Source of the DNA: Candidatus Giovannonibacteria bacterium
Lineage (GTDB): Bacteria; Patescibacteriota; Minisyncoccia; UBA11713; 2-01-FULL-45-33
Direction of reading: 5' to 3'
NCBI GenBank assembly: GCA_016176295.1
Contig: JACOXN010000009.1
Location: 3,798 to 67,797, forward strand
Length of the DNA stretch: 64,000 nt
Shown piece after piece: positions 1-64,000 of the stretch. The notes beneath the pieces are model-generated. The model saw only the letters and a program-made list of their open reading frames with translations, was not told where the DNA came from and did not search any database. How positions within the stretch are numbered: position 1 is the stretch's first letter; the number at the start of each line of letters is the position of its first letter. Position numbers and translations under genes: made by a program.

Positions 1-1234
1 TATTTTCCACGACAGCGTCGGGAAGCTGCGAGGCCACAAAACGTTTCCAGATCATGTCGTATAGTTTTAATTCCCTTGCGTCCAGAGCGGTTTTCATGTC
101 CTCCGGTTTCTTGTACACGTCCGTGGGGCGGATCGCTTCGTGGGCCTCCTGGGCGGATTTCGACTTGGTCTTAAAAACTCTGGGGCTTGAAAGCACGTAT
201 TTTTCGCCGAGATTTTCATTTATCCAGACGGAGGCCGCGGAAAGAGCATCAGCCGAAATATTGAGCGAGTCCGTTCGCATGTAGGTAATGAGGCCCTGTT
301 CGTATAGATGTTGGGCCAAAACCATGGTTTGTTTTGCGGAGAATCTCAATCTTTGGAACCCGGCTTGCTGCAAAGTGCTCGTGGTAAAAGGGGAAGGGCC
401 TTTCTTTTTTTGTTCGCTTTTTTCTACGGCCGATATTTTCGCTTCGGCGTTCGAAATATCATCCGCTATTTTTTTTGCTTCCGCTTCATTCTTTATATCG
501 AATTTTTCAAGAGTTTTTTCGCCTATCTTCGCCAATTTCGCTTTAAAAGGTTCCTCCGACGCTTCGGTCGGAGCTCCGACATCTTTTTTTTCAGAAGAAC
601 GTCGGAGTTTTGAAAAATCTCCTTCGATGGTCCAGAACTCTTCTTTTTTGAAAGCTTTTATTTCTTTTTCACGTTCGGCGATGAGGCGCACCGCTACAGA
701 TTGCACGCGCCCGGCCGAAAGCCCCCCGGCCACTTTTTTCCAGAGGAACGGCGAAAGTTTGTAGCCCACGAGCCGGTCCAGAATTCTCCGCGCCTGCTGG
801 GCGTCCACAAGATGGCCGTCTATACTGCGCGGATTTTCCAAGGCTTTTTTTATGGCCTTTTCCGTTATTTCATGGAAGACTATGCGTTTTAATTGGTCTT
901 TCTTTTCCTCAAGTCCGAGAGCGTAAATAAGATGCCAGGCGATGGCTTCTCCTTCGCGGTCTTCATCAGTCGCCAGTATCACGTCGGCCGCGCTCTGGGC
1001 TTTTTTCTTAAGAGCGGTAACGTTCTTCCGCGCTTTCAAAGGTATGATATATTGCGGTTCGAAATTCTTTTCCACGTCCACGCCCAGCTTGGATTTCGGA
1101 AGGTCGCGGATATGCCCGAAACTGGATTCAATGACAAAATCGCCCCCCAAAAATTTCGATATTGTCCGCGCTTTGGTGGGGGACTCAACTATTACCAGTT
1201 TGGTCTTCGACAGTATTTTTTTACGCTCTGACAT
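1..1234 (-). CDS. topA: DNA topoisomerase I, N-terminal part (gene runs off the left edge)
   Basis: My own minus-strand translation from ATG 1234 gives MSERKKILSKTKLVIVESPTKARTISKFLGGDFVIESSFGHIRDLPKSKLGVDVE, a TopA Toprim N-terminus. There is no stop before position 1, so it is absent from the ORF track. The plus-strand ORFs here are low-complexity antisense artefacts. dprA-topA synteny supports the call. Confidence 0.85.
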   Translation of the reverse strand, partial: MSERKKILSKTKLVIVESPTKARTISKFLGGDFVIESSFGHIRDLPKSKLGVDVEKNFEPQYIIPLKARKNVTALKKKAQSAADVILATDEDREGEAIAWHLIYALGLEEKKDQLKRIVFHEITEKAIKKALENPRSIDGHLVDAQQARRILDRLVGYKLSPFLWKKVAGGLSAGRVQSVAVRLIAEREKEIKAFKKEEFWTIEGDFSKLRRSSEKKDVGAPTEASEEPFKAKLAKIGEKTLEKFDIKNEAEAKKIADDISNAEAKISAVEKSEQKKKGPSPFTTSTLQQAGFQRLRFSAKQTMVLAQHLYEQGLITYMRTDSLNISADALSAASVWINENLGEKYVLSSPRVFKTKSKSAQEAHEAIRPTDVYKKPEDMKTALDARELKLYDMIWKRFVASQLPDAVVEN

Positions 1235-2078
1235 ATTCAGAACCTATTTTTTTAATAATACCACGGATTTCCATAAGGCCCACCATGGCTTGGATGTCTG
1301 AGGGTTTCATTTTGCTTTTTCTGATGATGGAATCCATGTCCGTCGGTTCGGTCAAATATTCAAAAATTTGTTTTTCCGGCGCGGAAAGTTCCGGTTCAAT
1401 TCCGGGCTCCGACATTGTTTCTAGGCCGTAGGCTTTCAGAACGTCCTCGGCGCTTTCCACGAGCGCAGCGCCCGATTTTATGAGAAAATTGGTGCCTGCT
1501 GCATTTGGTGAGAACGGGGAACCGGGAACGGCCAGAACGTCTCTATTTTGGTCTAGGGCGAATCTTGCAGTTATGAGTGAACCGCTTTTTTTTGGGGCTT
1601 CGACTACCAGCGTGGCCGGGGAGAGTCCGGAGATTATGCGGTTCCTTTGGGGAAAACTCCAGAGCGTCGCCTGAAAATTATTTTCGTATTCGGAAATTAC
1701 TGCGCCTCCGCGGGAGGCTATTTCTTCCGCCAATTTTAAATTATTCTGCGGGTAAAGCACCTTCTCGCCGAGGCCGGAACCCAGCACCGCAACGGTCGGC
1801 ATTTTATTTTCCAAACTTGCTCTGTGCGCGACGGTGTCGATGCCGAGAGCCAGGCCGCTTACTATAGTAAAGTTGTAAGGAACCAAACCCGCGATTATTT
1901 TTCTTAAAATCTCTTCACCGTATGCGGAGTTTTTTCTTGTGCCGACCACGGAGAGATAATATTTCGTTTTGGGAAATTTTCCCCAAATCGAAATTTTTTT
2001 GGGTACGTGCGGTATTTCCCGCAGCAAAGCCGGGAAATCCTTGTCTTCGGGGATTAATTCCTTTATCTCGCGAACCAT
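1221..2078 (-). CDS. dprA: DNA processing protein DprA/Smf
   Basis: ORF 1221..2135 carries VVGTRKNSAYGEEI, IVSGLALGIDTVAHRASL and LAVPGSPFSPNAAGTN. I moved the start to ATG 2078 (MVREIK), which is preceded by TTGTCA-N18-TATATA-N6. It overlaps the topA start by 14 nt. Confidence 0.85.
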   Translation of the reverse strand: MVREIKELIPEDKDFPALLREIPHVPKKISIWGKFPKTKYYLSVVGTRKNSAYGEEILRKIIAGLVPYNFTIVSGLALGIDTVAHRASLENKMPTVAVLGSGLGEKVLYPQNNLKLAEEIASRGGAVISEYENNFQATLWSFPQRNRIISGLSPATLVVEAPKKSGSLITARFALDQNRDVLAVPGSPFSPNAAGTNFLIKSGAALVESAEDVLKAYGLETMSEPGIEPELSAPEKQIFEYLTEPTDMDSIIRKSKMKPSDIQAMVGLMEIRGIIKKIGSEYVRA

Positions 2079-2084
2079 GAGGCA

Positions 2085-2114
2085 TATATAAGCACATACG
2101 CGCTGACTTGACAA
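2085..2114 (-). promoter_or_regulatory. sigma70-type promoter of dprA (TTGTCA-N18-TATATA), with the -10 box 6 nt from the ATG
   Basis: The minus strand reads TTGTCA agtcagcgcgtatgtgct TATATA tgcctc ATG. Confidence 0.5.
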
Positions 2115-2179
2115 GTTTTTATAAAAAGGTATCATTTTACCGGGTTTAGTTTACATAAAAAGGAAGGAGAATTTGGTCT

Positions 2180-2392
2180 ATGGCGTATCAAGCTACAGTG
2201 GTTGCTTTCCCGTGCGGAGCGGAAGTGGAGGTGGTTATTCCGGAGGCTAACAGGAAATACAGTCCTCCGGAGATGGAGTTGGAGGGTAAGAAGGCAGTGG
2301 TGCTTTCAAAACCTTATTCTAACCGCACAGTGGACATTTCGATCGAGGGCAAGCAACATAACGTGCCCGCCGCATATTTGCGGCGGAAATGA
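2180..2392 (+). CDS. small hypothetical protein (70 aa)
   Basis: ORF with a GGAAGGAGA Shine-Dalgarno-like site about 8 nt upstream. I recognise no family. Confidence 0.45.
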   Translation: MAYQATVVAFPCGAEVEVVIPEANRKYSPPEMELEGKKAVVLSKPYSNRTVDISIEGKQHNVPAAYLRRK

Positions 2393-2581
2393 GGAGAACA
2401 GCAATGAGTTCCGCCAGCCCGAAAGCCCTCGTCAGGACGACGAGAATAAAAACGGCGGTCGCTCACGGCCGAGCAAGATGTTTCCGATTGGGGCAACTCA
2501 CGGAGGGTCACGCGCCGAGTACGAATACCGTAACCGACGTGCGTAGGTCTTTTCTTCTTTTTCATTTACCAGCGAACAAAA

Positions 2582-2604
2582 AGAGCGCAAAGCGCTCTTT
2601 TTTT
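2582..2604. terminator. intrinsic terminator hairpin with bidirectional geometry
   Basis: AGAGCGC-AAA-GCGCTCT stem-loop flanked by an A-run upstream and a T-run downstream. Confidence 0.6.
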
Positions 2605-2630
2605 CTTTTGTTTTATGTCTTAAACGAGTT

Positions 2631-2655
2631 AGAGGGTGGTCGATGACCACCCTCT
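2631..2655. terminator. strong hairpin downstream of the minus-strand CSD gene
   Basis: Perfect 11-bp stem AGAGGGTGGTC/GACCACCCTCT with a 3-nt loop, about 20 nt beyond the stop at 2674. Confidence 0.45.
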
Positions 2656-2673
2656 TAACTTTTGTTGCTAGGC

Positions 2674-3624
2674 TCATGAATTGCCGGGTAGCTTCAGCTT
2701 CGTGCCGAAGGCTGCGTCAACGAAACTTTTGGTGTTTCCGTGGGTCGGCGATGCTTTTTGCAGTACCTCTGATCGTCGCTTTTTCGGGGGACAAATCGCA
2801 CGGGCGATTGCTGGCCCGAATTTTCGGAATGACGCTTTGCGGTTCTCTGCGAAATCCGGGTATTCCTGGATAATCTGCTCTTCGAGCTGGCGAGCCAGGT
2901 CGCGGTCGTCCGCGTACTCGGACGGGATTTCCAGGGTTTGCTGGAACGGCGTTTCCACGACGACCCAGCACCCGAGGTCGCGCCTGTCGACCATTGAGGT
3001 CGAGTCTTGCAACCGGATGCTGACTTTCTTCGCAGATACGCTGACATAGTTTCCGTCTTCCGATTTTTTCATGACGAGGACGAATCCTCCCCGTGGAAAG
3101 TCGTAAACCCACTCGCCGTGAGTCAACGCGCCGCCGTTGAAGTCTGTCGGCAGGAGAGTTACTCCTTCCGACTGTTTCTCCGGAAGTTCAACCGCGATGC
3201 GGGTGGACTTGCGGATGGAGGCGGGATGGCCGAAGTAAAGTGCGCGGACTCCGGAATCTGACTTGTAATCACGCGGATCCGCTTCGTTCTCTCTTTCAGG
3301 GAGAAAGATGCGACCGTCGGTGTAGACGCGGATGTCCACAACCTCAAGTGGGAGATTCCTATTTGATGTCCTTTCTGCCGCCAATTCCGGTAACCGCATC
3401 CGTTCACGAACTGGCTTCACTTTCTTCGCTTCCGGAAGATTCAATCTTCCGGATTGCGTAATGGGTATCGGAATGAATTCTACCTCTTCGCCCTCGTCGA
3501 GCGTATGGAAACCGGAGCCATGCGTAGCTACTTGCGAGAAATGCACGTGATATTCCGTTTTATTTTCACCAACGATCCTGCCATAGGCTTTGCCATTGTT
3601 GAACCATCTGACTTTACCTTTCAT
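2674..3624 (-). CDS. cold-shock domain (CSD) protein fused to a ~250-aa C-terminal region of unknown family
   Basis: MKGKVRWFNNGKAYGRIVGENKTEYHVHFSQV...GFHTLDEGEEVEF matches a CspA-like OB fold. AGGAGG lies 5 nt before ATG 3624. I do not recognise the rest of the 316-aa protein. Confidence 0.75.
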   Translation of the reverse strand: MKGKVRWFNNGKAYGRIVGENKTEYHVHFSQVATHGSGFHTLDEGEEVEFIPIPITQSGRLNLPEAKKVKPVRERMRLPELAAERTSNRNLPLEVVDIRVYTDGRIFLPERENEADPRDYKSDSGVRALYFGHPASIRKSTRIAVELPEKQSEGVTLLPTDFNGGALTHGEWVYDFPRGGFVLVMKKSEDGNYVSVSAKKVSIRLQDSTSMVDRRDLGCWVVVETPFQQTLEIPSEYADDRDLARQLEEQIIQEYPDFAENRKASFRKFGPAIARAICPPKKRRSEVLQKASPTHGNTKSFVDAAFGTKLKLPGNS

Positions 3625-3712
3625 AGAACCTCCTGTGCCTTTGTTTGACCGCACCTTTCGGCTAAAAAGGGTGCGGTGAGCCTATATTTCGGAGAACAAT
3701 CTAACTGGACTG

Positions 3713-3741
3713 ATTATATACCCAAAAGCTAAATTTGTCAA
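3713..3741 (-). promoter_or_regulatory. consensus sigma70-type promoter for the CSD-fusion gene
   Basis: The minus strand reads TTGACA-N17-TATAAT (both hexamers perfect). The predicted 5' UTR is ~80 nt and contains a GC-rich hairpin at 3648-3677. Confidence 0.65.
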
Positions 3742-3769
3742 CTTTTTTGCCTTTAATTTTGCGATGCTG

Positions 3770-3797
3770 TTGACAAGAAGAAAAAAGTGAGTATAAT
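3770..3797 (+). promoter_or_regulatory. consensus sigma70-type promoter for the 3978..4877 gene, divergent from the previous one
   Basis: TTGACA (3770-3775)-N16-TATAAT (3792-3797). The two -35 boxes form an inverted repeat TTGTCAAC...GTTGACAA. Confidence 0.65.
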
Positions 3798-3977
3798 GTG
3801 AAACAGGAAAGTTTGAAATTTTAGGCTCGAATCCAGCTAAGCTGGATTACGAAAGGAGGTAAAAAGAGCCTAGTTATCTGTGGAGCAGGCAGAAGCGTCC
3901 CGCATGAATGCGCAGGCATACGCGGGATACCGGATTGTTTTCCGTAAAATTTGGCCGAGGGGCCAAGGAGGTTTCCC

Positions 3978-4877
3978 GTGAAGAACGAAACAAAGGTTGG
4001 AAGTTTTTCCGATTTGAATGGTAAAGTGTTCGTGGTGGACCCTAGGGATGGGGCAGAGAAAGCGGCCGAAAAAATCGTGAGTGCGGCGATGCCCGCGGAG
4101 ATGAGGAACCCAACCCTCTCGGAGGCGTTGGGGCTTGATGTTGAGACGTTAGTGGCGGAGAACGAGGCGGATGTGGAGCTTCTGGTGGCTGAGATTGATA
4201 TGCTGTCCGATGCGCCGGAAAAACTGCGACGGTACGAGTCTCTCCTTGCCGAGACTGTTTCGGCAAATAAGAAAAAAGGCATCACGATTGACACCGACGC
4301 GACCACACGGCTCAAAAATGCGATCAGCACCCTTAAGGGCGCCGACAAGCTGGTGAGCAAAGACGCGGTGTCACTGGCGGGTTTTCGAAAGACCCACGGT
4401 GAGGTAGAGGCCATGGCCCGGAGGAGTGCGGAGCTTCTCCGACACGCTAAAGCTGGGGAGGAAGTGAAAGAGTCGGAAGTGGACAGTTTGATTGATGATT
4501 ATCGGGATCACTTCCACGAGCTGTATAACAGGCATCTCATTGCCGAGGTGCCTTATAAGCAGTTGGAATTGTGGAGAAACTCCCGGAAATCATTTTCGGA
4601 CTTCGCGTTTTCTGCGAAGGACAAAAAGGGCAACCGCGTATGGTGCTGGGGCAAGTTGGGCGATGAACAGTCGATGACTATTGCAAAGTCCATGAAAGGA
4701 CTTTACATTGCCATGGACCGCTTGGTTCGGTTTCTGGACAACCAGAAGACGAACGCGCAGCATATCGCTCAGTCGCTGTCAAAAGCCCAGCCTACCGCTC
4801 CTTCGTCAAAGCCTGTGTCGCCCGAGACGCCGCCCTACGAAATACCACCTTTTGATTCTTCGAGCCTGCCAAGCTAA
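3978..4877 (+). CDS. hypothetical protein, predicted helical/coiled with a Pro-rich C-terminus
   Basis: ORF 3951..4877. I prefer GTG 3978 as the start because AGGAGG lies 6 nt upstream. I recognise no family. Confidence 0.55.
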   Translation: MKNETKVGSFSDLNGKVFVVDPRDGAEKAAEKIVSAAMPAEMRNPTLSEALGLDVETLVAENEADVELLVAEIDMLSDAPEKLRRYESLLAETVSANKKKGITIDTDATTRLKNAISTLKGADKLVSKDAVSLAGFRKTHGEVEAMARRSAELLRHAKAGEEVKESEVDSLIDDYRDHFHELYNRHLIAEVPYKQLELWRNSRKSFSDFAFSAKDKKGNRVWCWGKLGDEQSMTIAKSMKGLYIAMDRLVRFLDNQKTNAQHIAQSLSKAQPTAPSSKPVSPETPPYEIPPFDSSSLPS

Positions 4878-4903
4878 TACGAAAGCCCTTGCGCTTTCTT
4901 CAA

Positions 4904-4932
4904 CCCCATGCAATCCATGCATGGGGTTTGAC
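4904..4932 (+). terminator. intrinsic terminator
   Basis: CCCCATGCA-ATCCA-TGCATGGGG 9-bp stem followed by TTTGACTTTTT. Confidence 0.6.
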
Positions 4933-4993
4933 TTTTTATTTAAACATGTTATAATCATGAAAAGCCTTAAATTTAGGCATATTTTATACTTAC

Positions 4994-5971
4994 ATGGCAG
5001 ACATTAAAGCAATCATTTTACCTACGAGGCCGCAGCCGGATACTTTGGTTACTATTTTTATTTTGAAAAGATTCGGCAAGGAACATCTCCCGGGAGTGGA
5101 AAACGCGCCGCTGGAGATTTGGCAGACATTGCCCGCGGGGAAATCCGCGCAGGATTTGGAAGCGGAAGGCTACATTTTGATAGATTTGGGCGGAGGAAAA
5201 TTCGACCATCATGATCAACGCGGAAAGACCACGGCTTCGCAGCTCGTGTGCGATTTTTTGGGGATATCCGAAGACCCGAGCCTGGCGAAACTTTTGGAGT
5301 ACGCGAGACGCGACGATTTTTTCGGCAAGGGAACAGTATCGGAAGACGCGCTCGACCGTACCTTCGGACTTTCAGGGTTGGTGGCCGCATTGAATAAAAG
5401 TTTGCCGAAAAATCCGCAGCGCATCGCGGACCTCATCATGCCGATATTAGCCGCCCATCACAACGAGGAATTGCGCCGAACCGTGGAACTGCCGGAGGAA
5501 TTTCAGGACAAAACCGCAAAGGGCCTCGTAAATATTACTGAAGCGAAGCAGCGCGGGAAAAAATTGAAGGTTGTTTTTATAGATTCAGATAATCCGAGCA
5601 TGGCGGGATTTTTGCGTTCGCAAAACGGCGGAAAATTCGACGTGGTGGCCCAGCGGTCACAGACCGGGCACGTGAACGTGCTGACGCGTGCCGCGAAGCA
5701 CATAGACCTCCGGTCGCTTGCGATAGTCATTCGGCTTGAAGAAATTTCCGTCCGCGGACGCGATGTTGAAATAAACGCGTCGGAACTTTCGCGCACCGGA
5801 AGATTGCGCGAGGCGCCGGAATGGTACTACGACCGCGCCACGAATTCCATACAAAACGGCGGCGTGAACCCCAAAGAGATTGAGCCCACCGCCATTTCCT
5901 GGGAAAAAATGCCCCAGCTTTTCGAGGTCGGCCTTTCCGAGCAGATCTGGAACCCACTTGCCACGGAATAA
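4994..5971 (+). CDS. hypothetical protein; the GGGKFDHHD motif is reminiscent of MYG1/UPF0160 (DHH-like) metal-dependent hydrolases
   Basis: 325-aa ORF. LIDLGGGKFDHHDQ resembles the MYG1 DVGG..D...DHHQ signature, but the N-terminal His motif is not evident. Confidence 0.5.
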   Translation: MADIKAIILPTRPQPDTLVTIFILKRFGKEHLPGVENAPLEIWQTLPAGKSAQDLEAEGYILIDLGGGKFDHHDQRGKTTASQLVCDFLGISEDPSLAKLLEYARRDDFFGKGTVSEDALDRTFGLSGLVAALNKSLPKNPQRIADLIMPILAAHHNEELRRTVELPEEFQDKTAKGLVNITEAKQRGKKLKVVFIDSDNPSMAGFLRSQNGGKFDVVAQRSQTGHVNVLTRAAKHIDLRSLAIVIRLEEISVRGRDVEINASELSRTGRLREAPEWYYDRATNSIQNGGVNPKEIEPTAISWEKMPQLFEVGLSEQIWNPLATE

Positions 5972-5994
5972 AATTTGTTTTAGGATACACTATT

Positions 5995-6240
5995 ATGACC
6001 ATTCGAATGCGCCACACGCCATCTCACACCGGAAACAGAAGGTCCCACCATGCCCTTCTGATCAACGGAACCCAAAAATGCACCAAATGCGGAGTGGTTG
6101 TTTTGCCCCATACTACCTGTGAAAATTGCGGATTTTACAAAGGAAAAGAAGTAATAAATGTTCTGGCTAAACTGAGCAAAAAAGAAAAGAAGATCAAAGA
6201 AAAAGAATTAAAAGAACAGGAACAGGGAAAAACAACTTAA
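5995..6240 (+). CDS. rpmF: 50S ribosomal protein L32 with a Lys/Glu-rich tail
   Basis: HTPSHTGNRRSHHAL...CTKCG...CENCGFYKGKEV has the basic N-terminus and CxxC...CxxC zinc ribbon of bL32. Confidence 0.85.
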   Translation: MTIRMRHTPSHTGNRRSHHALLINGTQKCTKCGVVVLPHTTCENCGFYKGKEVINVLAKLSKKEKKIKEKELKEQEQGKTT

Positions 6241-6297
6241 ATTTAAAAACGTTCGCTGAAGTTTGAAAAAAGTAAATTGAAAATTATTTCTTAAACT

Positions 6298-7200
6298 ATG
6301 GCCAACCGGCACCTTTCAAGATCAATAGCGATGCAGTCCCTCTTTGAATGGGATTTCTATCATGTTAAAGGCGAGGAGAAAGACCTGCACGTTATTCTTG
6401 AACGCAACGTTGAAGAGTTTGCTCCCGGCCTTGAGGACGGCGCGTTCGCGGAAAAATTGGGCAGAGGTTATCTGGACCACAGTGAAGAAATAGACGACAT
6501 CATAACAAAAGCCGCTCCGGAGTGGCCTATTTTGCAGATAGCCCCGGTGGATAGGAATGTTCTCCGCATCGGACTTTTCGAGCTTCTTTTCGGCGAAAGG
6601 AAAGAAGTCCCTCCGAAAGTCGCCATCAACGAAGCCATCGAGCTTGCAAAATCGTTCGGCGGGGACTCATCCGGAAGATTCGTAAATGGCGTTCTGGGAA
6701 CCGTTTACCGCGAATTGGGCGAGCCGGGAAAGGATGACACGGGAAAGAAAAGATATGAGCTCGACCTCGATAAGCTTCCCAAGGAAGAGCTGGGAGGAGC
6801 CGTGGTTTTTAGGCGGGACGGGAAAAAAATAATGTTTGCTCTGGTGCACGACGTTTTCGGTCGCTGGACTTTTTCCAAGGGCCATCTTGAAATCGGCGAG
6901 GATATTGCAACCGGAACGATGAGGGAAATACGCGAAGAATTGGGAGTGGTGGACCTTGAATTGGTAAAACAAATAGGAGATAACGAATACATTGCATTGG
7001 ACCCGGAAACAGGCCCCACGAGGAGGCATGTCAGTTATTTTTTGGCAGAGACGAAAGACAGGGAGCTGAAACTGGAGAGCTCCGGCGGGCTCGACGACGC
7101 GCAATGGTTCACTTTGGATGATGTCCGCGAGCTTAAAATGTACGATGACATCAAGCCGATATTGGATAGGGCCGTTGAAGAATTAAAAATTAAAGGATAA
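6298..7200 (+). CDS. nusB: transcription antitermination factor NusB fused to a C-terminal Nudix hydrolase domain
   Basis: N-terminal: SRSIAMQSLFEWDF...VDRNVLRIGLFELLF...PPKVAINEAIELAKSFGGDSSGRFVNGVLG. C-terminal: a perfect Nudix box GHLEIGEDIATGTMREIREELGV at nt 6880-6948. Confidence 0.85.
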   Translation: MANRHLSRSIAMQSLFEWDFYHVKGEEKDLHVILERNVEEFAPGLEDGAFAEKLGRGYLDHSEEIDDIITKAAPEWPILQIAPVDRNVLRIGLFELLFGERKEVPPKVAINEAIELAKSFGGDSSGRFVNGVLGTVYRELGEPGKDDTGKKRYELDLDKLPKEELGGAVVFRRDGKKIMFALVHDVFGRWTFSKGHLEIGEDIATGTMREIREELGVVDLELVKQIGDNEYIALDPETGPTRRHVSYFLAETKDRELKLESSGGLDDAQWFTLDDVRELKMYDDIKPILDRAVEELKIKG

Positions 7201-7319
7201 TTTCAGCATCGCCACAAAAATTTTTTCAGCGCCGACGCCCGATTTTTAGGCCGTACCGGCCAAATTGATGGGCATTGGCTACAGGCCGAAAAAATTTTTA
7301 TGTCGAAGCTTCAAATAAT

Positions 7320-8012
7320 ATGTTCGACATCACAGGACTTGAAAAAAAGCTTAGCGTGTCTTTCAAAGATAAGCAGCTTTTGACGGCCGCTCTTACGCAC
7401 CGCTCCTACATCAATGAAAATCCGGCTACGAGCACCGGACACAACGAGCGGATGGAATTTTTGGGCGACGCCGTGCTGGAACTTGCCATAACGGAATATA
7501 TTTATGAAAAATTTCCCGAAAAACCCGAAGGCGAGCTGACCAGCCTCCGCGCTTCGCTGGTCAATGCCAACATGTTGGGTGACATCGCCAATGATCTCGG
7601 AGTGAACAGTTTTTTGCTACTGTCGCGCGGCGAGGCTAAAGATGTCGGCCGCGCGCGTCTTTATATTTTGGCGAACGCCATGGAAGCCATAATCGGCGCG
7701 ATGTATCTCGACCGCGGTTACGAAACGACCAAAGATTTCATCATTCGGATACTCGCCCCTAAAATCGGCCCGATACTTGAAAAAAAACTTTACCGCGACG
7801 CCAAAAGTCTCTTCCAGGAAGAAGCCCAGGATAAGGTCGGCATCACGCCTACATATGAAGTATCCAAAGAATGGGGGCCTGACCACGACAAACATTTTGT
7901 TATCGGTGTCTATTTGAACGGTGATCTGATAGCCGAGGGCGAAGGTCCTTCGAAACAGAGCGCGCAGCAGCAAGCCGCCGAAGCGGCTTTGAAAGCCAAA
8001 GGCTGGGGCTAA
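7320..8012 (+). CDS. rnc: ribonuclease III
   Basis: ALTHRSY...NERMEFLGDAVLELAITEYIY signature followed by a C-terminal dsRBD. I set the start at ATG 7320 (MFDITGLEKKL). Confidence 0.9.
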   Translation: MFDITGLEKKLSVSFKDKQLLTAALTHRSYINENPATSTGHNERMEFLGDAVLELAITEYIYEKFPEKPEGELTSLRASLVNANMLGDIANDLGVNSFLLLSRGEAKDVGRARLYILANAMEAIIGAMYLDRGYETTKDFIIRILAPKIGPILEKKLYRDAKSLFQEEAQDKVGITPTYEVSKEWGPDHDKHFVIGVYLNGDLIAEGEGPSKQSAQQQAAEAALKAKGWG

Positions 8013-8041
8013 TAAAAGATAAATTTTTTTCTTTTATAAAA

Positions 8042-8064
8042 AACCGCTGAAGTTTTCAGCGGTT
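8042..8064. terminator. hairpin terminator shared by the convergent rnc and 8056..9138 genes
   Basis: AACCGCTGAA-GTT-TTCAGCGGTT 10-bp stem. A T-run follows it on the minus strand and an A-run precedes it on the plus strand. Confidence 0.6.
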
Positions 8065-9138
8065 GAATTGTACAACGTTTTTTGTGGCCTTTGCCCATGC
8101 GTCCTCTTCCGGCACGTCCTCGAAAATTTCCCGGGCGGTGATTTTCGGCATCCTGACCGGCGGGAAAGTTCTCTGGAGATAATTCAGGGGTTCTTTGTAT
8201 TCGGGTTTTCCCGACTCGATTTTCATATGCAGCAGAACCGACAGTCCCATAAGGTGTTTGCGGTAAAACGGGACCGAATCCTTCGGACGATGGAACGGGT
8301 TGAACTCCGGGTTCAGTTTCATTATTGGAATTATTTCCGGCGCCCGAGTTTCGCCTTCCACTCCATGCGTGTTTAAGGGGCCATATGATTCTTCGACGTG
8401 AAAGTAGTAGTTTTCGTACGGGGTTCTGTTTTTTTCGTTCTTATCTCGGTTGGGAGAACTTTTGGCGCAAATGAGCGAGAATTTTGGAATGATATGGATA
8501 ACGCCGTTCACATTTTTCTCCGACCAGCAGGTCTGGCCGGTTTCTTCTGCATATTCGCGGGTGAGAGTTGCTGCCGCCATTCCGAAGGGTTCCCACAAGG
8601 ATTTTTCCCTGTTCCAGACCATATCCCAGACCTTGTTCTCTTTTCTGAGTTCCTCTTCGTCGAACGCGTCCCATTTTTCCATGTCGCCTGCGGGGAATCC
8701 GTATCCGTCCGGCTTTATGAATTTCCGGTTGCGGCACCAGGCCAAAAGTCCTTCCCAGCGGATGCCTTCGGGGGTTCCCGGCTGAACGTCTTTTTTGGCT
8801 TCGTTCACAATCGTTTTCCAGTCGAGAAGCGTGGGGCATTCAGCCGGGTAAGTGCTGAGAAAAATATAGACATCGTCCGGTGTCTCAACATTGAAATTCA
8901 AAAGTCGCTGGTCCATAACATATTTTACGGTCCGGTCCCATCTGAGCCAGGGGAGCTTTTCCGGGTGGCAGCCAGATTCGATGACTTCGAGCTCAAACCT
9001 TTTCCAATCGAGGAAAGACGGGCGTTCCGAGGGGTTTTCCATGAGCCATTTTTTGACCATGGTCTCGGTTTTTATGTTAAAAACAGCTAGTACTGAAGAT
9101 TCTCTTTCCAACTTTATGCCGAGAGCCATACCTTTCAT
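8056..9138 (-). CDS. hypothetical protein with two N-terminal sequence repeats and a degenerate Nudix-box-like motif
   Basis: 360-aa ORF with AAAGGAGAA upstream of the ATG. The repeats are ERPSFLDWKRFE...LPWLRWDR and ECPTLLDWKTIV...GIRWEGLLAW. The REYAEETG motif is present without a full Gx5Ex7 spacer. Confidence 0.6.
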   Translation of the reverse strand: MKGMALGIKLERESSVLAVFNIKTETMVKKWLMENPSERPSFLDWKRFELEVIESGCHPEKLPWLRWDRTVKYVMDQRLLNFNVETPDDVYIFLSTYPAECPTLLDWKTIVNEAKKDVQPGTPEGIRWEGLLAWCRNRKFIKPDGYGFPAGDMEKWDAFDEEELRKENKVWDMVWNREKSLWEPFGMAAATLTREYAEETGQTCWSEKNVNGVIHIIPKFSLICAKSSPNRDKNEKNRTPYENYYFHVEESYGPLNTHGVEGETRAPEIIPIMKLNPEFNPFHRPKDSVPFYRKHLMGLSVLLHMKIESGKPEYKEPLNYLQRTFPPVRMPKITAREIFEDVPEEDAWAKATKNVVQFNR

Positions 9139-9291
9139 TTGCGGTTCTCCTTTTTGAGTCCTTCATAAACTTCATAAATTTTTCATGTGTTCTTTTTTGA
9201 TACTACATTGAGAGCAACTTTTGTCAATACTATTTAATTTTCGGAAAATCTCGCTTTACGCAGTTTAATTTGGTATATTTTAAAATAAACC

Positions 9292-11448
9292 ATGCTATTT
9301 ACGAGACTGGAAATCAACGGATTCAAATCGTTCGCCAAAGCGGTGGAGCTTGAGTTCCCTTCGCACATCGCAGCTATCGTCGGGCCCAACGGTTCCGGCA
9401 AATCGAATGTTGCCGATTCCATTCGCTGGGTGCTGGGGGAGCAATCGATGAAAAGCCTCCGAGGTAAAAAGGGCGAGGACCTTATTTTCGGGGGTTCGCC
9501 GCACGTCCCGAGGCTGGGGAAAGCTTCGGTTTCTTTGGTGTTCAACAATAATGAAAAAGTGTTCCCGTTGGAATTCAAGGAAGTCATAATGTCGCGCACG
9601 GTTTATCGCGACGGGGTCAATGAATATAAATTGAACAACTCGCCGGTCCGCTTAAAGGACATAATTGAGCTTCTTTCCAAGGTGGGGCTCGGAGCCTCGC
9701 AGCACCATATAATTGCACAAGGTGATTCGGACAGGATACTTTATTCGTCGCCCACGGAACGAAAATCAATGATTGAGGAGGCTCTGGGACTTAAGATATT
9801 CGAACTGAAAAAAGCGGAAGCGGAGAGAAAATTGGCCTCGACCGAGGCAAACATAAAGAACGTCGAATCTTTGAGGCGCGAAATACAGCCGCATTTAAAA
9901 TACCTGAATTCACAGGCTGAAAAAATGAAGAACGCCGCGGAGCTCCGGCGATCTTTGGAAGAGCTTTCGCGGGAGTATGTGGCGCGCGAGCTTGTTTCCA
10001 TAAAGACCGAGGAGGAAGAAATAAAAAAAGCAAAAGAGCCGCTGCAGAAAAAAATGCGGGAGCTTGAGGAAGCCGTCTCGAGGAGCGAGAAGATCATGGC
10101 CGGTGACTCGGATACCAGGGCTTTTTTTGAAGAATTAAAAAAACTGGACCACGCCCGCGATGCTATTTTAAAAAGGCGCTCGGAGATCGAGCGCGAGATA
10201 GGCCGGATGGAAGGCGAGGCCGCAAGAAAAGAAAAACCCGAAGGTCCGGATACGGTTTCGAAGCAGCATTTCAGGGATGTGTTAAAAGATATTCTCTCGG
10301 ACCTCGAAACCGCGAGCAATTCGGGTTCAATGGACACTTTGCGCAATTATATATTTGAAACGGTCCAGAAAATATATTCAATACTGGAAACTTTAAGCGG
10401 AGGTGCCAAGGAGAAATCGGCGCCTTCGGCCGAGGAAACAGTACCACTCGGTAAATTTAAAGAAGAATTGAAAGCTCTTGAAGAAGAAGAAAATAATATT
10501 TTGCGTTCCAAGCGCTCATTGGAAGAGCGGCATGAGACGAGCACCGCCGCCATACAAAAGGAAGGAATTTCCTATCGGGAGTTGACCTCGGAGCTTGCGC
10601 GTGCGCGGGACGAACTGCGTTCATTGGAAGCCAGGGAGGAAAGATGGCACATCCAGAAAAATGAGCTGGAAGTCGATTTTCACGACCGGCTGGGGCGAGT
10701 GGATGCCGCGGGAGAAGTTTTTTCGCCGGCTGACAGGGCCCAGCTCCGAAGAAAAATAGAGCGCGCGCGCATTTTACTTGAAGAAGCCGGAGGAGTGGAC
10801 GAAGGAGTGATCAAGGAATACGACGAAACGGCGAAGCGCGACGAATTCCTGGCCAAAGAACTGGACGACCTGAAAAAAGCCGCATCGCAAATGGGGGAGA
10901 TGCTCCAGGAGCTGCAAAATAAGATAGAAAAAGATTTTACCGCCGGCGTTGGCGAGATTAACAAGCTTTTCTCGGAATTTTTCCATGAGATATTCGGCGG
11001 AGGAAAAGCCTCACTCAAGATAATGGAGCCGAAAAAACCTGTCAGCAAAAATGAGGATGGGGGCGAAGACTGGGAAGGCGAGGAAGAAGTTGAATCCGGA
11101 CTCGATATCATAGTCGATATCCCGCGCAAGCGCATCCGCTCTCTCAATATGCTTTCAGGGGGTGAGCGAGCGCTTACATCTATTGCCTTGCTTTTTGCTG
11201 TCTCCACCGTTAATCCGCCTCCGTTTCTGGTGCTTGATGAAACTGACGCCGCTTTGGACGAGGCGAATTCCAATCGTTACGGCTCGATGCTGAAGGAATT
11301 GTCCAAGCGCACGCAGCTAATCGTGGTGTCCCACAACCGCGAAACCATGAAGTGCGCGGACGTTCTTTACGGTGTCACAATGGGTCCTGACGGCATTTCC
11401 CGCCTGCTCTCCGTAAAATTGGAGGATGCCAGCGTCTACGCGAAATAA
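9292..11448 (+). CDS. smc: SMC-family chromosome condensation ATPase, unusually short (718 aa) with no recognisable hinge
   Basis: N-terminal head LEINGFKSFAKAVELEFPSHIAAIVGPNGSGKSNVADSIRWVLGEQSMKSLRG. C-terminal head LSGGERALTSIALLFAV...LVLDETDAALDEAN. The middle is Glu/Lys/Arg-rich coiled coil only. Confidence 0.8.
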   Translation: MLFTRLEINGFKSFAKAVELEFPSHIAAIVGPNGSGKSNVADSIRWVLGEQSMKSLRGKKGEDLIFGGSPHVPRLGKASVSLVFNNNEKVFPLEFKEVIMSRTVYRDGVNEYKLNNSPVRLKDIIELLSKVGLGASQHHIIAQGDSDRILYSSPTERKSMIEEALGLKIFELKKAEAERKLASTEANIKNVESLRREIQPHLKYLNSQAEKMKNAAELRRSLEELSREYVARELVSIKTEEEEIKKAKEPLQKKMRELEEAVSRSEKIMAGDSDTRAFFEELKKLDHARDAILKRRSEIEREIGRMEGEAARKEKPEGPDTVSKQHFRDVLKDILSDLETASNSGSMDTLRNYIFETVQKIYSILETLSGGAKEKSAPSAEETVPLGKFKEELKALEEEENNILRSKRSLEERHETSTAAIQKEGISYRELTSELARARDELRSLEAREERWHIQKNELEVDFHDRLGRVDAAGEVFSPADRAQLRRKIERARILLEEAGGVDEGVIKEYDETAKRDEFLAKELDDLKKAASQMGEMLQELQNKIEKDFTAGVGEINKLFSEFFHEIFGGGKASLKIMEPKKPVSKNEDGGEDWEGEEEVESGLDIIVDIPRKRIRSLNMLSGGERALTSIALLFAVSTVNPPPFLVLDETDAALDEANSNRYGSMLKELSKRTQLIVVSHNRETMKCADVLYGVTMGPDGISRLLSVKLEDASVYAK

Positions 11449-11451
11449 CTC

Positions 11452-11473
11452 ACTTAGCAATCCGATTGCCAAG
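11452..11473 (+). repeat. 22-nt REP-like imperfect palindrome, 5' copy flanking RAYT-1
   Basis: ACTTAGCAATCCGATTGCCAAG, with stem CTTAGCAATC/GATTGCCAAG (one A-C mismatch). It starts 4 nt after the smc stop. Confidence 0.8.
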
Positions 11474-11503
11474 TACGGGTTTCAGCCATATAATACTGAC
11501 ATT

Positions 11504-12151
11504 ATGAGAAAATTCAGATTTGTGAACGGAGAGTATTATCATATTTACAATCGGGGTGTTGAAAAGAGGATAATTTTTTCTGATCAATATGATTTTGATA
11601 GATTTTTGCAGTGTTTGAACGAGTTCAATTCGGTGAAACCTATTGGTAGTATTTTTGAGAATTCCTTTAAAAAAGGCCAACTTAGTAATAAGATTACCAA
11701 GTTGGTGGATGTTGTATGCTATTGTCTCAATCCTAATCACTATCATATAATTCTGCGCCAACGCGTTGATAATGGTATTAGTGAATTTATGCGAAGGATT
11801 GGAACCGGATTTACGCAACATTTTAATATTAAATATCGAAGAACTGGAGTACTTTTTCAAGGCAAGTTCAAAGCAAAGCACGTAGACTCAAACGAGTATT
11901 TAACGCATCTCAGTGCGTATGTGAATTTGAATAACAAAGTACATAAAATAAAGGGTGATATGGAATTCAGATCGAGTTGGAAAGAATATCTTTCGCCGTC
12001 CGATAAAACTCACAAATTATGTAGTTCCAGCCTTATTCATGATCAATTTGATACTCTAGACGAGTATAAAAACTTTTCTTTAAATTCTTTGGGCAATATT
12101 TTAAAACGAAAACAGCTATTCAAAGAAATGGAAGAACTGCTATTTGATTAA
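11504..12151 (+). CDS. REP-associated tyrosine transposase (RAYT; IS200/IS605 Y1 HUH family), copy 1
   Basis: YHIYNRGVEKR, HUH motif NPNHYHIIL, GFTQHFNIKYRRTGVLFQGKFKAKHV and catalytic Tyr in LSAYVNLN. I set the start at ATG 11504 (MRKFRF). Confidence 0.8.
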   Translation: MRKFRFVNGEYYHIYNRGVEKRIIFSDQYDFDRFLQCLNEFNSVKPIGSIFENSFKKGQLSNKITKLVDVVCYCLNPNHYHIILRQRVDNGISEFMRRIGTGFTQHFNIKYRRTGVLFQGKFKAKHVDSNEYLTHLSAYVNLNNKVHKIKGDMEFRSSWKEYLSPSDKTHKLCSSSLIHDQFDTLDEYKNFSLNSLGNILKRKQLFKEMEELLFD

Positions 12152-12172
12152 CTTAGCAATCCGATTGCCAAG
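12151..12172 (+). repeat. 22-nt REP-like imperfect palindrome, 3' copy flanking RAYT-1
   Basis: Identical 22-mer ACTTAGCAATCCGATTGCCAAG in the same orientation. It overlaps the RAYT-1 stop codon. Confidence 0.8.
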
Positions 12173-12189
12173 CGGATGAAATAAAAAAC

Positions 12190-12576
12190 CTACCGGGATT
12201 TTCCCGATAGGAATTTGATTATTTCTGCGTCGGCGGCATATACGCTGATGCCTATGCTGTTTTGCGTTACATAGAATTTGCTTCTGGCGATAAGAGGAAT
12301 GTCTTGAAATTGCGCCTGAAGAACGGCTGATTTTAATTCCGGATTTTTAAGTATTTTTTCCAGAAACATTCCGCATTCCGACATGTCTTTGCATATAACT
12401 CCGAAATCCTCGGCTGCCCGCGCGATTTCGGTCTCCCGTTTATACGCATTCGCGGCTTTATCTCTGTCCTCCATGACCCTCTCTATGGCTGAGCCCTGAA
12501 AGTTGGGGGCGTATTTTTCCGGCGCGGATAGCCACCAGATGAGCGTGAGAAAGAAAATACCACAAGAAACAACCAC
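12190..12576 (-). CDS. hypothetical membrane-anchored protein (128 aa)
   Basis: ORF with an N-terminal hydrophobic helix (VVSCGIFFLTLIWWL). I recognise no family. Confidence 0.45.
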   Translation of the reverse strand: MVVSCGIFFLTLIWWLSAPEKYAPNFQGSAIERVMEDRDKAANAYKRETEIARAAEDFGVICKDMSECGMFLEKILKNPELKSAVLQAQFQDIPLIARSKFYVTQNSIGISVYAADAEIIKFLSGKSR

Positions 12577-12627
12577 TAATGCTATTTTAAGTCAAGATTA
12601 ACGGCCAAAAGTAAAATAAAAGTTTTT

Positions 12628-13767
12628 GTGGCAATGTCGGGCGGGGTCGATTCCTCGGTCGCGGCATTGCTTATGAAAGAAGAGGGATACGACGTGACGG
12701 GAGCTCATATGCTCTGCTGGGACGGGTGTGAAGATAACGCGGATAAGCGGGATGCGATGCGGGTATGCGCAAAGATTGGCATACCTTTTAAAGTTTTCGA
12801 TTTCAAAAAAGAATACCGCGAGAAAGTTTTTGACTATATGGTGCGGGAATATAAATCCGGGCGCACACCCAATCCGGACGTCATGTGCAATTCGGAAATA
12901 AAATTCGGCATTTTTTTAAAGAACGCTTTGGAAGCGGGAGCAGATTACATTGCGACTGGACATTATGTTCGGCGCCGGCCTCATTTACTTTCTCAAACCG
13001 ATAATTCGTCAGCTCCTGTGGCTGCCGATTATCTGCATTCTCGCCCCGAAAACTTTCGCTTTGCGAAAGACCAAGCTTTTCGGGGCTGCGAAAGCTTTTC
13101 GAAAGCAAATGAGACCGTTGCCTTGATTTCTGCAATGGACACGGCTAAAGACCAGAGTTATTTTTTGTGGACTCTCACCCAGAACCAGCTCAAGCGCGCG
13201 CTTTTTCCAATCGGGGAATATTTGAAGAGCGAAGTGCGTTTGATGGCAAAAAAAGCGGGGCTCTCCACGGCCGGGAAAAAAGATTCTCAAGGGCTTTGCT
13301 TCGTGGGCAAGGTTGATTTCGGCGAGTTTCTGCGACAATCATTGCCGCAGTTAAAAGGCGATATCATGGATTCCTCCGGGAAAAAATTGGGGGAGCACGA
13401 CGGCGCGCATTTTTTTACTTTGGGTCAGCGTCACGGCCTGAATATCGGCGGCAGCGCGCAACCGCTCTACATTGCCGAAAGAAATGTTGCGGCCAATACA
13501 TTAGTCGTGGCGCGCGGCGATGCCGATCCTATTTTGTACAGGAAGGAACTTGTTGCGGAAAATATTAATTGGATTTCCGGAGTGCCGGAGTTTCCGTTAA
13601 CTTGTAGGGCCAGAATAAGATATCGCCAGCTTCTGCAAAAATGCGAACTTGCGCAAAATGGAGAAGTTATATTCGAAATTCCTCAGCGCGCTGTTGCTCC
13701 TGGGCAGTCAATAGTCTTCTATTCTGATTTTGCCGAAATGCTGGGCGGCGGTATAATAAAAGAATGA
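12628..13767 (+). CDS. mnmA: tRNA 2-thiouridine(34) synthase MnmA, with a ~46-codon insertion
   Basis: PP-loop AMSGGVDSSVAA, TGHYVRR, KDQSYFLW and GKKDSQGLCF. Extra segment at nt 12979-13116. Confidence 0.85.
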   Translation: MAMSGGVDSSVAALLMKEEGYDVTGAHMLCWDGCEDNADKRDAMRVCAKIGIPFKVFDFKKEYREKVFDYMVREYKSGRTPNPDVMCNSEIKFGIFLKNALEAGADYIATGHYVRRRPHLLSQTDNSSAPVAADYLHSRPENFRFAKDQAFRGCESFSKANETVALISAMDTAKDQSYFLWTLTQNQLKRALFPIGEYLKSEVRLMAKKAGLSTAGKKDSQGLCFVGKVDFGEFLRQSLPQLKGDIMDSSGKKLGEHDGAHFFTLGQRHGLNIGGSAQPLYIAERNVAANTLVVARGDADPILYRKELVAENINWISGVPEFPLTCRARIRYRQLLQKCELAQNGEVIFEIPQRAVAPGQSIVFYSDFAEMLGGGIIKE

Positions 13768-14477
13768 TCGCGCCGTATACATTGGCTTTGCATGGGGTGA
13801 TGGCAGGACTTTGTCTGGGCAGTTTAATTTATCTTTTTTATAAAAAAAAAGATTCCAACAGCAAAATATATAAAAATTATTTCAATTGGTTCTTACTTTT
13901 CTTTTTGTACAATGCGGCCCTGATAACACCTCTTCTGGTTTTTAAAGAGGTTTTTGCGGCATCGGCGTATTTTTATCTTTTGGCGCTGCTTTTTCTTGGT
14001 ATAGCATGTTGGAATGCATTCAAAGTAGGTGTATCTCTTTTACTGCATGACAAACGGTTGGAAAAATTTTGGAGCGGAGCATATATTATAGGTATTATCG
14101 GCAGCGTATTTTTGCAGTTCTTATTTTTTGAAATTCCATTGATCGCTCCCGGCGGGAAGTGGATTTTTTGGTATTCAAATAACATCGCCTATTTTTATAT
14201 TTTTTTCATGTTTGTTGCCGGGTGGACTTTTGCGGCGGCTTTTATTGTCGGATTTAAAAATTTAGGATCTCTGCAGCTTAAAATAAAGGCGCTCGCGCTT
14301 TTCGGCGCAGGGGCGGTGCTGCCTTTTGCCGCGTTCTATTATTTCAGGGCGGTGAGAATTGAACACGTATATCTGGCGTTTTTCTTCTCGATATTAGGAT
14401 TGGTATTTTTTCTGGCGGGGAATCTGGTCGGGCTTTTCAAGCGGAGGGTAGTTAGCGAACTGACAATAAAATCATGA
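13764..14477 (+). CDS. polytopic membrane protein, paralogue A
   Basis: 237 aa with multiple hydrophobic helices. It begins MIAPYT, and its start overlaps the mnmA stop (ATGA). Confidence 0.6.
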   Translation: MIAPYTLALHGVMAGLCLGSLIYLFYKKKDSNSKIYKNYFNWFLLFFLYNAALITPLLVFKEVFAASAYFYLLALLFLGIACWNAFKVGVSLLLHDKRLEKFWSGAYIIGIIGSVFLQFLFFEIPLIAPGGKWIFWYSNNIAYFYIFFMFVAGWTFAAAFIVGFKNLGSLQLKIKALALFGAGAVLPFAAFYYFRAVRIEHVYLAFFFSILGLVFFLAGNLVGLFKRRVVSELTIKS

Positions 14478-15163
14478 TCGCGCCTTACACGATTTTCTTT
14501 CACGGCATTCTCGGCGTCTTGAGCCTTGTAGTGTTCTTTTATTCTGAAATATTTTTCAGAGAGCGCACGCATAAATCCCAGCTGTCGCATGACTTGGGCT
14601 TTTTCTTTTTATTATATGCTTTATATAATCTTTCGGTTCTGTTGCCGCTCCTCTTTGGCGCGGACAAATACTTTTGGAACATCGGGCTTGCCATAGGATT
14701 CTTTTTCATTTTCTGGGGGTTTGCGTATCTCATCAAGATACCGCTGGGGTTGCTTTTTCCCGGCAAACCGGGCATTTCAGGATTCGTTTCGGCATTTTAT
14801 TTTATTTTTGGAGCTGCCGTATCGGCACTGTATCTGTATTTTCCCAACAGCAACTTTATTGCGGAAGGGTTCGTCGTCTGGAAAGGGAGCCAGCCCGCCG
14901 TGCTTCTCAACCAGATCGGTCAAATTTCCTTGGCCTGGATTTTCGCCTTGGCATTCCTGTCGGGAGCAATAAAAGTGAAGGATAATCCGTTCATAAAATG
15001 GCGGAGCTTTCTTTTTGCGCTTGCCGCGATTGTTTTTTCGGGTTCGTCTTATTTTTATTTTGCCGGGACGGTGCAGGCGGTAGAATGGGCTTTCATCTGC
15101 GCGATCAGCGGCGGCGTAATATCGGTTTTTGCTGTCGTGGTTTTGGGCCTGTTTAAATCCTGA
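14474..15163 (+). CDS. polytopic membrane protein, paralogue B (tandem duplicate)
   Basis: 229 aa. It begins MIAPYT and shares the 11-nt start ATGATCGCGCC with paralogue A. ATGA overlap. Confidence 0.6.
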   Translation: MIAPYTIFFHGILGVLSLVVFFYSEIFFRERTHKSQLSHDLGFFFLLYALYNLSVLLPLLFGADKYFWNIGLAIGFFFIFWGFAYLIKIPLGLLFPGKPGISGFVSAFYFIFGAAVSALYLYFPNSNFIAEGFVVWKGSQPAVLLNQIGQISLAWIFALAFLSGAIKVKDNPFIKWRSFLFALAAIVFSGSSYFYFAGTVQAVEWAFICAISGGVISVFAVVVLGLFKS

Positions 15164-15265
15164 CAGTGGTTTGATTTTGTGAAAAAAGTTGCCTCCGAAA
15201 TCTGCATAATATTGCATTTTTTTCTGTTTTGTGTTATTAATTTTTCAGATGAAAAGGAGGTATAT

Positions 15266-15616
15266 ATGTCCTATGAAATAGATTCCAGGGGGCTTGAGAA
15301 CCTTTTTGGCGAAATGTTTTCCTCCGAGCCCACAGTGAAGGAACAATTTGAGCGAGTTAATTTTCGGATTGGCAGTGTGATTGAGCCGGAGCGTAAATTG
15401 ATGCTTGCGTTGCTTGGAGACGCATTTGGAGTTTTGGAAAGATTTTGCCGAAGCGGCGGCAAAAAGAATAAAAAACTTTTTGCTGAAGAATTGCAATGGA
15501 TAAAAGACGAAACGGAAGAGGACTACATTTATACGTTCACCAATATCTGCGAGACGCTTGGGTTTGCTCCATCTTGCGTAAGAAAAGGTATTTTAGCGTT
15601 TCTAGAAAAATCATGA
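15266..15616 (+). CDS. hypothetical cytoplasmic protein (116 aa)
   Basis: AAAAGGAGG lies 5 nt before ATG 15266, and a terminator follows the gene. I rejected the longer ORF from 15179. Confidence 0.55.
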   Translation: MSYEIDSRGLENLFGEMFSSEPTVKEQFERVNFRIGSVIEPERKLMLALLGDAFGVLERFCRSGGKKNKKLFAEELQWIKDETEEDYIYTFTNICETLGFAPSCVRKGILAFLEKS

Positions 15617-15645
15617 GTCCCACTATAGCGGGCTCTTTTTATTTT
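15615..15645 (+). terminator. intrinsic terminator
   Basis: GAG(T)CCC...GGGCTC stem followed by TTTTTATTTT. Confidence 0.5.
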
Positions 15646-15671
15646 AGGATTTTTAAGGTAAAATCTCACTG

Positions 15672-17486
15672 ATGAATTCAAAAGAACTGCGCCGTAAATT
15701 CCTGGTTTTTTTTGAGAGTAGGGGACACAAAATCGTGCCGTCGTCTTCGCTTATTCCTGATGATCCCTCGGTGCTTTTGACCACGGCCGGGATGCAGCAG
15801 TTCAAGCCGTACTTAACCGGCAAGGCGGATCCGTTTAAAGATTTTGGCAGTAGAAATGTTTTTTCAATCCAAAAAAGTTTCCGTACCACAGACATCGATG
15901 AAGTGGGAGATTTTTCGCATTTGACTTTTTTTGAAATGGTCGGGAATTTTTCTTTCGGTGGCTATTTTAAGGAAACCGCGATTCCGTTGAGTTTTGAATT
16001 TTTAACCTCAGTAATGAGTATTGACCCCAAGAAAATTTTTGTTACCGCATTCAAGGGAGATGAGGAAGTGCCCCGCGACGAAGAAGCCATAACTCTGTGG
16101 CAGGAGCAATTCAAAAAAGTAGGTATGGAGGCAAAGATAGGGGAAAGGATTTATCTGTATGGCCGTGAAAAAAATTGGTGGGAAGCTGGACCTGGACCTG
16201 CCGGACCCGATGCCGAGATGTTTTATGACTTCGACATACCGCATGATACGGCTTTCGGCAAGGAGTGCCATCCAAATTGCGACTGCGGGCGTTTCGTGGA
16301 GATTGGGAACGATGTTTTCGTGCAGTACAACAAAACCAAAGAAAGTAAATATGAACCGCTGGCGCAAAAAGCCATAGACAACGGACGCGGCTTTGAACGG
16401 CTTGTTATGGTTGCGCAGGGAAAGAAAAATATTTTTGAAACAGATCTTTTTGCTCCGTATTTTGAACTTCTGCCCGCAGAACTCGAACTAAGGATCAAAA
16501 GAATAATTGTGGACCATTTGCGGGGGAGCGCTTTTCTTATCTCTGCCGGAGTGCGGACATCCAACAAAGAAGCCGGATATGTGTTGAGACGACTTTTGCG
16601 CAGGGTGTTTGTTTATGAAAAACAGGCAAAATTACCGGACCATCTTTTGAATTCCATTGTCCACGACCTCGTGCATGACTACGGCGAATTTTACGATGAA
16701 CTTTTGAAGAACGCGGATATTATCCGCGAGGAAATAGAGAAAGAGAAAGAAAAATTTTCAAAAACGCTGGAACTGGGTGTGAAAGAATTAAATAAAGCCG
16801 CTGAGTTGGATGCCGCGTCCGCATTTAAATTGTACGAAACTTACGGTGTTCCTTATGAAATTATTAAAGAAATGGGCGGAGAAAGGGCCGTATCTTTGAA
16901 ACGCGAGGATTTTGAAAAAGAATTTGAAAAGCATCAGGAAATTTCCCGCGCCGGAATTGAAAAAAAATTCGGCGGCCACGGACTTATTTTAGACACGGGA
17001 GAATTGAAAGCGGCCAATGAAGAAGAACTGCAAAAGGTAACCCGGCTACACACGGCCACGCACCTGATGCAGGCCGCCTTAAGAAAAGTCTTGGGTGAAG
17101 GAGTTAAACAGGCCGGCTCAGACATAACAGTAGAGCGGACGCGTTTCGATTTTTCTTTTGTAAGGAAACTGACTGACGAAGAATTAAAAAGAGTTGAGGA
17201 ACTCGTCAATTTTGCCGTCAAGCAAAAGTACAGCGTGGATAAAAAAGAGATGCCTTTTGAGGATGCGGTGAAGTCGGGGGCTCTGCATTTTTTCAAGGAA
17301 AAATACCCGCCGGTCGTCAGCGTCTATTCCGTGGGGCATTTCAAGGCTGACCCGCCCGAGGTGTTCTCGCGCGAGCTTTGCGGAGGACCGCACGTGAAAA
17401 ATACCGCCGAAATAGGCAGCTTCAAAATATTGAAACAGGAAGCGGTGGGCTCCGGCCTCCGCCGCATCCGCGCGACGGTTGAATAA
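15672..17486 (+). CDS. alaS: alanyl-tRNA synthetase, short form (604 aa) ending after the editing domain, with no C-Ala domain
   Basis: FFESRGHKIVPSSSLIPDDPSVLLTTAGMQQFKPY. Editing-domain motifs HTATHLMQAAL and CGGPHV. It ends GSGLRRIRATVE. Confidence 0.9.
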   Translation: MNSKELRRKFLVFFESRGHKIVPSSSLIPDDPSVLLTTAGMQQFKPYLTGKADPFKDFGSRNVFSIQKSFRTTDIDEVGDFSHLTFFEMVGNFSFGGYFKETAIPLSFEFLTSVMSIDPKKIFVTAFKGDEEVPRDEEAITLWQEQFKKVGMEAKIGERIYLYGREKNWWEAGPGPAGPDAEMFYDFDIPHDTAFGKECHPNCDCGRFVEIGNDVFVQYNKTKESKYEPLAQKAIDNGRGFERLVMVAQGKKNIFETDLFAPYFELLPAELELRIKRIIVDHLRGSAFLISAGVRTSNKEAGYVLRRLLRRVFVYEKQAKLPDHLLNSIVHDLVHDYGEFYDELLKNADIIREEIEKEKEKFSKTLELGVKELNKAAELDAASAFKLYETYGVPYEIIKEMGGERAVSLKREDFEKEFEKHQEISRAGIEKKFGGHGLILDTGELKAANEEELQKVTRLHTATHLMQAALRKVLGEGVKQAGSDITVERTRFDFSFVRKLTDEELKRVEELVNFAVKQKYSVDKKEMPFEDAVKSGALHFFKEKYPPVVSVYSVGHFKADPPEVFSRELCGGPHVKNTAEIGSFKILKQEAVGSGLRRIRATVE

Positions 17487-17512
17487 ATATGAAAGGCGCC
17501 CGGGGGCTTAGA

Positions 17513-17537
17513 CAAAAAAGACGGCATAATGGCCGTC
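17513..17537 (-). terminator. intrinsic terminator of the 17536..17724 gene
   Basis: GACGGC-loop-GCCGTC stem overlapping the stop codon, followed on the minus strand by TTTTTTG. Confidence 0.55.
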
Positions 17538-17724
17538 AGGGATGCTTTTGTTGAAGATAAACGATATAAGGATTATCGGACGGGGTAATGATTAGTTGAT
17601 CAAACGATAGAGAAGGAAATTCTTTTGCGGCAACCGATAGAATGTCTTGTAGCGAAAGATTCTTTGACGCAATCGAGACAATCGAGATTACCTTCGGGTT
17701 AGCGTTAACGACAGAATAGTGCAT
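17536..17724 (-). CDS. small hypothetical protein (62 aa)
   Basis: ORF with GAGGA upstream of the ATG and its own terminator. I recognise no family. Confidence 0.4.
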   Translation of the reverse strand: MHYSVVNANPKVISIVSIASKNLSLQDILSVAAKEFPSLSFDQLIITPSDNPYIVYLQQKHP

Positions 17725-17831
17725 AAAAACTATCCTCTAGATAAATTCCATAATCTAGTCTAAGTATAGGGTTGTAAAAAAATAACGCAAATCCGCAATA
17801 TTGACCTTGCTTTTGGGCGTCTCCTGTTGCT

Positions 17832-17855
17832 AACCTGAAAGCAGGTTGTTTTTTT
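17832..17855 (+). terminator. terminator-like hairpin immediately upstream of the aminotransferase RBS (possible attenuator)
   Basis: AACCTG-AAAG-CAGGTT followed by a T7 run. It ends ~12 nt before the GGAGG site. Confidence 0.4.
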
Positions 17856-17875
17856 CTATTTTCAACGGAGGCTTT

Positions 17876-19234
17876 ATGGACGAAAAAACTCTGCATTACG
17901 GCCCCAAAACGGACGCATATTACGAAAGATTGCGAAAGGTTTTTTTATGGCCAACAGGGGATGAATCGCGGCCGGTGCTTTCTTTCGGAAAGGGCGCAAG
18001 AGTAACCGACATCGATGGAAACCTTTTTTCTGATTACTCTTCGCAAGTCGGAGTTATAAACACAGGACAATGTCCGGAAAAAGTTATTTCGGCGGTCATT
18101 GAACAGATGAAATATTTGACCGGCGTTTTGACCAATGATTGGCAGTGGCGCTGCCAACACGAAAACGGTTACCTGGCTGGCCAGGAAGTTTCGCCCCTGC
18201 GTCTGGCGGAAGAGTTGGTGCGAATGGCACCGATACCGTGTCCGCAGATGGTTTTTCCGGAAGTTTCCGGAGCCACGTCTGTTGACGCGAGTGGTTACAT
18301 TGCTCTCGCTTCGTTCCTCAAGGAATTGGCACGTGACCCCGAGCGAAAAAAATTCGCCGCATTTCATGGAGCTTTCCATGGCAGGCATGGGCTTGCAAAG
18401 GATATTTCCAGTTCCAAGTCGATACACAAGCTTTTGCATGTGCAGGGCTACGATGTCGCGAGATTGCCGTTTCCGGTACGGGGAACGCCTGGATTGGGAA
18501 TCTATCACGGCTACATGGACCAGGTACGCGCCATCTTGGACAGCGAAGATTACAAAGACCGGATTGCTGCGCTTTTCGTGGAGGTAGTCCAAGGCGAGGG
18601 TGGGGTTAACATTGCCGACTTTAAGGCCATGAGCATGATATACCGTGAAGCGGAATTGCGCGGCATCCGTTTCATTGTGGATGAGATCCAGACTGGCTTC
18701 GGGCGCACGGGGAAAATGTTTGCGAGCGACTATTTGAGTTTTAACCCGGATGCGATTATTTTATCCAAAGCGCTCGGTGCCGGCTTTCCGATAGGCGCCG
18801 TTGTTACGCGAACAGACATCTTGCCGAACGGATTCCCTCATGGCGCTCATTCCGGCACTCTGGGCTGGGCTCCAGTATCAGTGGCCGCAGCATTGGCCAA
18901 CATCCAGATGATCATGGAAGAAAAGTTAGTTGAAAATGCCAGATTGATGGGTGGGTATCTTCTGGAAAGGCTGAAAAAAGTTTTTTGGAAAAACAAGTTT
19001 GGCCGGGAAACCGTCGAGAGGATCGATGGCCTAGGGCTTATGATCGGTGTGCACTTTTATTTTGGAAAATTCGCCGAGCAAGTTGTAAGAGCTGCAGCGG
19101 CCCAAAAACCGGGGTTAATCCTTATAGGCGCGGGTATAAACACTATTCGCTTCATGCCGCCTCTCACGGTAACCCAGGCCGAAATCGATGCGGATATGGA
19201 AGTACTCAAAAGAGCCTTAGATACCCTGAGTTAA
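17876..19234 (+). CDS. class-III (omega) PLP-dependent aminotransferase (ornithine/acetylornithine/GABA-AT-like)
   Basis: DEIQTGFGRTGKMFA and LSKALGAGFPIGAV (PLP Lys). GGAGG lies 5 nt before ATG 17876. Confidence 0.8.
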   Translation: MDEKTLHYGPKTDAYYERLRKVFLWPTGDESRPVLSFGKGARVTDIDGNLFSDYSSQVGVINTGQCPEKVISAVIEQMKYLTGVLTNDWQWRCQHENGYLAGQEVSPLRLAEELVRMAPIPCPQMVFPEVSGATSVDASGYIALASFLKELARDPERKKFAAFHGAFHGRHGLAKDISSSKSIHKLLHVQGYDVARLPFPVRGTPGLGIYHGYMDQVRAILDSEDYKDRIAALFVEVVQGEGGVNIADFKAMSMIYREAELRGIRFIVDEIQTGFGRTGKMFASDYLSFNPDAIILSKALGAGFPIGAVVTRTDILPNGFPHGAHSGTLGWAPVSVAAALANIQMIMEEKLVENARLMGGYLLERLKKVFWKNKFGRETVERIDGLGLMIGVHFYFGKFAEQVVRAAAAQKPGLILIGAGINTIRFMPPLTVTQAEIDADMEVLKRALDTLS

Positions 19235-19299
19235 CACTTGGGGTTTTTTTATCCCCGTATTTTCTTTTGGCGGGGGAGTTTTTGACTTATAATATAATC

Positions 19300-20439
19300 A
19301 TGTTGAATTTTTTGACTTCGCGAACAAGCTTTGCAGGAACAAAATTACTTGCCATAGACGTAGGCACCGCCTCACTCTCGGCGGTCTTGGCTGCCGAAGA
19401 ACACGGTGGGAAGCTCAAGATATCGAAAGTTTTCCGCTTTCCTTTCAACCTGCTTATCGAAGGCCCGAAAAAACAAAGCGCCAATGCAGTTCTTTCGAAC
19501 CTAAAAAAAGTTTTTGCGGAGGCGGCGAGAGCCGAGCCGGAAGTTAAAAAGATACTCATAAGTTTTTCAGACCCTTTAGTTTCCGAGCGCGCTTTGCGGC
19601 ATATTGTCGAGCGTAAACCGCCGTTCACTCCGATATCTGAATCTGAAATAAAATTTGCTATCGACGAAGCGGCCGGAAAGCTTTCGTCTGAGAACCCGTC
19701 CCTGGTTGCCGCCAAAAAAGAAATACTCGGCGCATCTGTCAATGGTTACGCGGTCACGAGCCCGGTTAATTACCGCGGCAAATTTTTTGGGATAAACGTT
19801 CTTTTTACTTTTATCTCGGAGCTTTTAAAGAAACAGGCGGACGAAGCGCGCGAACACTTTTATCCGGCTGCCGGATTATGTTTTTTTTCCGATGCCAGAG
19901 TGGTCTTCAACACGTTGAAAGGCACCCAAAACCTATCCGAGCCGCTGGTTCTCGCGGACATCGGGGGAGAGGTCACTTCCGTTTTCCATGTGAGCGGCGA
20001 CGAACTCCGTCAGGCGGAGCCCGTCGCTTTCGGTGTAAGGACTCTGGAGCGCAGAGCCTCGGTCTTCTTTAAGACCGATTTTTCTGAAGCCGAGTCTATT
20101 TTAAAAAAACATTTGGCCGGCACTTTGGACACTGCTCTTGAGGAAAAAGCGGCCCGCTTCCTGGATTCCGCTCTGGAAGATTGGAGAGTCGAATTAAAAA
20201 AACACATCGATTTCTTTGGGGAAAAAACAAAGAAAATAATGCTGACGGGCGGAGGAGGCGACCTTTTGGTTTTTACAGATGCCGTAAAAAAAGAATTCGG
20301 AGCGGTCATGCCGGAAACCGGGATTCAATCGCTTAAAGCCGAGGCTTTAAAAGATCATTTCGTTTCTCTGGAGAATTTAAGCGGCGGGAAAGACGTTATT
20401 TTAGCGTCACTTTTATCATATTGCCGCGATATATGCTAA
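19300..20439 (+). CDS. pilM: actin-like ATPase, type IV pilus assembly protein PilM-like
   Basis: LLAIDVGTASLSAVL phosphate-1 motif. It is the first gene of the pilus cluster. I discarded the upstream part of ORF 18985..20439, which overlaps the aminotransferase. Confidence 0.6.
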   Translation: MLNFLTSRTSFAGTKLLAIDVGTASLSAVLAAEEHGGKLKISKVFRFPFNLLIEGPKKQSANAVLSNLKKVFAEAARAEPEVKKILISFSDPLVSERALRHIVERKPPFTPISESEIKFAIDEAAGKLSSENPSLVAAKKEILGASVNGYAVTSPVNYRGKFFGINVLFTFISELLKKQADEAREHFYPAAGLCFFSDARVVFNTLKGTQNLSEPLVLADIGGEVTSVFHVSGDELRQAEPVAFGVRTLERRASVFFKTDFSEAESILKKHLAGTLDTALEEKAARFLDSALEDWRVELKKHIDFFGEKTKKIMLTGGGGDLLVFTDAVKKEFGAVMPETGIQSLKAEALKDHFVSLENLSGGKDVILASLLSYCRDIC

Positions 20440-20448
20440 AATAATAAT

Positions 20449-22158
20449 ATGGCAAAAGGAATTTTAGATGTTTTGGTAACCAACGGAGTCCTTCAGTTAA
20501 AAGATGCGTCCGATATAAAACGAGAAGCCAAACGAAAAAACCTTTCGTTCGAAGACGAGCTTATTTCGCGCGGAATTGACGAACTTGTGATTATGAAAGC
20601 GAAAAGTGAAGCTCTGGGCATTCCACTTTTTATTTTAGGGAGCCGCAAAGTCCCTTTCGACCTGCTTAAACTTGTTCCCGAAGAATCGGCCCGGCACTAT
20701 CAATTCGTTCCCGTGGGCATAGAAAACGGAACGGTATCCATCGGCATCGTGGATCCCGACAACATAGAATCTAAAGAAGCGATGAAATTTATTATCTCGA
20801 GGCTGAACCGTCCGTTTAAATTGGTTTTACTTTCTCCTCATGATTTTGGCTCCGTGCTTGAAGAATATAAGGGGGTTTCCGGCGAAGTTAACAAAGTTTT
20901 GGGCGAACTCGAATCGGCTTTGGCGGATGAGGCGAGCGCGGTGCCGGAGATACAGGCGCAGGCCGCGCCGGAAGTCGAGGATGCGCCAATAACAAAAATG
21001 GTGGCGGTTATGCTCAGGCACGCCACGGAAGGAAAAGCTTCGGATATTCATATCGAGCCCACGAGGGACAGTCTTCGCGTCAGATTCAGGGTTGACGGAG
21101 TTTTGCATACGAGCCTTATTTTACCGCTTAAAGTCCACGATTCAATAATTTCCAGGGTGAAAATATTGACCAACATGCAGTTGGATGAAAAACGTAAGCC
21201 GCAGGACGGCCGCTTTTCCGCTCGAATAGATGAAAAAGAAGTTGACTTTCGTGTTTCCACTTTTCCGACGTATTTCGGCGAAAAAGTGGCCATTCGTATT
21301 TTGGACTCGGAGTCCGGCGTAAAAGATTTGAAAGATCTCGATCTAGAAGAGTACAATTCTGGGCAGTTAAAGCAGGCGTTGGACAAACCTTACGGGCTTA
21401 TTTTGATAACCGGCCCCACAGGTTCCGGGAAATCAACTTCGCTTTATGCGATGTTGAAGGAAGTGAACGAAGAAGGAAGCAATATCGTAAGTTTGGAAGA
21501 TCCGGTCGAGTATGCCATTGAAGGTATCAACCAGTCACAAGTGCGTCCTGAGATCGGCTATGACTTCGCGCAGGGGATCAGGCATATTTTGCGGCAGGAC
21601 CCGGATATCATGATGGTGGGAGAGATACGCGACCGGGAAACCGCAAAACTTGCCATTCACGCGGCGCTCACCGGTCACTTGGTTTTTTCCACTTTGCACA
21701 CCAACAATGCCGCAGGCGTAATACCGCGATTAATAGACATGGGGGTGGATCCGTATCTTATCGCCCCCACGCTTGTCATGGCGATGGGGCAGAGGCTTGT
21801 TAGAAATCTTTGCGAAGAGTCGCGCGAAGCGGTCCCCGTGGAGGGGCAATTGAAAGAAAGGCTGCTCGAAGAGATAGCGGCAATGCCCGAATCCGTTGCC
21901 AAGAATATTCAGCTTCCGGACCACATTTATAAAGCCAAGTCTACTGTGGAGTGCCCCAAAGGGACCCGCGGACGTTCGGCAGTGGTGGAGATGATGACGA
22001 TGAACCCGGAACTTTCCCAGCTCGTTCTTACGCGTCCCACGGAAAAAATAATCATGGATGAAATGAGGAAGCGCGGCATGATATCTATGCACCAGGACGG
22101 CATCATGAAAGTTTTGAAAGGGAAGATCGGCCTCGAAGAACTTCTGGAGGTAATATAA
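20449..22158 (+). CDS. pilB: type IV pilus assembly ATPase PilB (GspE family)
   Basis: Walker A GPTGSGKSTSLYAML, Asp box, His box LTGHLVFSTLHTNNA and N-terminal GSPII-type domains. Confidence 0.9.
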   Translation: MAKGILDVLVTNGVLQLKDASDIKREAKRKNLSFEDELISRGIDELVIMKAKSEALGIPLFILGSRKVPFDLLKLVPEESARHYQFVPVGIENGTVSIGIVDPDNIESKEAMKFIISRLNRPFKLVLLSPHDFGSVLEEYKGVSGEVNKVLGELESALADEASAVPEIQAQAAPEVEDAPITKMVAVMLRHATEGKASDIHIEPTRDSLRVRFRVDGVLHTSLILPLKVHDSIISRVKILTNMQLDEKRKPQDGRFSARIDEKEVDFRVSTFPTYFGEKVAIRILDSESGVKDLKDLDLEEYNSGQLKQALDKPYGLILITGPTGSGKSTSLYAMLKEVNEEGSNIVSLEDPVEYAIEGINQSQVRPEIGYDFAQGIRHILRQDPDIMMVGEIRDRETAKLAIHAALTGHLVFSTLHTNNAAGVIPRLIDMGVDPYLIAPTLVMAMGQRLVRNLCEESREAVPVEGQLKERLLEEIAAMPESVAKNIQLPDHIYKAKSTVECPKGTRGRSAVVEMMTMNPELSQLVLTRPTEKIIMDEMRKRGMISMHQDGIMKVLKGKIGLEELLEVI

Positions 22159-22162
22159 AAAA

Positions 22163-22603
22163 ATGAATGGAACAAAAAAAGGATTTACTTTGATCGAACT
22201 TATGGTGGTGGTTGCCATTATCGCTTTTATAGCGGCCGCGGCTTTAGCTTTTATGTCCACCCCGCGCGCGCGGTCCAGGGATGCAAGGCGCGAAGAAGAT
22301 TTAAAGCAGATACAGAACGCTCTTAGTCTTTATATCAGTAATGTGGGGACTTATCCCGTTTGTGCCACGGAAACCGTTGTGAACGGGACGAGTGACTGTT
22401 TATCGGCGGCGCTTCGAGCGGAAAAAACCATCCCTGTAACTCCCACGGATCCCAAGAATATCATCGGTTCCTGTGGCGACGCGAATATTTACATATATTG
22501 CTACCAATCATTGCTTAATGGACAATCCTTCCAGCTTCGATATGATCTGGAAACCGACGCAGTACCCAATAAATCACCGGGCTGGCAGACCTTTACGCCA
22601 TAG
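22163..22603 (+). CDS. type IV pilin / pseudopilin
   Basis: Class III signal KKGFTLIELMVVVAII (G-1, F+1, E+5). Confidence 0.85.
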   Translation: MNGTKKGFTLIELMVVVAIIAFIAAAALAFMSTPRARSRDARREEDLKQIQNALSLYISNVGTYPVCATETVVNGTSDCLSAALRAEKTIPVTPTDPKNIIGSCGDANIYIYCYQSLLNGQSFQLRYDLETDAVPNKSPGWQTFTP

Positions 22604-22605
22604 TG

Positions 22606-22614
22606 TGCTAATAT
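22606..22614 (+). promoter_or_regulatory. extended -10 box (TGcTAATAT) 6 nt upstream of the REC start codon
   Basis: TGCTAATAT attctt ATG. Confidence 0.45.
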
Positions 22615-22620
22615 ATTCTT

Positions 22621-23001
22621 ATGAAAGGGAAAAAAGTTTTGATCGTCGATGATGATGAGTTTTTGCTGGATATGTACGTCTTGAAGTTCAGGGAAGCGGG
22701 TTTTGAAGTGGAGATCGCCAGGAACGGAGAGGAGGCGGTTGAAAAAGCGGAATCATTAAATCCAGACATAATTTTATTGGACGTTGTCATGCCGAAAACG
22801 GACGGTTTCGACGTTTTGCGGGCGCTCAAGAAAAAAAATGTGGCCCAAAAAGCGCTTCTGTTTCTGCTTACGAATTTAGGACAGAAAGAAGATATTGAAA
22901 GAGGCATGAAATTAGGCGCCAATGATTACATCGTGAAAGCCCATTTTACTCCGTCGGAGGTAGTGGCTAAAGTTAACAGTTACATAGAGAAAACAAAATA
23001 A
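22621..23001 (+). CDS. stand-alone response-regulator receiver (CheY/PilH-like)
   Basis: VLIVDDDEF...DIILLDVVMPKTDGFDVL...KLGANDYIVK. Confidence 0.85.
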   Translation: MKGKKVLIVDDDEFLLDMYVLKFREAGFEVEIARNGEEAVEKAESLNPDIILLDVVMPKTDGFDVLRALKKKNVAQKALLFLLTNLGQKEDIERGMKLGANDYIVKAHFTPSEVVAKVNSYIEKTK

Positions 23002-23002
23002 C

Positions 23003-24070
23003 ATGGACTACGGAAAAATGCTTGATGAATTAATAACCAACGTGGCGGAATCCAACGCATCTGACCTGCATATTTCCGTCGGCCGCCATCCGATGCTCAG
23101 AGTTTCGGGCCAGCTTATTTCATTGAACAAAAAATCCATTCTGACCCCGGAAGACACGGCCGGGCTCGTGGCCTCGATGATAACCAAAGAGGAGTACGAG
23201 AAATTTTTGAATGAAAAAGAGCTCGACTTTTCTTATTCGTATAAAGACAAGGTCCGCTTTAGGGTCAATGCTTACTATCAAAAGGGGTACATTGGCGTGG
23301 CGATGAGGCTGATTCCGGTTAACATTAAAAAATTTGAGGAATTGGCCCTGCCGCCGGTTTTGCAGGAATTCGCGATGAAAGAACAGGGTTTCTTCCTAGT
23401 CGTAGGGCCGACCGGGCACGGAAAATCCACGACTTTGGCCTCGCTTGTGGACGTCATAAATCATACGCGCACCGAGCGGATAATTACCATTGAAGACCCG
23501 ATGGAATATATTTTCACGCCTGACCGTTCCATGGTGGACCAGCGCGAGATAGGCGGGGACACCAAAGATTTCACTACGGCTTTAAGGTCGGTCTTCCGGC
23601 AGGACGTGAACGTCATCATGATCGGGGAAATGCGCGACCACGAAACAATGGCCGCTGCCGTTACCGCCGCAGAAACCGGCCACATGGTTTTTTCGTCGCT
23701 TCACACAAATAACGCAGCTCAGACCATCGATCGCATAATCGACTCTTTCCCGGCGGCGCAGCAGGGACAGATAAGAGCGCAGCTTTCCAACACTTTGGTA
23801 GGTATTTTTTCACAGCGGCTTCTTCCGCGCATTTCTGGAGGCCTTGTTCCGGCTTATGAACTTTTGATATCAAATTCCGCGGTGCGTAATCTCATCCGCG
23901 AAAATAAAGTGCATGAGCTTGACTTGGTTATCGAGACTGGTTCTGATTCGGGAATGGTGAGCTTCAACCGTTCTTTGGTGGACCTCGTCAGGAGAGGAGA
24001 AATTACGATGGAAAACGCCCTCGCATTCTCCTTGAATCCCAAAGAACTGCGCTCAATGGCAGGTTATTGA
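23003..24070 (+). CDS. pilT: type IV pilus retraction ATPase PilT
   Basis: ASDLHISVG, Walker A GPTGHGKSTTL, ETGHMVFSSLHTNNA and the AIRNLIRE-like motif SAVRNLIRENK. Confidence 0.9.
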   Translation: MDYGKMLDELITNVAESNASDLHISVGRHPMLRVSGQLISLNKKSILTPEDTAGLVASMITKEEYEKFLNEKELDFSYSYKDKVRFRVNAYYQKGYIGVAMRLIPVNIKKFEELALPPVLQEFAMKEQGFFLVVGPTGHGKSTTLASLVDVINHTRTERIITIEDPMEYIFTPDRSMVDQREIGGDTKDFTTALRSVFRQDVNVIMIGEMRDHETMAAAVTAAETGHMVFSSLHTNNAAQTIDRIIDSFPAAQQGQIRAQLSNTLVGIFSQRLLPRISGGLVPAYELLISNSAVRNLIRENKVHELDLVIETGSDSGMVSFNRSLVDLVRRGEITMENALAFSLNPKELRSMAGY

Positions 24071-24125
24071 TCGGCCTAAATTCGAACTGTGAACAACTTT
24101 GCGGCAATTTTACCGTATTTTGTCG

Positions 24126-24131
24126 TATAAT
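24126..24131 (+). promoter_or_regulatory. -10 box TATAAT 6 nt upstream of the pilC ATG
   Basis: TATAAT ttagtc ATG. Confidence 0.45.
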
Positions 24132-24137
24132 TTAGTC

Positions 24138-25355
24138 ATGCCGCAATTTAGCTATAAAGCTCGTACATCGGAAGGAGAAGAGACCCACGGAGTTGTGGAC
24201 GCAGCAACCGTCGACCTTGCCGTTTCGTCCCTCCAGAGGAAAAACTTTCTTGTGACCGAGATTGAGCCGATGGATGAGCCGGTGGGTTTGGGGAAGGCCG
24301 TAAAGGCTCTGAACCCTTTCGAGCGCGTCAAGCAGGAAGATGTAGTCATTATTTCGCGGCAGCTCTCAACTCTTTTTGAGGCTAAAGTGCCGGTCGTGGA
24401 GTCAATGAAAATAATAGTCAATGAAACGCAAAAAGGCGTTTTGCGAAAGCATTTCATCGGTCTTTTGGACGATATCCAGGGAGGCCTTTCGATGTCGCAG
24501 GCGATGGACCGGCATCCGGAAGTTTTCTCAAAATTTTACGTTGCGATGGTGAGGTCCGGGGAAGAATCGGGACGCCTTGAAGAAGTTTTCAAATATTTGG
24601 CTGATTATCTGGAACATTCCTATGAGTTGACAAGCAAAGCTAAGAACGCGCTGATCTATCCCGTTTTCGTGCTTTTGGCTTTCGTCGGGGTCATTGTGCT
24701 TATGATGACAACAGTCATTCCGCGGCTTTCCACGATATTGACGGAGGCCGGGCAGGAATTGCCTTTTTACACCAAAGTTGTCATTGGGATGTCTAATTTT
24801 CTGAGGAACTTCGGTGTTATCCTTTTGATTTTGCTTGCGGTGGGGGTCGTGATGGCTGTCCAATATTCCAGAACCAAAGCCGGAAAGGAGTATTTTTCGC
24901 GCCTGCTATTGGCCATTCCGGTCATTGGAGGGCTTTTCCGCAAGATATATCTTGCGCGGATATCGGACAATCTGCACACACTTTTGTCGGGGGGGATAAC
25001 GGTCGTGAGATCTCTAGAGATCTCGGCTGACGTTGTGGGTAACGAGGTTTACCGCAAAATTCTTCTTGAAGCCATGGAAGGCGTGAGAGGCGGAAGCACG
25101 ATATCGGACGCATTCGCACGTTACGAGGATATTCCTCCTTTGTTTACCCAAATGGTCAAAGTAGGCGAGGAAGCCGGAAGACTGGAGAATATTTTGAACA
25201 GTTTGTCGGGTTTTTACATGCGGGATGTGGATAATCTGATAAGCAACCTTGTGAGCCTTATTGAACCTATGCTTATCGTGGGCTTAGGCTTGGGAGTGGG
25301 ATTTTTGGTTGCATCGGTGCTTTTGCCGATTTACAACCTGGCAAGCGCATTTTAG
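24138..25355 (+). CDS. pilC: type IV pilus platform protein PilC (GspF family)
   Basis: Two GspF repeats (SRQLSTLFEAKVPV... and ISDNLHTLLSGGITV...) and three TM segments. I set the start at ATG 24138 (MPQFSYKA). Confidence 0.88.
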   Translation: MPQFSYKARTSEGEETHGVVDAATVDLAVSSLQRKNFLVTEIEPMDEPVGLGKAVKALNPFERVKQEDVVIISRQLSTLFEAKVPVVESMKIIVNETQKGVLRKHFIGLLDDIQGGLSMSQAMDRHPEVFSKFYVAMVRSGEESGRLEEVFKYLADYLEHSYELTSKAKNALIYPVFVLLAFVGVIVLMMTTVIPRLSTILTEAGQELPFYTKVVIGMSNFLRNFGVILLILLAVGVVMAVQYSRTKAGKEYFSRLLLAIPVIGGLFRKIYLARISDNLHTLLSGGITVVRSLEISADVVGNEVYRKILLEAMEGVRGGSTISDAFARYEDIPPLFTQMVKVGEEAGRLENILNSLSGFYMRDVDNLISNLVSLIEPMLIVGLGLGVGFLVASVLLPIYNLASAF

Positions 25356-25395
25356 CTGCTTTGCCGCGCCGAAGTCTTGGCGAAGGCGGGTGTGG

Positions 25396-25422
25396 ATAAA
25401 GCCATTTAGCTTTATTTTTTTT
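25396..25422 (+). terminator. intrinsic terminator after pilC
   Basis: ATAAAGC-CATTTA-GCTTTAT followed by a T8 run. Confidence 0.65.
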
Positions 25423-25526
25423 AGGACTATAATGAAATGAACAACGTTATGCCATTTAAAGCATAAGTAAATCAAGGTCGAATCTGTTTTATTAAATTTT
25501 TATCAGCTTAAAAATTTAACACACAA

Positions 25527-26036
25527 ATGAAAAAAATTGGAAAAAAAGGTTTTACTTTGATAGAACTCTTGGTGGTTATCGCCATTATCGGTATTTTGGC
25601 TTCGGTTGTCTTGGCTTCATTGAACAGCGCGCGGATGAAATCGCGCGATGCCAGAAGAATTGCGGACCTCAACCAGATAAGATTGGCCTTGGAATTAAGG
25701 GCCGACGCCAACTCTGCCGAATATCCAGATGACATTTACGCCGCTTCACCGAACGGCCTTGCCCCGACCTACATTGCCGTGGTTCCGAAAGACCCGAATG
25801 GCGCCAACTATAAGTACGACAACTTGGATGCCGCAGCAGGAGGCGCATGCGCAGTGGCAGATGTAGTAGGTTCATGTTTGTATTACCACATGGGCGCGGT
25901 GCTTGAAGAAGCAACGAACAAGGCTTTGACCACAGATGTGGACTTGGCTGTAGCAAACTTCGGTTTTGCCGGGCTCAGCACTGATTGCGGCACAACAGAT
26001 GGCGCTACTGACAATTGTTATGACCTCGCCCCGTAA
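25527..26036 (+). CDS. type IV pilin (likely major pilin)
   Basis: KKGFTLIELLVVIAIIGILASVVL. It has its own promoter region and a terminator on each side. Confidence 0.85.
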   Translation: MKKIGKKGFTLIELLVVIAIIGILASVVLASLNSARMKSRDARRIADLNQIRLALELRADANSAEYPDDIYAASPNGLAPTYIAVVPKDPNGANYKYDNLDAAAGGACAVADVVGSCLYYHMGAVLEEATNKALTTDVDLAVANFGFAGLSTDCGTTDGATDNCYDLAP

Positions 26037-26068
26037 TTCCTCGTAAGCTAATTCAGAACTCAAAACAT

Positions 26069-26116
26069 CCGGCATCGCCTCCGCCGTTTGGCGGATGGCG
26101 GAGCCGGGTGTTTTTG
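26069..26116 (+). terminator. GC-rich hairpin terminator after the pilin gene
   Basis: CCGGC...TCCGCC-GTTT-GGCGGA...GCCGG followed by GTGTTTTTGTG. Confidence 0.55.
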
Positions 26117-26137
26117 TGTAGATTTTTTACCCCACAT

Positions 26138-26158
26138 GATAGAAGTCCGACTTCTCTC
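26138..26158. repeat. REP family 2 palindrome, copy a (3' flank of RAYT-2)
   Basis: GATAGAAGTCCGACTTCTCTC, 8 nt from the RAYT-2 stop. Confidence 0.8.
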
Positions 26159-26165
26159 ACTTCTC

Positions 26166-26858
26166 TTATTCTGCTTTTTTCTCCAATGCAATATCATCTA
26201 AATCTTCAATATTTCCGTCTTTAAGCCACTGAATAATGTTGTTTTTATATTGTTGTGGAGTTTCAAAGACCTCTTTGAGTAATTTATTATCAATAATCTC
26301 AAAAAAATTATTTTTTCCAATATAATATGGATAACTAGACCAGCGATAGGATTCTAAAAAACTTACGGTCTGATTTAAATTCTTGACATTAGCTTGTCTC
26401 ATTTTAGGTAAGTTTATTCCAATTGGGTTTAGATGAATGTAATGTGGTAAATACATAAAATATTTATCATCCTTGATTAACGCGCATTTATATTTTCCTT
26501 GAAATAATGGGCCGACTCTTTTGTATCTGAGATTAAAATAATTTGTGTAACCGGTTCCTAATTTGCGGATAAACTCTGTTATTCCATTTTCGGCTATCTG
26601 TTTTACCATCAGGTGGTAATGATTTGGCATGAGAACAAAGGCAAGAATTTCCACCAACTTCTCCCTATCTTTTGATAGAAGTCCGACTTCTCTCACGTTA
26701 CTTTTACGGTTGCCGTTTATAAAAGGGTATGTATCATTAAAGACATATAAACCGCGCATAAATCTTTCCCGATCTAAATCATCAAGAAAAATTTCTCTCT
26801 TTTCTACTCCTCGGTTAAATATATGATAAATTTCGTCAATTGCCGGTTTTACTCGCAT
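26166..26858 (-). CDS. REP-associated tyrosine transposase (RAYT), copy 2
   Basis: YHIFNRGVEKR, HUH motif MPNHYHLMV, GTGYTNYFNLRYKRVGPLFQGKYK and Tyr in LPHYIHLNP. I set the start at ATG 26858 (MRVKPAIDE), because the upstream ORF extension is just the translated REP. Confidence 0.8.
   Translation of the reverse strand: MRVKPAIDEIYHIFNRGVEKREIFLDDLDRERFMRGLYVFNDTYPFINGNRKSNVREVGLLSKDREKLVEILAFVLMPNHYHLMVKQIAENGITEFIRKLGTGYTNYFNLRYKRVGPLFQGKYKCALIKDDKYFMYLPHYIHLNPIGINLPKMRQANVKNLNQTVSFLESYRWSSYPYYIGKNNFFEIIDNKLLKEVFETPQQYKNNIIQWLKDGNIEDLDDIALEKKAE
26674..26694. repeat. REP family 2 palindrome, copy b, inside the RAYT-2 coding sequence
   Basis: GATAGAAGTCCGACTTCTCTC, identical to copy a. It is translated on the minus strand as ..VREVGLLSK.. 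Confidence 0.8.
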
Positions 26859-26871
26859 GGTAGGAGTATAT

Positions 26872-26892
26872 GATAGAAGTCGGACTTCTATC
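26872..26892. repeat. REP family 2 palindrome, copy c (5' flank of RAYT-2, between RAYT-2 and pilD)
   Basis: GATAGAAGTCGGACTTCTATC, part of the perfect 23-nt palindrome TGATAGAAGTC-G-GACTTCTATCA. Confidence 0.8.
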
Positions 26893-26935
26893 AAGAGCTT
26901 TAATTCATGCTAGAGTAATGAGGTATAATATATTT

Positions 26936-27715
26936 ATGCAAATACTTTTTGGATTTATTGTTTTTATATTCGGCACCATTATCGGGAGTTTTTTGAACGT
27001 TGTGCTTTTGAGAAAAAATACCGGCAAATCGCTGGTTTTTGGCGGTTCGAAATGCTTTTCCTGCGGAAAGAACTTAAGTGCCAGAGAGTTGATTCCCATT
27101 TTGAGTTTTCTCCGGCAAAGGGGGAAGTGTTTTCATTGCGGCTCTAAAATATCATGGCAGTACCCGCTGGTTGAGTTTTTGACGGGCTTAATCGCAATCT
27201 CTGTTTATTCCCAGGTCGGTCTCGGTTTTTCCATGGCTTTTTACTTCGTCGCATTTGCCGCGCTCTTTTTGGTGTCGGCTTATGATTTCAAGCACAAGAT
27301 AATCGATTCGCAGCTTTTATATATTTTTGGAGCTTTTGCAGTTGTCGTTTTTTTTCTCCGCGGAAATTATTTAAGCGACATTATTTCCTCCGCCTCCATC
27401 GCCTTGTTTTTCTATCTTCTCTGGTTTTTTTCCGGTGGGAAATGGATGGGGAGGGGAGATACCGATGTTTCTTTTTTTATTTCGCTTTTTCTTGGTTTTC
27501 CCTTGAATTTGTCATCAATAATTCTCAGTTTTTGGATAGGAGGCATTTGGGCGATAATTCTTCTTTTACTTAGCCAGATTGAAAGGCGTTTTATTTCGCG
27601 CCGATTCCATTTAAAAAGCGAAATTCCGCTGGCGCCATTTATGGCGCTTGCCGCGTTCTTCTCCTGGTTTTTTTCATCACCGCTCTTGTTTTTATTGGAC
27701 AAATTATTTTTTTAG
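26936..27715 (+). CDS. pilD: prepilin peptidase PilD (A24 family)
   Basis: GSFLNVVLLR, Cys pairs CFSCGKNL...CFHCGSKI, and the aspartyl-protease region GRGDTDV. ATG 26936 is preceded by TATAAT-N7. Confidence 0.85.
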   Translation: MQILFGFIVFIFGTIIGSFLNVVLLRKNTGKSLVFGGSKCFSCGKNLSARELIPILSFLRQRGKCFHCGSKISWQYPLVEFLTGLIAISVYSQVGLGFSMAFYFVAFAALFLVSAYDFKHKIIDSQLLYIFGAFAVVVFFLRGNYLSDIISSASIALFFYLLWFFSGGKWMGRGDTDVSFFISLFLGFPLNLSSIILSFWIGGIWAIILLLLSQIERRFISRRFHLKSEIPLAPFMALAAFFSWFFSSPLLFLLDKLFF

Positions 27716-27745
27716 ACCGGCAGGCTTTCCGAAAGAGCCTATTTT

Positions 27746-27754
27746 TGCTATAGT
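27746..27754 (+). promoter_or_regulatory. extended -10 box (TGcTATAGT) 6 nt upstream of the ileS ATG
   Basis: TGCTATAGT tttgct ATG. Confidence 0.45.
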
Positions 27755-27760
27755 TTTGCT

Positions 27761-30700
27761 ATGGCAGAGGAGAAAAAAGAGCCGGAAGGGTTTTCATTTC
27801 CGCGGATGGAAGAGGAAGTTATTTCGTTTTGGAATAATAACAATATTTTTGAAAAAAGCGTGCAAAAAAGGAAATCCCGCGGGAAAAAGAGCCGAAAAGA
27901 ATTCATCTTTTTCGAGGGTCCTCCTACGGCGAATGGAAAACCCGGAGTGCACCACGTGGAGGCGCGATCTTTCAAAGACATAATTTTGCGTTATAAAACT
28001 ATGCGCGGCTATCATGTTCCGCGCCGCGCCGGTTGGGATACTCACGGCCTTCCGGTGGAAGTGGAAGTTGAAAAAGACCTTGGTTTGAGAAGCAAAAAAG
28101 ATATCGAAGAATACGGGGTCGCGGCATTCAACAAAAAATGCCGGGAATCGGTCTGGCAGTATAAGGAGCTTTGGGAAAAAATGACGGACCGCATGGGTTT
28201 CTGGATAGACATGAAAAAAGCCTATGTAACATACGAAAATTCTTATATCGAATCCCTTTGGTGGATAATAAAAGAATTCGCCAAAAATAAATTTTTATAC
28301 GAGGACTTCAAAGTGCTTCCCTGGTGCGCGCGATGCGGTACGGCGCTCTCTTCTCACGAGCTGGCGCAGGGATATGAAAAAATAAAAGAGGAATCAGTTT
28401 ATGTGAAATTTCCCGTGAAAGGCGGAGGAGGCAAATTGAGTTTTCTCGCCTGGACCACGACTCCTTGGGCCCTGCCGGGAAACACCGCTCTTGCTGTAAA
28501 CCCGGATATAAATTATGTTTTCGCGAAAATAGGTGACGAAACCCTTATTTTGGCCGAATCGCGCATTCAGCTATTGGATGAGTTTCATCCTGAAATTTTG
28601 AAAAAAGTGAAAGGCAGTGAACTCAAAACTATTGAATATGAAGCTTTGTATCCCTTGCCAGAAGTAAAATACAGAGTAGTGACGGGCGATTTTGTTTCCG
28701 TCGCGGACGGCTCCGGCATCGTACACATTGCTCCCGCGTTCGGAGACGATGACTTTCAGCTTTCCAGAAAAGTTACGCTCAGTATCTTGTTTACGACCGG
28801 CGAAGATGGCCGCATGATAACTCCGGGCAAACCCTGGGACGGAAAAAAATTTAAGGAAGCAAATCCGGTCATCATTGAAAATCTGAAAGAAAGAGGACTT
28901 TTGTTTAAAATCGAAACCTACGAGCACGATTATCCTTTTTGCTGGCGGTGCAAATCGCCGCTCATGTATTTTGCGCGGAAAGCCTGGTGGGTGGACGTGA
29001 ACAAGGTACGGCCTAAATTAATCGCGAACAATGATGTTATTAGTTGGCATCCGGAACATATAAAGCATGGCCGGTTCGGGGAATGGCTGAAAGAAGAAAA
29101 GAATTGGGCTTTTTCAAGAGAAAGATATTGGGGAACTCCTCTTCCGGTCTGGAGATGCGCCGCTTGCGGAGAATGGGAAGCTTTAGGCTCGATAGCAGAG
29201 CTGAAAAAAAGAAGCGTTGTTTCCGGGAACCGCTACATTATAATGCGGCACGGGCAAGCGGAAAACAATGTTCTTAAATTGATAAACAGCGACCTTTCAA
29301 AGAACCATTATAAATTAACGCCGAAAGGGAAAAAAGAGATTGAGACATCCATAAAGAAACTTAAAAAACAAAAAATAAAGCCGGATGTAATATTTGCTTC
29401 TCCTTTTTTAAGAACGAAACAGACCGCGGAAATGGTGGCGGAAGCTTTAGGTGTCTCTGCGCAAAACATCAAGTTTGATGCCAGGCTCGGAGAAGTTAAC
29501 ACCGGTATTTTTGCCAACGGATTTCCCGGAAAGTATCACGAATATTTTGCTAACCGCGTGGAAAAATTCACAAAGACCCCGCCGGATGGAGAGAATCTAA
29601 CCGACATAAAAAAAAGGTTTTGGGCGGCGATTTCGGAAGCGGAGGCGGAATATAAAAATAAAACCATTTTAGTCGTGAGCCATGAGTACACGCTTTGGAT
29701 GGCGTGGACCGCTTTTTTGGGGTATTCCGATGAAGAATCATCGGCGGAAAAGGAAAAAAGAGGCAAGGATTTTCTTAAGACTGCCGAATTTATGGAAGTT
29801 GAGTTGAGTCCGATTCCGCGCGATGAAAATTTAATTTTGGATCTCCACAAACCTTACATAGACGGAGTGAAGCTTACATGCAGGTGCGGAGGGGAAATGG
29901 CGAGAGTTAAAGAGGTGGTGGATGTATGGTTCGATTCAGGCTCAATGCCTTTCGCCCAGGATCATTACCCTTTCGATACCAATAAACCGGCATATCCCGC
30001 TGATTATATAACCGAAGCCGTGGATCAGACACGCGGCTGGTTCTATAATTTGCTCGCGGTAGGGACGCTTTTGGGTAAAGACGCTCCTTATAAAAATGTT
30101 ATTTCCCTGGGCCATGTGCTGGATACCAAAGGAAAAAAGATGTCCAAATCACTCGGGAACATAGTGGAACCTTTGCCGCTTATCGAAAAATACGGCGCGG
30201 ATCCCGTGCGCTGGTATTTTTTTACCATTAATCAGCCGGGAGACCCGAAGCTTTTTAAGGAAGATGACATAAAAGACACCCAGCGCAGATTTTTCATGAT
30301 ATTCTGGAACATTTTCCAATTTTGGAAACTGTATTCTTCCGGGCGGCCGGACCGCCATGGGGCGGTGCGGCCGCCAAAAACTAACTTGCTCATCAACCAA
30401 TGGGTTTTAACGAGGCTTTCTGCCGTGCAATCGGATGTAACCGGCAAACTGGAAGCTTACGACATTGTGGGAGCGGCGCGCGCGCTTGAGAGTTTTGTAA
30501 CGGAAGACGTTTCGCGCTGGTACGTAAGGAGAATAAGAGGCGCAATTAAAGACCCGAAAAAATCCAAAGAAATCGAAGCGGTTTTGCGGCATTTACTTTC
30601 CGAAATTTCTAAACTTTTGGCTCCTTTCGCCCCGTTCATTTCGGAGAAGGTCTGGTTGGAACTCGGGAACAAGCAGAGCGTCCATTTGGAGGACTGGCCG

Positions 30701-31201
30701 TCGATAAATCGAAAAATAGATGCCGAGCTCATTGGTACAATGGGACTTGTCAAGACGTATGCGGCAATTGCATTAAAAATGCGTTCAGAAAAAAATATTA
30801 GGGTACGCCAACCGCTGAAAAGATTTTCTATAAAACATAGCGGCGAGGCGCCCAAATATTGGAACGAGCTTAAAGATATTCTTAAAGACGAAATTAACGT
30901 TAAAGAAGTTATTTTAGAAAAAAATAAAAGTCAGGACGAGTCTCCATGTGAACTTGATATCAATATTACTCCAGAACTTCGTGATGAAGGAATGCTTCGC
31001 GACTTCATCCGTGAGATTCAGGCCGAAAGAAAGAAGGCCGGGCTTACGCCCAAAGACAAGGTCAATATCACGTTGGAGGCGGACGAAGAAATATCCCGCA
31101 TCGTGAGAAAAAATATGGCGGCTATTCTGAAGGAAGTGAGCGCGAAAGATATTTCCGTAAAAATTTCACCGGAAAAGAAGATCACTTTCGGAAAGCATTA
31201 A
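27761..31201 (+). CDS. ileS: isoleucyl-tRNA synthetase carrying an internal histidine-phosphatase (PGAM-like) domain
   Basis: HIGH-type PPTANGKPGVHHV, KMSKSLGN and WFDSGSMPF. The insert is at about aa 483-690 and has RHGQAENN, SPFLRTKQTAE and VVSHEYT. Confidence 0.9.
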   Translation: MAEEKKEPEGFSFPRMEEEVISFWNNNNIFEKSVQKRKSRGKKSRKEFIFFEGPPTANGKPGVHHVEARSFKDIILRYKTMRGYHVPRRAGWDTHGLPVEVEVEKDLGLRSKKDIEEYGVAAFNKKCRESVWQYKELWEKMTDRMGFWIDMKKAYVTYENSYIESLWWIIKEFAKNKFLYEDFKVLPWCARCGTALSSHELAQGYEKIKEESVYVKFPVKGGGGKLSFLAWTTTPWALPGNTALAVNPDINYVFAKIGDETLILAESRIQLLDEFHPEILKKVKGSELKTIEYEALYPLPEVKYRVVTGDFVSVADGSGIVHIAPAFGDDDFQLSRKVTLSILFTTGEDGRMITPGKPWDGKKFKEANPVIIENLKERGLLFKIETYEHDYPFCWRCKSPLMYFARKAWWVDVNKVRPKLIANNDVISWHPEHIKHGRFGEWLKEEKNWAFSRERYWGTPLPVWRCAACGEWEALGSIAELKKRSVVSGNRYIIMRHGQAENNVLKLINSDLSKNHYKLTPKGKKEIETSIKKLKKQKIKPDVIFASPFLRTKQTAEMVAEALGVSAQNIKFDARLGEVNTGIFANGFPGKYHEYFANRVEKFTKTPPDGENLTDIKKRFWAAISEAEAEYKNKTILVVSHEYTLWMAWTAFLGYSDEESSAEKEKRGKDFLKTAEFMEVELSPIPRDENLILDLHKPYIDGVKLTCRCGGEMARVKEVVDVWFDSGSMPFAQDHYPFDTNKPAYPADYITEAVDQTRGWFYNLLAVGTLLGKDAPYKNVISLGHVLDTKGKKMSKSLGNIVEPLPLIEKYGADPVRWYFFTINQPGDPKLFKEDDIKDTQRRFFMIFWNIFQFWKLYSSGRPDRHGAVRPPKTNLLINQWVLTRLSAVQSDVTGKLEAYDIVGAARALESFVTEDVSRWYVRRIRGAIKDPKKSKEIEAVLRHLLSEISKLLAPFAPFISEKVWLELGNKQSVHLEDWPSINRKIDAELIGTMGLVKTYAAIALKMRSEKNIRVRQPLKRFSIKHSGEAPKYWNELKDILKDEINVKEVILEKNKSQDESPCELDINITPELRDEGMLRDFIREIQAERKKAGLTPKDKVNITLEADEEISRIVRKNMAAILKEVSAKDISVKISPEKKITFGKH

Positions 31202-31738
31202 ATGGCCTCGGAATATTTTAAAACAGAAGGTCTGGTAATGAAAAAGTTCCTTTGGGGCGAGGCGGATTTTCTCGTGCGTGTTTTGACGCGCGACTTCGGA
31301 AAGATCGATATTCTGGCTAAAGGGGCGCGGAAGACCAACTCAAAACTTAATTCGCACTTGGATGTTTTGAACCATATCCGTCTTTCTTTTATCAGGAATG
31401 GCGACAACATACCCACATTTACCGACGCGGATATTTTATCGGCGAATGGCCGCTGGTTCGCGGATGCAGTTTCCTTCAAAGTATCGGGAAAAATTACCCG
31501 TGTTTTGGACATGGTGGTGCCGATTGGAGTGGCGGATGAAGTCCTGTTCTTTCTGGCTCTCGGTTTTTTTGGAAGGGAATATCCCGATATGGAAAAAGCT
31601 TCGCTGAATTTTCTCAGCAGTTTTCTGGCACACGAAGGTTACAGCGAGGCCGTCGGCATATCGCAGTCGTCTTTGGAGTCATTGCCCCATAACGTTTCAG
31701 AGGCTATAATCAAATTATGGCCGGTCTTGATGATTTAA
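31202..31738 (+). CDS. recO: DNA repair protein RecO, short form (178 aa)
   Basis: TEGLVMKKFLWGEADFLVRVLTRDFGKIDILAKGARKTNSKL is a RecO N-terminal OB-fold signature. No C-terminal zinc-finger region is present. Confidence 0.65.
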   Translation: MASEYFKTEGLVMKKFLWGEADFLVRVLTRDFGKIDILAKGARKTNSKLNSHLDVLNHIRLSFIRNGDNIPTFTDADILSANGRWFADAVSFKVSGKITRVLDMVVPIGVADEVLFFLALGFFGREYPDMEKASLNFLSSFLAHEGYSEAVGISQSSLESLPHNVSEAIIKLWPVLMI

Positions 31739-33645
31739 GGAAAAGGCTTTATAAGAAGGAGGAAAATTTTGGGGAACGGATGGTTTCGCCGGATCTTAAC
31801 CGTCCCACGCAGGGGCGGAGAATTGCCTGGGAAAGCGAAACAAATTCCGCGCAGGCGCCGAAAAAAAATTCTAAAATATTCTGGGGTTCGGTAACCGGGC
31901 TAGTATTTCTCATTACTGCTCTGCTTTTTGTATACTTTTCCGGTTTTTCCTCGATATTCAAACTGCAATCGCTCGATGTTTTTTTGACGGGTGAAAAAGA
32001 GATAAAAAGCGGGGGACTTACCGTTTGGGAAGTGAAAGTAACCAACAACAACACCGTCCCCGTGCAGGATGTTGTCATAATTTTCAATTATCCGCCGGAT
32101 GCCACCCCAGGTTCTTCCAAAGCAAAAGTGGTGACAGGACTCTCTTCCAATGAAAAAGTTTTTCGCGAGAGAAGACCGATAGGGGTTTTGGCTCCGAACG
32201 AAACCATATCGGAGAGTTTCGACGCTTTCGTTTTCGGCAAGGCTGGCATGACCGCAGAAGTTTCGGCCGTAGTCGAGTACCGCCCGGAGGGCGCGAGCTC
32301 CGTTTTTGCCAAAGACGGTTCTTTTTCTTTCCATGTGGGGCGTTCTCCTATATCGGTTTCTTTCGATATGCCGGAGGAGATACGCATCGGGCAGAATGTC
32401 GAGTTCAAAGTTAGTTATATTTCTCAGGCGTCTCAGTCGATAGACGACCTTTTTTTGAAATTGACTCTTCCCACTGATTTTGAGCTCGGCTCCGCTTCGC
32501 CTCTTCCCTTAACAAAAAATTACCCGGTGGAGCCCGGTCCGCGGGACAGGATTTGGAAACTGGAAAAGTTGGAACCCGCTAAAGGAGGCTCGATTGCGCT
32601 TTCCGGGGTTATTTCCGGCTCTGAACTGGAACCTAAGAATTTCAACGCAGTTATCGGAGTTCTGGACAAGCGGTCCGGAGAATTCCTGACATACGACGAA
32701 TCGTCGGAGGTCGTTATACTGCGTCCTCTTTTTTTGGAAGTCAGCATGCTTGTAAACGGTGCCAAGGAACATATTTCAAGCCCCGGTGGGAGCGTTATAG
32801 TCAGAATAAATTGGCGCAACAATCTTCCGACCACGGTCAATGATGCCATTTTAGAGGCGCGCCTGGAAGGCTCCGCCATCGATCTTAAAACTGTAAGAGC
32901 GGACAACGGTTCATACCGCCAGTCGAGCGGCAGTATCATCTGGAATGCGGCCAGTTACGAGCCTTTCAGAAATATGGAGCCGGATGACAACGGATCTGTG
33001 GAGTTCACTTTTAAGACCGCAAGCGAACTTTCTTTAAGCTCCACCGATAAGCGGCCGGTTATTAAAATAACGGTAATTCTCAAAAATGGTCTCGATGTCG
33101 CGGGGTTTGAAGGCGTGGACGTCACCGGCACGAGAGTTGTTGAGATACCCGTTTCTTCGAAACTACAGGTTTCCTCACGCGGACTTTACTCAAATTCTTC
33201 AATACCGAACACTGGGCCGCTTCCTCCGAAAGTCGGCGTTGAGACGACCTATTCGGTGGTCTGGTCGCTTACCAACATGACGAACGATCTTGAAAAAGTA
33301 AAAGTTGGAGCCGCGCTCCCGCCTTACATCACATTCAAAAATGTGATTAGCCCCCCCAACGCTGACGTTAAATACGATAAAAATACCGGCGAGGTGACAT
33401 GGAATGTCGGCAGAATTTCGGCCGGCACGGGATTCGTAAAGCCGGCGGTGCAGATAACTTTTCAGATTGGGCTTATCCCGTCATTGGACCAGGTTGGGTT
33501 TACGCCAACTCTTGTAAACGAGGCCATAACGACGGGGAAGGATACTTTCACCAAGGCCGACCTCTCATCGAAAGACCAGAAAATAAGTACATCGCTCACA
33601 GGCGACCCGAGTGTTGGTTTTAATCAAAGGAACGTAACTCAATAA
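31717..33645 (+). CDS. membrane-anchored extracellular protein with beta-sandwich (CARDB/DUF11-like) repeats
   Basis: 642 aa with an N-terminal TM helix (VTGLVFLITALLFVYF). It has repeated segments of the type VWEVKVTNNNTVPVQDVVIIFNYPPDA. The family call is tentative. Confidence 0.5.
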   Translation: MAGLDDLRKRLYKKEENFGERMVSPDLNRPTQGRRIAWESETNSAQAPKKNSKIFWGSVTGLVFLITALLFVYFSGFSSIFKLQSLDVFLTGEKEIKSGGLTVWEVKVTNNNTVPVQDVVIIFNYPPDATPGSSKAKVVTGLSSNEKVFRERRPIGVLAPNETISESFDAFVFGKAGMTAEVSAVVEYRPEGASSVFAKDGSFSFHVGRSPISVSFDMPEEIRIGQNVEFKVSYISQASQSIDDLFLKLTLPTDFELGSASPLPLTKNYPVEPGPRDRIWKLEKLEPAKGGSIALSGVISGSELEPKNFNAVIGVLDKRSGEFLTYDESSEVVILRPLFLEVSMLVNGAKEHISSPGGSVIVRINWRNNLPTTVNDAILEARLEGSAIDLKTVRADNGSYRQSSGSIIWNAASYEPFRNMEPDDNGSVEFTFKTASELSLSSTDKRPVIKITVILKNGLDVAGFEGVDVTGTRVVEIPVSSKLQVSSRGLYSNSSIPNTGPLPPKVGVETTYSVVWSLTNMTNDLEKVKVGAALPPYITFKNVISPPNADVKYDKNTGEVTWNVGRISAGTGFVKPAVQITFQIGLIPSLDQVGFTPTLVNEAITTGKDTFTKADLSSKDQKISTSLTGDPSVGFNQRNVTQ

Positions 33646-33652
33646 ATATTGT

Positions 33653-34978
33653 ATGGATAATAAACTGGAAAAAGTAGCGAGCCTTTGTAAACGAAGAGGT
33701 TTTATATTTCAAGGCTCCGAGATATACGGGGGGCTTTCTGGTATATACGATTATGGCCCCTTAGGCACGGAATTGCGGCATAATATCAAACAATATTTTT
33801 GGGATAAATTTATCGGTGAGCGAGATGATGTTTATGGGATGAGCGCCGCTATACTCATGCCGGAACGCGTGTGGGAAGCGTCCGGACATACGGAACTTTT
33901 CACCGATCCTTTGGTGGAGTGTAAAATCTGCCATGAAAGGGTCCGGGCCGACCAGCCCGAAGCGATTTCGGACCACGAAGCAAAGCACAAAAAAGATAAG
34001 GTGGAATGGTCCGAGGCGAAAGTTTTTAATCTGCTTGTGGGTAGCAAATTAGGAGCATCGGAAGCGACTGCTTCCCAAGTTTATTTAAGAGGGGAGATAA
34101 CCCAGGGAGTGCACGTAAATTTTAAGAATATTGTGGATTCCATGCACCCTAAACTGCCATTCGGCATCGGACAGATCGGCAAAGCCTTCCGGAACGAAAT
34201 AACTCCGCGCGATTTTCTTTTCCGCCAGCGCGAGTTCGAGCAAATGGAACTTCAATACTATATAAAGCCTGATGAGGAAAAAGGAAAAGCAGCTTTCGAA
34301 TATTGGAAAAATTTTGCTCTGGATTGGTATTACGGCCTTGGTTTTAAAAAAGAAAATTTGCGTTTGAGGCAGCACGCGCCCGATGAGCGGGCGCACTACG
34401 CCAAAGACGCGTGGGATATCGAATACAATTCTTCTTTTGCCGGATGGAAGGAGGCGTGGGGGATCCATCACCGCGGAGATTGGGATTTGAAAAGGCACAG
34501 CGAATACTCCAAAGTCGATCTTTCGTACTACGACGAAGAATCAAAAGAAAAATATATACCATGGGATATCGAATGTTCCGGAGGCGTTGACCGGGCGGTG
34601 CTTTTTGTGCTTCTGGAAGCGTACTCGGAAGATGAATTGGGCGGGGAAACAAGAACATTTCTCAAGTTAAACCCAAAAATAGCGCCGGTAAAGACGGCGG
34701 TTTTTCCGCTTCTCAAAAATAAACCGGAGCTTGTGGCGAAAGCTAAAGATGTTTACACTTTGCTGAAAAAAGAGATACCGCAGACTATGTTCGACGACAA
34801 TGGAAACATCGGAAAGCGATACCGCAGGCAGGATGAAATCGGAACTCCATCCTGCGTTACCGTGGATTTCCAGACTTTGGAAGACAACACCGTAACCGTC
34901 CGCGACCGCGATACCGGAAAACAGGAAAGACACAAAATTGAGGAGCTTGATGAACACTTCAGGAAGATGCTAAAGTAA
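33653..34978 (+). CDS. glyQS: glycyl-tRNA synthetase (dimeric class II type)
   Basis: RRGFIFQGSEIYGGLSGIYDYGPLGTELRHNIKQYFW and FRNEITPRDFLFRQREFEQMELQYY. Confidence 0.9.
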   Translation: MDNKLEKVASLCKRRGFIFQGSEIYGGLSGIYDYGPLGTELRHNIKQYFWDKFIGERDDVYGMSAAILMPERVWEASGHTELFTDPLVECKICHERVRADQPEAISDHEAKHKKDKVEWSEAKVFNLLVGSKLGASEATASQVYLRGEITQGVHVNFKNIVDSMHPKLPFGIGQIGKAFRNEITPRDFLFRQREFEQMELQYYIKPDEEKGKAAFEYWKNFALDWYYGLGFKKENLRLRQHAPDERAHYAKDAWDIEYNSSFAGWKEAWGIHHRGDWDLKRHSEYSKVDLSYYDEESKEKYIPWDIECSGGVDRAVLFVLLEAYSEDELGGETRTFLKLNPKIAPVKTAVFPLLKNKPELVAKAKDVYTLLKKEIPQTMFDDNGNIGKRYRRQDEIGTPSCVTVDFQTLEDNTVTVRDRDTGKQERHKIEELDEHFRKMLK

Positions 34979-35003
34979 CTGCAGAAATGTTAAAATTTAT
35001 TCA

Positions 35004-36275
35004 ATGAATTACGAAAAAAGAACTCTCAAAAACGGCCTCCGCGCGATTGTGGCGCCCATGAAAGATTCGCCTTCAGCGACTCTGCTCGTCCTTTTCGGCA
35101 CGGGCTCCAAATATGAAACCAAACGGCTGAACGGCATTTCACATTTTCTCGAACATTTGTTTTTTAAAGGTACCAAACATCGCCCGAAGCCCGGGCAGGT
35201 CCACAAAGATCTTGACCGTTTGGGTGCCCAGCATAACGCCTTTACTTCTAAAGAAATAACGGGCTATTACGTGAAAGCGGCTTCCAAACATTTTGATGTG
35301 TCGCTGGACATCGTTTCCGATATACTTTTGGAACCGCTCTTCATTAAAGAAGAGATAGAAAAGGAGAGGGGGGTGATCCTTCAGGAAATATCCATGTATG
35401 AAGACGACCCTAGAAGGCAGGCATTCGAAGTCTTTGAAGAGCTTCTTTACGGCGACCAGCCCGCAGGCTGGGACACCGCCGGATATCCGCATACCGTAAA
35501 AAATATTGAGCGCAATGATATTTTAAAATATCGCGCTTCACACTATCTTACATCCAACGCCGTTGTCATCGTTGCGGGAAATGTGGACCCGGAAGAAACT
35601 TTTCAAAAAATAGAAAAATCTTTTTCCAAAATGAAAGACGGCAAAAAAGTTGAAAAGATAAAGACAAAAGAAACCCAAAAAACTCCTAAAATACTTCTAA
35701 AGAAAAAAGAAGTGGATCAGGCGCACATACGCCTGGGGGTCCGGTCATATGATATGTTCGACAAGCGAAGATATGCCGCAGCGGTGCTGCAGACTATACT
35801 GGGAGGCAACGCTTCAAGCCGCCTTTTCATGGAATTAAGGGAAAAGCTGGGGCTCACTTATTATGTGATGGCTTCGCTTGAGGAATATTCGGATAGCGGT
35901 TATCTCGTGGCGGCGGCCGGCGTGCCACACGACTCATCCCAAAAAACCGTCGAGAAGATGGTAAGCATTTTTACGGACCTGAGGAAAAAAGGAGTGACCG
36001 CGGAGGAGCTCAAATTTGCCAAAGAATTCATCCGGGGCTCGATGGCTCTTCAATTTGAGTCCACGGATGAAGTCGCGATGTTTCTGGCATCGCAGGAGAT
36101 ATTTAGGAAAAAAATAATGACGCCAGAAGAGTTGCTAGCCAAAATCGAGGAAGTTGAAAAAGACGACATTGCGCGCATTACCAGAGACATTTTCCAGCCA
36201 CAAAAACTCAACTTGTCCGCCATCACGGCTAACACGGAGGAAAAGCCATATGCTAAAATATTAAGATCTATTTAA
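35004..36275 (+). CDS. M16-family zinc peptidase (pitrilysin-like)
   Basis: Inverted zinc motif GISHFLEHLFFKGT (HxxEH). Confidence 0.85.
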   Translation: MNYEKRTLKNGLRAIVAPMKDSPSATLLVLFGTGSKYETKRLNGISHFLEHLFFKGTKHRPKPGQVHKDLDRLGAQHNAFTSKEITGYYVKAASKHFDVSLDIVSDILLEPLFIKEEIEKERGVILQEISMYEDDPRRQAFEVFEELLYGDQPAGWDTAGYPHTVKNIERNDILKYRASHYLTSNAVVIVAGNVDPEETFQKIEKSFSKMKDGKKVEKIKTKETQKTPKILLKKKEVDQAHIRLGVRSYDMFDKRRYAAAVLQTILGGNASSRLFMELREKLGLTYYVMASLEEYSDSGYLVAAAGVPHDSSQKTVEKMVSIFTDLRKKGVTAEELKFAKEFIRGSMALQFESTDEVAMFLASQEIFRKKIMTPEELLAKIEEVEKDDIARITRDIFQPQKLNLSAITANTEEKPYAKILRSI

Positions 36276-36293
36276 TAACTTCAGTTTAACGGA

Positions 36294-37343
36294 ATGAATC
36301 CCCAAAAGCCAAATTTAATAGAGATCTCCTTTTTCACGATTTTTAAGGCGGCTTTGTTGCTCCTTTCGCTTTGGGTCTTGTGGTTCTTGAGGGATTTTGT
36401 AGGAGTGATGCTGCTCGCGATAGTCATCGCTTCGGCTTTGGAGCCTGCCGGGCGATGGTTCGTTAAACACAGGATTCCGCGCGTTATAGGCATCGTTTTT
36501 GTGTATCTTTGCACCTTCTTCCTTTTTTTGACGGTTTTTTATCTTTTGATACCGCCGCTTTTCGGAGATGTTTTGGCATTCGTTTCCGATCTTCCAAAAT
36601 ACATTGACGACATCCTTAAGCCGGACGGGCCGCTATTTTTGCTGTTTCCGACGCTTCCCGCCGTTTTCAGCAATCTGATGCAGGGCGTTTCGACTTCGCT
36701 GGAAATTCTTGTGGTTAATTACGCCGACAATATTTTTAAGGCCGGCTCGGCGCTTGCCGGCGGCGCTTTGTCTTTCATTCTGCTCATCGTGATATCTTTT
36801 TATTTGTCGGTACAAGAGAGGGGCATTGAGAACTTTTTAAAAATTGTGACGCCTCTCGAGCACGAGCCATACATTTTGGATCTTTGGCAAAGATCACAAA
36901 GGAAGATCGGTCTCTGGATACAAGGCCAGATGCTTCTGGGCGCAATCGTCGGGATGATTGTATTTATTTGCCTTACGCTTCTGGGAATTAAGTATGCCTT
37001 TTTATTGTCCATTCTTACCGCGCTTTTTGAAATAATACCGGTGTTTGGGCCGGTAATGGCGGCAATTCCGGCCATCGCAATTGGGGCTCTGCAGAGCCCC
37101 ACTTTCGGTCTCTTGGTATTGGGATTATATATATTGGTGCAGCAAATAGAGAATCACTTGATCTATCCGTATGTGATGAAAAAGACCGTCGGTGTGCCGC
37201 CGCTTCTTGTTGTCGTGTCGCTTGTCGTTGGGGGGAAGCTCGGCGGCTTCATGGGAATAGTTTTGGCCGTGCCCATAGCGGCTGTCCTTGTTGAATTTAT
37301 GAAAGACCTAGAATCAAAAAAAAGGCCAAAGTCCAATGACTGA
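36294..37343 (+). CDS. AI-2E family transporter (PerM/UPF0118)
   Basis: Polytopic protein with QIENHLIYPYVMKKTVGVPPLLVVVSLVVGGKLGGFMGIVLAVPIAAV. Confidence 0.8.
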   Translation: MNPQKPNLIEISFFTIFKAALLLLSLWVLWFLRDFVGVMLLAIVIASALEPAGRWFVKHRIPRVIGIVFVYLCTFFLFLTVFYLLIPPLFGDVLAFVSDLPKYIDDILKPDGPLFLLFPTLPAVFSNLMQGVSTSLEILVVNYADNIFKAGSALAGGALSFILLIVISFYLSVQERGIENFLKIVTPLEHEPYILDLWQRSQRKIGLWIQGQMLLGAIVGMIVFICLTLLGIKYAFLLSILTALFEIIPVFGPVMAAIPAIAIGALQSPTFGLLVLGLYILVQQIENHLIYPYVMKKTVGVPPLLVVVSLVVGGKLGGFMGIVLAVPIAAVLVEFMKDLESKKRPKSND

Positions 37344-38895
37344 CAAAGAAAAATTTTATATCACCACTTCCATACCGTATCTAAACGGCTCTCCGCACCT
37401 GGGTTTCGCGCTTGAGGCCGTGCAGGCTGATGCCATTGCGCGCTATGAGCGTTCTTCGGGTAAGGATGTTTTTTTTCTTTCCGGCACCGATGAACACGGA
37501 GTGAAAGTCGCGCGCGCGGCGGAAGCCGAGAGCAAGGATCCCAGAGAATTTGTCGACGAAAAATCCGCTTTATTTTCGGAGTTGCTTAAAAAACTTTCCA
37601 TTACCAATGATCTTTTCATACGCACAACGGATAAGGAGCTCCATTGGCCTGGCGTTGAAGCTTTGTGGAAAAAAATGGCGGAGAGCGGAGATATCTACAA
37701 AGGCTTCTACTCCGGCTTTTATTGCGTGGGTCACGAAGCTTTCATAACCTCGAAAGACATTGCGGACGGCGTTTGCGCGCTCCACAAAAAGGCTCCGGAG
37801 AAAATCGAAGAAGAAAATTATTTCTTCAAACTGGCAAAATACGCTCCGGAAATAAAAAAGCTCATTCAAAGCGGCGGAGTAAAAATTCTGCCGGAGTGGC
37901 GCATCCCGGAGATAATAAATATGCTCGAAGACATTCCTGATATTAGTTTTTCACGCCCGTCAAAGGATCTCGCCTGGGGCATTCCGGTGCCCGGCGACAA
38001 TTCTCAGACAATTTATGTGTGGGCGGACGCTTTGCCCAATTACATAACCGGTTTGGGATATGGGCGAGGCGGGGTAAATTATCAAAAATATTGGCCGGCC
38101 GATATGCACGTTATCGGCAAGGATATAGTAAAATTTCATGCGGTGTTCTGGCTGGGAATGCTTCTTTCCGTCGGACTCCCGCTTCCTAAAAATATTTTCA
38201 TCCATGGGTTCATCAACGTTAAAGGGGAGAAAATGTCTAAATCCATCGGAAATGTCATCGACCCTTTTCCTTTGATTGAAAAGTTTGGAGCCGACGCCGT
38301 GAGGTTTTATCTCTTAAACGAGATATCCACTTTTTCAGACGGAGATTATAACGATGGGCATTTTAATGATGTTTACAACGGCAATCTTGTGCACGGCGTG
38401 GGTAACCTTCTTTCCCGCGTGCTTAAGATGATGAGCAGCTATACCGAGATACCGAAGCCGAAAGAGGAAGACCTCACCCGGTTCCCGTTCAGGAAAGATC
38501 TTGATTTTTTGAGCGTGAGCAGGAAGGCAGTTTCCATTGAGGAGGTTTCGCCGTCATTCCTTGCGGACAATATTTTATGGCCTTATTACAGGAGTGAAAT
38601 GGATAAATTCGAGCTTGCTTCGGCTTCGCAGGCCGTGTGGGCGTTCTTGAGAAAGCTGGATGAATACATCGAGGACTACAAACCTTATAAACTGCTGAAA
38701 ACCGAGGAAGAAAGCGCCAAAATCATACTCTGGCATCTTGCGTATTCATTGGTTTCGGCAGCCTGGATGATAAAACCTTTTCTTCCGGAAACTTCGGATA
38801 AAATTCTCCATGCTTTGGGGGTGAGCGCGGAGAGCCAGGAGCCGTGGGCCAAATTTACCGCCAAAGAAACCATGCATCTTTTCCCAAAGATTTAA
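37336..38895 (+). CDS. metG: methionyl-tRNA synthetase (short form)
   Basis: FYITTSIPYLNGSPHLGF and KMSKSIGNVIDP. Confidence 0.9.
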   Translation: MTDKEKFYITTSIPYLNGSPHLGFALEAVQADAIARYERSSGKDVFFLSGTDEHGVKVARAAEAESKDPREFVDEKSALFSELLKKLSITNDLFIRTTDKELHWPGVEALWKKMAESGDIYKGFYSGFYCVGHEAFITSKDIADGVCALHKKAPEKIEEENYFFKLAKYAPEIKKLIQSGGVKILPEWRIPEIINMLEDIPDISFSRPSKDLAWGIPVPGDNSQTIYVWADALPNYITGLGYGRGGVNYQKYWPADMHVIGKDIVKFHAVFWLGMLLSVGLPLPKNIFIHGFINVKGEKMSKSIGNVIDPFPLIEKFGADAVRFYLLNEISTFSDGDYNDGHFNDVYNGNLVHGVGNLLSRVLKMMSSYTEIPKPKEEDLTRFPFRKDLDFLSVSRKAVSIEEVSPSFLADNILWPYYRSEMDKFELASASQAVWAFLRKLDEYIEDYKPYKLLKTEEESAKIILWHLAYSLVSAAWMIKPFLPETSDKILHALGVSAESQEPWAKFTAKETMHLFPKI

Positions 38896-39062
38896 TTCAA
38901 ATCATTCCCAAATTGCTCCACGTGCTGCAGTTTATGAAAATCATAGACACCTCGCTTAACGAAAAATATTAAACTCGCCTGCAGGCTCGAACAGCAATAT
39001 TTTTCTGCTCGGTTTCTTGATTTTCAATAAACTTACGCAAAATCGCAATTTTGAAATGTATT

Positions 39063-39071
39063 TGATAATAT
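39063..39071 (+). promoter_or_regulatory. extended -10 box (TGaTAATAT) 6 nt upstream of the tatD ATG
   Basis: TGATAATAT aaatct ATG. Confidence 0.45.
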
Positions 39072-39077
39072 AAATCT

Positions 39078-39923
39078 ATGCCAAAATTAATTGACGTTCA
39101 CACGCATGTTCATTTCGCCGCATATGACACCGATCGCGACATGGTCATTAAACGCGCCCTCGAAAAAGGGATCTGGCTCATAAATGTCGGCACGCAAAAG
39201 AACACTTCTCAAAATGCGGTGGAACTCGCACATAAATATGAAGGAGTTTGGGCTTCTATCGGGCTTCACCCAATACATACGGAAAAAAGTTATCATGACT
39301 CCAAGGAATTAGGAAGTTCTTCAGCCGGAAATGAGGCGAATGGTTTTATTTCCCGTGAAGAAAGCTTCGACTACGATTTTTATAAAAAATTAGCCACAGA
39401 CCCAAAGGTTGTAGCCATCGGCGAGTGCGGTCTTGATTACTACCGTTTGACCGAAGAAACTAAGCACCGCCAGGCGGAAGTTTTCGTAAAGCAGATAGAA
39501 CTTTCCAGCGATATTAAAAAACCTCTGATGATACATTGTAGGGAAGCATTTCACGACCTGGTGGATATTTTAAACGCCAACCGTTCACGCCTGAACACAG
39601 GTAACCCCGGCGTTATTCATTTCTTTTCCGGGACTTTGGACGATGCCGCGCACCTGATGGATATGGGTTTTTCTTTTTCTTTCGGCGGGGTGGTAACGTT
39701 CGCGCGCGCATATGAGAAGCTGGTGAAGGGCCTTCCACTGGAAAGGATAGTTCTTGAGACCGACGCGCCTTACGTAACGCCGCAGTCCCACAGGGGGGAG
39801 AGGAACGAGTCGTTATTTGTTGAAGAAGTGGCGCAGAAAATTTCGAGAATAATGGATAAAGATTTTGAGGAAGTCGCGGCACAAACTACCGAAAACGCCG
39901 TCAAAATTTTCGGACTAAAATAA
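39078..39923 (+). CDS. tatD: TatD-family metal-dependent DNase/hydrolase
   Basis: LIDVHTHVHF, AIGECGLDYYR, PLMIHCREA and LETDAPYVTP. Confidence 0.88.
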   Translation: MPKLIDVHTHVHFAAYDTDRDMVIKRALEKGIWLINVGTQKNTSQNAVELAHKYEGVWASIGLHPIHTEKSYHDSKELGSSSAGNEANGFISREESFDYDFYKKLATDPKVVAIGECGLDYYRLTEETKHRQAEVFVKQIELSSDIKKPLMIHCREAFHDLVDILNANRSRLNTGNPGVIHFFSGTLDDAAHLMDMGFSFSFGGVVTFARAYEKLVKGLPLERIVLETDAPYVTPQSHRGERNESLFVEEVAQKISRIMDKDFEEVAAQTTENAVKIFGLK

Positions 39924-39944
39924 AAAAGGCTTAGCGCCTTTTTT
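39922..39944. terminator. bidirectional hairpin terminator between tatD and the convergent small gene
   Basis: AAAAAAGGC-TTAGC-GCCTTTTTT. Confidence 0.6.
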
Positions 39945-40203
39945 CGTATGCCTGGCCGACTCTGTCCGCCACTTGCGGACGATAGAAAGTTTGATAGTAC
40001 ATTTTTCCGTCTTTAGTCTTGAATGATAGGCGCACGCAGTCGGGGAGGAGGTAGTCGATACTATTGAGCAATTCATTATTTGCCTTGCTGTTCTGGACCA
40101 GTTTAACTGTCAGTACAGGATTATCCGTGAAACCGAGGAATTCATCAACTCTCGTTTCAACTGGGCTTATTTTAACTTCGGCTGTCATGATTTGCTGTTC
40201 CAT
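39931..40203 (-). CDS. small hypothetical protein (90 aa)
   Basis: Part of ORF 39931..40266. I prefer ATG 40203 (MEQQIMTAEV) because GAGAGG lies upstream. I recognise no family. Confidence 0.45.
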   Translation of the reverse strand: MEQQIMTAEVKISPVETRVDEFLGFTDNPVLTVKLVQNSKANNELLNSIDYLLPDCVRLSFKTKDGKMYYQTFYRPQVADRVGQAYEKRR

Positions 40204-40317
40204 TGTTTTCCTCTCATACAAATTTGTTTTCTGTATCAAAGTTAACAAAGTGTCTTCCTTTGTCAATCTATTTTATAAAAACCCCGCCGGTTTGTCGGAG
40301 GGTTTGGGTTTTTGAAG

Positions 40318-42015
40318 TTATTCTCTATCTAAATAAGGAGGGGCGAAGTCGGTGGGTTTTACCAATGTTTGGCCGATTGTTCGCGGCTCGGTCCATTGGT
40401 AGAGGTTTAGCCGCCAACCGACCTTACTATTGGTTCCTGATTTTCGTCCGCCGGAGAAAGGCTGTGCCGCGACCATGGCTCCGGTTGTCTTCCAGTTGTA
40501 AATATTTCCCGCCGCGTACTTAAGTTCGTCGAGTGCCTCACAGAATTGGTAGATATCATCCGTATGTACCGCCCCCGTGAGAGCATAGGGCGAGGTTTCG
40601 TCGCATAGTTTGAGGACCGTTTTTTCGAACTTACTACGAGGCAGTATACAGATGGTTACGATGGGCCCGAAGATCTCTTCTTCCATTGTTTTGGCATGCG
40701 GATCTTTCGTAACCACCACGATCGGTTGAATGAACCAGCCTAAAGCTCTGCGATTTATGTTGCCGCCAACGTAGATCGCAGTCCAGTGTTTACCATTTGC
40801 TGCCAGCTCATAGTAACCAAGTATCTTTTTGTGCTCTCTTTCATTGATGGATGCGCCCATGTAATTCCGGAAATCAGCAACGTCGCCAACCCTAATCTTG
40901 TCCATAAAGTTCAACAACGGTTTGCGGACTTTTTCCCACATGTCGCAAGACATGTAGACCCGTGAGGTAGCGGAGCATTTTCTTCCTTGTGCTCCGAATC
41001 CACCCACAACGATTGCTGCTGCCGTGGCTATCGGATCGTGTTTGTCGTAAACCACTATCGGGTCTTTGCCGCCGGTTTCGCCCACAATTCGCGGGTAACC
41101 GCGATACTTTTCTATATTTTGACCGATTCGCTTGTGGAACTCGTTGAATACATCGGTTCCGCCGGTGAAATGCACTCCGGAAAGCATTGGGCTTTCCAGG
41201 ATAACGTCGCTGATCATCTTCGAATCGCCGTGGAGCACCGCGAGAACGTCTTTTGGAAGCCCCGCTTCATGCAGAATTTTTAGCACCAAATGGAAGGAAT
41301 AAACCACGTCGGATGAAGGCTTAACAATTACGACGTTTCCCATGATCAGGGGAGCCGTCGGCAGGTTTCCTTCGATGGCGATGAAATTATTCGGCGGAAC
41401 AGCGTAGACGAAACCCTCAAGCGGCCGGTAGTCCAGCATGTTGACTGTATCGACGTTGCTAGCCGGCTGTTCGGCGTAAATTGTGGAGGCGAAGTAGCAG
41501 TTGAAATTCCAGAAATCGATGAGCTCCTGGACATCAATGAACGCCTCATACGGATTTTTGCTGTAGTCTTCCATGACCGCGGCCACCAGTTTAAAGAGAT
41601 ATTTGGTTTCCAGAAGCCGCGCGGCCGTTTGGAAAATGCTTAACCTGAACTGCCAGGGAAGACTTTGCCATTTCTTGCGGGCGTTGAGGACCGTCTTTAT
41701 GGCATGCGCCACATGAGATTCTTTCGCGCACGAATAGTAGGCAAGCACCCGTTTAAAGTCATGCGGCGCGGTGCATTGCTTTTGGTCGTTGCCATTAATG
41801 ACCGGCTCTCCTATCCACAGTGGAAGCGTCTCTATGTCGTTGGTGGTTTTTGGCCTTCTGATGTTATCAATTTCCCGCAGAAGCTCGCTTCGTTCTTTTG
41901 TTCCGCTTGCGAAACTTACAAAAGGGGAGTTCTCAGGTTTTCTGATATGTGGCACATTGTTTAGCATTAAAGACATAAGTTTCTCCTGTTTTTGTCTTGT
42001 TAAACTTTTCAGCAC
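40318..42015 (-). CDS. aldehyde dehydrogenase, ALDH4-type 1-pyrroline-5-carboxylate (glutamate-semialdehyde) dehydrogenase
   Basis: Catalytic Glu in VGETGGKDP and Cys in GAQGRKCSATSR. The long N-terminal region resembles ALDH4A1-type P5CDH. Confidence 0.75.
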   Translation of the reverse strand: MLKSLTRQKQEKLMSLMLNNVPHIRKPENSPFVSFASGTKERSELLREIDNIRRPKTTNDIETLPLWIGEPVINGNDQKQCTAPHDFKRVLAYYSCAKESHVAHAIKTVLNARKKWQSLPWQFRLSIFQTAARLLETKYLFKLVAAVMEDYSKNPYEAFIDVQELIDFWNFNCYFASTIYAEQPASNVDTVNMLDYRPLEGFVYAVPPNNFIAIEGNLPTAPLIMGNVVIVKPSSDVVYSFHLVLKILHEAGLPKDVLAVLHGDSKMISDVILESPMLSGVHFTGGTDVFNEFHKRIGQNIEKYRGYPRIVGETGGKDPIVVYDKHDPIATAAAIVVGGFGAQGRKCSATSRVYMSCDMWEKVRKPLLNFMDKIRVGDVADFRNYMGASINEREHKKILGYYELAANGKHWTAIYVGGNINRRALGWFIQPIVVVTKDPHAKTMEEEIFGPIVTICILPRSKFEKTVLKLCDETSPYALTGAVHTDDIYQFCEALDELKYAAGNIYNWKTTGAMVAAQPFSGGRKSGTNSKVGWRLNLYQWTEPRTIGQTLVKPTDFAPPYLDRE

Positions 42016-42248
42016 TCTCCGTCCCAGCCGTTTGGTTCAGCGGATACCGGAGGGCATTCCGGCGGCACGCTTTTGGGCTGCCTGTCCTCTAAGACATCGA
42101 AAACGTGCTGGAAACTGCTCCGTCCGTAACTCCAAATATCGGGTATCTTATTGTGGTCGATTCCAATATTCATCTGCGCATGCATAATAAACCTGCGCAG
42201 CACTTTTTCCATGTCGCTCTCGTTTATTGTTGGCTTGGCCATTTTCAT
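42009..42248 (-). CDS. small hypothetical protein (79 aa), apparently translationally coupled to the ALDH gene
   Basis: AAGGAGAATG RBS. Its stop overlaps the ALDH start by 7 nt. The C-terminus is Cys/Pro-rich. Confidence 0.5.
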   Translation of the reverse strand: MKMAKPTINESDMEKVLRRFIMHAQMNIGIDHNKIPDIWSYGRSSFQHVFDVLEDRQPKSVPPECPPVSAEPNGWDGEC

Positions 42249-42352
42249 TCTCCTTATGTTTTCAAGTTGCCTTCGGTAATCAGGCCTGGATTTAATATAC
42301 CGCCCTTAACTTCATTGTCAATTAGGAAAAAAATTGGTATTTTAAGATTAAT

Positions 42353-45274
42353 ATGGCTTTCTATGATCATCAAAAAATCGAGAAGAAATGGCGCAAAGAG
42401 TGGGCCAAAAAGAAACTCTACGGCGCTCCTGACCGGCCCAAGGCCGGCCAGCCTCGGGCTGAAAACTTTTATGCTCTTGTCGAATTCCCTTATCCTTCGG
42501 GCAATCTTCACACTGGCCATTGGTACGCTTTTTCGGTGCCGGATATTTTTGTGCGGTTAAAAAGGATGAAAGGAATGAATGTCATGTTCCCGATGGGGTT
42601 CGATGCTTTCGGACTTCCGGCGGAGAACGCCGCTATCAAAAGAGGGCTTAACCCGAAAAAATGGACTTATGAAAATATCGCCTACATGAAAAAACAGCTG
42701 GATTCCATGGGCGCTTCTTTCGACTGGTCGCGGGAAGTAATAACCGCCGACCCGGAATACTATAAATGGACCCAGTGGATTTTTTTGCAATTTTTAAAGA
42801 ATGGGCTCGCGTATCAGGCGGAAACTGCGGTTAATTGGTGTCCTAAGGACAAAACCGTCCTCGCAAACGAGCAGGTCGTTAATGGCCGCTGCGACAGGTG
42901 CGGGGCGGAAGTGGAGCAGAGAAAAATGAAACAGTGGATGCTTAAGATAACCGACTATGCGGAGAAACTACTTTCCGGTCTGGAAAAACTCGATTGGAAA
43001 GAAGAAATAAAAGAAGCGCAGAGGAATTGGATAGGGAAGAGCGAGGGGGCACTTCTTAAATTTCCAATTTCCAATTCTCAATTTTCAATTGATGTATTTA
43101 CAACCAGACCCGATACGCTTTTTGGAGCTACATATCTTGTGCTCGCGCCGGAGCATGAATTTATAGAAGAGCATAAATTACAGATAACAAATTACAAAGA
43201 AGTAAAAGAATATATAGAAAAAGCTAAAAGAAAAACTCAGCTGGAACGGCAAAAAGGCGAAAAGGAAAAAACCGGCGTGGAATTGAAAGGCATCAAAGCG
43301 ATAAACCCCGCGAATGGCGAGGAAATCCCGATTTGGATTGCGGATTATGTTCTCTCCGGTTACGGCACCGGGGCGATTATGGCCGTTCCGGCGCATGATG
43401 AGCGAGATTTTGAGTTTGCTGAAAAATTTCGCCTGCCGGTAGTAAATGTAATTGAGCCAATCTTTGGCGCACCGCAGGGCGATGAAGTTAAAAAAAAAGC
43501 TGTTATCTCGGCCGTCCGTGACCCAAAAACCGATAAAATTATTGTGCTCAATTGGGGACCGCGCCAATCTAGACACGGAGGGAATATGCTTATTGGAGGG
43601 ACGATGAATGAAGGAGAAGAAATAGAAACGACTGCCCGGCGTGAAATTGCCGAAGAAACCGGATATACGGATCTCAAACTGATAAAAAAGTCGGATGTTA
43701 CCGGTCACGGTTACTTTTATTCCAATACAAAAAATCATAATGTACATGTGGATGCTTATGGATTGTATTTTGAACTCCAGAGCGAAAAAAAACAGAAAAC
43801 TAATCTTGACCACGGAGAAAAAGAAAAATTTTCAGTTGAGTGGCATCCGGTTAGTAATGTTGCCGACATGCTTCACGATGGCATACATGAATATTTTTTC
43901 CGTACTATGGTGTTGGGCGAGATTTGTAAAAAAAATGGTGTTTTGACAAACTCGGGGAAGTTCGACGGAATGGATTCCGGAAGCGCCGGAAAAGCTATAA
44001 TAGAATTCGTCGGAGGCAAAAAAGTTACACAATACAAACTTAGGGACTGGGTGGTCTCCCGCCAGCGCTATTGGGGAGTTCCGATTCCCGTCATACATTG
44101 TTCAAAGTGCGGCGCAGAACCTGTGCCGGACAAGGATCTGCCGATAAAGCTCCCGGATATAAAAGACTATCTTCCGACAGGCGAGGGTAAATCGCCTCTC
44201 GCAAAAGCCGAAAAATGGGTAAAAACAAAATGCCCCTCATGCAAAGGTTCGGCCGAAAGGGAAACCGATACTTTGGATACGTTCGTGGATTCTTCATGGT
44301 ATTTTTTGCGCTACATCGATCCGAAGAACAAAAAGAAATTCGCTGCAGGTGAAAAGATGAAGCTATGGATGCCGGTCGACCTGTATTCCGGGGGCGCAGA
44401 ACACACGACCATGCATCTTCTTTATTCCAGATTCTGGTACAAGGCGATGTTCGATTTAGGCTTACTTGGCGGCGAAGCCGCCAAGTTGGGGGATGAACCT
44501 TTTAAAATGAGAAAAAACCGCGGATTGGTTCTGGGACCCGATGGACAAAAAATGTCTAAATCAAAAGGGAATGTTATCGACCCCGACGAATACGTAAAAA
44601 AACTTGGTTCGGATACCGTGAGGATGTATCTTGCTTTTCTGGGCCCGTATGACCAGGTGGGTTCCTATCCCTGGGACCCGCAGGGTATATTGGGCATCCG
44701 CAGGTTTTTGGACCGGGTTTGGAAAATGGGCGCGTCCTCTTCTAAATTTTCAGTTCTCGCGCCTTCCGTTTCGCTCGAGGACGCGATTATACTGATCAAA
44801 CATTTCCACAAAACCATAAAAAAAGTAGGCGAGGATATCGAGAACTTTCGTTTCAATACGGCAATTTCCGCGCTGATGATATTGTTGAATGAGATGGAAA
44901 AAAGTCAGGTCTCACGGGAAAATTTTGAGACCTTTATAAAACTCTTGGCGCCTTTTGCGCCGCATATGACCGAAGAACTTTGGCATAAGCTGGGGGACAA
45001 GTCGGCCCAAGGCCGACCAGCCTTGGGCTGGAAATCTATTCACTTGGAATCGTGGCCCGAATTCGACCCAAAGCAGCTTGAAGAGGATTTTTTCGAGCTG
45101 ATCGTTCAGATAAACGGCAAATTGCGCGATACTTTCAGGATTAGCCGTGGAATTTCACAAGCGGAAGCGGAGAAATTGACACTCGCTCGTGAAAAAGTTA
45201 AACTGGCACTAGAAAATAAAAAACCGCGGAAAATTATTTATGTGCCGGGAAGGCTCATAAATTTTGTGGTATAG
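42353..45274 (+). CDS. leuS: leucyl-tRNA synthetase carrying an internal Nudix hydrolase domain
   Basis: FPYPSGNLHTGH, AVPAHDERDFEFA, RDWVVSRQRYWGVPIP and KMSKSKGN. The insert is at about aa 370-528 and has a perfect Nudix box GGTMNEGEEIETTARREIAEETGY. Confidence 0.9.
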   Translation: MAFYDHQKIEKKWRKEWAKKKLYGAPDRPKAGQPRAENFYALVEFPYPSGNLHTGHWYAFSVPDIFVRLKRMKGMNVMFPMGFDAFGLPAENAAIKRGLNPKKWTYENIAYMKKQLDSMGASFDWSREVITADPEYYKWTQWIFLQFLKNGLAYQAETAVNWCPKDKTVLANEQVVNGRCDRCGAEVEQRKMKQWMLKITDYAEKLLSGLEKLDWKEEIKEAQRNWIGKSEGALLKFPISNSQFSIDVFTTRPDTLFGATYLVLAPEHEFIEEHKLQITNYKEVKEYIEKAKRKTQLERQKGEKEKTGVELKGIKAINPANGEEIPIWIADYVLSGYGTGAIMAVPAHDERDFEFAEKFRLPVVNVIEPIFGAPQGDEVKKKAVISAVRDPKTDKIIVLNWGPRQSRHGGNMLIGGTMNEGEEIETTARREIAEETGYTDLKLIKKSDVTGHGYFYSNTKNHNVHVDAYGLYFELQSEKKQKTNLDHGEKEKFSVEWHPVSNVADMLHDGIHEYFFRTMVLGEICKKNGVLTNSGKFDGMDSGSAGKAIIEFVGGKKVTQYKLRDWVVSRQRYWGVPIPVIHCSKCGAEPVPDKDLPIKLPDIKDYLPTGEGKSPLAKAEKWVKTKCPSCKGSAERETDTLDTFVDSSWYFLRYIDPKNKKKFAAGEKMKLWMPVDLYSGGAEHTTMHLLYSRFWYKAMFDLGLLGGEAAKLGDEPFKMRKNRGLVLGPDGQKMSKSKGNVIDPDEYVKKLGSDTVRMYLAFLGPYDQVGSYPWDPQGILGIRRFLDRVWKMGASSSKFSVLAPSVSLEDAIILIKHFHKTIKKVGEDIENFRFNTAISALMILLNEMEKSQVSRENFETFIKLLAPFAPHMTEELWHKLGDKSAQGRPALGWKSIHLESWPEFDPKQLEEDFFELIVQINGKLRDTFRISRGISQAEAEKLTLAREKVKLALENKKPRKIIYVPGRLINFVV
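42434..42461 (+). repeat. GC-rich palindromic 28-mer, copy 1, in-frame in the leuS 5' region
   Basis: CGGCCCAAGGCCGGCCAGCCTCGGGCTG, translated as ..RPKAGQPRAE.. Confidence 0.7.
45003..45030 (+). repeat. GC-rich palindromic 28-mer, copy 2, in-frame in the leuS 3' region
   Basis: CGGCCCAAGGCCGACCAGCCTTGGGCTG (26/28 identical to copy 1). It is read in a different frame as ..SAQGRPALGW.., with stem CCCAAGGC/GCCTTGGG. Confidence 0.7.
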
Positions 45275-45283
45275 GAGATTGAA

Positions 45284-45544
45284 ATGAGCGTATGTTGGCT
45301 TCCCTGGGCTTTGATCGTTTTATCCGTTGTTGGCTTGATGTATTTCTTCTTGGATTTGAGGCAAAAAGAAGGATCGGCCAGACGATCTATCACCGAAAAA
45401 GATTTTGCAGAATTGTTGGAAAAGATTCTCCGATGCCCCAGCATGTTTTCCGGCCTGGTAATGTCGGAGAGGAAATACATTGAACCTCAATTACGAGAGG
45501 AAATGATATATATTTTGCTTGAGTATTTCGTTGTAACAAAGTGA
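45284..45544 (+). CDS. small membrane-anchored hypothetical protein (86 aa)
   Basis: AGGAGA RBS and an N-terminal TM helix (WLPWALIVLSVVGLMYFF). Confidence 0.5.
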   Translation: MSVCWLPWALIVLSVVGLMYFFLDLRQKEGSARRSITEKDFAELLEKILRCPSMFSGLVMSERKYIEPQLREEMIYILLEYFVVTK

Positions 45545-45607
45545 GGTTAACCCCTCGCTTTTTTTGTTTTGACGTGCTAGGGTAATGGGAAGTTTTTTGA
45601 AAGGTGA

Positions 45608-46174
45608 ATGATGTTAAAAGTGCCCGAATTGCTGAAGAGCCCGAATTTTTGGTCGGGACTGCGGATATGGGGAACGTTCATTCTCCTGTTCGTCTTGAAA
45701 TACGACCCGGCCGTCGAAGCTTTTGGTTGGAGTGTAATAGGTTTATGGTTTTTCCTTTTTCTGGTTTTCACCGACGGCCTGGACGGCTGGCTCGCGCGTA
45801 AACTGGATAGAGAAAGCCGAATCGGTATCTGGCTTGATCCTCTGGCTGACAAAGTGCTCGTTTTGGCTGTGTTATTCTTTTTTTGGTCCGAAGGTACTGT
45901 GCGCGGGTGGATATTATATCCGCTCGCGCTGCGGGAGATTTTCGTTACCGTAAAAAGATGGGCCTTTTTAAGGCGCGGCTTCAACATGCCTGCGAATAGA
46001 ATGGGGAAATTAAAAGCCAGTGCGGAATATACCGCTGCGGCGCTTTTTATCTTGGGGCGCGTGGAATTCATTATTTTAGGAAATTTAGCGCTCGCCATAT
46101 CTTTATTTCTCGCATTTGCCTCTTTGTTCAAGTTTAGGCCATCAATGAAAGTTAAGGAGAAAAATATCACATGA
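45608..46174 (+). CDS. pgsA: CDP-alcohol phosphatidyltransferase (PgsA-like)
   Basis: DGLDGWLARKLDRESRIGIWLDPLADKV matches D-x2-DG-x2-AR-x8-G-x3-D-x3-D. Confidence 0.85.
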   Translation: MMLKVPELLKSPNFWSGLRIWGTFILLFVLKYDPAVEAFGWSVIGLWFFLFLVFTDGLDGWLARKLDRESRIGIWLDPLADKVLVLAVLFFFWSEGTVRGWILYPLALREIFVTVKRWAFLRRGFNMPANRMGKLKASAEYTAAALFILGRVEFIILGNLALAISLFLAFASLFKFRPSMKVKEKNIT

Positions 46175-47316
46175 TATACAAAGATCCGCTTTACGGCCCG
46201 TGGGTGCTGCCTACCTATCTGAAAGAGCTGCTCCATACCAAAGAAACGTTGAGGACAAGAGGCATCGCCCAGGCGTCTTCTCCTGCGCATCTTTTGACGT
46301 TCGTCGCCCGGAACCGCGTCCAGCATGGGCTTGGAGTTGCGCGGCTTATGGCCGAAGTCGTAAAACACAACCGCTGCGATCTGGACGAAGAGCTGATGGT
46401 TTCGTCGGCGTTTCTCCACGATTTCGGAAATACCCCGTTCTCGCATTTGTGCGAAGATTTCCTGCAGGAAATGATCGGGAAGAACGGCGAGACTTTTCTT
46501 GAAAATATCCTCGACTGTTCGGAGACCGAAAAGGTTTTGGCCGGATTCGGAGTTGCTTCGCGTGATGTCGTTAAGATTGTCGCCGGCCAGGCCAAACCAA
46601 TGTCGGACGTTTTGAACGGCGATATCGACGTCGACAACTTGGATAACATTCTGGGATTCAATAAATTTGCCGCAGTTGAAGCTCCCGCGTATGACGCGCT
46701 CGGAATAGCCGGTTCATTTCGGTTTATGGACGGACATTGGCTGCTTTTGGGAGACTGCTACGCAGATGTCCAAAAGTGGCAGATAGCCCGCAGAGCGGCT
46801 TACATGGATGTCGTTTACAGTTCTCCGCATTATAACGGCATTTCCATGCTCTACAGGGCTGTGGAGCTTGCGCTTTACGAAGGCGAGATATCTCCGGAAT
46901 TTTTCCGCTTCAGCGATATTGAAGCCATTTCTTATCTCATGACTTGCAATCCGCGGACGATTGAACTGGTGGACAAAATGTCCAGATGGAAATGGTATCC
47001 GGAAGTCGCAAGCTGGGAAATAAAAGAGCCGTCCAGGTTCGTTGCGAAGATCGCGGCGTGCACCCATCGGCGGCGCAAGCTCTTGGATGAGATATGCGGA
47101 ACGCTTGGAATTGCACCGGAAAAGATCTGCCTGGCCATGCAAAGAGGCGTCGAGACAAAGCGCATCAAGACACCGTTTTTGGTAGAATGCGGACGAAAGC
47201 TTCAAGGTACTAAATTTGAACGTCCGCCTTTGCGGGTCAGGGTCTTCGTTTCTCCGGAATGGCAATTTAAAAAGCCGGAGATAGAGGCGATTATAAGCAA
47301 TAACTTTCACATCTGA
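46171..47316 (+). CDS. HD-domain phosphohydrolase (COG1078 / SAMHD1-like dNTPase family)
   Basis: YKDPLYGPWVL...RNRVQHGLGVARL...SAFLHDFGNTPFSH. ATGA overlap with pgsA. Confidence 0.7.
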   Translation: MIYKDPLYGPWVLPTYLKELLHTKETLRTRGIAQASSPAHLLTFVARNRVQHGLGVARLMAEVVKHNRCDLDEELMVSSAFLHDFGNTPFSHLCEDFLQEMIGKNGETFLENILDCSETEKVLAGFGVASRDVVKIVAGQAKPMSDVLNGDIDVDNLDNILGFNKFAAVEAPAYDALGIAGSFRFMDGHWLLLGDCYADVQKWQIARRAAYMDVVYSSPHYNGISMLYRAVELALYEGEISPEFFRFSDIEAISYLMTCNPRTIELVDKMSRWKWYPEVASWEIKEPSRFVAKIAACTHRRRKLLDEICGTLGIAPEKICLAMQRGVETKRIKTPFLVECGRKLQGTKFERPPLRVRVFVSPEWQFKKPEIEAIISNNFHI

Positions 47317-47324
47317 ACCGCCCG

Positions 47325-47351
47325 ACCGCGTTACACAAACGCGGTTTTTTT
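47325..47351 (+). terminator. intrinsic terminator
   Basis: ACCGCG-TTACACAAA-CGCGGT followed by a T7 run. Confidence 0.65.
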
Positions 47352-47355
47352 GTTC

Positions 47356-47361
47356 TATAAT
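47356..47361 (+). promoter_or_regulatory. -10 box TATAAT 6 nt upstream of the glmS ATG
   Basis: TATAAT attggt ATG. This leaves no room for a glmS ribozyme. Confidence 0.45.
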
Positions 47362-47367
47362 ATTGGT

Positions 47368-49221
47368 ATGTGCGGAATAGTCGGTTACATAGGAAAACGG
47401 CAGGCCCTTCCCATCGTCATTGAAGGGTTAAAGCGCCTTGAATACAGAGGTTATGACTCTGCGGGAGTGGCTTTGTGGGACGGTAAAAAGCTCCAGGATG
47501 AAAGGGCGGCCGGGAGGATCTCCGTTCTTGAAGGAAATCTCCAAAGGAAATCGTGGGCGGGGAACCTGGCCATTGCGCATACCCGCTGGGCCACTCATGG
47601 TAAACCGTCCGAAGCCAACGCGCATCCGCAGTCCGATTGCACGAAAGGAATAGAAGTCGTGCACAACGGCATAATCGAAAATCACGCTGAGCTCCGGGAG
47701 GCGCTCATCCGCGAAGGGCATAAATTCGTTTCGGATACTGATACTGAGGTCATCTCACATCTCATCGAGCGCGCTTTTTTGGTCAACGCCAAAGAAAAAA
47801 TTTTACTTGAACACGCAGTTTTGGACGGGCTTCGGCACGTTACCGGTACTTTCGGAATTGCCGTTATTTCCAAGCATGACCCGCGCAAACTTGTAGCTGC
47901 GAGGCGAGGTTCTCCCCTGATTCTAGGGATTGGCAAGGACGAATTTATGGTTTCTTCCGACGTTTCGGCGATCGTGGAGCACACTAGAAAGGTGGTCTAT
48001 CTCCACGATGACGAGCTCGCCGTGCTAACACCTCAAGGGTACGAAATTTTAGGTTTTAACAAAAAAACAATTTCCAAGCCTTTAAATACGATTGACTGGG
48101 ACGTGGTTTCGGCACAAAAGGGCGGCTATCCTCACTTTATGAAAAAGGAGATATTTGAGGGGCCGGAAACATTGGAAAACGCTTTCCGGGGGAGATTGCT
48201 TGAAGCCGGAAAAGGGGGCCTTGTGAAATTGGGCGGAATCGAGGAAATAAAAAATAAGCTTTTGACCGTTCGCAGAATACTTGTTGTCGCCTGCGGTACG
48301 TCTTATTACGCGGGGCTCGTGGGAAAATATTTTTTTGAGAATTTTTCCCGAATACCGTGTTCCGTGGAGCATGCATCGGAATTCCGGTATTCAAATCCCG
48401 TCCTTGAGAAAAATACTCTTGTCATCGCAATTTCACAGTCCGGCGAAACCGCCGACACGCTGGAAGCATTACGCGACGCAAAAAAACGCGGTGCGCTCGC
48501 TATCGGTATTGTGAACGTGGTTGGCTCCACCATAGCGCGGGAATCGGATGCCGGAGTTTATAACCATGCGGGGCCGGAGATAGGAGTTGCTTCTACTAAA
48601 GCTTTCCTATCGCAGCTTGGTGTATTGGCGCTTTTGGCCATGCTTTTGGGGAAAGAAAAAGAGGCTGTATCCGAAGTTATGCTGCAGAAGTTTTCGGCGG
48701 AGCTGAAATCCCTGCCGGTCAAAATAAAAAAAATACTAGCCATGGATGAAAAAATAAGAAAACTAGCGGAAAAATATCTTAAATACGATAATTTCCTTTT
48801 TCTCGGGCGCAAATACCAGTACCCCGTGGCGTTGGAAGGAGCCTTAAAATTGAAAGAGATTTCATACAAATACGCCGAAGGGCTGGCTGCGGGGGAGATG
48901 AAGCACGGCCCTATTGCTTTGGTAGACGAAGACATGCCCTGCATAGTGCTCGCTCCAAAGGATAGCGTCTATGAAAAAATGCTTTCCAACATCGAGGAAA
49001 TAAAAGCGCGCGGCGGAAAAATTTTGGCGGTGGCAACGGAAGGCGACGAACGGATAGCGAAGCTGGCCGATGACGTTATCTATATTCCGCACACGATGGA
49101 GGAGGCCGCACCCTTTCTCTCCGTGGTGCCGCTCCAGCTTTTCGCGTATCACACATCCGACCTTCTTGGGCTCGACGTTGATAAGCCCAGGAATCTGGCG
49201 AAGTCGGTAACTGTCGAATAA
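47368..49221 (+). CDS. glmS: glutamine--fructose-6-phosphate aminotransferase
   Basis: MCGIVGYIG N-terminal nucleophile, two SIS domains and the C-terminal KSVTVE. Confidence 0.92.
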   Translation: MCGIVGYIGKRQALPIVIEGLKRLEYRGYDSAGVALWDGKKLQDERAAGRISVLEGNLQRKSWAGNLAIAHTRWATHGKPSEANAHPQSDCTKGIEVVHNGIIENHAELREALIREGHKFVSDTDTEVISHLIERAFLVNAKEKILLEHAVLDGLRHVTGTFGIAVISKHDPRKLVAARRGSPLILGIGKDEFMVSSDVSAIVEHTRKVVYLHDDELAVLTPQGYEILGFNKKTISKPLNTIDWDVVSAQKGGYPHFMKKEIFEGPETLENAFRGRLLEAGKGGLVKLGGIEEIKNKLLTVRRILVVACGTSYYAGLVGKYFFENFSRIPCSVEHASEFRYSNPVLEKNTLVIAISQSGETADTLEALRDAKKRGALAIGIVNVVGSTIARESDAGVYNHAGPEIGVASTKAFLSQLGVLALLAMLLGKEKEAVSEVMLQKFSAELKSLPVKIKKILAMDEKIRKLAEKYLKYDNFLFLGRKYQYPVALEGALKLKEISYKYAEGLAAGEMKHGPIALVDEDMPCIVLAPKDSVYEKMLSNIEEIKARGGKILAVATEGDERIAKLADDVIYIPHTMEEAAPFLSVVPLQLFAYHTSDLLGLDVDKPRNLAKSVTVE

Positions 49222-49222
49222 G

Positions 49223-49750
49223 ATGGATATTTTTGCTCACGCGCTCTGGACGGGCGCGGCATATAAAACTGTTCCTAAAGAAAAATGGAGCGCCAAGAAA
49301 GTCTGGCTTTCGGTTTTTTTTGGCGTGGCTCCGGACCTTTTTTCTTTCGGTATATTATTTGTCAGTTATTTTTTGCAAAAGGGATTGAAGCGTCCGGAAT
49401 TTCTGACTCAGGGGCCGCCGCCGATGAGTCTGATACCGGATTACGTTTCGGTCGCGTATAATTACACTCACAGTTTGATTATTTTCTCGCTGGTTTTTTT
49501 GATAGCATTGATGATTTATAAAAAACCTTTCTGGCCTTTGGCTGCCTGGGGACTCCATATTTTGATAGATATTCCCACTCACACGTCGGCATTTTTCCCG
49601 ACGCCCTTTTTGTGGCCGTTCTCCAGTTTTAAAGTGAGCGGAATCTCCTGGGGGAATCCCTGGTTTATGCTGGTCAATTACTCGGCAATAATTTTGGCCT
49701 ATCTTTTAATTTTCTTGAGAAAAAATAAAAAAAGCGCTACTATGGAATAA
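49223..49750 (+). CDS. polytopic membrane protein, possibly a YdjM/DUF457-like metal-dependent hydrolase
   Basis: 175 aa beginning MDIFAHALW, with HILIDIPTH and 4-5 TM helices. The family call is tentative. Confidence 0.5.
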   Translation: MDIFAHALWTGAAYKTVPKEKWSAKKVWLSVFFGVAPDLFSFGILFVSYFLQKGLKRPEFLTQGPPPMSLIPDYVSVAYNYTHSLIIFSLVFLIALMIYKKPFWPLAAWGLHILIDIPTHTSAFFPTPFLWPFSSFKVSGISWGNPWFMLVNYSAIILAYLLIFLRKNKKSATME

Positions 49751-49753
49751 ATC

Positions 49754-51421
49754 ATGGCAAAACGAACTCAAAAAAAATCGAACCGCAAATATGTTTTTGT
49801 GGTCGGCGGAGTTATGTCCGGAGTAGGAAAAGGCGTGGCCTCTTCCTCTATCGCCAAAATTCTTCAGTCCAGAGGATATGAAGTGACCTCCGTGAAAATC
49901 GACCCTTATGTGAATGTTGACGCGGGGACTATGAATCCCACCGAACATGGGGAGGTTTTTGTGCTTGATGACGGCATGGAGTGCGACCAGGATATGGGAA
50001 ACTACGAAAGATTTTTGAACCGTGATCTTTCGTCCACCAACTATATGACCACTGGGAGTATTTATCAGTCGGTCATAACGAAAGAGCGAAACCTTGAATT
50101 TGAAGGCAAGCAGGTTGAGGTGGTACCGCGTATTCCATTGGAGGTCATCGCCCGGCTCGATAAAGCTGCCTTAAAGAATAAAGCCGAAATAGTGATAACG
50201 GAGATCGGAGGGACAGTCGGCGAATATGAGAACATTTTGTTTCTCGAAGCCGTGAGGATGCTCAAATTAAGAAAGCACGACGATGTTGTTTTGGTGCTGG
50301 TGAGTTTCGTGCCGGCTTTGGGAGCGGGAGGAACAGAACTTAAAACAAAACCCACTCAGCACGCCGTAAGAAGCCTCAATGCCGTCGGCCTCCACCCCGA
50401 CTTTATTCTGGGGAGAGCCCACATTCCGCTCGACAAGAAAAGAAAGGAAAAGCTCGAATTCATGTGCAGTCTGGAAAAAGGAAATGTCATTTCCGCTCCC
50501 AATGTCGATAATATTTACGATGTGCCTATCAATTTTGAAAAAGATGAATTGGGCAACAAAATTTTGTTGAAGTTCGGTTTGAAACCTAAAAAAATAAATA
50601 TGGCTGATTGGCGGGAACTTAGTCTGGCTGTAAAAAGCGCGAGAAAAGAAATAAAAATCGGCATTGTCGGGAAATATTTCGGGTCCGGCGACTTCATGCT
50701 TGCTGATTCGTACATTTCCGTGATTGAGGCCGTAAAGCACGCCGCGTACTCCGAGAAAGTAAAGCCGGTCATAGAATGGCTGGATTCCATTGAATACGAA
50801 AGGCGCCCCGCCAGCGTAAGGGAACTTTCAAAATATAACGGAATAATCGTGCCCGGCGGATTCGGAGAAAGGGGAGTGGAAGGAAAAATTGCCGCTATAA
50901 AATATTGCCGGGAAAACAAGATACCGTACTTCGGCCTTTGCTACGGCATGCAGCTGGCGGTCGTAGAATTCGCGCGCCACGCGGCAAAATTGAAGAACGC
51001 CAACACTGCCGAAATAGATCCGAAATCGCCGCATCCGGTGATAGACATCATGCCTGATCAGAAAAAAAATCTGGAGGCCAAAAATTTCGGAGCAACGATG
51101 CGTTTGGGCGCGTATCCCGCTCTTTTGAAAAAAAACACTATTGCGTTCTCGGCTTACGGATCGGGAAAAATTTCCGAACGGCACCGGCATCGCTATGAAG
51201 TGAATCCGCAATATATTGAAAGGCTGGAGAAAAGCGGGATTATTTTTTCCGGTGCCTCACCCGACGGCAAGCTCATGGAAATAATGGAATTGGATCGCAA
51301 GACCCATCCGTTTTTCGTAGGCACCCAGTTCCATCCCGAATTCAAATCCCGCCCCCTCCATCCGCATCCGCTGTTTAAGGAATTTATTAAAGCTTCAATT
51401 CATCAAAAGCCCGCCAGATAG
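49754..51421 (+). CDS. pyrG: CTP synthase
   Basis: KYVFVVGGVMSGVGKGVASSSIAKIL, GATase Cys in GLCYGMQ and HRHRYEVN. Confidence 0.92.
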   Translation: MAKRTQKKSNRKYVFVVGGVMSGVGKGVASSSIAKILQSRGYEVTSVKIDPYVNVDAGTMNPTEHGEVFVLDDGMECDQDMGNYERFLNRDLSSTNYMTTGSIYQSVITKERNLEFEGKQVEVVPRIPLEVIARLDKAALKNKAEIVITEIGGTVGEYENILFLEAVRMLKLRKHDDVVLVLVSFVPALGAGGTELKTKPTQHAVRSLNAVGLHPDFILGRAHIPLDKKRKEKLEFMCSLEKGNVISAPNVDNIYDVPINFEKDELGNKILLKFGLKPKKINMADWRELSLAVKSARKEIKIGIVGKYFGSGDFMLADSYISVIEAVKHAAYSEKVKPVIEWLDSIEYERRPASVRELSKYNGIIVPGGFGERGVEGKIAAIKYCRENKIPYFGLCYGMQLAVVEFARHAAKLKNANTAEIDPKSPHPVIDIMPDQKKNLEAKNFGATMRLGAYPALLKKNTIAFSAYGSGKISERHRHRYEVNPQYIERLEKSGIIFSGASPDGKLMEIMELDRKTHPFFVGTQFHPEFKSRPLHPHPLFKEFIKASIHQKPAR

Positions 51422-51443
51422 GCGGGCTTTTGAATTATTTTTT

Positions 51444-52571
51444 TTACGATCTTATGTTCTTTAGGCGTTCCAGATTTTCTTTTTCGCGCTGGCGTTTTTC
51501 GTAAATTCTGCGCATGTGCCATCCAGTGAGGAAAGCGGCAAGAAGCAGAAATATCAGCACAAGCCATCCGCCCAGCGAATGCGGGAGAAGATCCCCCGAA
51601 AAAGCGACGGCCGCAGTGGTGCTTGTGGCTCTGATTTTGGAAGCGTCTGACGCGGTCCCGCTGTTGCCGGTTATTTTGGCGCCAGCACCGGTCGGCGAGG
51701 GTAAAGCCGAAGAAAAAGGCGGAGAAGTCGCAGGAACGGGTTCCGTGGAAGCCACGGCATCGGGGCCGGTTTTAAAACTGAAAGTTGAGCCGTAAGCGAT
51801 GCCATACTGGTTCCGGATAGCAGCTCTAAAATAATAACTTGTGTTGGGGAGAAGCCGGGTTAATTTTTGGTCGAAATCTATGGTGGTTTTTGAGCCGATA
51901 TTTTCGCTGTCCGTTTTATTTTGAAGGTCTGTGGAAGGGCCCCATTCAAACCATCCTTCGGTCGGAGTGCTTATTCCCGGAAGAGCTACGCCAGTCAAAA
52001 TCGCGCTTTCTTTTAAAACCGATTTTGCCGGATTTGTTACCGCAATCGGTTTTATTGTTTGCGTTGTAGCTCCCGGGCTTGTTACCGGAATCAGTCCGCT
52101 GTTTCCGGTCGGTTGGTTGGAAGTTCCGGTGGAGCCGGACGAACCGGTCGAGCCGGAACCCGTTCCCGTGGAACCCGATGTAGGATTTGGTCCGGTTTTA
52201 AAGTTTAATGTGCTTCCGTAAGCTGCGCCAGCCGATCCGGAGTCGGAGTTCTGGGCCACAATGCGGAAATAATAAACAGTGTTTCTGTTTAAATTTCTTG
52301 CAATGGCAACATTAGGCCCCGAACCTGTAGGCATATACGGATTTCTAAAAGTCGAATTTGTCATACTGCCGGATGATTCTCCATATTCAAACCATGTAAC
52401 CATGTTCGTGCCTCCGTTGGCATCAGCGTACCCATTTAAAGTAGCGTCGTTTTCCGAGATAAAGGAAGCCGGGTTGGTCGTAACTATTGGAGCGCCGGCA
52501 AAAACAGGGTAGGCTAAAATAGTCCAGAAAACCGAACTGGTTATGAACATTTTCCACGTGTATTGAGTCAT
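51444..52571 (-). CDS. cell-surface protein: signal peptide, two FN3-like repeats, Ser/Gly/Thr linkers and a C-terminal TM anchor
   Basis: Repeat 1 is ATLNGY..WFEYG..YYFRIVA..YGSTLNFKTGP. Repeat 2 is AILTGV..WFEWG..YYFRAAI..YGSTFSFKTGP. The C-terminus is WLVLIFLLLAAFLTGW followed by a basic tail. Confidence 0.7.
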   Translation of the reverse strand: MTQYTWKMFITSSVFWTILAYPVFAGAPIVTTNPASFISENDATLNGYADANGGTNMVTWFEYGESSGSMTNSTFRNPYMPTGSGPNVAIARNLNRNTVYYFRIVAQNSDSGSAGAAYGSTLNFKTGPNPTSGSTGTGSGSTGSSGSTGTSNQPTGNSGLIPVTSPGATTQTIKPIAVTNPAKSVLKESAILTGVALPGISTPTEGWFEWGPSTDLQNKTDSENIGSKTTIDFDQKLTRLLPNTSYYFRAAIRNQYGIAYGSTFSFKTGPDAVASTEPVPATSPPFSSALPSPTGAGAKITGNSGTASDASKIRATSTTAAVAFSGDLLPHSLGGWLVLIFLLLAAFLTGWHMRRIYEKRQREKENLERLKNIRS

Positions 52572-52627
52572 ACTTTAAGTTTATTAATATTATATTTAAT
52601 AAGGCATATTAACATTTTCTTCATCAA

Positions 52628-53197
52628 ATGTCAAGTGTTAAAAAACCCTCATATTTCAACGTTTCAACACCCATTTTGGCGGAAGAACTTCTGGGAAAAT
52701 TTCTCGTCCGCAGCTTGGAAAATAAAACTATAGCGCTAATGATAACCGAAGTCGAGGCATATGAAGGCTTCGCGGATAAAGCATCGCACGCGTCGCGCGG
52801 GCGCACATTGAGGAATGAGCCTATGTTTGGCGAGGCGGGGCGTTGGTATGTATATTTTACCTATGGCATGCATTGGATGCTGAATATCGTGGCCGGGCCG
52901 AAAGACTATCCCGCGGCGGTTTTGATTCGTGGCGTCAGAAGTCCGACTTCTCTCAAACTTGAGAGAAGTCGGACTTCTGACGTTATAAATGGTCCGGCCA
53001 AACTCACTAAATTTTTAAAAATAGACGGAAAACTGAACGGAAAGCTTGCAGCCATTGAGTCTGGTTTATGGATAGAAGACAGAGGAGTGAAAATAAAACC
53101 AATCGAAATAAAAAAAAGCCCGCGGGTAGGAGTTTCCTACGCGGGTCCGTATTGGGCTCGGCGAAATTGGAGGTTTTATCTTAAAGACAGCGTGTAA
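52628..53197 (+). CDS. mpg: DNA-3-methyladenine glycosylase (Mpg/AAG family)
   Basis: LLGKFLVR, ITEVEAYEGFADKASHASRGRTLRNEPMFGEAGRWYVYFTYGMHWMLNIV, AAVLIRG and NGPAKLTKFL. Confidence 0.85.
   Translation: MSSVKKPSYFNVSTPILAEELLGKFLVRSLENKTIALMITEVEAYEGFADKASHASRGRTLRNEPMFGEAGRWYVYFTYGMHWMLNIVAGPKDYPAAVLIRGVRSPTSLKLERSRTSDVINGPAKLTKFLKIDGKLNGKLAAIESGLWIEDRGVKIKPIEIKKSPRVGVSYAGPYWARRNWRFYLKDSV
52934..52981. repeat. REP family 2 inverted doublet (perfect 23-bp arms, 2-nt spacer) inside the mpg CDS, in frame
   Basis: GTCAGAAGTCCGACTTCTCTCAA-AC-TTGAGAGAAGTCGGACTTCTGAC. It is 48 nt (16 codons) and is translated VRSPTSLKLERSRTSD. Confidence 0.85.
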
Positions 53198-54309
53198 TTT
53201 TCATATCGCGGATCTTTGGTGACTTCTTTCGTTCTGCCGAGCCATTTGGAAATTGAGACCTTGCTGTTCTCTTCGGTGACCTCTATCTCCAGAATCTGCA
53301 GACCATGCAGCCTTTTGGGCTCCAGGAACGTATCCAGCTCGAAGTACTGGTTGTCCGACAAAAAACAGGTTCGGATTTTTTTGAGGGTGTCGTGGATCGG
53401 GCTTCGCGTTTTCAACAAACTGTAAAATTTTGACGAACTTATCCGTTCCTCCCGTTCTTCGCGTGCGCCTTCCGTGATATGCGTTTTGAAAGTCTGGTAG
53501 TAAACCGAATCGTTTCCTTGAGTTCTTTTCCTTGCCCTGCTTTCCCAGCCGTCATGCTGCGCCATGTAAGCTTGCTCTATCACAAAATGTTCACAGTGTA
53601 CGGGGAGAGAGGTATGGTCGACTTGGGACCGCAAAAGGAATTTCTTTTCTATCTCGAGTACAACCGGCACGCCTATTATCCGCTGTATCTCCGCGAGCAT
53701 TCTTCGCATCTTACCCCTGAACAAAGTGGAGTTGTCTATCACTCTTAAGTGCGGGTGCCCAACCCAGATTTTTTTCGAACGGTCATCTGCCGCCCTGGCT
53801 TCGTCGAGTGTCTTTTCAAAACGCGCTTCGTTATTCTCCAGGGTGTAGAATTTTTCTTTGCCGTAAGCGGCGGTTACCAGGAAGATACCGCCGCCGTAAC
53901 GCTTTTCTCTCAGGTCGGATTTTTTGAGTCCTCTTAATTTCAGGTACCGCGCCTGTTCTTCCTCCGTCATGTAAGCGAATGCGCTGATGCAGGCGCGGTC
54001 CGGGATCAGGATTTTCTTCCGCCCTTTCTTTATGTTTAGGAGCGGCTTGAATACCCGGTCTTCGAGATAAAATTGCATGTCGATCATTGCGCATTCGAAG
54101 TTAAAGAAGGCTTCACGTCCGTATTTCTCGATGATCTCCGGGGGTTTCATGCCGAAATGATTTATCAGCAAAGTGGCGGCTTCCGGGGTCGTAGCTACCG
54201 CGATACCGGAGTTGGTCAGTTTTTCAAAAGCATAATTCAAACCGGTCGTTTTGCCGCTGCAGGGCCCCCCGTCCAATGGCACGACGATTATGTCATCCTT
54301 TTCTTTCAT
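53176..54309 (-). CDS. P-loop NTPase (AAA_28/nucleoside-kinase-like) fused to a C-terminal CYTH (triphosphate tunnel) domain
   Basis: Walker A LDGGPCSGKTTG. CYTH motifs in order: EIEKKFLL, SRARKR, EEREERI, KIRTCF, FELDTF and ILEIEV. The 3' end overlaps the mpg 3' end by 22 nt (convergent). Confidence 0.75.
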   Translation of the reverse strand: MKEKDDIIVVPLDGGPCSGKTTGLNYAFEKLTNSGIAVATTPEAATLLINHFGMKPPEIIEKYGREAFFNFECAMIDMQFYLEDRVFKPLLNIKKGRKKILIPDRACISAFAYMTEEEQARYLKLRGLKKSDLREKRYGGGIFLVTAAYGKEKFYTLENNEARFEKTLDEARAADDRSKKIWVGHPHLRVIDNSTLFRGKMRRMLAEIQRIIGVPVVLEIEKKFLLRSQVDHTSLPVHCEHFVIEQAYMAQHDGWESRARKRTQGNDSVYYQTFKTHITEGAREEREERISSSKFYSLLKTRSPIHDTLKKIRTCFLSDNQYFELDTFLEPKRLHGLQILEIEVTEENSKVSISKWLGRTKEVTKDPRYENYTLSLR

Positions 54310-54444
54310 TTTATTCCTTTTTAAAGATGCACCTGCCCACAGATTATCATAAAAGACGAAAGTTCAGCAGAATTGACAAAAGAAAGGTCGGTTGTTACTT
54401 TGAAAAAAGTAGCGTTCAACGCACATTGAAAGGTAAACGGCGTT

Positions 54445-55158
54445 ATGAAGTATTTGATTGCCGTTTTTTTATTTTTTGGATGGGTGTCTAATTCATCCGC
54501 TTTATCCTTTAACATGGGTCCCGAGTCTTTCTATTACACCGCTGACGAGATACGCGCCGCATTCGGCTACCACTACAACCACGGTAAGCGTCTGGAGTGC
54601 CCCATTTCGTGGGCGGGCGCGGGATACCATACGGTTTCCGGCGGTGAGGACATAGCCATATCTGATGCATTCGTAAAAAAAGTGGAAGAACACGTAAAGC
54701 AGATGTTCGAAGCGGGTGCCGCCAGATATTTATTCATGCCGGATGCGGGCCATGCGCATCTCATTTTGCCCCGGGAGAAAGCTCAAAAATATTTGGCGTT
54801 GCCCACCATGCTGCAGAAGCTGAAAGCCGTCCTTGAGGATGCCGAGCTCGGCGCGCTTTACCACACGGCGGAGTATCTCTCCGTGCATCCGGGTGATGCT
54901 TCCGACGTTTATGAGTGGAAGGCAAAAAGGAATGTTATAGGGTGGTTTGACGGGAGACCCATAAATATCCTGCCTCCGCACGAATTCGGCCATGGCCTCG
55001 GTGCACCGGACGGTTTTACGACTGTCAGCAATTTCGATATTTCCGCCCATAGAGAAGGCATATTCTACCTTGTTCCGAGTCCGGACAGCTCCGGAGTTAT
55101 CCAGGGCATGTCATTCGATATCTCATTTTTCAATACGGGAGCGGGGGATTGCAAATAA
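54445..55158 (+). CDS. secreted hypothetical protein (237 aa)
   Basis: Signal peptide MKYLIAVFLFFGWVSNSSA. I recognise no family. Confidence 0.5.
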   Translation: MKYLIAVFLFFGWVSNSSALSFNMGPESFYYTADEIRAAFGYHYNHGKRLECPISWAGAGYHTVSGGEDIAISDAFVKKVEEHVKQMFEAGAARYLFMPDAGHAHLILPREKAQKYLALPTMLQKLKAVLEDAELGALYHTAEYLSVHPGDASDVYEWKAKRNVIGWFDGRPINILPPHEFGHGLGAPDGFTTVSNFDISAHREGIFYLVPSPDSSGVIQGMSFDISFFNTGAGDCK

Positions 55159-55203
55159 GTTCCGGTTTACATAGCCGGGCTTTTTCTTTTATAATTGGGT
55201 ACA

Positions 55204-55764
55204 ATGCGGACAATTTTTTTTACCGGGAAAGGAGACGAAGGCGAAAGCTATGTGGGAGACCATAAAACCCCCAAGGACGATATTTTGTTCTATGTATTGG
55301 GTTCTTTAGACGAGCTTAATTCTTGGCTGGGCTTCTGCCGGGCGGAAGCCGAGCGCTCGAAAGTGCTGGATACCCATTTGGCGCTGAAAAATATACAAGA
55401 GACGCTTTTCATCGCGCAAGCTGAGATATATGCCGGATTTGACGAAGACGCGGCCATAAAAGTAAAAAGGATAACGCCGGAGAAAGTGGCGTTTTTGGAA
55501 GAAATAATAAAGAAGGTGGACGGAACGCTTCCCAAAATAAATAAATTCATAATTCCGGGAGGCTCGGAACTTGCCGCCCGGCTGGATGTGGCGCGCGCCC
55601 TCGCCCGCCGCGCCGAGCGCCTGGCTGTAAGCCTGGGGCGTGAAAGGGGAGTTTCTCCGGATCTTCTGAGGTATTTGAACCGCCTTTCCTCGGCCCTCTT
55701 CGCCCTCGCGCGTTTCGTGAATTTCAAAACTAATTTTAAGGAGGACAATCCGACGTATTTGTGA
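55204..55764 (+). CDS. PduO-type ATP:cob(I)alamin adenosyltransferase family protein
   Basis: TGKGDEGES, LGSLDELNSWLG, FIIPGGSELAARLDVARALARRAER and YLNRLSSALFALAR. Confidence 0.8.
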   Translation: MRTIFFTGKGDEGESYVGDHKTPKDDILFYVLGSLDELNSWLGFCRAEAERSKVLDTHLALKNIQETLFIAQAEIYAGFDEDAAIKVKRITPEKVAFLEEIIKKVDGTLPKINKFIIPGGSELAARLDVARALARRAERLAVSLGRERGVSPDLLRYLNRLSSALFALARFVNFKTNFKEDNPTYL

Positions 55765-55765
55765 T

Positions 55766-56428
55766 ATGCTTTCTATTATGGAAAATATAAATCAAGAAGA
55801 AAATTTATCAAAAAAGGAAAGAAAGGAATTCCGCCGCGAAGAAAAAAAACTCAGTGAATTGGATGCGGTGCGGCGCAAGAAAATGAAAAAAATTTTTATC
55901 TGGTTAAGCGCAGCAGTTGCTCTATTGCTGATTTCCTTTCTTGTATGGCTGGTATCTTCGCAAAAAGCGGCACCTTTGGGAGAGGATCTTTCAAAAGCCG
56001 TTCCGGAGGTTAGCCGTGAACATATTAAAGAAGGCGACCATCAGACATCTCTTTACAATTCCAATCCGCCAACCTCCGGGCCGCATTGGGGTGAACCATT
56101 GAGCGACGGCATCTATGACGTCGAAAAGCCGGACGAAGCGATTTTGCACGGGCTGGAGCACGGAAGGATTTGGATATCATATAAGCCTGATATTCCGGGA
56201 TCCGCCATCGCTGCTCTGAAAGCGCTTGCGAAAAGCGAAAGCCGCGTGATATTGGAGCCGCGCTCGGCCAATGATGCCGATATCGCGTTGGCCGCGTGGG
56301 CCAGACTGGATAAATTTGACTTGGTTCCGGACGGTACTTTCGACGCAAAGCGTATTACGGATTTCATAAAGCGATATCGCGACAAAGGGCCGGAATTCGT
56401 CCCGCAGGATATGGGAAAAGAGTACTAA
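55766..56428 (+). CDS. membrane-anchored DUF3105-like protein
   Basis: TM helix followed by NPPTSGPHW...AILHGLEHGRIWISY. Confidence 0.6.
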   Translation: MLSIMENINQEENLSKKERKEFRREEKKLSELDAVRRKKMKKIFIWLSAAVALLLISFLVWLVSSQKAAPLGEDLSKAVPEVSREHIKEGDHQTSLYNSNPPTSGPHWGEPLSDGIYDVEKPDEAILHGLEHGRIWISYKPDIPGSAIAALKALAKSESRVILEPRSANDADIALAAWARLDKFDLVPDGTFDAKRITDFIKRYRDKGPEFVPQDMGKEY

Positions 56429-56446
56429 AAGTAATATAATCAACTC

Positions 56447-56632
56447 ATGTGGAAAAATTGGGCAATTGCCATTTTGGGAATTTTGGTGCTCTTTGCGCCG
56501 TATGCCGGGCTTTCTTACACTTGGGAACGCCTTTTTATTGTTGTCTTGGGTATTATCATTTCGATTCTGGGTTTCTGGAACGCCTCGGAAATGAGGGTCC
56601 GCTCTAATACGGAAGAACATGGAGAGGTTTGA
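56447..56632 (+). CDS. small two-TM membrane protein (SPW-repeat-like?)
   Basis: 61 aa with two hydrophobic helices. Confidence 0.4.
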   Translation: MWKNWAIAILGILVLFAPYAGLSYTWERLFIVVLGIIISILGFWNASEMRVRSNTEEHGEV

Positions 56633-57818
56633 TTACCTGGTGGTCGGCGGCGGAATTGCCGGCACGACCGCCGCCGAAACCATACGGGAGAAAAATTTCC
56701 ATGCTTCTATCGCTATTCTGGAAGCCGAGCCGCATACTCTTTATTCCAAGCTTTCATTTCCGAAATATTTGAATAACCAGATATCGAGGAAGCAGCTTTT
56801 TTTGCGCGAGGTTTCCGATTACGAAAGGAAACGCATAGATTTTTTCCCGCGTACCTACGCTAACAAGATAGATCCAGAGCGGCATGAGGTTTTTTGCGAG
56901 GACGGGAGAATATTCTCATATAAAAAACTTTTGATAGCGTCAGGCTCAAGGCCGGATGATCCTCCGGAGTATCTGCGCACCGAAGCGGGAGTCCCCGGCG
57001 AAGGGAGCCGGGTGCTTCGGCTGCATAGCTTGGATGACGCAGACTCCATCAAGGAAACTTTTTCCGCGCCGCCTCCGAGAAGCATTATCGTGGCGGGGGA
57101 AACTTTTGCCGCGCTTGAACTTTTCGAAATATTTTATGAGCACGATTTCGAGGTGCACGCCGTGGCCAAGGGTAATTTTTTCGGCGAGCGTATGCTCGGC
57201 TCCAAAGGAGGAGAAATATTGGAGAGGCATCTTCAGAGAAAAAGGATAGTCATCCATAAGAACGCGGAGATAGCTTACGCGAAAGGAACCGAGTTCCGGC
57301 TTTCCAATGGAGACAAATTTTCAGCCGATTTTGCCGGCATAGCGACCGGCGTCCAAAGGAATGTCGAGGCATTCCGAAACCTAAAAAACGGCAAAGGCAT
57401 CTGGACGGATGAATTTTTTATGACTTCGGTCCCGGATATTTATGCCGCGGGTGACGCGGCGGAATTTTTTGATGTGATATCAGGCAGGCGGCGGCTTATG
57501 AGCGATTGGACTATGGCCTTTCTCTCCGGCCGGACCGCGGCTTTGAACATGCTTGATGAGCGTGTTCCTTTTAAATCCGTTACATCGTACAATATAGTAA
57601 TATTTGGGGTCAGCATTACTTCAATGGGTGACACGGAAGATTGGGAAGACACTTTGGAATATCCGGAAGAGAACGGTGTTCCGTCATTTTTGCGTTTGTT
57701 TTTGAAGGAAGGCAGGCTCAAAGGCGCCATTTTTATCAATCGTTTTGCCGATGCGAGCAAAATATCATCGTTTATCGAACATGGTTCATCACAAGAAGAG
57801 GTCAAAAAGGCATTTTGA
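56619..57818 (+). CDS. FAD-dependent pyridine nucleotide-disulfide oxidoreductase family protein
   Basis: FDYLVVGGGIAGTTAAE (FAD GxGxxG), a second Rossmann IIVAGETFAALE, and YAAGDAAEF. Confidence 0.75.
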   Translation: MERFDYLVVGGGIAGTTAAETIREKNFHASIAILEAEPHTLYSKLSFPKYLNNQISRKQLFLREVSDYERKRIDFFPRTYANKIDPERHEVFCEDGRIFSYKKLLIASGSRPDDPPEYLRTEAGVPGEGSRVLRLHSLDDADSIKETFSAPPPRSIIVAGETFAALELFEIFYEHDFEVHAVAKGNFFGERMLGSKGGEILERHLQRKRIVIHKNAEIAYAKGTEFRLSNGDKFSADFAGIATGVQRNVEAFRNLKNGKGIWTDEFFMTSVPDIYAAGDAAEFFDVISGRRRLMSDWTMAFLSGRTAALNMLDERVPFKSVTSYNIVIFGVSITSMGDTEDWEDTLEYPEENGVPSFLRLFLKEGRLKGAIFINRFADASKISSFIEHGSSQEEVKKAF

Positions 57819-58968
57819 TATTATTCTTCTGGCTACAGGGCTCGCTTTCAGCGCGTTGGCTTTTCATATTGCCGCGTCATCCCTCCCCGAATCGCTCGAC
57901 CGCGCGGGAATTTTTTCTTCACCGCCTGAGGAAACATCAGAGGCCATACCGCCGAAGCCAAAACATGTCTCGACACCCGAAGCCGTGAAGGCAATTTACA
58001 TGACAAGCTGGGTGGCCTCCACAAAAGACTGGCGCGAGTCCCTTGCGCAATTCATCCGGGATACGGAATTAAACAGTATTATCATTGACGTTAAAGATTA
58101 CAGCGGACACGTTTTTTTTGACACCGAAGACCCTTTGGTAAAAAGCATCGGGTCGGAGGAAATCAGAGTTCCCGACATGAAAGATTTCGTAGAATATCTG
58201 CACGACTCCAATATTTACGTGATAGCGAGGATAACGGTTTTTCAGGACCCTGTTTATGCCAAAAAATTCCCGGATGAAGCGGTACAGCAAAAGAACGGCA
58301 AGATCTGGAAAGACAGGAAAGGGCTCTCTTTCATTGACCCTGGCTCGCAGGATTTCTGGAAATATATCGTAGCCGTCGCGAGGTCATCGGAAAAAGTCGG
58401 TTTTGATGAGCTTAATTTCGATTATGTGCGTTTCCCTTCAGACGGGGACATGCGGAACATCGCTTTTCCGATATCCGGCGAAAAGAAAAAGCCCGAAGCC
58501 CTGGAAAGTTTTTTCATTTATCTCCAAAGCGAGCTTAGAAGTTCCGGGGTTCCGATCTCGGCCGATGTTTTCGGCATGACGACAACGAATACGGACGATT
58601 TGAATATCGGCCAGGTTTTGGAAAAAATCGTGCCATACTTCGACTACGTGGCGCCGATGGTTTATCCGTCGCATTATCCGGCAGGTTTCCACGGATACAA
58701 AAGCCCGGCCAGCCATCCTTACGAAGTTGTGAACTTTGCGATGGCGAAAGGTGTTGAAAGGATGGTCGCTGCGTCCACAACTCCGCAAAAGCTCCGCCCG
58801 TGGCTTCAGGACTTCGACCTGGGAGCGGATTATACTTCGGATATGATAAGAGCAGAGAAGAAAGCGGTGTACGACGCCGGGCTCACCAGCTGGATGATCT
58901 GGGACCCGTCCAACAAATATACGAAGGGCGCATACGATTTGACACCAATCGGAGCTAACATACAATAA
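57781..58968 (+). CDS. putative glycoside-hydrolase-like TIM-barrel protein (DUF4015/COG1306 type), membrane-anchored
   Basis: AIYMTSW, LNSIIIDVKDYSGHVFFDT, IARITVFQD, FDELNFDYVRFPSDG, SADVFGM and APMVYPSHY. I chose ATG 57781. Confidence 0.65.
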   Translation: MVHHKKRSKRHFDIILLATGLAFSALAFHIAASSLPESLDRAGIFSSPPEETSEAIPPKPKHVSTPEAVKAIYMTSWVASTKDWRESLAQFIRDTELNSIIIDVKDYSGHVFFDTEDPLVKSIGSEEIRVPDMKDFVEYLHDSNIYVIARITVFQDPVYAKKFPDEAVQQKNGKIWKDRKGLSFIDPGSQDFWKYIVAVARSSEKVGFDELNFDYVRFPSDGDMRNIAFPISGEKKKPEALESFFIYLQSELRSSGVPISADVFGMTTTNTDDLNIGQVLEKIVPYFDYVAPMVYPSHYPAGFHGYKSPASHPYEVVNFAMAKGVERMVAASTTPQKLRPWLQDFDLGADYTSDMIRAEKKAVYDAGLTSWMIWDPSNKYTKGAYDLTPIGANIQ

Positions 58969-58972
58969 TCTT

Positions 58973-59656
58973 ATGGATGAAAATAATTCGGAAAGTCAAA
59001 AGAATGACGGTAGCAAGTTTTTGATGCCGTCAGCTGTTATTGTAGCGGGGCTGGTCATAGCCGCAGCTCTCATATATGTTTTTCTTCCGGCGAAACAGGC
59101 CGTCGCTCCCGAGTCCGCATCCGGTGATATTTTAGAGATAAGGCCGACCGACCATGTGTTGGGGAACCCGGCGGCAAAAATTACGCTTTTTGAGTACGGC
59201 GATTTTCAATGTCCTTACTGCGGCAAACTTTTTAACGATACGCTCCCGCAGATACGGGAAGATTATATCAGGACGGGCAAGGTAAATATGGTCTATCGGC
59301 ATTTTCCTTTAAACAACATCCACTCCGAAGCTCAAAAAGCGGCGGAGTCCGCAGAATGCGCCGGCGAACAGGGAAAGTTTTGGGAATATCACGACAATCT
59401 TTACCAAAAACAAACGGAGCTCGGCATCGACAACTTTAAAATGTGGGCTGTGAGCCTGGGTTTAGATGCCGCGAAGTTCAATTCGTGCCTGGACTCGGGG
59501 AAATACGCGGGTCTCGTGAATAAAGATCTCGCCGAAGGAATATCTTTGGGTATTGACGGCACGCCGGCGTCGTTCGTGAATTCCCGTCCGGTTCCAGGAG
59601 GCGCGGTTCCTTTTTCTTCATTTAAAAAAATAATCGATGAAGAATTAAACAAATGA
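58973..59656 (+). CDS. membrane-anchored DsbA-family thiol:disulfide oxidoreductase
   Basis: TM helix followed by the thioredoxin-fold motif FEYGDFQCPYCGKLF. Confidence 0.8.
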   Translation: MDENNSESQKNDGSKFLMPSAVIVAGLVIAAALIYVFLPAKQAVAPESASGDILEIRPTDHVLGNPAAKITLFEYGDFQCPYCGKLFNDTLPQIREDYIRTGKVNMVYRHFPLNNIHSEAQKAAESAECAGEQGKFWEYHDNLYQKQTELGIDNFKMWAVSLGLDAAKFNSCLDSGKYAGLVNKDLAEGISLGIDGTPASFVNSRPVPGGAVPFSSFKKIIDEELNK

Positions 59657-60606
59657 CCTACGATGTAATGATAATCGGCGGTGGACCGGCAGGCTCGGCT
59701 GCCGCCGTATATGCCGCGAGAAAAAAATTAAAAACACTTTTGCTCACCGAATCGTTCGGGGGTCAATCGATAGTTTCCGACGATATTCAAAATTGGATAG
59801 GCGAGCAGCACATCTCCGGCTTTGATCTTGCAAAAAAACTCGAGGAACATGTGCGGGCGTTTCCTGACATGGTTGAAATAAAAATGCCGGAAAAAGCAAA
59901 AAGAATATCAAAAATAAACTGCAGCGCCGGAGGAACCTGTGATTTTGAAATTGAAACCGAAAGCGGTGATAAATTTATTGGGAAGACCGTTATCCTCGCG
60001 GCAGGGGCGCGGCGGAGGCGCCTAGGCATCCCGGGGGAAGCGCAAATGGAAGGGAAGGGTGTGGCATTCTGCTCCACCTGCGATGCGCCGCTCTTTTCCG
60101 AAAAGAAAGTGGCTGTGGTAGGCGGCGGCAATGCCGGTCTGGAAGCCGTAGTGGATCTTTTTCCGTACGCTTCGGAAGTTACCATTTTGGAATACGGCGA
60201 CGCGCTGAAAGCCGATCCGGTAACGCAGGAAGAAGTGAAAAAGAACTCAAAACTTAAGGAAATAATTTTTAACGCAGAGACGCTGGAAGTTATCGGAGAT
60301 AAATTTGTTTCAGGCATAAAGTATAAAAATACGAAGACCGGAGAAGAAAAGACGCTTCTTGTGGACGGTATATTCGTTGAGATAGGTTCAGTGCCTAATT
60401 CAGAAATGATAAAGGATCTGGTGAGTTTGGATAAATATGGACAGGTGGTGATAGATTCAAAGCATGCCTCGACATCGCAGCCTGGCATTTTTGCCGCCGG
60501 CGACATAACTGACGACCCCTACAAACAAAACAATATTTCGGTCGGGGATGCCGTCAAAGCCACTTTGGCAGCTTACGCTTATCTTTTGAAGAGACAAAAA
60601 GAATGA
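59653..60606 (+). CDS. trxB: thioredoxin-disulfide reductase family flavoprotein
   Basis: YDVMIIGGGPAGSAAAVYAAR, redox CSTCDAPLF, VVGGGNAGLEA and FAAGDITD. Confidence 0.75.
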   Translation: MTYDVMIIGGGPAGSAAAVYAARKKLKTLLLTESFGGQSIVSDDIQNWIGEQHISGFDLAKKLEEHVRAFPDMVEIKMPEKAKRISKINCSAGGTCDFEIETESGDKFIGKTVILAAGARRRRLGIPGEAQMEGKGVAFCSTCDAPLFSEKKVAVVGGGNAGLEAVVDLFPYASEVTILEYGDALKADPVTQEEVKKNSKLKEIIFNAETLEVIGDKFVSGIKYKNTKTGEEKTLLVDGIFVEIGSVPNSEMIKDLVSLDKYGQVVIDSKHASTSQPGIFAAGDITDDPYKQNNISVGDAVKATLAAYAYLLKRQKE

Positions 60607-62429
60607 AGAAACAAATAGGTTTCGCGGTCCCGGTTTTGACGCTTTGCCTTGTGTTTTCTTTTGTTTTGGCCGAACGGGCTACTGCTTTGGGCCTTCTTAA
60701 AGTTGATGCTAGGAACCCGCGTTATTTTTCGGATGGCACCGGAAAAATAATTTTTTTGAACGCCCACACCGGATGCCCCTTCGTTTACCAGGACGGGTGG
60801 GGTATGGTTTCCGCTCCTTCCGCGAGCCAGCTTGTCGCCGACAAAGTTAATTTTTGCAGGAGCTGGACCTGGGACAATTCGCGCTGGAGCGACTCCGCCG
60901 TTAACGGGGTACAATCGAATGGCCTTATCAGACCTCTGGTATTCAGACGGACTGGCCCCGGCAACGCGCTGGACGGAGGACTCAAGTTTGATCTCACCCA
61001 ATTTGATCAGAATTATTTTGATACTTTGAGGAACGGTCTTGTTTATGCCGACAATAACGGAATTTATGTTTCAATAATGCTTTTTCAGGGATACAGCGGC
61101 AACATGTCCGGTCCTTGGATAGGGCACTATTTGAACGCGGCTAATAATATCAACGGAATTAACGGCGACACGAATAACGACGGCGACGGAGCCGAAATAT
61201 TCTCGCAGAACAGCGCGGCAGTTACCGGTATCCAGGAATCCGTAGCTAAAAAAATGGTAGATTCGTTCAACGACTTGGATAACATCATCTGGGAAGTGGC
61301 GAATGAAGGGCCGGCCTCTTCCGGACCCTGGCAGAACCACATGGCGGATGTGATAAAAAAATACGAATCAAACAAGCCAAAACAGCATCCGGTTTTAATC
61401 AGCGCTTACAGCCCCGATGCGTCTGCATTGTTTTCCGGCCCTGCGGATGCGATTGCTCCCGGCGCGTCAAGCTGGGAGAGCTCCGCGGACCCTTATGCCG
61501 CCGATCCTCCGCCGACCGACGGAAGTAAAGTCGTCATACTCGATACAGACCACATCGGTTTTACAATTTGGAGAGATCTTGAGCTAAGCATGCAGTGGAT
61601 ATGGAAATCTTTCACCCGCGGATACAATTTAAATTATCAGGAAATGTCGGGTAATGCCGCGGCCAAGGCCGGCGGGTATACAGCCCTGTACGCGAATAAG
61701 ATGAACCTTGCTGAAATGACTCCGCGTGGAGATCTTAGTTCCACCGGCTATGCTCTCGCCAACCCAGGCGTGGAATATCTGGTTTTTCTTCCGGGCGGAG
61801 GCGGAGCGGCGGTGGATCTTATCGGAGCCTCGGGAAGTTTTAGCGTCGAGTGGATGAACCCCTGGACAGGTTCAACTGTCTCCGGAAGCTCGGTTGCCGG
61901 GGGAGGCGCTGTATCTTTCTCCCCTCCGTTTATAGGAGACGCCGTGCTTTACCTGAAAAGTTCATCTAAATCTCAATCGTCAAATGTCTGCTATCTGCTG
62001 GATTCTTCCGCTAATATCCCGGCCGGTTTTGGAGCAAGCTATAATGTTTTTTCTTCGGCCAGAGAATTATTGCTTAAAGCCTTTTGCGATTCCTCTGCCG
62101 TGGCCGGCAATCAAGGGAACAGCTTGCCATATTTCGATGTAAGTTTCCCAGTCGGGAACAACTCTTCCAACCAATATATTTACAATCAGGGATATTTCTG
62201 GACGGGGGTGTCTTGGTCTCCTTTTACTTTCTCTTGCTCCAACCCGGTTTCCAATTCCTGGTGCGTCGGCAGTGCTTCCTATATCAAACAAATGAATTCT
62301 ACGGAACTCTCCGGTGTGAATTTTTACGTGGCTTATATTTGCAACTGGGACGGAAGCTCGTGGAAGTGCGGGTGCAGAGACTCAACCTGCTCCATAAACT
62401 ACTGGCAGCTTCAAGCTTTCAAGAAGTAA
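60603..62429 (+). CDS. secreted protein: putative TIM-barrel glycoside hydrolase-like N-terminal region plus a Cys-rich C-terminal domain
   Basis: Signal peptide, then DARNPRYFSDGTGKIIFL and IWEVANEG (GH5/DUF4038-like NE motif). The C-terminal ~150 aa has 8 Cys. The family call is tentative. Confidence 0.55.
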   Translation: MKKQIGFAVPVLTLCLVFSFVLAERATALGLLKVDARNPRYFSDGTGKIIFLNAHTGCPFVYQDGWGMVSAPSASQLVADKVNFCRSWTWDNSRWSDSAVNGVQSNGLIRPLVFRRTGPGNALDGGLKFDLTQFDQNYFDTLRNGLVYADNNGIYVSIMLFQGYSGNMSGPWIGHYLNAANNINGINGDTNNDGDGAEIFSQNSAAVTGIQESVAKKMVDSFNDLDNIIWEVANEGPASSGPWQNHMADVIKKYESNKPKQHPVLISAYSPDASALFSGPADAIAPGASSWESSADPYAADPPPTDGSKVVILDTDHIGFTIWRDLELSMQWIWKSFTRGYNLNYQEMSGNAAAKAGGYTALYANKMNLAEMTPRGDLSSTGYALANPGVEYLVFLPGGGGAAVDLIGASGSFSVEWMNPWTGSTVSGSSVAGGGAVSFSPPFIGDAVLYLKSSSKSQSSNVCYLLDSSANIPAGFGASYNVFSSARELLLKAFCDSSAVAGNQGNSLPYFDVSFPVGNNSSNQYIYNQGYFWTGVSWSPFTFSCSNPVSNSWCVGSASYIKQMNSTELSGVNFYVAYICNWDGSSWKCGCRDSTCSINYWQLQAFKK

Positions 62430-62544
62430 TACGCAGGTTTACCCGCCTTGGGCGGGCGTTTAAGAAGTAAGGTCCTTCATCCCGGCCAGTACACAGAACC
62501 AGCTAGCCTGCGTTATTCACACCTCCTTCTTTTCCGATTCCGTC

Positions 62545-62554
62545 GGGGGGGGGG
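62545..62554 (+). repeat. homopolymeric G10 tract abutting a TATTAT -10-like hexamer
   Basis: GGGGGGGGGG followed directly by TATTAT (62555-62560). This is unusual in this otherwise AT-leaning sequence. Confidence 0.7.
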
Positions 62555-62597
62555 TATTATATGCTTATATGTTAACTAAAGGCTAACTTACAATCAC

Positions 62598-64000
62598 TTG
62601 CCCCGCACCAAAATATTTTTAATATCTTTCATCACCTGTCTCGTTTTAGCAGCCACTTTGTTTTTTCTCTACCAAACCTAATCCAGAGCCCAGACTGGCA
62701 CTATTTTTTTCGCCGCTCCCACAGACAATTTAGCTTCTAAAATTTCTCTCCTTAATCCCGGAGACACGCTCGTGCTGAAGAACGGCACGTACACACAACC
62801 TCTCAATATTCAATGTGGCGTCAATGCCAAGAGCGGCTTACCGGGACAACCGATCACGGTCAAAGCTGAGAATGAAAGGCAGGCACTGCTTACTAATGAC
62901 ATTGCTACAGTCCTTGAAATTAAGGATTGCTCCTATTGGACGATAGAAGGATTGCGCGCCGAACAGCCAAAGGTTGCTCAGCTATATCCTGGAGGGGTTT
63001 TTCAGCCGAAGGCGATGACCATATTATCTTCAGGCGAAATTTAATAAATAATACCGCTCCATATGTCGGACCGGATGCAAGAGATCAAGCCGGCATTTAT
63101 CTGGAAGTCACAAATTCGTTAATTGAAGAGAATGAGATTTATTCTTTTTCTCGATGGGGCATGATATTAAGAAATGGATCGTATTCCTCAAATCCTGTAG
63201 GTAACAATACTATCCGAAGAAACTATATTAATTGGAGAAACTATCCGAACAGCAGCAATGGTTCAACTTGCTTAGGCACTTACCCGAGCCAAGGCAATGT
63301 TTTCGAAAACAATATCACAGAAGGTGCAAATGGCTGTGACACTTCTTTTACGCCCTTACTTGTCGGAGGTGCCAATTCATCCGGAAATTCTTTCTACGGC
63401 AACATAAGCATTGGTCACAACATCTCTTTCCAGACGGGCGTGGGGTCATCGGGTGGGCCAACAACCTCGGACGATGTTACTTTTGAAAATAACATAGCCA
63501 TCTCTTCAGAGGCTACACATAGCCCGGCGGGCGGTTACGGCCGGCGCATCACTCATCGCAATTATTCCGCATTTGCGGATAGCGCGATTAGGACGGATGC
63601 ATTCGTGGAAGGCTTTGAGGTCGGCTATGATTCCAGGATGCTACGTATCGCAGACCCAAGCGCTGAGTGCACTAATTGTTTATTGTACGGGGCTTGGCCG
63701 GCAGGTTTTTACATTGATACCAACGAAGTGCCCAATTTCAAATTGGATTTTCCAGCTGTTTACAATGTTGGAACTCCATTTTCTCCAGATGCATCGGACC
63801 CCCGTATTACCAATGAGATAGCCTTAACTTCTGCAGAACTCGGCTCCTGCAAAGCGTACATTCCCGATTCCGCTACGTCCCTCAAAGGTAAAGGCAAAAA
63901 CGGAGCCGATATCGGAGCGAATATCCTCTATGTTTACGAAAACGGAGTGCTTACAAACAAACCCCTCTGGAACCCCCAAACCGGAGAATTCCCCCACGGA
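62598..64000 (+). pseudogene. disrupted gene for a secreted right-handed beta-helix (pectate-lyase-fold) protein; it runs off the right edge
   Basis: A signal-anchor (M)PRTKIFLISFITCLVLAATLFFLYQT is followed by an in-frame TAA at 62679-62681. The frame continues ...NPGDTLVLKNGTY...QPITVKAENERQALL...CSYWTIEGL. A -1 frame change at the G4T5 run (62994-63002) then leads into ...GDDHIIFRRNLINN...NNTIRRNYI...FENNITEG...FENNIAIS..., which stays open to position 64000. Confidence 0.55.

Follow-up and report, generated by a model that had tools for sequence, protein, structure and literature searches.

The window, a 64,000-nucleotide stretch of a Candidatus Giovannonibacteria contig (JACOXN010000009.1), contains a recurrent TANNNT hexamer (the box) a short distance before many ATG start codons, as well as genes preceded by Shine-Dalgarno (SD) sites (Table 1). 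An earlier note on this DNA had listed 14 such hexamers with their ATGs, and all were found, with positions correct to within 1 nt: the pilD TATAAT lies at 26924–26929 instead of 26923–26928, and the dprA hexamer, although present before ATG 2078, is not a TANNNT since its final base is A. Eleven of these 14 genes have a spacer (the gap between the hexamer's last base and the A of the start codon) of 6 nt, two have 7 nt (alaS and the M16 peptidase) and one, adoT, has 8 nt. The note's "at least 14" proved apt, as further 6-nt cases missing from its list occur at ATG 13764, 31717, 58973 (dsbA-like) and 52571 (minus strand). Its statement that none of the listed starts has an SD site is nearly right; the exceptions are pilin (GGAGG) and pilD (GAGG), each 12 nt upstream. 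Several boxes lie within neighboring genes: the pilB box overlaps the pilM stop codon, the pilin box is inside the end of pilB, the 237-aa gene is embedded in the mnmA 3' end, and the promoter of the 642-aa gene is inside the recO 3' end.

Table 1. Box-bearing and SD-led starts in the window. Promoters are written as −35 element, gap in nt, −10 element.
Feature	Span	Strand	Upstream elements	Spacer (nt)	Start
dprA	2076–2090	−	TATATA 2085–2090, imperfect box	6	ATG 2078
Hypothetical gene, 237 aa	13752–13766	+	TTGCCG-16-TATAAT, box 13752–13757	6	ATG 13764
alaS	15659–15674	+	TAAAAT	7	ATG 15672
pilM	19288–19302	+	TATAAT	6	ATG 19300
pilB	20434–20451	+	TGcTAAAAT, box 20437–20442	6	ATG 20449
Major pilin	22151–22165	+	TAATAT	6	ATG 22163
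Receiver-domain gene (REC)	22606–22623	+	TGcTAATAT	6	ATG 22621
pilC	24126–24140	+	TATAAT	6	ATG 24138
RAYT-2 (Y1 transposase-like)	26856–26870	−	TTGATA-18-TATACT, box 26865–26870	6	ATG 26858
pilD	26924–26938	+	TATAAT 26924–26929	6	ATG 26936
ileS unit	27722–27763	+	Hairpin 27722–27740 with T-run; TGcTATAGT 27746–27754	6	ATG 27761
Hypothetical gene, 642 aa	31682–31719	+	TTGCCC-17-TATAAT, box 31705–31710	6	ATG 31717
M16 peptidase	34988–35006	+	TGtTAAAAT, box 34991–34996	7	ATG 35004
tatD	39063–39080	+	TGaTAATAT	6	ATG 39078
leuS	42315–42355	+	TTGTCA-17-TGgTATTTT, box 42338–42343	9	ATG 42353
glmS unit	47324–47370	+	Hairpin 47324–47346 with T-run; TATAAT 47356–47361	6	ATG 47368
Secreted/membrane protein gene, 375 aa	52569–52583	−	TAAACT 52578–52583	6	ATG 52571
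Cobalamin adenosyltransferase (adoT) unit	55161–55206	+	Hairpin 55161–55179; TTTACA-18-TATAAT, box 55190–55195	8	ATG 55204
dsbA-like gene	58939–58975	+	TTGACA-16-TACAAT, box 58961–58966	6	ATG 58973
70-aa ORF	2108–2182	+	TTGACA-16-TATCAT 2108–2135; AGGAG 2165–2169	10	ATG 2180
Cold-shock-domain fusion gene	3624–3741	−	TTGACA-17-TATAAT 3741–3713; AGGAGG 3629–3634	4	ATG 3624
Gene with GTG 3978	3770–3980	+	TTGACA-16-TATAAT 3770–3797; AGGAGG 3966–3971	6	GTG 3978
116-aa ORF	15255–15268	+	AGGAGG 15255–15260	5	ATG 15266
Class-III aminotransferase	17867–17878	+	GGAGG 17867–17871	4	ATG 17876
Small ORF and aldehyde dehydrogenase operon	41976–42321	−	TTGACA-16-TATATT 42321–42294		
Operon, SD site	41976–42321	−	AGGAG 42250–42254	7	ATG 42242
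Operon, SD site	41976–42321	−	AGGAG 41983–41987	6	ATG 41976
86-aa ORF	45176–45286	+	TTGACA-17-TAAACT 45176–45204; AGGAG 45273–45277	6	ATG 45284

The start codons are backed by stops just upstream, Pfam profile starts, orthologue N-termini and an independent gene caller. The alaS ORF has no start codon upstream of ATG 15672, and its match to the Pfam tRNA-synt_2c profile starts at residue 5; the profiles of TatD and adoT begin at residues 5 and 6, and the N_methyl motif of the pilin spans residues 5–28. The GlmS product begins MCGIVGY, the N-terminus expected of this family, with Cys2. Independent calls gave the same starts for glmS, pilC (405 aa), RAYT-2 (230 aa), ileS and the 237-aa and 642-aa genes, and the N-termini of PilC and of the M16 peptidase align with those of orthologues (L081 and L082 for the latter). 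The proposal that the box helps in choosing start codons is thus upheld, as the shorter starts of pilC, glmS, ileS, M16, tatD and RAYT-2 match independent calls and homology. Weak or ambiguous members are dprA, pilD (the caller chose ATG 26918), adoT with its 8-nt spacer and leuS with 9 nt, a borderline case with a predicted leader of 2–3 nt. Weakest of the 14 listed genes is dprA, where the caller chose ATG 2135; when H. pylori DprA is aligned, its residue 1 comes no more than about 2 residues from ATG 2078, and a TTGTCA lies 17–18 nt upstream.

The box-before-ATG pattern is real and far above chance. At the curated starts, 15 of 59 have a box at spacer 6, compared to 2.04±1.39 when each −40 to −1 region is shuffled 5000 times (z = 9.3), and 22 of 59 have one at spacers 5–8, compared to 8.0±2.6. 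The excess at these starts is greater than AT-rich composition leads one to expect. An annotation-free analysis took, in all six frames, the first ATG of each ORF with 100 codons or more (n = 88); TANNNT is at spacer 6 in 14 cases, whereas spacers 10–30 average 2.43 (Poisson p = 3e-7). The spacer profile of internal in-frame ATGs (n = 285) is flat, without a 6-nt peak, and first GTG/TTG codons have no spacer-6 peak. Among the 39 exact TATAAT hexamers on both strands of the window, six lie exactly 6 nt before a gene ATG. Overall, roughly one gene in three or four has a −10 box exactly 6 nt before the ATG.

The same peak recurs in relatives: it is found in L001–L004 (15/75, p = 1.5e-10), in Giovannonibacteria/Niyogibacteria loci (27/290, p = 9e-7), in other loci of the candidate phyla radiation (CPR; 15/220, p = 0.002) and in separate loci around M16 (6/61, p = 0.008). 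Non-CPR loci gave no peak, neither the 25 with a GC of 0.47 or lower (15/362, 1.3x) nor the 21 with GC above 0.47 (0/618). Orthologues of pilB, pilin, pilD, M16, tatD and leuS in genomes at 44–67% protein identity, which for the first four genes belong to other genera, keep the box at 6–8 nt, with unalignable flanking DNA. The hexamer is TAGAAT or TATAAT for pilB (L001–L004), TAAAAT, TAATAT or TAACAT for pilin (L001, L002, L004), and TAGAAT, TATAAT or TAAAAT for pilD (L006, L007, L009, L011, L012, L016), all at 6 nt; M16 has TGaTAGAAT at 6 nt (L081) or TATTCT at 7 nt (L082), tatD has TAGAAT at 7 nt (L082), and leuS has TGaTAGAAT at 8 nt (L083). In this in silico comparison the box geometry is conserved at orthologous genes and specific to the lineage.

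Related loci were fetched around pilB and M16 only, so the pooled signal comes partly from orthologous, not independent, sites. The 56 pooled sites have the consensus TAtAAT, with 20 exact TATAAT. TG at −15/−14 (extended −10) is present in 30% of them, whereas the figure for TANNNT hexamers overall is 5.5% (p = 6e-9); TRTG is present in 11% versus 0.7% (p = 3e-6), and T is favored at −17. The −35 region is weak at most box sites. Full −35/−10 matches placing +1 on the ATG are found at the dsbA-like gene and the genes at 13764 and 31717, of which dsbA has the best full promoter positioned for a leaderless start. At the 375-aa gene, TTGACA-17-TAATAT, 28 nt farther upstream, offers an alternative promoter. 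Intrinsic-terminator-like hairpins directly precede the boxes of ileS, glmS, adoT and pilM (for pilM at 19223–19244, with a T-run, after the upstream aminotransferase gene), and in the pooled set 6 of 56 box sites have one, compared to 15 of 397 (p = 0.03). In silico, the hexamers thus resemble sigma-70 −10 elements, with +1 predicted at the A of the start codon.

The SD sites that the earlier note had claimed for accessory genes are present: AGGAG at spacers 3–13 occurs 7 times, with 0.57 expected (p = 2e-6). After start refinement, 11 genes have an AGGAG(G)-type site, 4–11 nt before the start, several with a TTGACA-type promoter and predicted leaders of 38–174 nt. The cold-shock-domain fusion gene and the gene with GTG 3978 have perfect promoters (predicted leaders of ~82 and ~174 nt). 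Two perfect 12/12 promoter matches lie within one intergenic region, and the canonical promoter of the organism is E. coli-like. Two co-existing initiation modes had been proposed; a box class does stand alongside a separate leader/SD class, but there are three classes, as 29 of 59 genes have neither signal, many of them abutting or overlapping the upstream gene.

The suggested division into leaderless core genes and SD-led accessory genes is not clean. Both types exist, with exceptions both ways: leuS, metG, pyrG, rnc and rpmF have an absent or weak box at 5–8 nt, the two low-GC RAYT (Y1-transposase-like) genes belong with the leaderless ones, and SD sites precede the genes of ordinary enzymes (aldehyde dehydrogenase, aminotransferase, HD hydrolase). 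The SD genes (n = 11) have higher GC (median 0.506 versus 0.477, p = 0.006) and poorer codon fit (p = 0.018), but the contrast, which is noisy in relatives, is significant in only one of three sets there. A separation of native from acquired genes by initiation mode is thus weakly supported.

We infer the transcription start position and the translation mode from the sequence; the best explanation, which we regard as likely, is leaderless mRNAs transcribed from the A of the ATG. The −10 elements would be of the sigma-70 type, often extended (TGnTAtAAT), with a weak −35. RNA polymerase would begin 7 nt beyond the final T of the hexamer, at the A of the start codon, so that the mRNAs would begin 5'-AUG, with neither a 5' UTR nor an SD site, and the ribosome and initiator tRNA would bind the 5'-terminal AUG directly. 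In this compact Parcubacteria genome, the putative promoters often sit inside the final codons of the gene before or immediately past its terminator; therefore, close-packed co-directional genes could be separate transcription units. A smaller set of genes uses conventional SD signals, several with a TTGACA/TATAAT promoter and leader. The half or so with neither signal are probably translated from polycistronic RNA, many through coupling to the upstream gene.

The boxes might instead be real promoters of mRNAs that are not strictly leaderless, with very short leaders or with the true start codon downstream. We regard this as unlikely, although spacers of 7–9 nt at alaS, M16, adoT, leuS and RAYT-1 (ATG 11504) are in its favor, as is the 1–2 nt by which the distance from −10 box to start site varies in known promoters. 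Against it, 15 starts have a spacer of exactly 6 nt, and the tendency to a pyrimidine at −1 (70% of box sites, with other starts at 56%; p = 0.06) fits transcription that begins at the A. Moving the start codon downstream would cut off conserved N-terminal residues: Cys2 of GlmS, the leader peptide of the pilin, and the beginnings of Pfam profiles at residues 4–6. As leaders of up to 3 nt would act as leaderless in practice, this alternative is largely a refinement.

Slightly less probable still is a role of the box in translation instead of transcription, as an AU-rich ribosome-binding element of a non-SD kind that leadered or polycistronic mRNAs would carry, like the signals of Bacteroidetes-like genomes (GeneMarkS-2 group B). 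Roughly one box in three belongs to a gene just 0–25 nt from the upstream gene; by GeneMarkS-2 distance logic, genes that close are "internal" and a motif there is read as a ribosome-binding signal. The box is about as frequent before close co-directional genes (gaps of 9 nt at pilB, 4 nt at pilin, 4 nt at dsbA and 25 nt at M16) as after long gaps. Non-SD initiation is also plausible in the group, as an anti-SD motif was detected in no more than 48% of 16S rRNA genes from Parcubacteria (PMC9297842). However, the invariant T−12, A−11 and T−7, the TATAAT consensus and TGn/TRTG are sigma-70 recognition features, and the spacer stays at 6 nt instead of scattering over a range. To our knowledge, no ribosome-binding signal with TATAAT/TGn-like features has been described. 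Moreover, the boxes of "internal" genes come with a −35 or TGn of their own (13764, 31717, dsbA, pilB, REC, M16), terminators lie immediately upstream of several boxes, many truly abutting genes have no box (pilT, recO, ydjM, pyrG, trxB), and the AGGAG enrichment shows an SD mechanism at work. Finally, a chance by-product of AT-rich upstream sequence (70% AT in −20 to −1) or of the TAA/TAG stops of preceding genes, which some boxes overlap (e.g. pilB, pilin), is extremely improbable and was ruled out by the composition-matched shuffles (15 observed versus 2.0±1.4), the restriction of the excess to a single spacer length, the lack of a peak in same-GC non-CPR loci, and the excess of exact TATAAT and TGn.

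In GeneMarkS-2 group C genomes, leaderless genes are defined by TANNNT 6–8 nt from the start, a geometry for which dRNA-seq of M. tuberculosis and D. deserti provides support (PMC6028130, PMC3898074, PMC4007540). We found no published description of a leaderless signature in the Parcubacteria (CPR) lineage in the literature. The box architecture described here is that of group C, and it places a known sequence signature of leaderless mRNA in a Parcubacteria genome.

The fixed geometry between a -10-like TANNNT hexamer (the box) and the start codon is confirmed and statistically strong. All 14 hexamer/ATG pairs listed in the earlier note are present, although the pilD box had been placed one base off (see table) and the dprA hexamer, TATATA, does not conform to TANNNT. 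The short, fixed distance it described is borne out: the spacer, counted as the nucleotides between the last hexamer base and the A of ATG, is 6 nt in 11 of the 14 pairs, 7 nt in two and 8 nt in one. Outside that list, four further starts have a box at 6 nt, and a -35 can be recognised at three of these. Circular start choice was avoided with an annotation-free test that covered all six frames and used the first ATG of each ORF with 100 codons or more (n = 88). Of these 88 ATGs, 14 have TANNNT at spacer 6, compared with a mean of 2.43 at spacers 10–30 (5.8-fold, p = 3e-7). Within the window, neither internal in-frame ATGs, whose spacer profile is flat, nor first GTG/TTG codons have a peak. As a composition-matched background, the upstream 40 nt of each of the 59 curated starts were shuffled; the box is found at 6 nt in 15/59 versus 2.04±1.39 in shuffles (z = 9.3), and at 5–8 nt in 22/59 versus 8.0±2.6. 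The last 20 nt are 70% AT, yet AT-richness does not explain the pattern.

The claim that several longest-ORF starts lie too far upstream is supported gene by gene. Choosing the longest ORF gives the wrong start for pilM, pilC, glmS and adoT (the cobalamin adenosyltransferase gene), and probably for pilD and dprA. Upstream alternative start codons do not exist in the ORFs of alaS, pilB, the pilin gene, REC (the receiver-domain gene), ileS, M16 and tatD. Pfam profiles start within the first 6 residues of alaS, REC, tatD and adoT, the N_methyl motif of the pilin runs from residue 5, the N-terminus of GlmS is MCGIVGY, and orthologue N-termini align to within 1–2 residues. An independent gene caller concurs for pilC, RAYT-2, ileS, the 642-aa gene, M16, tatD, glmS and the 237-aa gene, and differs from the box starts of dprA, ATG 2078, and pilD, ATG 26936; for dprA, alignment with the minimal H. 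pylori DprA favours the shorter form. The start of RAYT-1, one of two Y1-transposase-like (RAYT) genes, is ambiguous.

Coordinates of features in the window (promoters written as -35, spacing in nt, -10)
Feature	Position	Strand	Detail
hyp237	ATG 13764		box at 6 nt; clear -35, TTGCCG-16-TATAAT
hyp642	ATG 31717		box at 6 nt; clear -35, TTGCCC-17-TATAAT
dsbA	ATG 58973		box at 6 nt; clear -35, TTGACA-16-TACAAT
further box start	ATG 52571	minus	box at 6 nt
adoT promoter			clear -35, TTTACA-18-TATAAT
RAYT-2 gene	26166-26858		clear -35, TTGATA-18-TATACT
pilD box	26924-26929		TATAAT
dprA start, independent caller	2135
pilD start, independent caller	26918
Hairpin + T-run before pilM box	19223-19244		terminator-like
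Hairpin + T-run before ileS box	27722-27740		terminator-like
Hairpin + T-run before glmS box	47324-47346		terminator-like
Hairpin + T-run before adoT box	55161-55179		terminator-like
RAYT-1 gene	11426-12151		two assemblies' gene calls: GTG 11522 and ATG 11504
RAYT-1, alternative start	ATG 11504		TTGCCA-17-TATAAT, 9-nt spacer; predicted leader 2-3 nt
RAYT-1, longest ORF	ATG 11426		TAAAAT at 6 nt, but 23-nt overlap with smc
Back-to-back promoters, first	3713-3797	minus	TTGACA-17-TATAAT; cold-shock-domain fusion gene, ~82-nt leader, AGGAGG
Back-to-back promoters, second	3713-3797	plus	TTGACA-16-TATAAT; GTG-start hypothetical gene, ~174-nt leader, AGGAGG
High-GC block	2180-4877		GC 0.50-0.54, highest of window
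ORF-free gap	17487-17875		389 nt, alaS / class-III aminotransferase
Hairpin ending the gap	17831-17848		terminator-like, followed by seven T; just before GGAGG/ATG 17876
IleRS	27761-31201		histidine-phosphatase (His_Phos_1) domain inserted, residues 493-659
LeuRS	42353-45274		NUDIX domain inserted, residues 382-513
NusB-NUDIX fusion	6298-7200
Extra 110 nt in Logan contig	12590/12591		L094 13300-13409; divergent gap, 128-aa ORF / mnmA
Palindrome GAAGTCSGACTTC, exact copies	26142-26154, 26678-26690, 26876-26888, 52938-52950, 52965-52977		five copies

The sequence around the box has the character of a promoter. Among 56 pooled sites the consensus is TAtAAT, with exact TATAAT in 20. TG at -15/-14 is found at 17 of them (30%) versus 5.5% of all TANNNT hexamers (p = 6e-9), and within the window at pilB, REC, ileS, M16, tatD and leuS. 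TRTG is present at 11% of pooled sites versus 0.7% (p = 3e-6), T is favoured at -17, and positions -5 and -4 are A-rich. A pyrimidine stands at -1 in 70% of pooled sites versus 56% of other starts (p = 0.06), a preference that would suit initiation at the A. The pooled -35 profile is weak (T-35 0.48, G-33 0.34) and the match is poor at pilM, pilC, REC and the pilin gene; the clear -35 elements are tabulated. Hairpins just upstream of the box (6/56 pooled sites versus 15/397, p = 0.03) fit the order terminator, promoter, ATG in intergenic gaps of 45–65 nt. Where the upstream gap measures 40 nt or more, or the neighbour is divergent, ~40% of genes carry the box; where the gap is below 40 nt, ~30% do. 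Several box genes of this second kind show a -35 or TGn of their own, or directly follow a terminator, and thus may be true unit starts.

Boxes also precede several genes lying just 4–25 nt from the preceding gene, as they might if the box were instead a non-SD ribosome-binding motif of the Bacteroidetes type (group B), where an AT-rich motif likewise lies shortly upstream of starts, closely spaced genes included. However, the sigma-70 recognition features of the pooled sites (TAtAAT, TGn and TRTG) and the terminator-like hairpins directly upstream of several boxes argue against this, as does the lack of a box at the truly abutting genes pilT, recO, ydjM, pyrG and trxB. A group B motif is expected before essentially all genes and with spread spacing, whereas here it marks 22/59, with a sharp 6-nt peak. 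TATAAT with TGn at one fixed distance, missing at many abutting genes, and the additional use of SD sites set the window apart from group B, and we regard a ribosome-binding role of the box as improbable. Leaderless mRNAs, as proposed earlier, are the best explanation of the boxes, and a quite probable one.

A further scheme, with perfect -35 elements for SD genes and only a -10 for leaderless ones, was rejected: about half of the box class has a TTGnnn -35, and that of dsbA is perfect.

Shine-Dalgarno sites are likewise enriched. AGGAG lies 3–13 nt from seven curated starts versus 0.57 expected (p = 2e-6), and once four starts are refined, AGGAG(G) or GGAGG at 4–11 nt precedes 11 genes (the SD class), including every accessory gene for which the earlier note named such a site. 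Its statement that box genes have none holds in that no AGGAG-type sequence falls within 3–11 nt of any box start, but the pilin gene has GGAGG at 12 nt. Six SD-class genes stand behind promoters with a perfect TTGACA -35, with predicted leaders of 38–174 nt. The enrichment, together with the SD-class sites, indicates that the SD mechanism is in use and would thus imply a functional anti-SD sequence in the organism. Two classes of start do coexist, in line with the two initiation modes suggested, but about 29 remaining genes carry neither signal. Many of these abut or overlap the gene before them, and their translation may be coupled to it.

One intergenic region holds two sigma-70 promoters back to back, each a perfect 12/12 match to the consensus; the canonical promoter of the organism is therefore E. 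coli-like. They lie within the block that has the highest GC of the window (see table). The ORF-free gap downstream of alaS is unusually long for this genome, and its terminal hairpin would suit an attenuator-type leader. No Rfam family scores above threshold in this gap, and its folding energy is not unusual (z-score -0.9).

The proposal that the SD class is acquired and the box class native has thin support. With 11 SD genes and class assignment partly a matter of judgement, median GC is 0.506 for the SD class versus 0.477 for the box class (p = 0.006), GC3 is higher in the SD class, and its fit to window codon usage is poorer (p = 0.018). No such difference separates box-class from unclassified genes. 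Against such a split, the RAYTs, the two most atypical genes (32–34% GC), are nevertheless of box type, ordinary enzymes are found among the SD-led genes, and an annotation-free replication in relatives reaches p<0.05 in only 1/3 sets. In addition, leuS, metG, pyrG, rnc and rpmF are among many core genes without a good box.

The 64-kb window has a GC content of 47% and a compact set of ~59 genes by Pfam annotation, predominantly on the plus strand. These comprise aminoacyl-tRNA synthetase genes, a type IV pilus cluster (pilM, pilB, pilin, receiver-domain gene, pilT, pilC, pilin, pilD), dprA, topA, smc, glmS, pyrG and the two RAYTs. Unusual domain arrangements are found in IleRS, LeuRS and a NusB-NUDIX fusion. 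Rfam and tRNA scans of the window gave no matches; there is no rRNA, and so no anti-SD sequence, within it, and the conserved 16S 3' motif was not found in any of 96 fetched loci. The nearest PilB relatives (56–67% identity) are from Parcubacteria/Paceibacterota assemblies, namely GW2011_GWC1_45_13, Giovannonibacteria and Niyogibacteria. Exact-protein look-ups matched the organism itself, at 100% identity, in the Logan assemblies of three runs (SRR12113430, SRR12113420 and SRR12113424); being identical, these matches carry no polymorphism information, and they add only 709 nt past the window. Logan contig SRR12113430_42880 equals window 1-15791 apart from 110 extra nt, which shift the called starts of both flanking genes (called at 150 aa and 392 aa in Logan) and have no second copy within the window.

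The 6-nt peak recurs in related bacteria. In loci gathered around two genes, whose pooled counts thus include partly orthologous and non-independent sites, it is found in the four closest relatives (15/75, p = 1.5e-10), in 13 Giovannonibacteria/Niyogibacteria loci (27/290, p = 9e-7), more weakly in 17 other CPR loci (15/220, p = 0.002), and in a separate set of loci centred on M16 (6/61, p = 0.008). No peak is seen in 25 non-CPR loci with GC ≤0.47 (15/362, not significant) or in 21 non-CPR loci of higher GC (0/618).

At orthologous genes the box distance is kept, while the adjoining DNA is unalignable. TAGAAT or TATAAT lies at 6 nt before pilB in loci L001–L004, and the pilin gene keeps its box at the same distance in L001, L002 and L004. 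Six Giovannonibacteria loci have TAGAAT, TATAAT or TAAAAT at 6 nt before pilD. M16 has TGaTAGAAT at 6 nt in L081 and keeps its box in L082, as does tatD in L082 and leuS in L083. The pilB-centred loci hold no syntenic orthologues of alaS, ileS, smc or mnmA. With M16 as the query protein, a metagenome scan gave relatives of at most 65% identity, which makes fine-scale intergenic footprinting impossible. In L011, L013, L016 and other loci, TATAAT lies 6 nt before an ATG directly after an apparent tRNA 3' end (…GGTTCGATTCCTCGCG…), which would mean a nearly zero spacer between the tRNA and a leaderless gene.

The RAYT-2 gene is bracketed by two copies of the palindrome GAAGTCSGACTTC, in the way that REP elements border RAYT transposases. 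Between the promoters of RAYT-2 and pilD, the copy at 26876 belongs to a longer palindrome, TGATAGAAGTCCGACTTCTATCA. In L007, L011, L016 and L019 the same palindrome recurs 25–40 nt upstream of the pilD -10 box, and it thus could be a conserved operator or a REP-like element.

We offer a broader proposal tentatively, as possible though somewhat doubtful. Leaderless initiation may be a main mode of gene expression across Paceibacteria/Parcubacteria, and less so in other CPR, with extended -10 promoters fused onto the upstream gene's end or terminator and so creating one-gene transcription units among packed genes, and with a compositionally distinct minority keeping full TTGACA/TATAAT promoters and AGGAGG. 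This would go with the reduced translation apparatus of CPR bacteria, with its short bS1, a bS21 that Parcubacteria often lack, and an anti-SD motif found in just 48% of the 16S genes of Parcubacteria (PMC9297842). If true, it would provide a functional context for the unusual CPR ribosome, and, were leaderless mRNAs common in Parcubacteria, a large, deep-branching, medium-GC lineage would join Actinobacteria, Deinococcus-Thermus, Mollicutes and archaea among the groups rich in leaderless genes.

The practical value lies in start-codon and promoter annotation of CPR genomes. In such genomes, starts will be misplaced by gene callers that presuppose an SD site or default to the longest ORF, and CPR proteomes are built almost wholly from automatic calls on metagenome-assembled genomes. 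The box is also a practical marker of promoters and transcription-unit boundaries in unculturable organisms, and offers a basis on which to build expression tools.

Leaderless expression is a known mechanism and nothing new in itself; for this lineage and GC range our literature search found no description of it. That search, of a limited collection, returned no paper in which leaderless genes are connected with CPR, Patescibacteria, Parcubacteria or Saccharibacteria. Gram-positive sigma-A extended -10 promoters ('TGn'/'TRTGn'), such as those of B. subtilis, normally give leadered mRNAs. The pooled sites resemble them, as judged from B. subtilis promoters as generally known, in the enrichment of T-17, R-16, T-15 and G-14 before TAtAAT and in a weak -35. 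In Zheng et al. 2011, a 'TA-like signal about 10 bp upstream' predicts leaderless genes across bacterial genomes, the same inference from a -10-like signal beside the start codon, in a survey older than the CPR genomes (PMC3160421). Low-GC members of GeneMarkS-2 group C are Mollicutes using code 4, with 30–60% of transcripts predicted leaderless (bioRxiv 10.1101/2022.07.25.500264). Mycoplasma and relatives share with the present organism a small, reduced genome of low to medium GC; however, TGA is a stop here (code 11), and the phylum is unrelated.

In group C, TANNNT 6–8 nt from the start is the leaderless signature within a dual promoter/SD model, confirmed by dRNA-seq in M. tuberculosis and D. 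deserti, and 25–50% of transcription-unit-first genes are predicted leaderless (PMC6028130, PMC3898074, PMC4007540). The window resembles these Actinobacteria and Deinococcus-Thermus (e.g. Mycobacterium tuberculosis and Deinococcus deserti, respectively) in the box at 6–8 nt, in the lack of SD on box genes and in the coexistence of SD-led genes. Against the 25–50% of group C, the box is found here at ~40% of genes with an upstream gap or divergent neighbour. GTG starts here show no peak, whereas mycobacteria have GUG-initiated leaderless mRNAs. The same difference applies to Deinococcus, in which such mRNAs are also found (PMC4007540). Code-11 group C genomes are reported to be almost all of high GC (bioRxiv 10.1101/2022.07.25.500264), while the present lineage, in which leaderless initiation is predicted from sequence, belongs to CPR/Parcubacteria at 47% GC. 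Unlike in group C, the putative promoters here often lie inside the gene before them or directly adjoin its terminator.

Follow-up and report, generated by a model that had tools for sequence, protein, structure and literature searches.

The three hydrolase fusions encoded in this 64,000-nucleotide stretch of DNA (the window), a NusB–Nudix protein, an IleRS with an inserted histidine phosphatase and a LeuRS with an inserted Nudix domain, are best read as separate, older, lineage-wide bifunctional proteins carried on an ordinary chromosome, and not as one window-scale system. Taken as a whole, with the roles proposed below for the NusB, IleRS and LeuRS modules, this account is one that we rate a little above even. 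The source chromosome is that of Candidatus Giovannonibacteria (Patescibacteria/CPR), and the window NusB–Nudix protein is 100% identical to a Ca. Giovannonibacteria protein (P0125) whose NCBI name is only NusB. All three fusions pointed out in the first-pass annotation are real and in-frame, and their catalytic motifs are intact. Full-text searches of open-access papers returned no description of them. Domain architecture, catalytic-residue conservation, distribution, synteny and cassette turnover are reported here for these proteins, and we infer substrates and a tethering logic for their fused domains.

By chance, RE[hydrophobic]xEExG, the core of the motif, should turn up 0.01 times in the window proteome of ~19,200 aa; it was observed three times. 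The suggestion that hydrolases are non-randomly dense across the window did not survive, as each fusion is older and lineage-wide and there is no window-specific cluster. Five hydrolase superfamilies are pooled only post hoc, and the sharing of 48 kb by these modules is no locus-level feature; they lie together because translation and transcription genes are densely packed in a genome of ~0.65–0.85 Mb, a size taken from the contig sizes of L081 and L082.

The NusB–Nudix protein and its gene neighbourhood

The NusB–Nudix fusion (6298–7200, forward strand; 300 aa) was recognized by the Pfam NusB and NUDIX models and by NCBIfam TIGR01951 (score 119.9, above the cut-off of 88). Its NusB domain (nt 6316–6711, aa 7–138; PF01029, E = 3.5e-32) is followed by a Nudix domain (nt 6799–7167, aa 168–290; PF00293, E = 2.8e-17) with a canonical Nudix box, GHLEIGEDIATGTMREIREELGV, at nt 6880–6948. 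Both domains are present in all 120 of the best homologues. The RE of the box is replaced by RK or RR in 37 of 120 orthologues, so some family members may have a domain that binds its ligand without hydrolysing it.

The gene lies in a conserved arrangement that opens with bL32 (rpmF; 5995–6240, forward strand), an 81-aa open reading frame with the CxxC...CxxC L32 signature, and continues directly 3′ of nusB::nudix with RNase III (rnc; 7275–8012, forward strand; Pfam Ribonucleas_3_3, E = 6.6e-38, and dsrm, E = 3.2e-16). The order bL32–nusB::nudix–rnc–smc is kept in the complete genomes CP066687.1 and CP066691.1. In L081 and L082, PF01783 (Ribosomal_L32p) was found at the bL32 position and smc directly after rnc; nusB::nudix and rnc are adjacent in both complete genomes, with a 4-nt overlap of the genes in L082.

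The best solved relative of the NusB Nudix domain is Ndx1 (E = 8e-9), followed by NUDT2 and the Ap4A hydrolases of Aquifex, C. elegans and lupin, with weaker structural matches to Dcp2 and NUDT12 and weak NCBIfam matches to NudC and RppH. Judged from these sequence comparisons, the domain belongs with the Ap(n)A-hydrolase/RppH-like enzymes. We infer that its NusB partner anchors it at the rRNA antitermination/elongation complex, where it would hydrolyse the polyphosphate-linked 5′ ends of nascent RNA (5′-ppp or Np(n)N caps), or local Ap(n)A, beside RNase III processing.

Hydrolases inserted in IleRS and LeuRS

The IleRS (27,761–31,201, forward strand; 1146 aa) was identified by Pfam and NCBIfam (TIGR00392, 856 bits against a cut-off of 621) and retains intact WTTTPW, GDDDF and KMSKS motifs. 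Its insert (aa ~487–695, nt ~29,219–29,845) falls between WRCAACG (aa 464) and CRCGG (aa 707), matching the gap from 486 to 696 over which insert-less IleRS sequences align, and contains a His_Phos_1 domain (nt 29,237–29,737, aa 493–659; Pfam E = 1e-26) in which the RHG motif (starting at nt 29,246) and the R, E and SH(E) motifs are all present. The insert is an active-looking branch-1 histidine phosphatase set in the Zn-knuckle hairpin after CP1. Clustering at 50% identity gives at least 150 IleRS::His_Phos clusters, and 150 representatives (E ≤ 1e-30) matched flanks and insert over aa ~470–760 of proteins of ~1150–1200 aa, with both IleRS flanks found in 87 of them. The RHG Arg and His are kept in 135 of 135 sequences, the second Arg in 145 of 145 and the distal His in 148 of 150 representatives. 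At least 98% of sequences thus retain each member of the catalytic R, H, R, H set, and 142 of 144 have E or D at the acidic position.

The association also extends to unfused genes. A stand-alone His_Phos homologue lies directly upstream of an insert-less IleRS gene, by 72 nt in L102 and by ~180 nt in L106/L107. The link between IleRS and the phosphatase is non-random: the two are fused in at least 150 clusters and adjoin as separate genes in two unrelated contigs. The same clade includes a Sua5+His_Phos fusion (P0011) near genes for the CCA-adding enzyme and TGT, and a stand-alone phosphatase (P0021) near a TsaD-family gene. Since it occurs both beside insert-less IleRS and fused to Sua5/TsaC, the clade is specifically coupled to Ile-tRNA/t6A biology. 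The phosphatase, whose best solved relative is a phosphoserine phosphatase matched only at E = 4e-9, would remove a phosphomonoester; its candidate substrates include nucleotide by-products (AMP, for instance), tRNA ends that bear a 2′/3′-phosphate and a residue at which the synthetase itself is phosphorylated.

The LeuRS (42,353–45,274, forward strand; 973 aa; Pfam and NCBIfam, with TIGR00396 at 999 bits) has HTGH, FTTRPDT, HDERD and KMSKS intact and carries its insert (aa 372–530, nt 43,466–43,942) in the CP1 editing domain, in place of loop 365–377 of the T. thermophilus LeuRS. Within the insert are a NUDIX domain (nt 43,496–43,891, aa 382–513; Pfam E = 1.1e-12) and a canonical Nudix box, GTMNEGEEIETTARREIAEETGY (nt 43,598–43,666). 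A Nudix domain occupies the same site in ~24 GTDB species, and E60, E63 and E64 are invariant in 23 species, in a sample of the best 80 loci that is biased to insert-bearing sequences, as the six patterns used for searching included one from within the Nudix box. Structure matches were to generic Nudix proteins only. Three insertion hot spots in LeuRS hold exchangeable cassettes, which include Nudix (also found at a second site), alpha/beta-hydrolase, HAD, ITPase, ANT-like nucleotidyltransferase and DUF559 domains, matched as Ser_hydrolase, HAD_2, Ham1p_like, Aminoglyc_resit and DUF559. In discordant pairs the core is far more similar than the insert (76% vs 24% for the window and L001; 72% vs 18% for L024 and L041), and in close pairs the insert is at least as conserved as the core (99% vs 90% for L004 and L063; 76% vs 57% for L001 and L003). 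The LeuRS Nudix is one of many swappable accessory-enzyme cassettes in three permissive loops of patescibacterial LeuRS. Most likely it works autonomously, as a “house-cleaning” or detoxifying hydrolase co-expressed with, and kept near, an abundant essential enzyme.

Rival roles for the fused domains, and the other hydrolases

The cassettes turn over quickly, with swaps between closely related LeuRS cores, which would also fit embedded enzymes that shield the translation apparatus from toxins or antibiotics, whether by stripping pyrophosphate or phosphate that toxic alarmone-synthetase-like enzymes put on the tRNA CCA end, by undoing HipA-type phosphorylation of the synthetase or by inactivating aminoacyl-adenylate-mimic or ribosome-targeting antibiotics. 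In keeping with such conflict-driven repair, some LeuRS cassettes are of resistance or nuclease type (Aminoglyc_resit, ANT(2″)-like, E = 7e-5; DUF559, E = 1e-34), one alpha/beta hydrolase family appears at two different LeuRS sites, and the host proteins all bind RNA or tRNA, with the LeuRS Nudix placed in the editing domain, which accommodates the CCA end. GNATs detoxify aminoacyl-nucleotide antibiotics, and NCBIfam NF040702 is already an IleRS with an embedded GNAT. However, the IleRS phosphatase is inherited stably and not swapped, being present in 16 of 16 metagenomic relatives with at least 59% IleRS core identity; the ANT-like matches are weak; and searches of the window, PADLOC included, found no toxin or defence genes beside these loci. 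As a general explanation of the fusions, we regard it as unlikely.

Still less likely is the reading of the first-pass annotation, that the disposal of dinucleoside polyphosphates or alarmones was moved onto the enzymes that produce them (aaRS and the transcription complex) and replaced free-standing ApaH/NudH. Synthetases do make Ap4A, from the aminoacyl-adenylate; the nearest solved relatives of the NusB Nudix are Ap4A/Ap6A hydrolases; each of the three modules has kept its catalytic residues, so that by their residues the embedded domains would not be catalytically dead; and the slot after glmS holds a YdjM-like gene in the window, as against a free-standing Ap4A-hydrolase-like Nudix in L001 and L002. 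These two closest relatives, however, encode that free-standing 146-aa Nudix (best PDB matches NUDT2-type Ap4A hydrolases, E ~1e-12) together with a LeuRS–Nudix, so the supposed absence of stand-alone Ap4A hydrolases fails, at least there. The IleRS phosphatase also fits poorly, as branch-1 histidine phosphatases cut phosphomonoesters and not the anhydride bonds of Ap4A; they are phosphomonoesterases or mutases and are not known as dinucleoside-polyphosphate hydrolases. IleRS and LeuRS are reportedly weak producers of Ap4A compared with LysRS and PheRS. The LeuRS Nudix has no affinity to Ap4A hydrolases, and the cassettes found at its sites extend beyond phosphohydrolases to domains of esterase, nuclease-like and nucleotidyltransferase type; that it serves specifically to hydrolyse Ap4A is unlikely. 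The clean-up role thus weakly fits the NusB module and neither synthetase insert, and the fusions are probably not a dedicated Ap4A-disposal system.

That the inserts are functionless passengers, tolerated in permissive loops after genes fused while the genome was being streamlined, is very improbable: they do occupy surface loops of variable length among LeuRS, same-site inserts in L015, L017, L021 and L029 have no recognizable domain, and one box residue deviates in a third of NusB–Nudix orthologues, but the catalytic residues are near-invariant in 23 LeuRS species and in at least 150 IleRS clusters that have diverged past 50% identity, close-pair inserts are conserved as much as the synthetase core or more, and the His_Phos–IleRS neighbourhood is kept even when the genes are unfused.

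The remaining hydrolase-like proteins named in the first-pass annotation fared variously. The P-loop NTPase–CYTH fusion (53,176–54,309, reverse strand) was borne out by an AAA_28 P-loop (nt 53,728–54,273, reverse strand; Pfam E = 2.1e-9) and a C-terminal CYTH/triphosphate-tunnel domain (nt ~53,182–53,661, reverse strand) that gave no Pfam CYTH match, carries the ExExK motif as EIEKKF and aligned with NeuTTM NE1496 (PDB 2fbl/3typ; E = 9e-7); the protein also matched phrog_6660 (E = 2e-16). The SAMHD1-like phosphohydrolase is indeed a free-standing HD-domain protein of the dGTPase/SAMHD1 superfamily (46,171–47,316, forward strand; Pfam HD, E = 6.5e-5, and HD_assoc_2, E = 1e-3) with the motif FLHDFGNTPFSH; its dGTPase/SAMHD1-type matches are weak, the NCBIfam dGTPase models falling far below cut-off and the PADLOC dGTPase match (E = 4e-9) covering the HD motif only. 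The 360-aa orphan (8056–9138, reverse strand), which sits between rnc and smc, neighbours in conserved order, does contain REYAEETG, but its reading as a degenerate Nudix was not confirmed: Pfam, NCBIfam, PADLOC and PHROGs gave no match, and hhalign against the Nudix profile gave 6.9% probability compared with 97.9% for the control. Its AF2 single-sequence model had a pLDDT of 35.5. The 325-aa GGGKFDHH protein (4994–5971, forward strand) falls outside the range 6298–54,309, and its MYG1-like label is unsupported, with no match in Pfam (UPF0160 included), NCBIfam, PDB, PADLOC or PHROG; the pLDDT of its AF2 single-sequence model was 38.7.

Comparison with known systems

The window CYTH domain has in common with NeuTTM NE1496 an end-to-end alignment and the ExExK motif. 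Plant TTM1 and TTM2 are P-loop kinase–CYTH fusions with an N-terminal P-loop domain, as in the window protein, whose P-loop is of AAA_28 type and which has no tie to translation or transcription proteins.

The NusB C-terminal domain shares its canonical box with the Nudix Ap(n)A hydrolases and RNA pyrophosphohydrolases (T. thermophilus Ndx1, human NUDT2, A. aeolicus Ap4A hydrolase and E. coli RppH/NudH), which are its best solved relatives over the whole domain (E = 8e-9 to 7e-6). Unlike those enzymes, it is covalently joined to the antitermination factor NusB and encoded beside rnc, its scores against the RppH and NudC models of NCBIfam fall far short of the cut-offs, and one third of its orthologues have RK for RE, its activity being putative.

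The IleRS insert has the RHG, R, E, H core of the branch-1 histidine phosphatases (the H. thermophilus phosphoserine phosphatase iPSP1 4ij5, fructose-2,6-bisphosphatase, dPGM and SixA), but in contrast to known members it is inserted within IleRS, and it falls below every equivalog cut-off (e.g., dPGM_arch, 73.6 vs 225). The bifunctional RNase H/acid phosphatase NF005567 offers a precedent for a histidine phosphatase fold joined to a nucleic-acid enzyme. NF040702 (ileS_w_GNAT) is likewise a class Ia synthetase with an extra enzyme domain inside the polypeptide; the window IleRS is not a member (303 vs a cut-off of 1999), and its embedded enzyme is a histidine phosphatase rather than an N-acetyltransferase. 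The free-standing trans-editing hydrolases AlaX, YbaK/ProX and D-Tyr-tRNA deacylase act on aminoacyl esters and share their ancestry with editing domains. Like them, the fused modules are hydrolases functionally tied to aminoacylation, whereas they have phosphohydrolase folds and sit in synthetases whose native CP1 editing motifs are still intact.

Gene content of the window and its fused proteins

The window includes several aminoacyl-tRNA synthetase (aaRS) genes, type IV pilus genes and the genes for SMC, RNase III, GlmS and CTP synthase, a content that is typical for a small patescibacterial chromosome. No tRNA genes or Rfam families were found across the 64 kb. Few proteins in biology are as conserved as the aminoacyl-tRNA synthetases and NusB; bacterial examples with an additional catalytic domain within them are, to our knowledge, rare, and such a domain usually points to a new function. 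Three such proteins had been picked out in the first-pass annotation, and all three were borne out as single, uninterrupted ORFs with matches to both a host and a hydrolase domain: NusB-Nudix (6298-7200, +), an IleRS with a histidine phosphatase (27761-31201, +) and a LeuRS with a Nudix domain (42353-45274, +). The hypothesis of that annotation would fall if the embedded domains were catalytically dead, and the conservation of their catalytic residues suggests that they are not. Public annotation gives the name of the host protein only, e.g., 'NusB' or 'class I tRNA ligase family protein'. The idea of the window as a single 'system' or island was ruled out because each fusion keeps a separate conserved context in other genomes. 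Most likely, the three fusions are independent, conserved bifunctional proteins, for which architecture, conservation, distribution and synteny were observed directly and all substrates are inferred.

Two ORFs of around 240 amino acids (11426-12151, +, and 26166-26894, −) have weak matches to IS200-like Y1 transposases (E=7e-6 and 2e-7) and flank the 12-26 kb block that holds MnmA, AlaRS and type IV pilus genes. The AlaRS (15672-17486, +) is only 604 amino acids long, with the catalytic and SAD domains and apparently without the usual C-terminal C-Ala domain. Two listed ORFs on the same strand, a class-III aminotransferase (17846-19234, +) and a PilM/FtsA-like gene (18985-20439, +), overlap by around 250 nt, and the true start of the latter is probably further downstream than listed.

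Four other proteins had been drawn into the same pattern, with mixed results. The P-loop-CYTH fusion was upheld, with AAA_28 recognized by Pfam and a C-terminal match to NeuTTM NE1496 (E ~1e-6). The Pfam CYTH model gave no match to this protein, and the domain was found through a PDB sequence search, in which it aligns with NeuTTM residues 4-151 (E=9e-7 and 2e-6); the homology extends over the whole tunnel domain and the ExExK motif of the CYTH/triphosphate tunnel metalloenzymes is present as EIEKKF. The CYTH half (53182-53661, −) also matches phrog_6660, a phage family whose function is not known (E=2e-16). The HD protein described as SAMHD1-like is related to dGTPase/SAMHD1 at superfamily level only: its match covers just aa 46-112, around the HD motif, and reaches 27-28 bits where the cut-offs are 152-467. 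PADLOC dGTPase matches aa 46-106 (E=4e-9), and no full-length dGTPase/SAMHD1 match rose above its cut-off.

The two remaining assignments were not supported. The 360-amino-acid orphan (8056-9138, −), taken to be a degenerate Nudix protein, has REYAEETG without the upstream GX5E, no Pfam match even at E≤5 and nothing in PADLOC or PHROGs, and hhalign to a Nudix profile gave 6.9% against 97.9% for the control; the motif itself is unlikely to be there by chance (0.01 expected). The 325-amino-acid protein with GGGKFDHH (4994-5971, +), which lies outside the span of the proposed pattern, gave no support for its assignment to MYG1/UPF0160, with no Pfam match at E≤5 and none in NCBIfam or the PDB. PADLOC and PHROGs likewise returned nothing for the other unclassified proteins of the window. 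AF2 models built from single sequences were too poor for use, both for the orphan (pLDDT 35.5) and for the protein with GGGKFDHH (pLDDT 38.7).

A histidine phosphatase inside IleRS

The IleRS (27761-31201, +; TIGR00392, 856 bits against a cut-off of 621) has its editing motifs and KMSKS intact and carries a His_Phos_1 domain (E=1e-26, aa 493-659) between WRCAACG (aa 464) and CRCGG (aa 707). Membership of histidine phosphatase branch 1 was judged by a Pfam match together with the RHG nucleophile His, two Arg, an acidic residue and a distal His; the insert scores 94.3 bits with PF00300 (cut-off 21.7) and has MRHG, LRTKQT, GEVNTG and VVSHEY. The Arg and His of RHG (135/135) and the second Arg (145/145) are invariant among the homologues of the insert, and the acidic residue (142/144) and the distal His (148/150) are nearly so. 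The class I signature of the synthetase (aa ~61-67, nt ~27941-27961) reads GVHH in place of HxGH; a G[IVL]HH variant is found in 10 of the approximately 45 full-length IleRS homologues that bear the insert, and the rest have a normal HYGH, HMGH or HPGH.

A full HMMER scan of 1.84 billion representatives recovered 150 proteins at E≤1e-30, most of which match the insert and flanks together (aa ~470-760 of proteins of ~1150-1200 amino acids), 87 with both IleRS flanks. Metagenomic relatives whose core is at least 59% identical number 16, and every one of them has the insert. A separate protein homologue search with the synthetases returned only proteins of less than 500 amino acids, so its counts of the aaRS fusions are lower bounds.

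Phosphatases of this clade are also encoded on their own: in each of two unrelated metagenomic contigs, such a gene lies immediately upstream of an IleRS that lacks the insert, a split counterpart of the fused gene in the window. In the first (L102:5001-8566), the genes run ArgRS, x, His_Phos, IleRS, x, RecO, with IleRS and RecO ordered as in the window; the second is represented by L106:1445-4203 and L107:583-2504. In protein P0011 (L104:1964-3292, L105:974-2302), a member of the clade is fused to Sua5/YrdC, which catalyzes the initial step of t6A synthesis; genes for a CCA-adding enzyme, TGT and queuosine salvage are located nearby. A further stand-alone copy, P0021 (L103:5001-7156), lies around 750 nt from a TsaD-family gene; its contig carries the archaeal-type markers S27a and RIO1.

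Both the fusion and the conserved neighborhood of phosphatase and IleRS speak for a genuine functional link with Ile-tRNA/t6A biology. The phosphatase would perform a dephosphorylation tied to IleRS and t6A. Among solved structures, a phosphoserine phosphatase comes closest to it, at only E=4e-9, and the insert reaches no NCBIfam equivalog cut-off. The insert was rejected as a dPGM, with scores of 73.6 against 225 for dPGM_arch, 42 against 316 for PRK01295 and 39 against 261 for GpmB.

Nudix domains in NusB and LeuRS

The 300-amino-acid NusB-Nudix protein (6298-7200, +) combines Pfam NusB (E=3.5e-32) with NUDIX (E=2.8e-17), and its host half passes the NCBIfam nusB equivalog (119.9 against 88). 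For assignment to the Nudix superfamily, a Pfam NUDIX match above the gathering score and the box GX5EX7REUXEEXGU were both sought; the C-terminal domain scores 63.4 bits with PF00293 (cut-off 21.1) and its box, GHLEIGEDIATGTMREIREELGV, is canonical. The protein is 100% identical to P0125, whose NCBI name is simply 'transcription antitermination factor NusB [Candidatus Giovannonibacteria bacterium]'. Both domains are present in 120/120 of the best homologues from the protein search (60-100% identity), all named Giovannonibacteria, Niyogibacteria or 'Patescibacteria group', and the order bL32, nusB::nudix, rnc, smc is found in two complete genomes, CP066687.1 (651 kb) and CP066691.1 (837 kb). 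NusB-Nudix is, thus, a lineage feature. The window has the same order except for the orphan, which separates rnc from smc, runs on the opposite strand and looks like a lineage-specific insertion, because these two genes are directly adjacent in the two complete genomes.

The best solved relatives of the NusB Nudix domain are T. thermophilus Ndx1, human NUDT2 and the Ap4A hydrolases of Aquifex, C. elegans and lupin; the top nine PDB matches are all Ap(n)A hydrolases or close relatives (E=8e-9 to 3e-4), and there was no equivalog-level match in NCBIfam. The EE pair and the Arg of the box are invariant across the 120 orthologues (P0125-P0244). RK or RR stands in place of RE in 37 of them, and that part of the family may have altered or lost catalysis; the window copy is canonical. 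The probable substrate of the domain is the polyphosphate-linked 5' end of RNA, or Ap(n)A, on which it would act at the antitermination complex, close to RNase III.

The LeuRS (42353-45274, +; TIGR00396, leuS_bact, 999.5 bits against 548) carries its Nudix domain (E=1.1e-12, aa 382-513) in the CP1 editing domain, where it replaces loop 365-377 of T. thermophilus LeuRS. The insert scores 48.6 bits (cut-off 21.1) and has the box GTMNEGEEIETTARREIAEETGY, with E60, E63 and E64 invariant among 23 homologous inserts. An exact protein look-up showed that this LeuRS is not on record. Replacement of a lost editing function was rejected as a role for the inserts because the editing motifs are intact; HTGH, FTTRPDT, HDERD and KMSKS are all present in this LeuRS.

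Among the best 80 LeuRS loci from a scan of GTDB species genomes, around 24 have an insert of approximately 165 amino acids with a canonical Nudix box at the same site, including the closest relatives of the window (L001, L002). The insert most similar to that of the window (38%) belongs to Candidatus Onthousia faecigallinarum, a member of the Bacillota from chicken gut (L018:3998-6817), where it is canonical and at the same site, so the LeuRS-Nudix architecture is not confined to Patescibacteria. The Nudix domain is absent from the LeuRS of L022, L025, L026 and L051, although these are equally close.

In the LeuRS of Patescibacteria, in-frame insertions fall at three hot spots, which in window numbering are after aa 243 (nt ~43081), at aa 372-530 (nt 43466-43942) and after aa 586 (nt ~44110), the last inside the CxxC...CxxC knuckle and structurally the site of the IleRS insert. 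Across the best 80 loci, they hold Nudix domains (at two sites), HAD_2, a Ham1-like ITPase, DUF559, a GHSLG alpha/beta serine hydrolase (the same family at two sites), an ANT(2'')-like nucleotidyltransferase and several unrecognized domains, and the type differs between species. The identities of insert and core are discordant in both directions: the insert is the less similar between the window and L001 (24% against a core of 76%) and between L024 and L041 (18% against 72%), and the more similar between L001 and L003 (76% against 57%) and between L004 and L063 (99% against 90%). It seems, then, that purifying selection acts on the inserts even though they are swapped or replaced from one lineage to another.

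The LeuRS Nudix domain was rejected as a member of the Ap(n)A-hydrolase subgroup, as the single sequence matches only AtNUDX1 (E=4e-3). A profile of 23 sequences matches generic Nudix structures only, the best being an uncharacterized MutT/Nudix protein, an ADP-ribose pyrophosphatase and NUDT12, with Ap4A hydrolases not preferred. Derivation from the NusB Nudix or the free-standing Nudix described below was likewise set aside because the similarity is generic only. The domain would be one of many accessory house-cleaning or detoxifying cassettes on an abundant essential enzyme.

Readings of the fusions and known parallels

A broader proposal has two linked parts: that class Ia synthetases are docking platforms, whose few fixed hot spots gain, swap and lose small enzymes time and again in Patescibacteria and some other reduced-genome bacteria, and that the His_Phos clade is a dedicated partner of IleRS and the t6A enzymes. 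Taken jointly, the two are put forward tentatively and are rather doubtful. The enzymes at these hot spots comprise Nudix, histidine phosphatase, alpha/beta hydrolase, HAD, ITPase, nucleotidyltransferase and a DUF559 nuclease-like domain, and the phosphatase clade takes the form of an IleRS insert, a neighboring gene or a Sua5 fusion. If the clade is a dedicated partner, it would point to an unrecognized dephosphorylation step in Ile-tRNA/t6A biology or, alternatively, to a way for the translation apparatus to repair itself after attack by phosphorylating or pyrophosphorylating toxins.

Conflict-driven repair or detoxification is the first rival to three independent bifunctional proteins. The changing set of hydrolase cassettes on LeuRS speaks in its favor, and the stable inheritance of the IleRS phosphatase in all 16 close relatives speaks against it. 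This phosphatase, which looks active, has belonged to one IleRS lineage for long enough to span at least 150 clusters at 50% identity, and it adjoins IleRS even when unfused. A second rival is the proposal of the first-pass annotation that Ap4A or alarmone clean-up was moved onto the enzymes that make these by-products, in place of free-standing ApaH/NudH. This survives weakly, for the NusB module, and not for the other two: the IleRS phosphatase does not fit Ap4A hydrolysis because histidine phosphatases are monoesterases by family chemistry, and the variety of LeuRS cassettes does not fit a dedicated Ap4A function. Replacement of free-standing enzymes is not seen in the closest LeuRS relatives: L001 and L002 have, along with LeuRS-Nudix, a free-standing 146-amino-acid Nudix just after glmS (L001:10408-10848, L002:6098-6538) with NUDT2-type Ap4A hydrolases as its best PDB matches (E ~1e-12); a YdjM-like membrane protein gene (49223-49750) takes this position in the window. 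Neutral insertion, the least likely of the three rivals, sits badly with the conserved catalytic residues.

In much of the CPR, NusB bears a domain that resembles Ap(n)A hydrolases and RppH and is encoded beside RNase III. If substrates can be found, the fusions could reveal an unrecognized maintenance or repair step in the translation and rRNA transcription of the large, mostly uncultured Patescibacteria, and would serve as a clear case from nature of how domains are inserted into essential enzymes. No description of NusB-Nudix, LeuRS-Nudix, IleRS-histidine phosphatase or aaRS insertions in CPR was found by full-text searches (PMC5424206 is unrelated to these fusions), while NCBIfam recognizes one analogous case. 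The fusions are, therefore, a variant of an already known kind, the synthetases with appended or inserted enzyme domains, of which the recognized example is the IleRS with an embedded GNAT domain.

Follow-up and report, generated by a model that had tools for sequence, protein, structure and literature searches.

Results

The ileS locus and the site of insertion

The window, by which we mean the whole 64,000-nt stretch of DNA that was analysed, contains an ileS gene for a type-2 isoleucyl-tRNA synthetase (IleRS) that carries a predicted histidine-phosphatase domain in its interior. The features of the locus are collected in Table 1. The initial annotation had described the ileS reading frame as continuous, and it was found uninterrupted over its whole length. 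The encoded protein is 100% identical to an NCBI protein of Candidatus Giovannonibacteria (P0171) and reaches 856 bits against the TIGR00392 ileS profile (cutoff 621), with the match split in two pieces. The full-length AF2 model has a pLDDT of 90.2 and a pTM of 0.83, and its top structural matches are the IleRS2 structures 8C8U, 1ILE and 8WND.

Table 1 Features of the ileS locus. Positions are those of the window; residue numbers are those of the IleRS protein.
Feature	Position	Strand	Basis or remark
ileS, type-2 isoleucyl-tRNA synthetase with inserted phosphatase, 1146 aa	27761..31201	+	ORF, TIGR00392, AF2
Class-I signature G62-V-H-H65, non-canonical (GXHH replacing HXGH)	27944..27955	+	Read from sequence
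CP3 zinc knuckle, first Cys pair C466-A-A-C469, just 5' of insert	29156..29167	+	Invariant, 60-sequence alignment
Inserted segment, aa 483-690: N-linker, histidine-phosphatase domain, C-linker	29207..29830	+	Alignment, AF2
Part equivalent to whole free-standing phosphatase of ~190 aa, aa 488-682, SGNRYIIMRHG ... KTAEFMEVEL	29222..29806	+	Ends of free homologues
Pfam His_Phos_1 (PF00300) match, aa 493-659	29237..29737	+	E=1e-26, 94.3 bits vs cutoff 21.7
RHG motif: R496 (phosphate clamp), H497 (predicted nucleophile), G498	29246..29254	+	R and H 100% conserved
S547...R551; R551 is the second phosphate-binding Arg	29399..29413	+	Both 100% conserved
E578, predicted general acid	29492..29494	+	E in 51/60, D in 9/60 orthologues
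H641, second active-site His	29681..29683	+	100% conserved
CP3 zinc knuckle, second Cys pair C707-R-C709, just 3' of insert	29879..29887	+	Invariant, 60-sequence alignment
KMSKS loop of IleRS, aa 793-797	30137..30151	+	Read from sequence
recO-like gene directly 3' of ileS	31202..31738	+	Pfam RecO_N, E=2e-18

With His at the third and Gly at the first position of its class-I signature, the protein has the G/AXHH motif of type-2 IleRS, a motif that has been linked to mupirocin hyper-resistance in IleRS2 (PMC10485003). In a 60-sequence alignment the GVHH signature is nearly invariant in the clade, and the editing-domain motifs WTTTPW and GxGxVH...D are invariant, with the CP1 editing domain intact. 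Pfam searches found an Anticodon_1 domain and a DUF5915-type C-terminus, and the C-terminal zinc-binding domain is absent. Membership of the MupA/MupB group was rejected (746-770 bits vs a cutoff of 1900).

CP3 is the subdomain by which the second half of the Rossmann fold is connected to CP2. We use this name after the IleRS of T. thermophilus, which has a CP3 zinc motif (PMC7191050). In our alignments the CP3 zinc knuckle has the insert between its two Cys pairs. Between C466/C469 and C707/C709 there are 236 aa here and 226-244 aa in other insert-bearing IleRS, compared to 28-46 aa in insert-less ones. The alignments agree with the initial annotation that the insert separates two blocks that are adjacent in other IleRS, and the boundaries given there are accurate. 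An equivalent non-catalytic linker in ordinary IleRS had been named as a possible objection; ordinary IleRS have only the short knuckle. Alignment and domain content place the putative phosphatase within the CP3 zinc knuckle of a type-2 IleRS. The second Cys pair is missing in some insert-bearing lineages (e.g. L017, L019, L020 and L028).

The inserted domain

The assignment of the insert to branch-1 histidine phosphatases, which had been made from motifs, is borne out by a Pfam His_Phos_1 match far above threshold, and the insert alone matches the same family with E=3e-28. All five motifs quoted in the initial annotation were found at their place: RHG, LTPKGKKE, SPFLR (547-551), LGEVNTG with E578, and VVSHEY with H641. 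The residues R496, H497, S547, R551 and H641 show 100% conservation in 167 copies of the domain, and none of them varies among 60 full-length orthologues, in which position 578 is only E or D; the claim of an intact His/Arg/Glu/His set therefore stands. The mean identity of the whole insert in the 60 orthologues is only 40%, similar to that of the anticodon-binding and C-terminal domains. This pattern indicates strict purifying selection on the predicted catalytic residues. In comparison to PspA (4IJ5), R551 aligns with the Arg of SPLKRT, E578 with the Glu of IEID, and H641 with the equivalent residue.

Structure prediction had been proposed as a check of whether the insert forms an autonomous lobe. 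Modelled alone with AF2, the insert folds with a pLDDT of 94.5 and a pTM of 0.91, and within the full-length model its pLDDT is 91-97, both linkers included. Foldseek assigns the insert model to an alpha/beta/alpha fold, with TM values of 0.70-0.78 to PspA, GpgP and dPGM. The nearest folds, namely PspA, Rv2419c GpgP, a riboflavin-pathway HFP and the dPGMs, share ~20% identity with the insert and all act on small molecules, with a cap that covers the pocket. The median pI of the phosphatase domain is ~7.3-7.7, and a basic charge signature of the kind seen in RNA-binding domains, sought through the pI, was not found in it.

With the insert, no specific NCBIfam family reaches its cutoff. Identity as a dPGM mutase was rejected because the best profile, NF038349, reaches 77 bits vs 225 and TIGR01258 reaches 35 vs 81.7; an alignment to yeast PGM extends over no more than the first ~70 residues. 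PspA phosphoserine phosphatase is the closest solved structure, yet the identity is 23-24% and NF045917 gives 54.5 bits vs 350. The match to the SixA phosphohistidine phosphatase profile TIGR00249 (47 bits vs 74.5) is limited to the N-terminal 75 residues. As far as sequence and models tell, the insert is a complete branch-1 histidine phosphatase of ~195 aa with H497 as predicted nucleophile, R496, R551 and H641 as the putative phosphate clamp, and E578 as the predicted acid.

Distribution of the insert

Recurrence of the insert in other IleRS, for which the initial annotation had proposed a search, was found in hundreds of independent assemblies, as the same architecture at one site and with insert identity down to 32%. 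PF00300 is present in 120 of the 120 best IleRS matches (46-64% identity, Parcubacteria lineages), and the same-site insert occurs in ~29 species genomes. Among the best 150 cluster representatives at 50% identity, ~100 are IleRS in which the flanks stop at aa 481-485 and restart at aa 693. The large majority of the clade retains the insert, which by this distribution appears as a vertically inherited, clade-wide trait of Parcubacteria/Paceibacteria IleRS. Many of the insert-bearing proteins are named by NCBI as class I tRNA ligase family protein and others as isoleucine--tRNA ligase, and the extra domain is named in none.

Matches of ~750, 840 and 920-980 aa with differing domain offsets were considered as other host proteins, and BLAST of the flanks placed them as IleRS fragments with the same junctions. 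In an exhaustive search, the true hosts of the domain (HP) beyond the standard insert-bearing IleRS were ArgRS, Sua5 and double-HP IleRS only. No second HP, ArgRS or Sua5 gene was found in the window.

The possibility that the insert is an artefact or a selfish element, be it a chimera of assembly, an intein, or mobile DNA that is excised or without function, has a next to negligible probability. In its favour would be an IS200-like transposase gene on the opposite strand, ~900 bp upstream, and the occurrence of inteins in related ileS genes (L119). However, the reading frame is continuous, the base composition has no discontinuity at the junctions, and the catalytic residues are invariant. 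An intein in particular was rejected, as the earlier reading of the junctions had suggested: no intein family matches in Pfam, and the junctions ...ELKKR|SVVSGN and ...IPRDEN|LILDLH are without the Cys/Ser/Thr...HN residues of splicing. Recurrence at one site together with conservation already refutes the artefact. The phosphatase is predicted from the models to persist in the mature IleRS as a well-ordered extra lobe.

A free-standing phosphatase gene beside ileS

In related lineages, the same phosphatase, ~190 aa long, has a gene of its own (hp), which immediately precedes an insert-less ileS and often overlaps it by 4 nt; the gene order is argS-hp-ileS-recO. More generally, recO follows ileS in many related loci and the order (argS)-(hp)-ileS-recO is conserved. 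Of the 80 best metagenome relatives, 68 were free-standing genes of 187-212 aa. These homologues begin with M..N.YFILRHGE and end with KTGEFRKLN. Of the 68 free-standing hp loci, 45 have a downstream ileS gene in the same orientation, and in 40 of these 45 it is the next gene; among the 52 loci whose downstream sequence extends for 600 nt or more, ileS follows hp in 40. In most loci hp and ileS are no more than 13 nt apart, with a gap of -4 nt in 14 of them, and the IleRS of the hp-adjacent loci (923-1015 aa) are all without the insert.

In many loci argS immediately precedes hp, at a distance of 1-4 nt. Where other genes part hp from argS, hp is still upstream of ileS, as the preceding gene in L132 and L131 and with one PLP-enzyme gene between them in L128. 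The adjacency is also kept across very diverged IleRS subtypes (GIHH/KMSKS, HYGH/KLSKK and MGVHH/EMHKS). This complementarity of inserted and adjacent states, in the manner of a Rosetta stone, suggests functional coupling to IleRS. The PLP-enzyme gene of L128 is lineage-specific and has a weak threonine-synthase-like match (35 bits vs 421).

IleRS phylogenies were built as neighbour-joining (NJ) trees only, in which the hp-adjacent branches are long. In 83 of 100 bootstraps the IleRS bodies from hp-adjacent genomes are nested next to one insert-bearing subclade, and a single clade of insert-bearing IleRS that excludes the hp-adjacent ones was recovered in 0 of 100. The best matches of all 20 free HPs tested are inserts of the insert-bearing subclade that neighbours the hp-adjacent IleRS. 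The insertion and the hp-ileS adjacency probably represent alternative outcomes of a single historical event, such as a tandem duplication followed by degeneration, and hence do not count as two independent lines of evidence for coupling. The insert-less IleRS of L030, L031 and L037 nest among insert-bearing ones, and judging from their position the insert can evidently be lost cleanly.

Fusions to proteins other than IleRS are rare. Sua5/TsaC-HP fusions form three clusters only (P0004, P0053 and P0291), and one Sua5-HP gene is two genes away from a gene for the CCA-adding enzyme, with TGT and TruD further downstream. The ArgRS-HP fusion (P0140) was given less weight as independent functional evidence, as it is trivially explained by argS-hp adjacency: at gaps of 1-4 nt, loss of a stop codon would be enough to create it. 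A phosphatase copy whose flanks are knuckle remnants (P0066) is found in a sialic-acid gene cluster of the NeuB/NeuC/NeuA type, which indicates that the module can serve unrelated metabolism.

Discussion

Proposed function of the nested phosphatase

Our favoured explanation is that the nested domain is an active phosphatase coupled to IleRS, and we assign this explanation as a whole a probability of about 0.5. Its parts differ in strength. That the inserted domain is an active phosphatase is very probable, and that it is functionally coupled to IleRS is reasonably likely. In this explanation the phosphatase would be an active phosphomonoesterase, stoichiometric with IleRS, that provides an accessory activity in cis. 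Coupling would be achieved either by covalent mounting on CP3 or by co-translation from one operon. The free hp genes that are not followed by ileS (~12 of the 52 with enough downstream sequence) count against coupling.

A small molecule or nucleotide of the adenylation cycle is a tentative candidate for the substrate. This could be a phosphorylated product or contaminant of the cycle from ATP to aminoacyl-AMP and PPi, such as PPi or a nucleotide phosphate, as opposed to tRNA or protein. We make this guess because TsaC/Sua5, the only other partner to which the domain has been joined independently, is like IleRS an adenylate-forming enzyme, because the nearest folds are small-molecule phosphatases, and because the domain has no basic charge of the RNA-binding kind. 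Binding of the tRNA end is not known to be common to TsaC/Sua5 and IleRS. The pocket of histidine phosphatases fits phosphomonoesters better than Ap4A or acyl-adenylates, which the initial annotation had put forward as possible substrates. Branch-1 histidine phosphatases are, to our knowledge, not pyrophosphatases, which counts against PPi. Among synthetases the domain is carried by IleRS only, and this counts against a general role in clearing products. It is possible, though doubtful, that the lobe is a third IleRS activity integrated with aminoacylation, which would either hydrolyse PPi or a by-product locally and so drive or police adenylate formation, or deblock tRNA(Ile). If so, it would represent an unknown kind of synthetase-coupled reaction and would explain both the translationally coupled hp-ileS genes and the TsaC fusion.

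A different view, which we regard as rather unlikely, is that the domain is a hitch-hiking housekeeping phosphatase for a small molecule unrelated to aminoacylation, e.g. a phospho-amino acid or a sugar phosphate. It would have landed in a permissive surface loop of CP3 in an essential, constitutively expressed protein and have been kept for expression only, with adjacency to ileS as a by-product of excision. The closest sequence and fold relatives are indeed metabolic phosphatases (PspA, GpgP and HFP), CP3 is structurally variable among IleRS (PMC7191050), and the copy with knuckle remnants resides in the sialic-acid cluster. Tandem duplication and degeneration would moreover place hp upstream of ileS with no selection for linkage, and the free hp genes away from ileS are as a hitch-hiker would have them. 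However, such a passenger could evidently be lost cleanly, and yet most of the clade retains it. The overlap of hp and ileS persists across diverged IleRS subtypes and despite genes that have entered between argS and hp, and the phosphatase has been fused independently to TsaC/Sua5, another adenylate-forming, translation-related enzyme. The tRNA-related nature of the hosts IleRS, ArgRS and TsaC could also be read as a sign that the lobe acts on tRNA ends, an idea already raised in the initial annotation. It would then strip a 3'-phosphate, 2',3'-cyclic phosphate or 3'-pyrophosphate from a CCA end blocked by damage or toxin modification and permit charging, the outcome being built-in end healing or immunity. 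The CP insertions of class Ia synthetases sit on the side of the catalytic domain, where the acceptor arm approaches, and the Sua5-HP gene has the CCA-adding enzyme, TGT and TruD in its vicinity. Nevertheless, we consider this improbable in view of the near-neutral median pI without a basic surface signature and of nearest folds that are all capped small-molecule enzymes. TsaC, in addition, is not known to handle the tRNA 3' end, and we know of no branch-1 histidine phosphatase that acts on RNA ends.

Action on proteins is more improbable still. The lobe might dephosphorylate pSer, pThr or pHis on IleRS or on a partner, for example in order to reverse a kinase toxin, or it might sense a phospho-ligand without turnover. 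The superfamily includes the protein phosphatases SixA, PGAM5 and Sts-1, and a kinase toxin that acts on an aminoacyl-tRNA synthetase is known in HipA, whose target is GltX. SixA is among the weaker NCBIfam matches of the insert, but remains below its cutoff, and kinase genes are absent from all neighbourhoods examined. A pure sensor would have no need for a general acid, yet residue 578 is E or D in 60 of 60 orthologues. Coupling of an active phosphatase to IleRS is the explanation that we retain.

Aminoacyl-tRNA synthetases are among the best-studied enzymes, and the bacterial ones rarely gain catalytic domains; the nested domains that are known in them, for instance CP1, serve in editing and are specific to synthetases. 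In the present case, a large radiation of ultra-small bacteria has an essential synthetase whose catalytic domain houses a generic and apparently active phosphatase. The occurrence of the phosphatase both as an inserted domain and as the product of a co-translated partner gene predicts a physical and functional partnership with IleRS. If the coupling is real, it may represent a new auxiliary reaction of tRNA charging, or a new strategy of immunity or quality control, in organisms of minimal metabolism. As a natural insertion of one enzyme into another, probably together with its reversal, the case may also be useful for protein engineering at the CP3 site.

Comparison with known systems

In the literature searched, with subscription journals mostly outside the coverage, we found no account of a histidine phosphatase in IleRS, in another aminoacyl-tRNA synthetase or in Sua5, which suggests that the nested phosphatase and its free-standing counterpart gene are so far undescribed. 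The IleRS of the window shares its fold, the DUF5915-type C-terminus, the lack of a C-terminal zinc-binding domain and the GVHH signature with IleRS2 of the G/AXHH type (Brkic et al. 2023, PMC10485003; 8C8U, 1ILE), and the CP3 zinc knuckle with the IleRS of T. thermophilus (PMC7191050). In contrast, ~200 extra residues in CP3 are seen in no IleRS2 that has been solved or described, and the IleRS2 paper (PMC10485003) mentions neither a phosphatase nor sequences from candidate phyla. A curated precedent for an additional enzymatic domain in IleRS is the NCBIfam family NF040702, IleRS with an N-acetyltransferase domain. There, however, the extra domain is a GNAT instead of a histidine phosphatase, and the window protein, at 303 bits vs a cutoff of 1999, is no member.

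On the phosphatase side, PspA (4IJ5), Rv2419c (a glucosyl-3-phosphoglycerate phosphatase), the PhoE/CobC type and HFP (9MMH) have in common with the insert the fold, the size, the R-H-R-E-H set and a short helical cap, with TM values of 0.70-0.78. Identity to the insert is only 18-24%, and these are free proteins in metabolic contexts with no embedding in, or coupling to, a synthetase. A histidine-phosphatase domain covalently joined to another enzyme, as here, is known from RNase H/acid phosphatase (Rv2228c type, NF005567; P0016), whose partner is a nucleic-acid enzyme, and from the kinase/bisphosphatase PFKFB. Both are end-to-end fusions, whereas the domain in IleRS is nested. The window protein was rejected as a member of NF005567 (62 bits vs a cutoff of 326).

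Parallels in architecture are found among the idiosyncratic CP insertions of class Ia synthetases, namely the CP1 editing domain and the leucine-specific domain of LeuRS. Both are autonomous, are nested in the Rossmann fold and equip the synthetase with a hydrolytic or tRNA-handling activity. The insert is likewise autonomous and nested in a class Ia Rossmann fold. The CP1 and LeuRS domains are synthetase-specific folds without a known free enzyme counterpart, whereas the insert of IleRS is a member of a general superfamily that also exists as a separate gene.

Insertion site and distribution

The ileS gene of the window encodes an isoleucyl-tRNA synthetase (IleRS) that scored 856 bits against TIGR00392 (cutoff 621) in two pieces. 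In Pfam, tRNA-synt_1 was matched at residues 20-488 and again past the insert, together with Anticodon_1 and the type-2 C-terminal domain DUF5915. His_Phos_1 (PF00300) was matched at residues 493-659 (E=1e-26) and with the insert by itself at E=3e-28. The span that the initial annotation had assigned to a PGAM-like domain corresponds to residues 483-690, and each of the motifs that it quoted was found where it had been placed. The window IleRS was aligned with 38 IleRS of other genomes and, separately, in a 69-sequence set. In both alignments the extra residues fall between the Cys pairs C466-x2-C469 and C707-x-C709; the segment between the pairs has 226-244 residues with the insert versus 28-46 in all other IleRS aligned, which gives a net insertion of about 195-200 residues. 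This region is the CP3 subdomain, the link between CP2 and the Rossmann fold's second half; in the T. thermophilus IleRS CP3 has a zinc-binding motif, and CP3 topology varies among IleRS (PMC7191050). All four zinc-ligand cysteines of CP3 are gone in the IleRS of loci L017, L019, L020, L028 and L012, which keep the phosphatase lobe, so zinc in the knuckle is not needed to hold the insert. The insert at L025:4666-7890 is degenerate (middle third missing, RHG and second His region present), and the ileS ORF at L001:4546-6903 stops early at 785 residues, soon after the insert; either decay or sequencing error may explain these two cases.

Features of the window around the insert-bearing ileS
Feature	Position (nt)	Strand	Remarks
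PilB, PilT, PilC, pilin, PilD type IV pilus cluster	~20449-27715		replaces the usual argS-ileS linkage
IS200-like Y1 transposase	26166-26894	-	between pilin and prepilin peptidase genes, ~900 bp upstream of ileS
ileS, isoleucyl-tRNA synthetase, 1146 aa	27761-31201	+	continuous ORF
GVHH, class-I signature variant replacing canonical HXGH	27944-27955 (aa 62-65)	+	G/AXHH type
Histidine-phosphatase insert	29207-29830		
recO	31202-31738		downstream of ileS; gene order as in relatives
642-aa ORF	31717-33645	+	directly after recO; no Pfam match

The body of the enzyme is a type-2 IleRS and falls among the IleRS2 described as having the G/AXHH signature, a variant that leads to mupirocin hyper-resistance in IleRS2 (Brkic et al. 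2023, PMC10485003). GVHH is the rule in this Parcubacteria clade, and HMGH occurs in a few relatives (L077, L082). The full-length AF2 model (pLDDT 90.2, pTM 0.83) superposed best on P. megaterium IleRS2 (8C8U), T. thermophilus IleRS (1ILE) and the yeast IleRS-tRNA structure (8WND), all of which, unlike the window IleRS, are without a phosphatase lobe.

The window protein is present in NCBI at 100% identity (P0171, 'class I tRNA ligase family protein [Candidatus Giovannonibacteria bacterium]'). PF00300 was present in 120/120 of the best IleRS relatives (46-64% identity), which came from Giovannoni-, Nealson-, Jorgensen-, Azam-, Niyogi-, Pace- and Parcubacteria, and when one genome was scanned for each species, about 29 Patescibacteria genomes had the insert, the whole query being covered at 32-46% identity. 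An exhaustive HMMER search with the insert only, over 1.84 billion cluster representatives, returned 3603 matches at E<=1e-3 and 470 at E<=1e-10. About 100 of the best 150 matches were IleRS or IleRS fragments, the flanks of which always end at window residues 481-485 and restart at about 693. The remaining length classes were considered as different hosts and rejected as truncated IleRS. There is no base-composition break at the insert junctions. An assembly chimera was ruled out by the clade-wide recurrence at the same junctions across relatives, and an intein by the lack of both an intein family match in Pfam and intein junction residues. Many named NCBI records call the insert-bearing IleRS 'class I tRNA ligase family protein' or 'hypothetical protein' and others 'isoleucine--tRNA ligase', and the extra domain is named in none of them. 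Several TPA bins with insert-bearing IleRS bear the label 'uncultured Candidatus Saccharibacteria', but the IleRS in them cluster with those of Parcubacteria.

Active site and fold

Conservation was counted over 167 domain copies spanning all motifs. R496, H497, S547, R551 and H641 were conserved in 100% of the copies, E611 in 99%, R619 in 98% and E578 in 87%; in 60 full-length orthologues position 578 was E (51) or D (9), and residues including R496, H497, S547, R551 and H641 were invariant. In an alignment with 4IJ5, the phosphoserine phosphatase PspA, these residues match its R-H...R...E...H set. Mean identity was 40% for the insert, 60-64% for the Rossmann halves, 45% for the anticodon-binding domain and 40% for the C-terminal domain. 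The invariance of the active site against 40% identity of the insert points to selection on catalysis rather than slow change overall, and the insert looks catalytically competent.

Modelled by itself, the insert is predicted to fold as an autonomous alpha/beta/alpha domain (pLDDT 94.5, pTM 0.91), and both linkers are confidently placed in the full-length model (block pLDDT 91-96). The closest solved folds (TM 0.70-0.78, 18-24% identity) are small-molecule phosphatases of about 200 residues, namely PspA, the glucosyl-3-phosphoglycerate phosphatase Rv2419c, the riboflavin-pathway HFP and dPGMs. No specific NCBIfam family reached its cutoff with the insert (dPGM_arch 77/225, PspA 54/350, CobC 53/163, SixA 47/74.5). 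The insert lies within PF00300 and outside every characterised subfamily; judged from sequence, it forms a subfamily of its own, whose activity is probably that of a phosphatase and not of a mutase.

Gene order and free-standing phosphatases

Besides IleRS with a single insert, the closest relatives of the domain form four groups. One consists of free-standing proteins (gene hp) of 185-212 residues, which start with M..N.YFILRHGE and end with KTGEFRKLN and are thus equivalent to the whole insert (residues 488-682). The others are IleRS with two tandem copies (P0104, 1087 aa; P0079, 1419 aa), an ArgRS with the domain joined directly to its C-terminus (P0140), and Sua5/YrdC (TsaC) proteins with the domain at the C-terminus (P0004, P0053, P0291), P0004 being found on 7 contigs near CCA-adding enzyme, TGT and TruD.

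When metagenomes were scanned with free-standing queries, 504 relatives were returned. The best 80 of these were analysed and included 68 complete free-standing genes and 11 IleRS inserts. IleRS was encoded downstream on the same strand in 45/68 free-standing loci, as the very next gene in 40 of the 45, and among the 52 loci in which the sequence runs on for 600 nt or more past hp, ileS was downstream in 40. In 14 cases the stop of hp and the start of ileS share 4 nt, and most intergenic distances do not exceed 13 nt. These downstream IleRS have 923-1015 residues and the insert is in none of them. ArgRS was upstream in 33 loci and recO follows ileS. Loci from exact protein look-up read pyrH-argS-(radical-SAM gene or LigB-like gene)-hp-(PLP enzyme)-ileS-recO, so that hp stays with ileS regardless of the genes intervening after argS. 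In many insert-bearing loci (e.g. L005, L008, L009) argS is directly upstream of ileS with no space for a separate hp, and recO is 3' of ileS as in the window. The phosphatase is therefore either within IleRS or encoded just before an insert-less IleRS, which is a complementary, Rosetta-stone pattern.

Several loci depart in detail. One Parcubacteria lineage (L128:3838-6600; P0303, 25 contigs) has a HydE/PylB/BioB-like radical-SAM gene between argS and hp and a divergent PLP-dependent gene (PALP, weakly threonine-synthase-like) between hp and ileS. A second hp paralogue lies directly 3' of the free-standing gene in four loci (e.g. L059:2369-2947), and at L119:5564-10180 the ileS following hp encodes 1539 residues with an intein (Pfam Intein_splicing, about residues 187-741). 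In the window itself the argS linkage is gone and type IV pilus genes and the transposase lie upstream; the beginning of the transposase gene overlaps that of the PilD ORF on the opposite strand. In related loci, faint DUF7619/CLIPPER-like matches of the gene that follows recO suggest a conserved, uncharacterised surface protein.

History of the insert

A neighbour-joining (NJ) tree was calculated from 880 columns of the IleRS body, the insert being left out. In 83/100 bootstraps the IleRS encoded beside hp were nested among insert-bearing IleRS, as neighbours of the L008/L075/L082 subclade, and an insert-bearing clade without them was recovered in 0/100. These enzymes sit on long branches and have unusual motifs, HYGH with KLSKK or MGVHH with EMHKS in some. 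All 20 of the free phosphatases tested were most similar to inserts of that same subclade, which indicates that phosphatase and IleRS co-diverged through the transition. Insert-less IleRS of the Patescibacteria L030, L031 and L037 are likewise placed amid insert-bearing ones, a position suggestive of secondary loss. Read most simply, a single ancient insertion was followed by a few extractions or losses; this direction is tentative, as it comes from NJ trees in which the IleRS encoded beside hp have long branches.

Tandem duplication of ileS with complementary degeneration would put hp exactly upstream. P0066 (289 aa; L124:5001-5870, also L125 and L126) and P0110 retain parts of both CP3 knuckle halves on either side of the domain and have no IleRS body, so such fragments can survive. 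P0066, on 8 contigs, lies in a nonulosonic/sialic-acid-type cluster (Epimerase_2, NeuB x2, CTP_transf_3, HAD, Polysacc_deac_1) and looks as if it came from an insert-bearing ileS and was recruited elsewhere.

Proposed function

At the level of alignment and model, an intact phosphatase active site sits on a rigid CP3 lobe and is conserved clade-wide, and the phosphatase is tied to IleRS covalently or through translational coupling. The lobe would then be an active phosphomonoesterase working 1:1 with IleRS. Our guess, with a probability of roughly 0.3, is that its substrate is a small phosphorylated molecule of the ATP -> aminoacyl-AMP + PPi cycle, e.g. PPi or a nucleotide phosphate. Such a substrate is favoured because TsaC, an independent fusion partner, shares that chemistry with IleRS, because the nearest folds are small-molecule enzymes and because the domain is not basic. 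TsaC is not known to share tRNA-end handling with IleRS, and we regard a tRNA-end phosphatase as unlikely; a protein phosphatase or sensor seems more improbable still.

Against this guess, branch-1 enzymes are not known to be pyrophosphatases, the lobe is found in IleRS only, the insertion and the hp-ileS adjacency may be a single historical event and not two independent signals, and P0066 is located in a sialic-acid cluster. The domain may instead be a hitch-hiker, a housekeeping phosphatase with an unrelated role carried in a loop that tolerates it; this reading is possible if doubtful. With the same junctions recurring across the clade, the probability of an artefact is negligible. The anatomy and distribution of the insert are solid, and the partnership of IleRS and phosphatase is well supported but not proven.

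Comparison with known systems

In the literature searched, including the IleRS2 phylogeny and AARS Online papers, we found neither a synthetase with a nested histidine phosphatase nor an hp-ileS operon described. Both the sequences and the Pfam architecture precomputed for them are already public, so the novelty is in recognition and interpretation and not in the data, and the chemistry of the lobe is directly testable. NCBIfam NF040702 (GNAT) is a precedent for an IleRS bearing an extra enzymatic domain. Histidine phosphatases are joined end to end with other enzymes in RNase H-acid phosphatase and PFKFB, whereas that of the window is nested.
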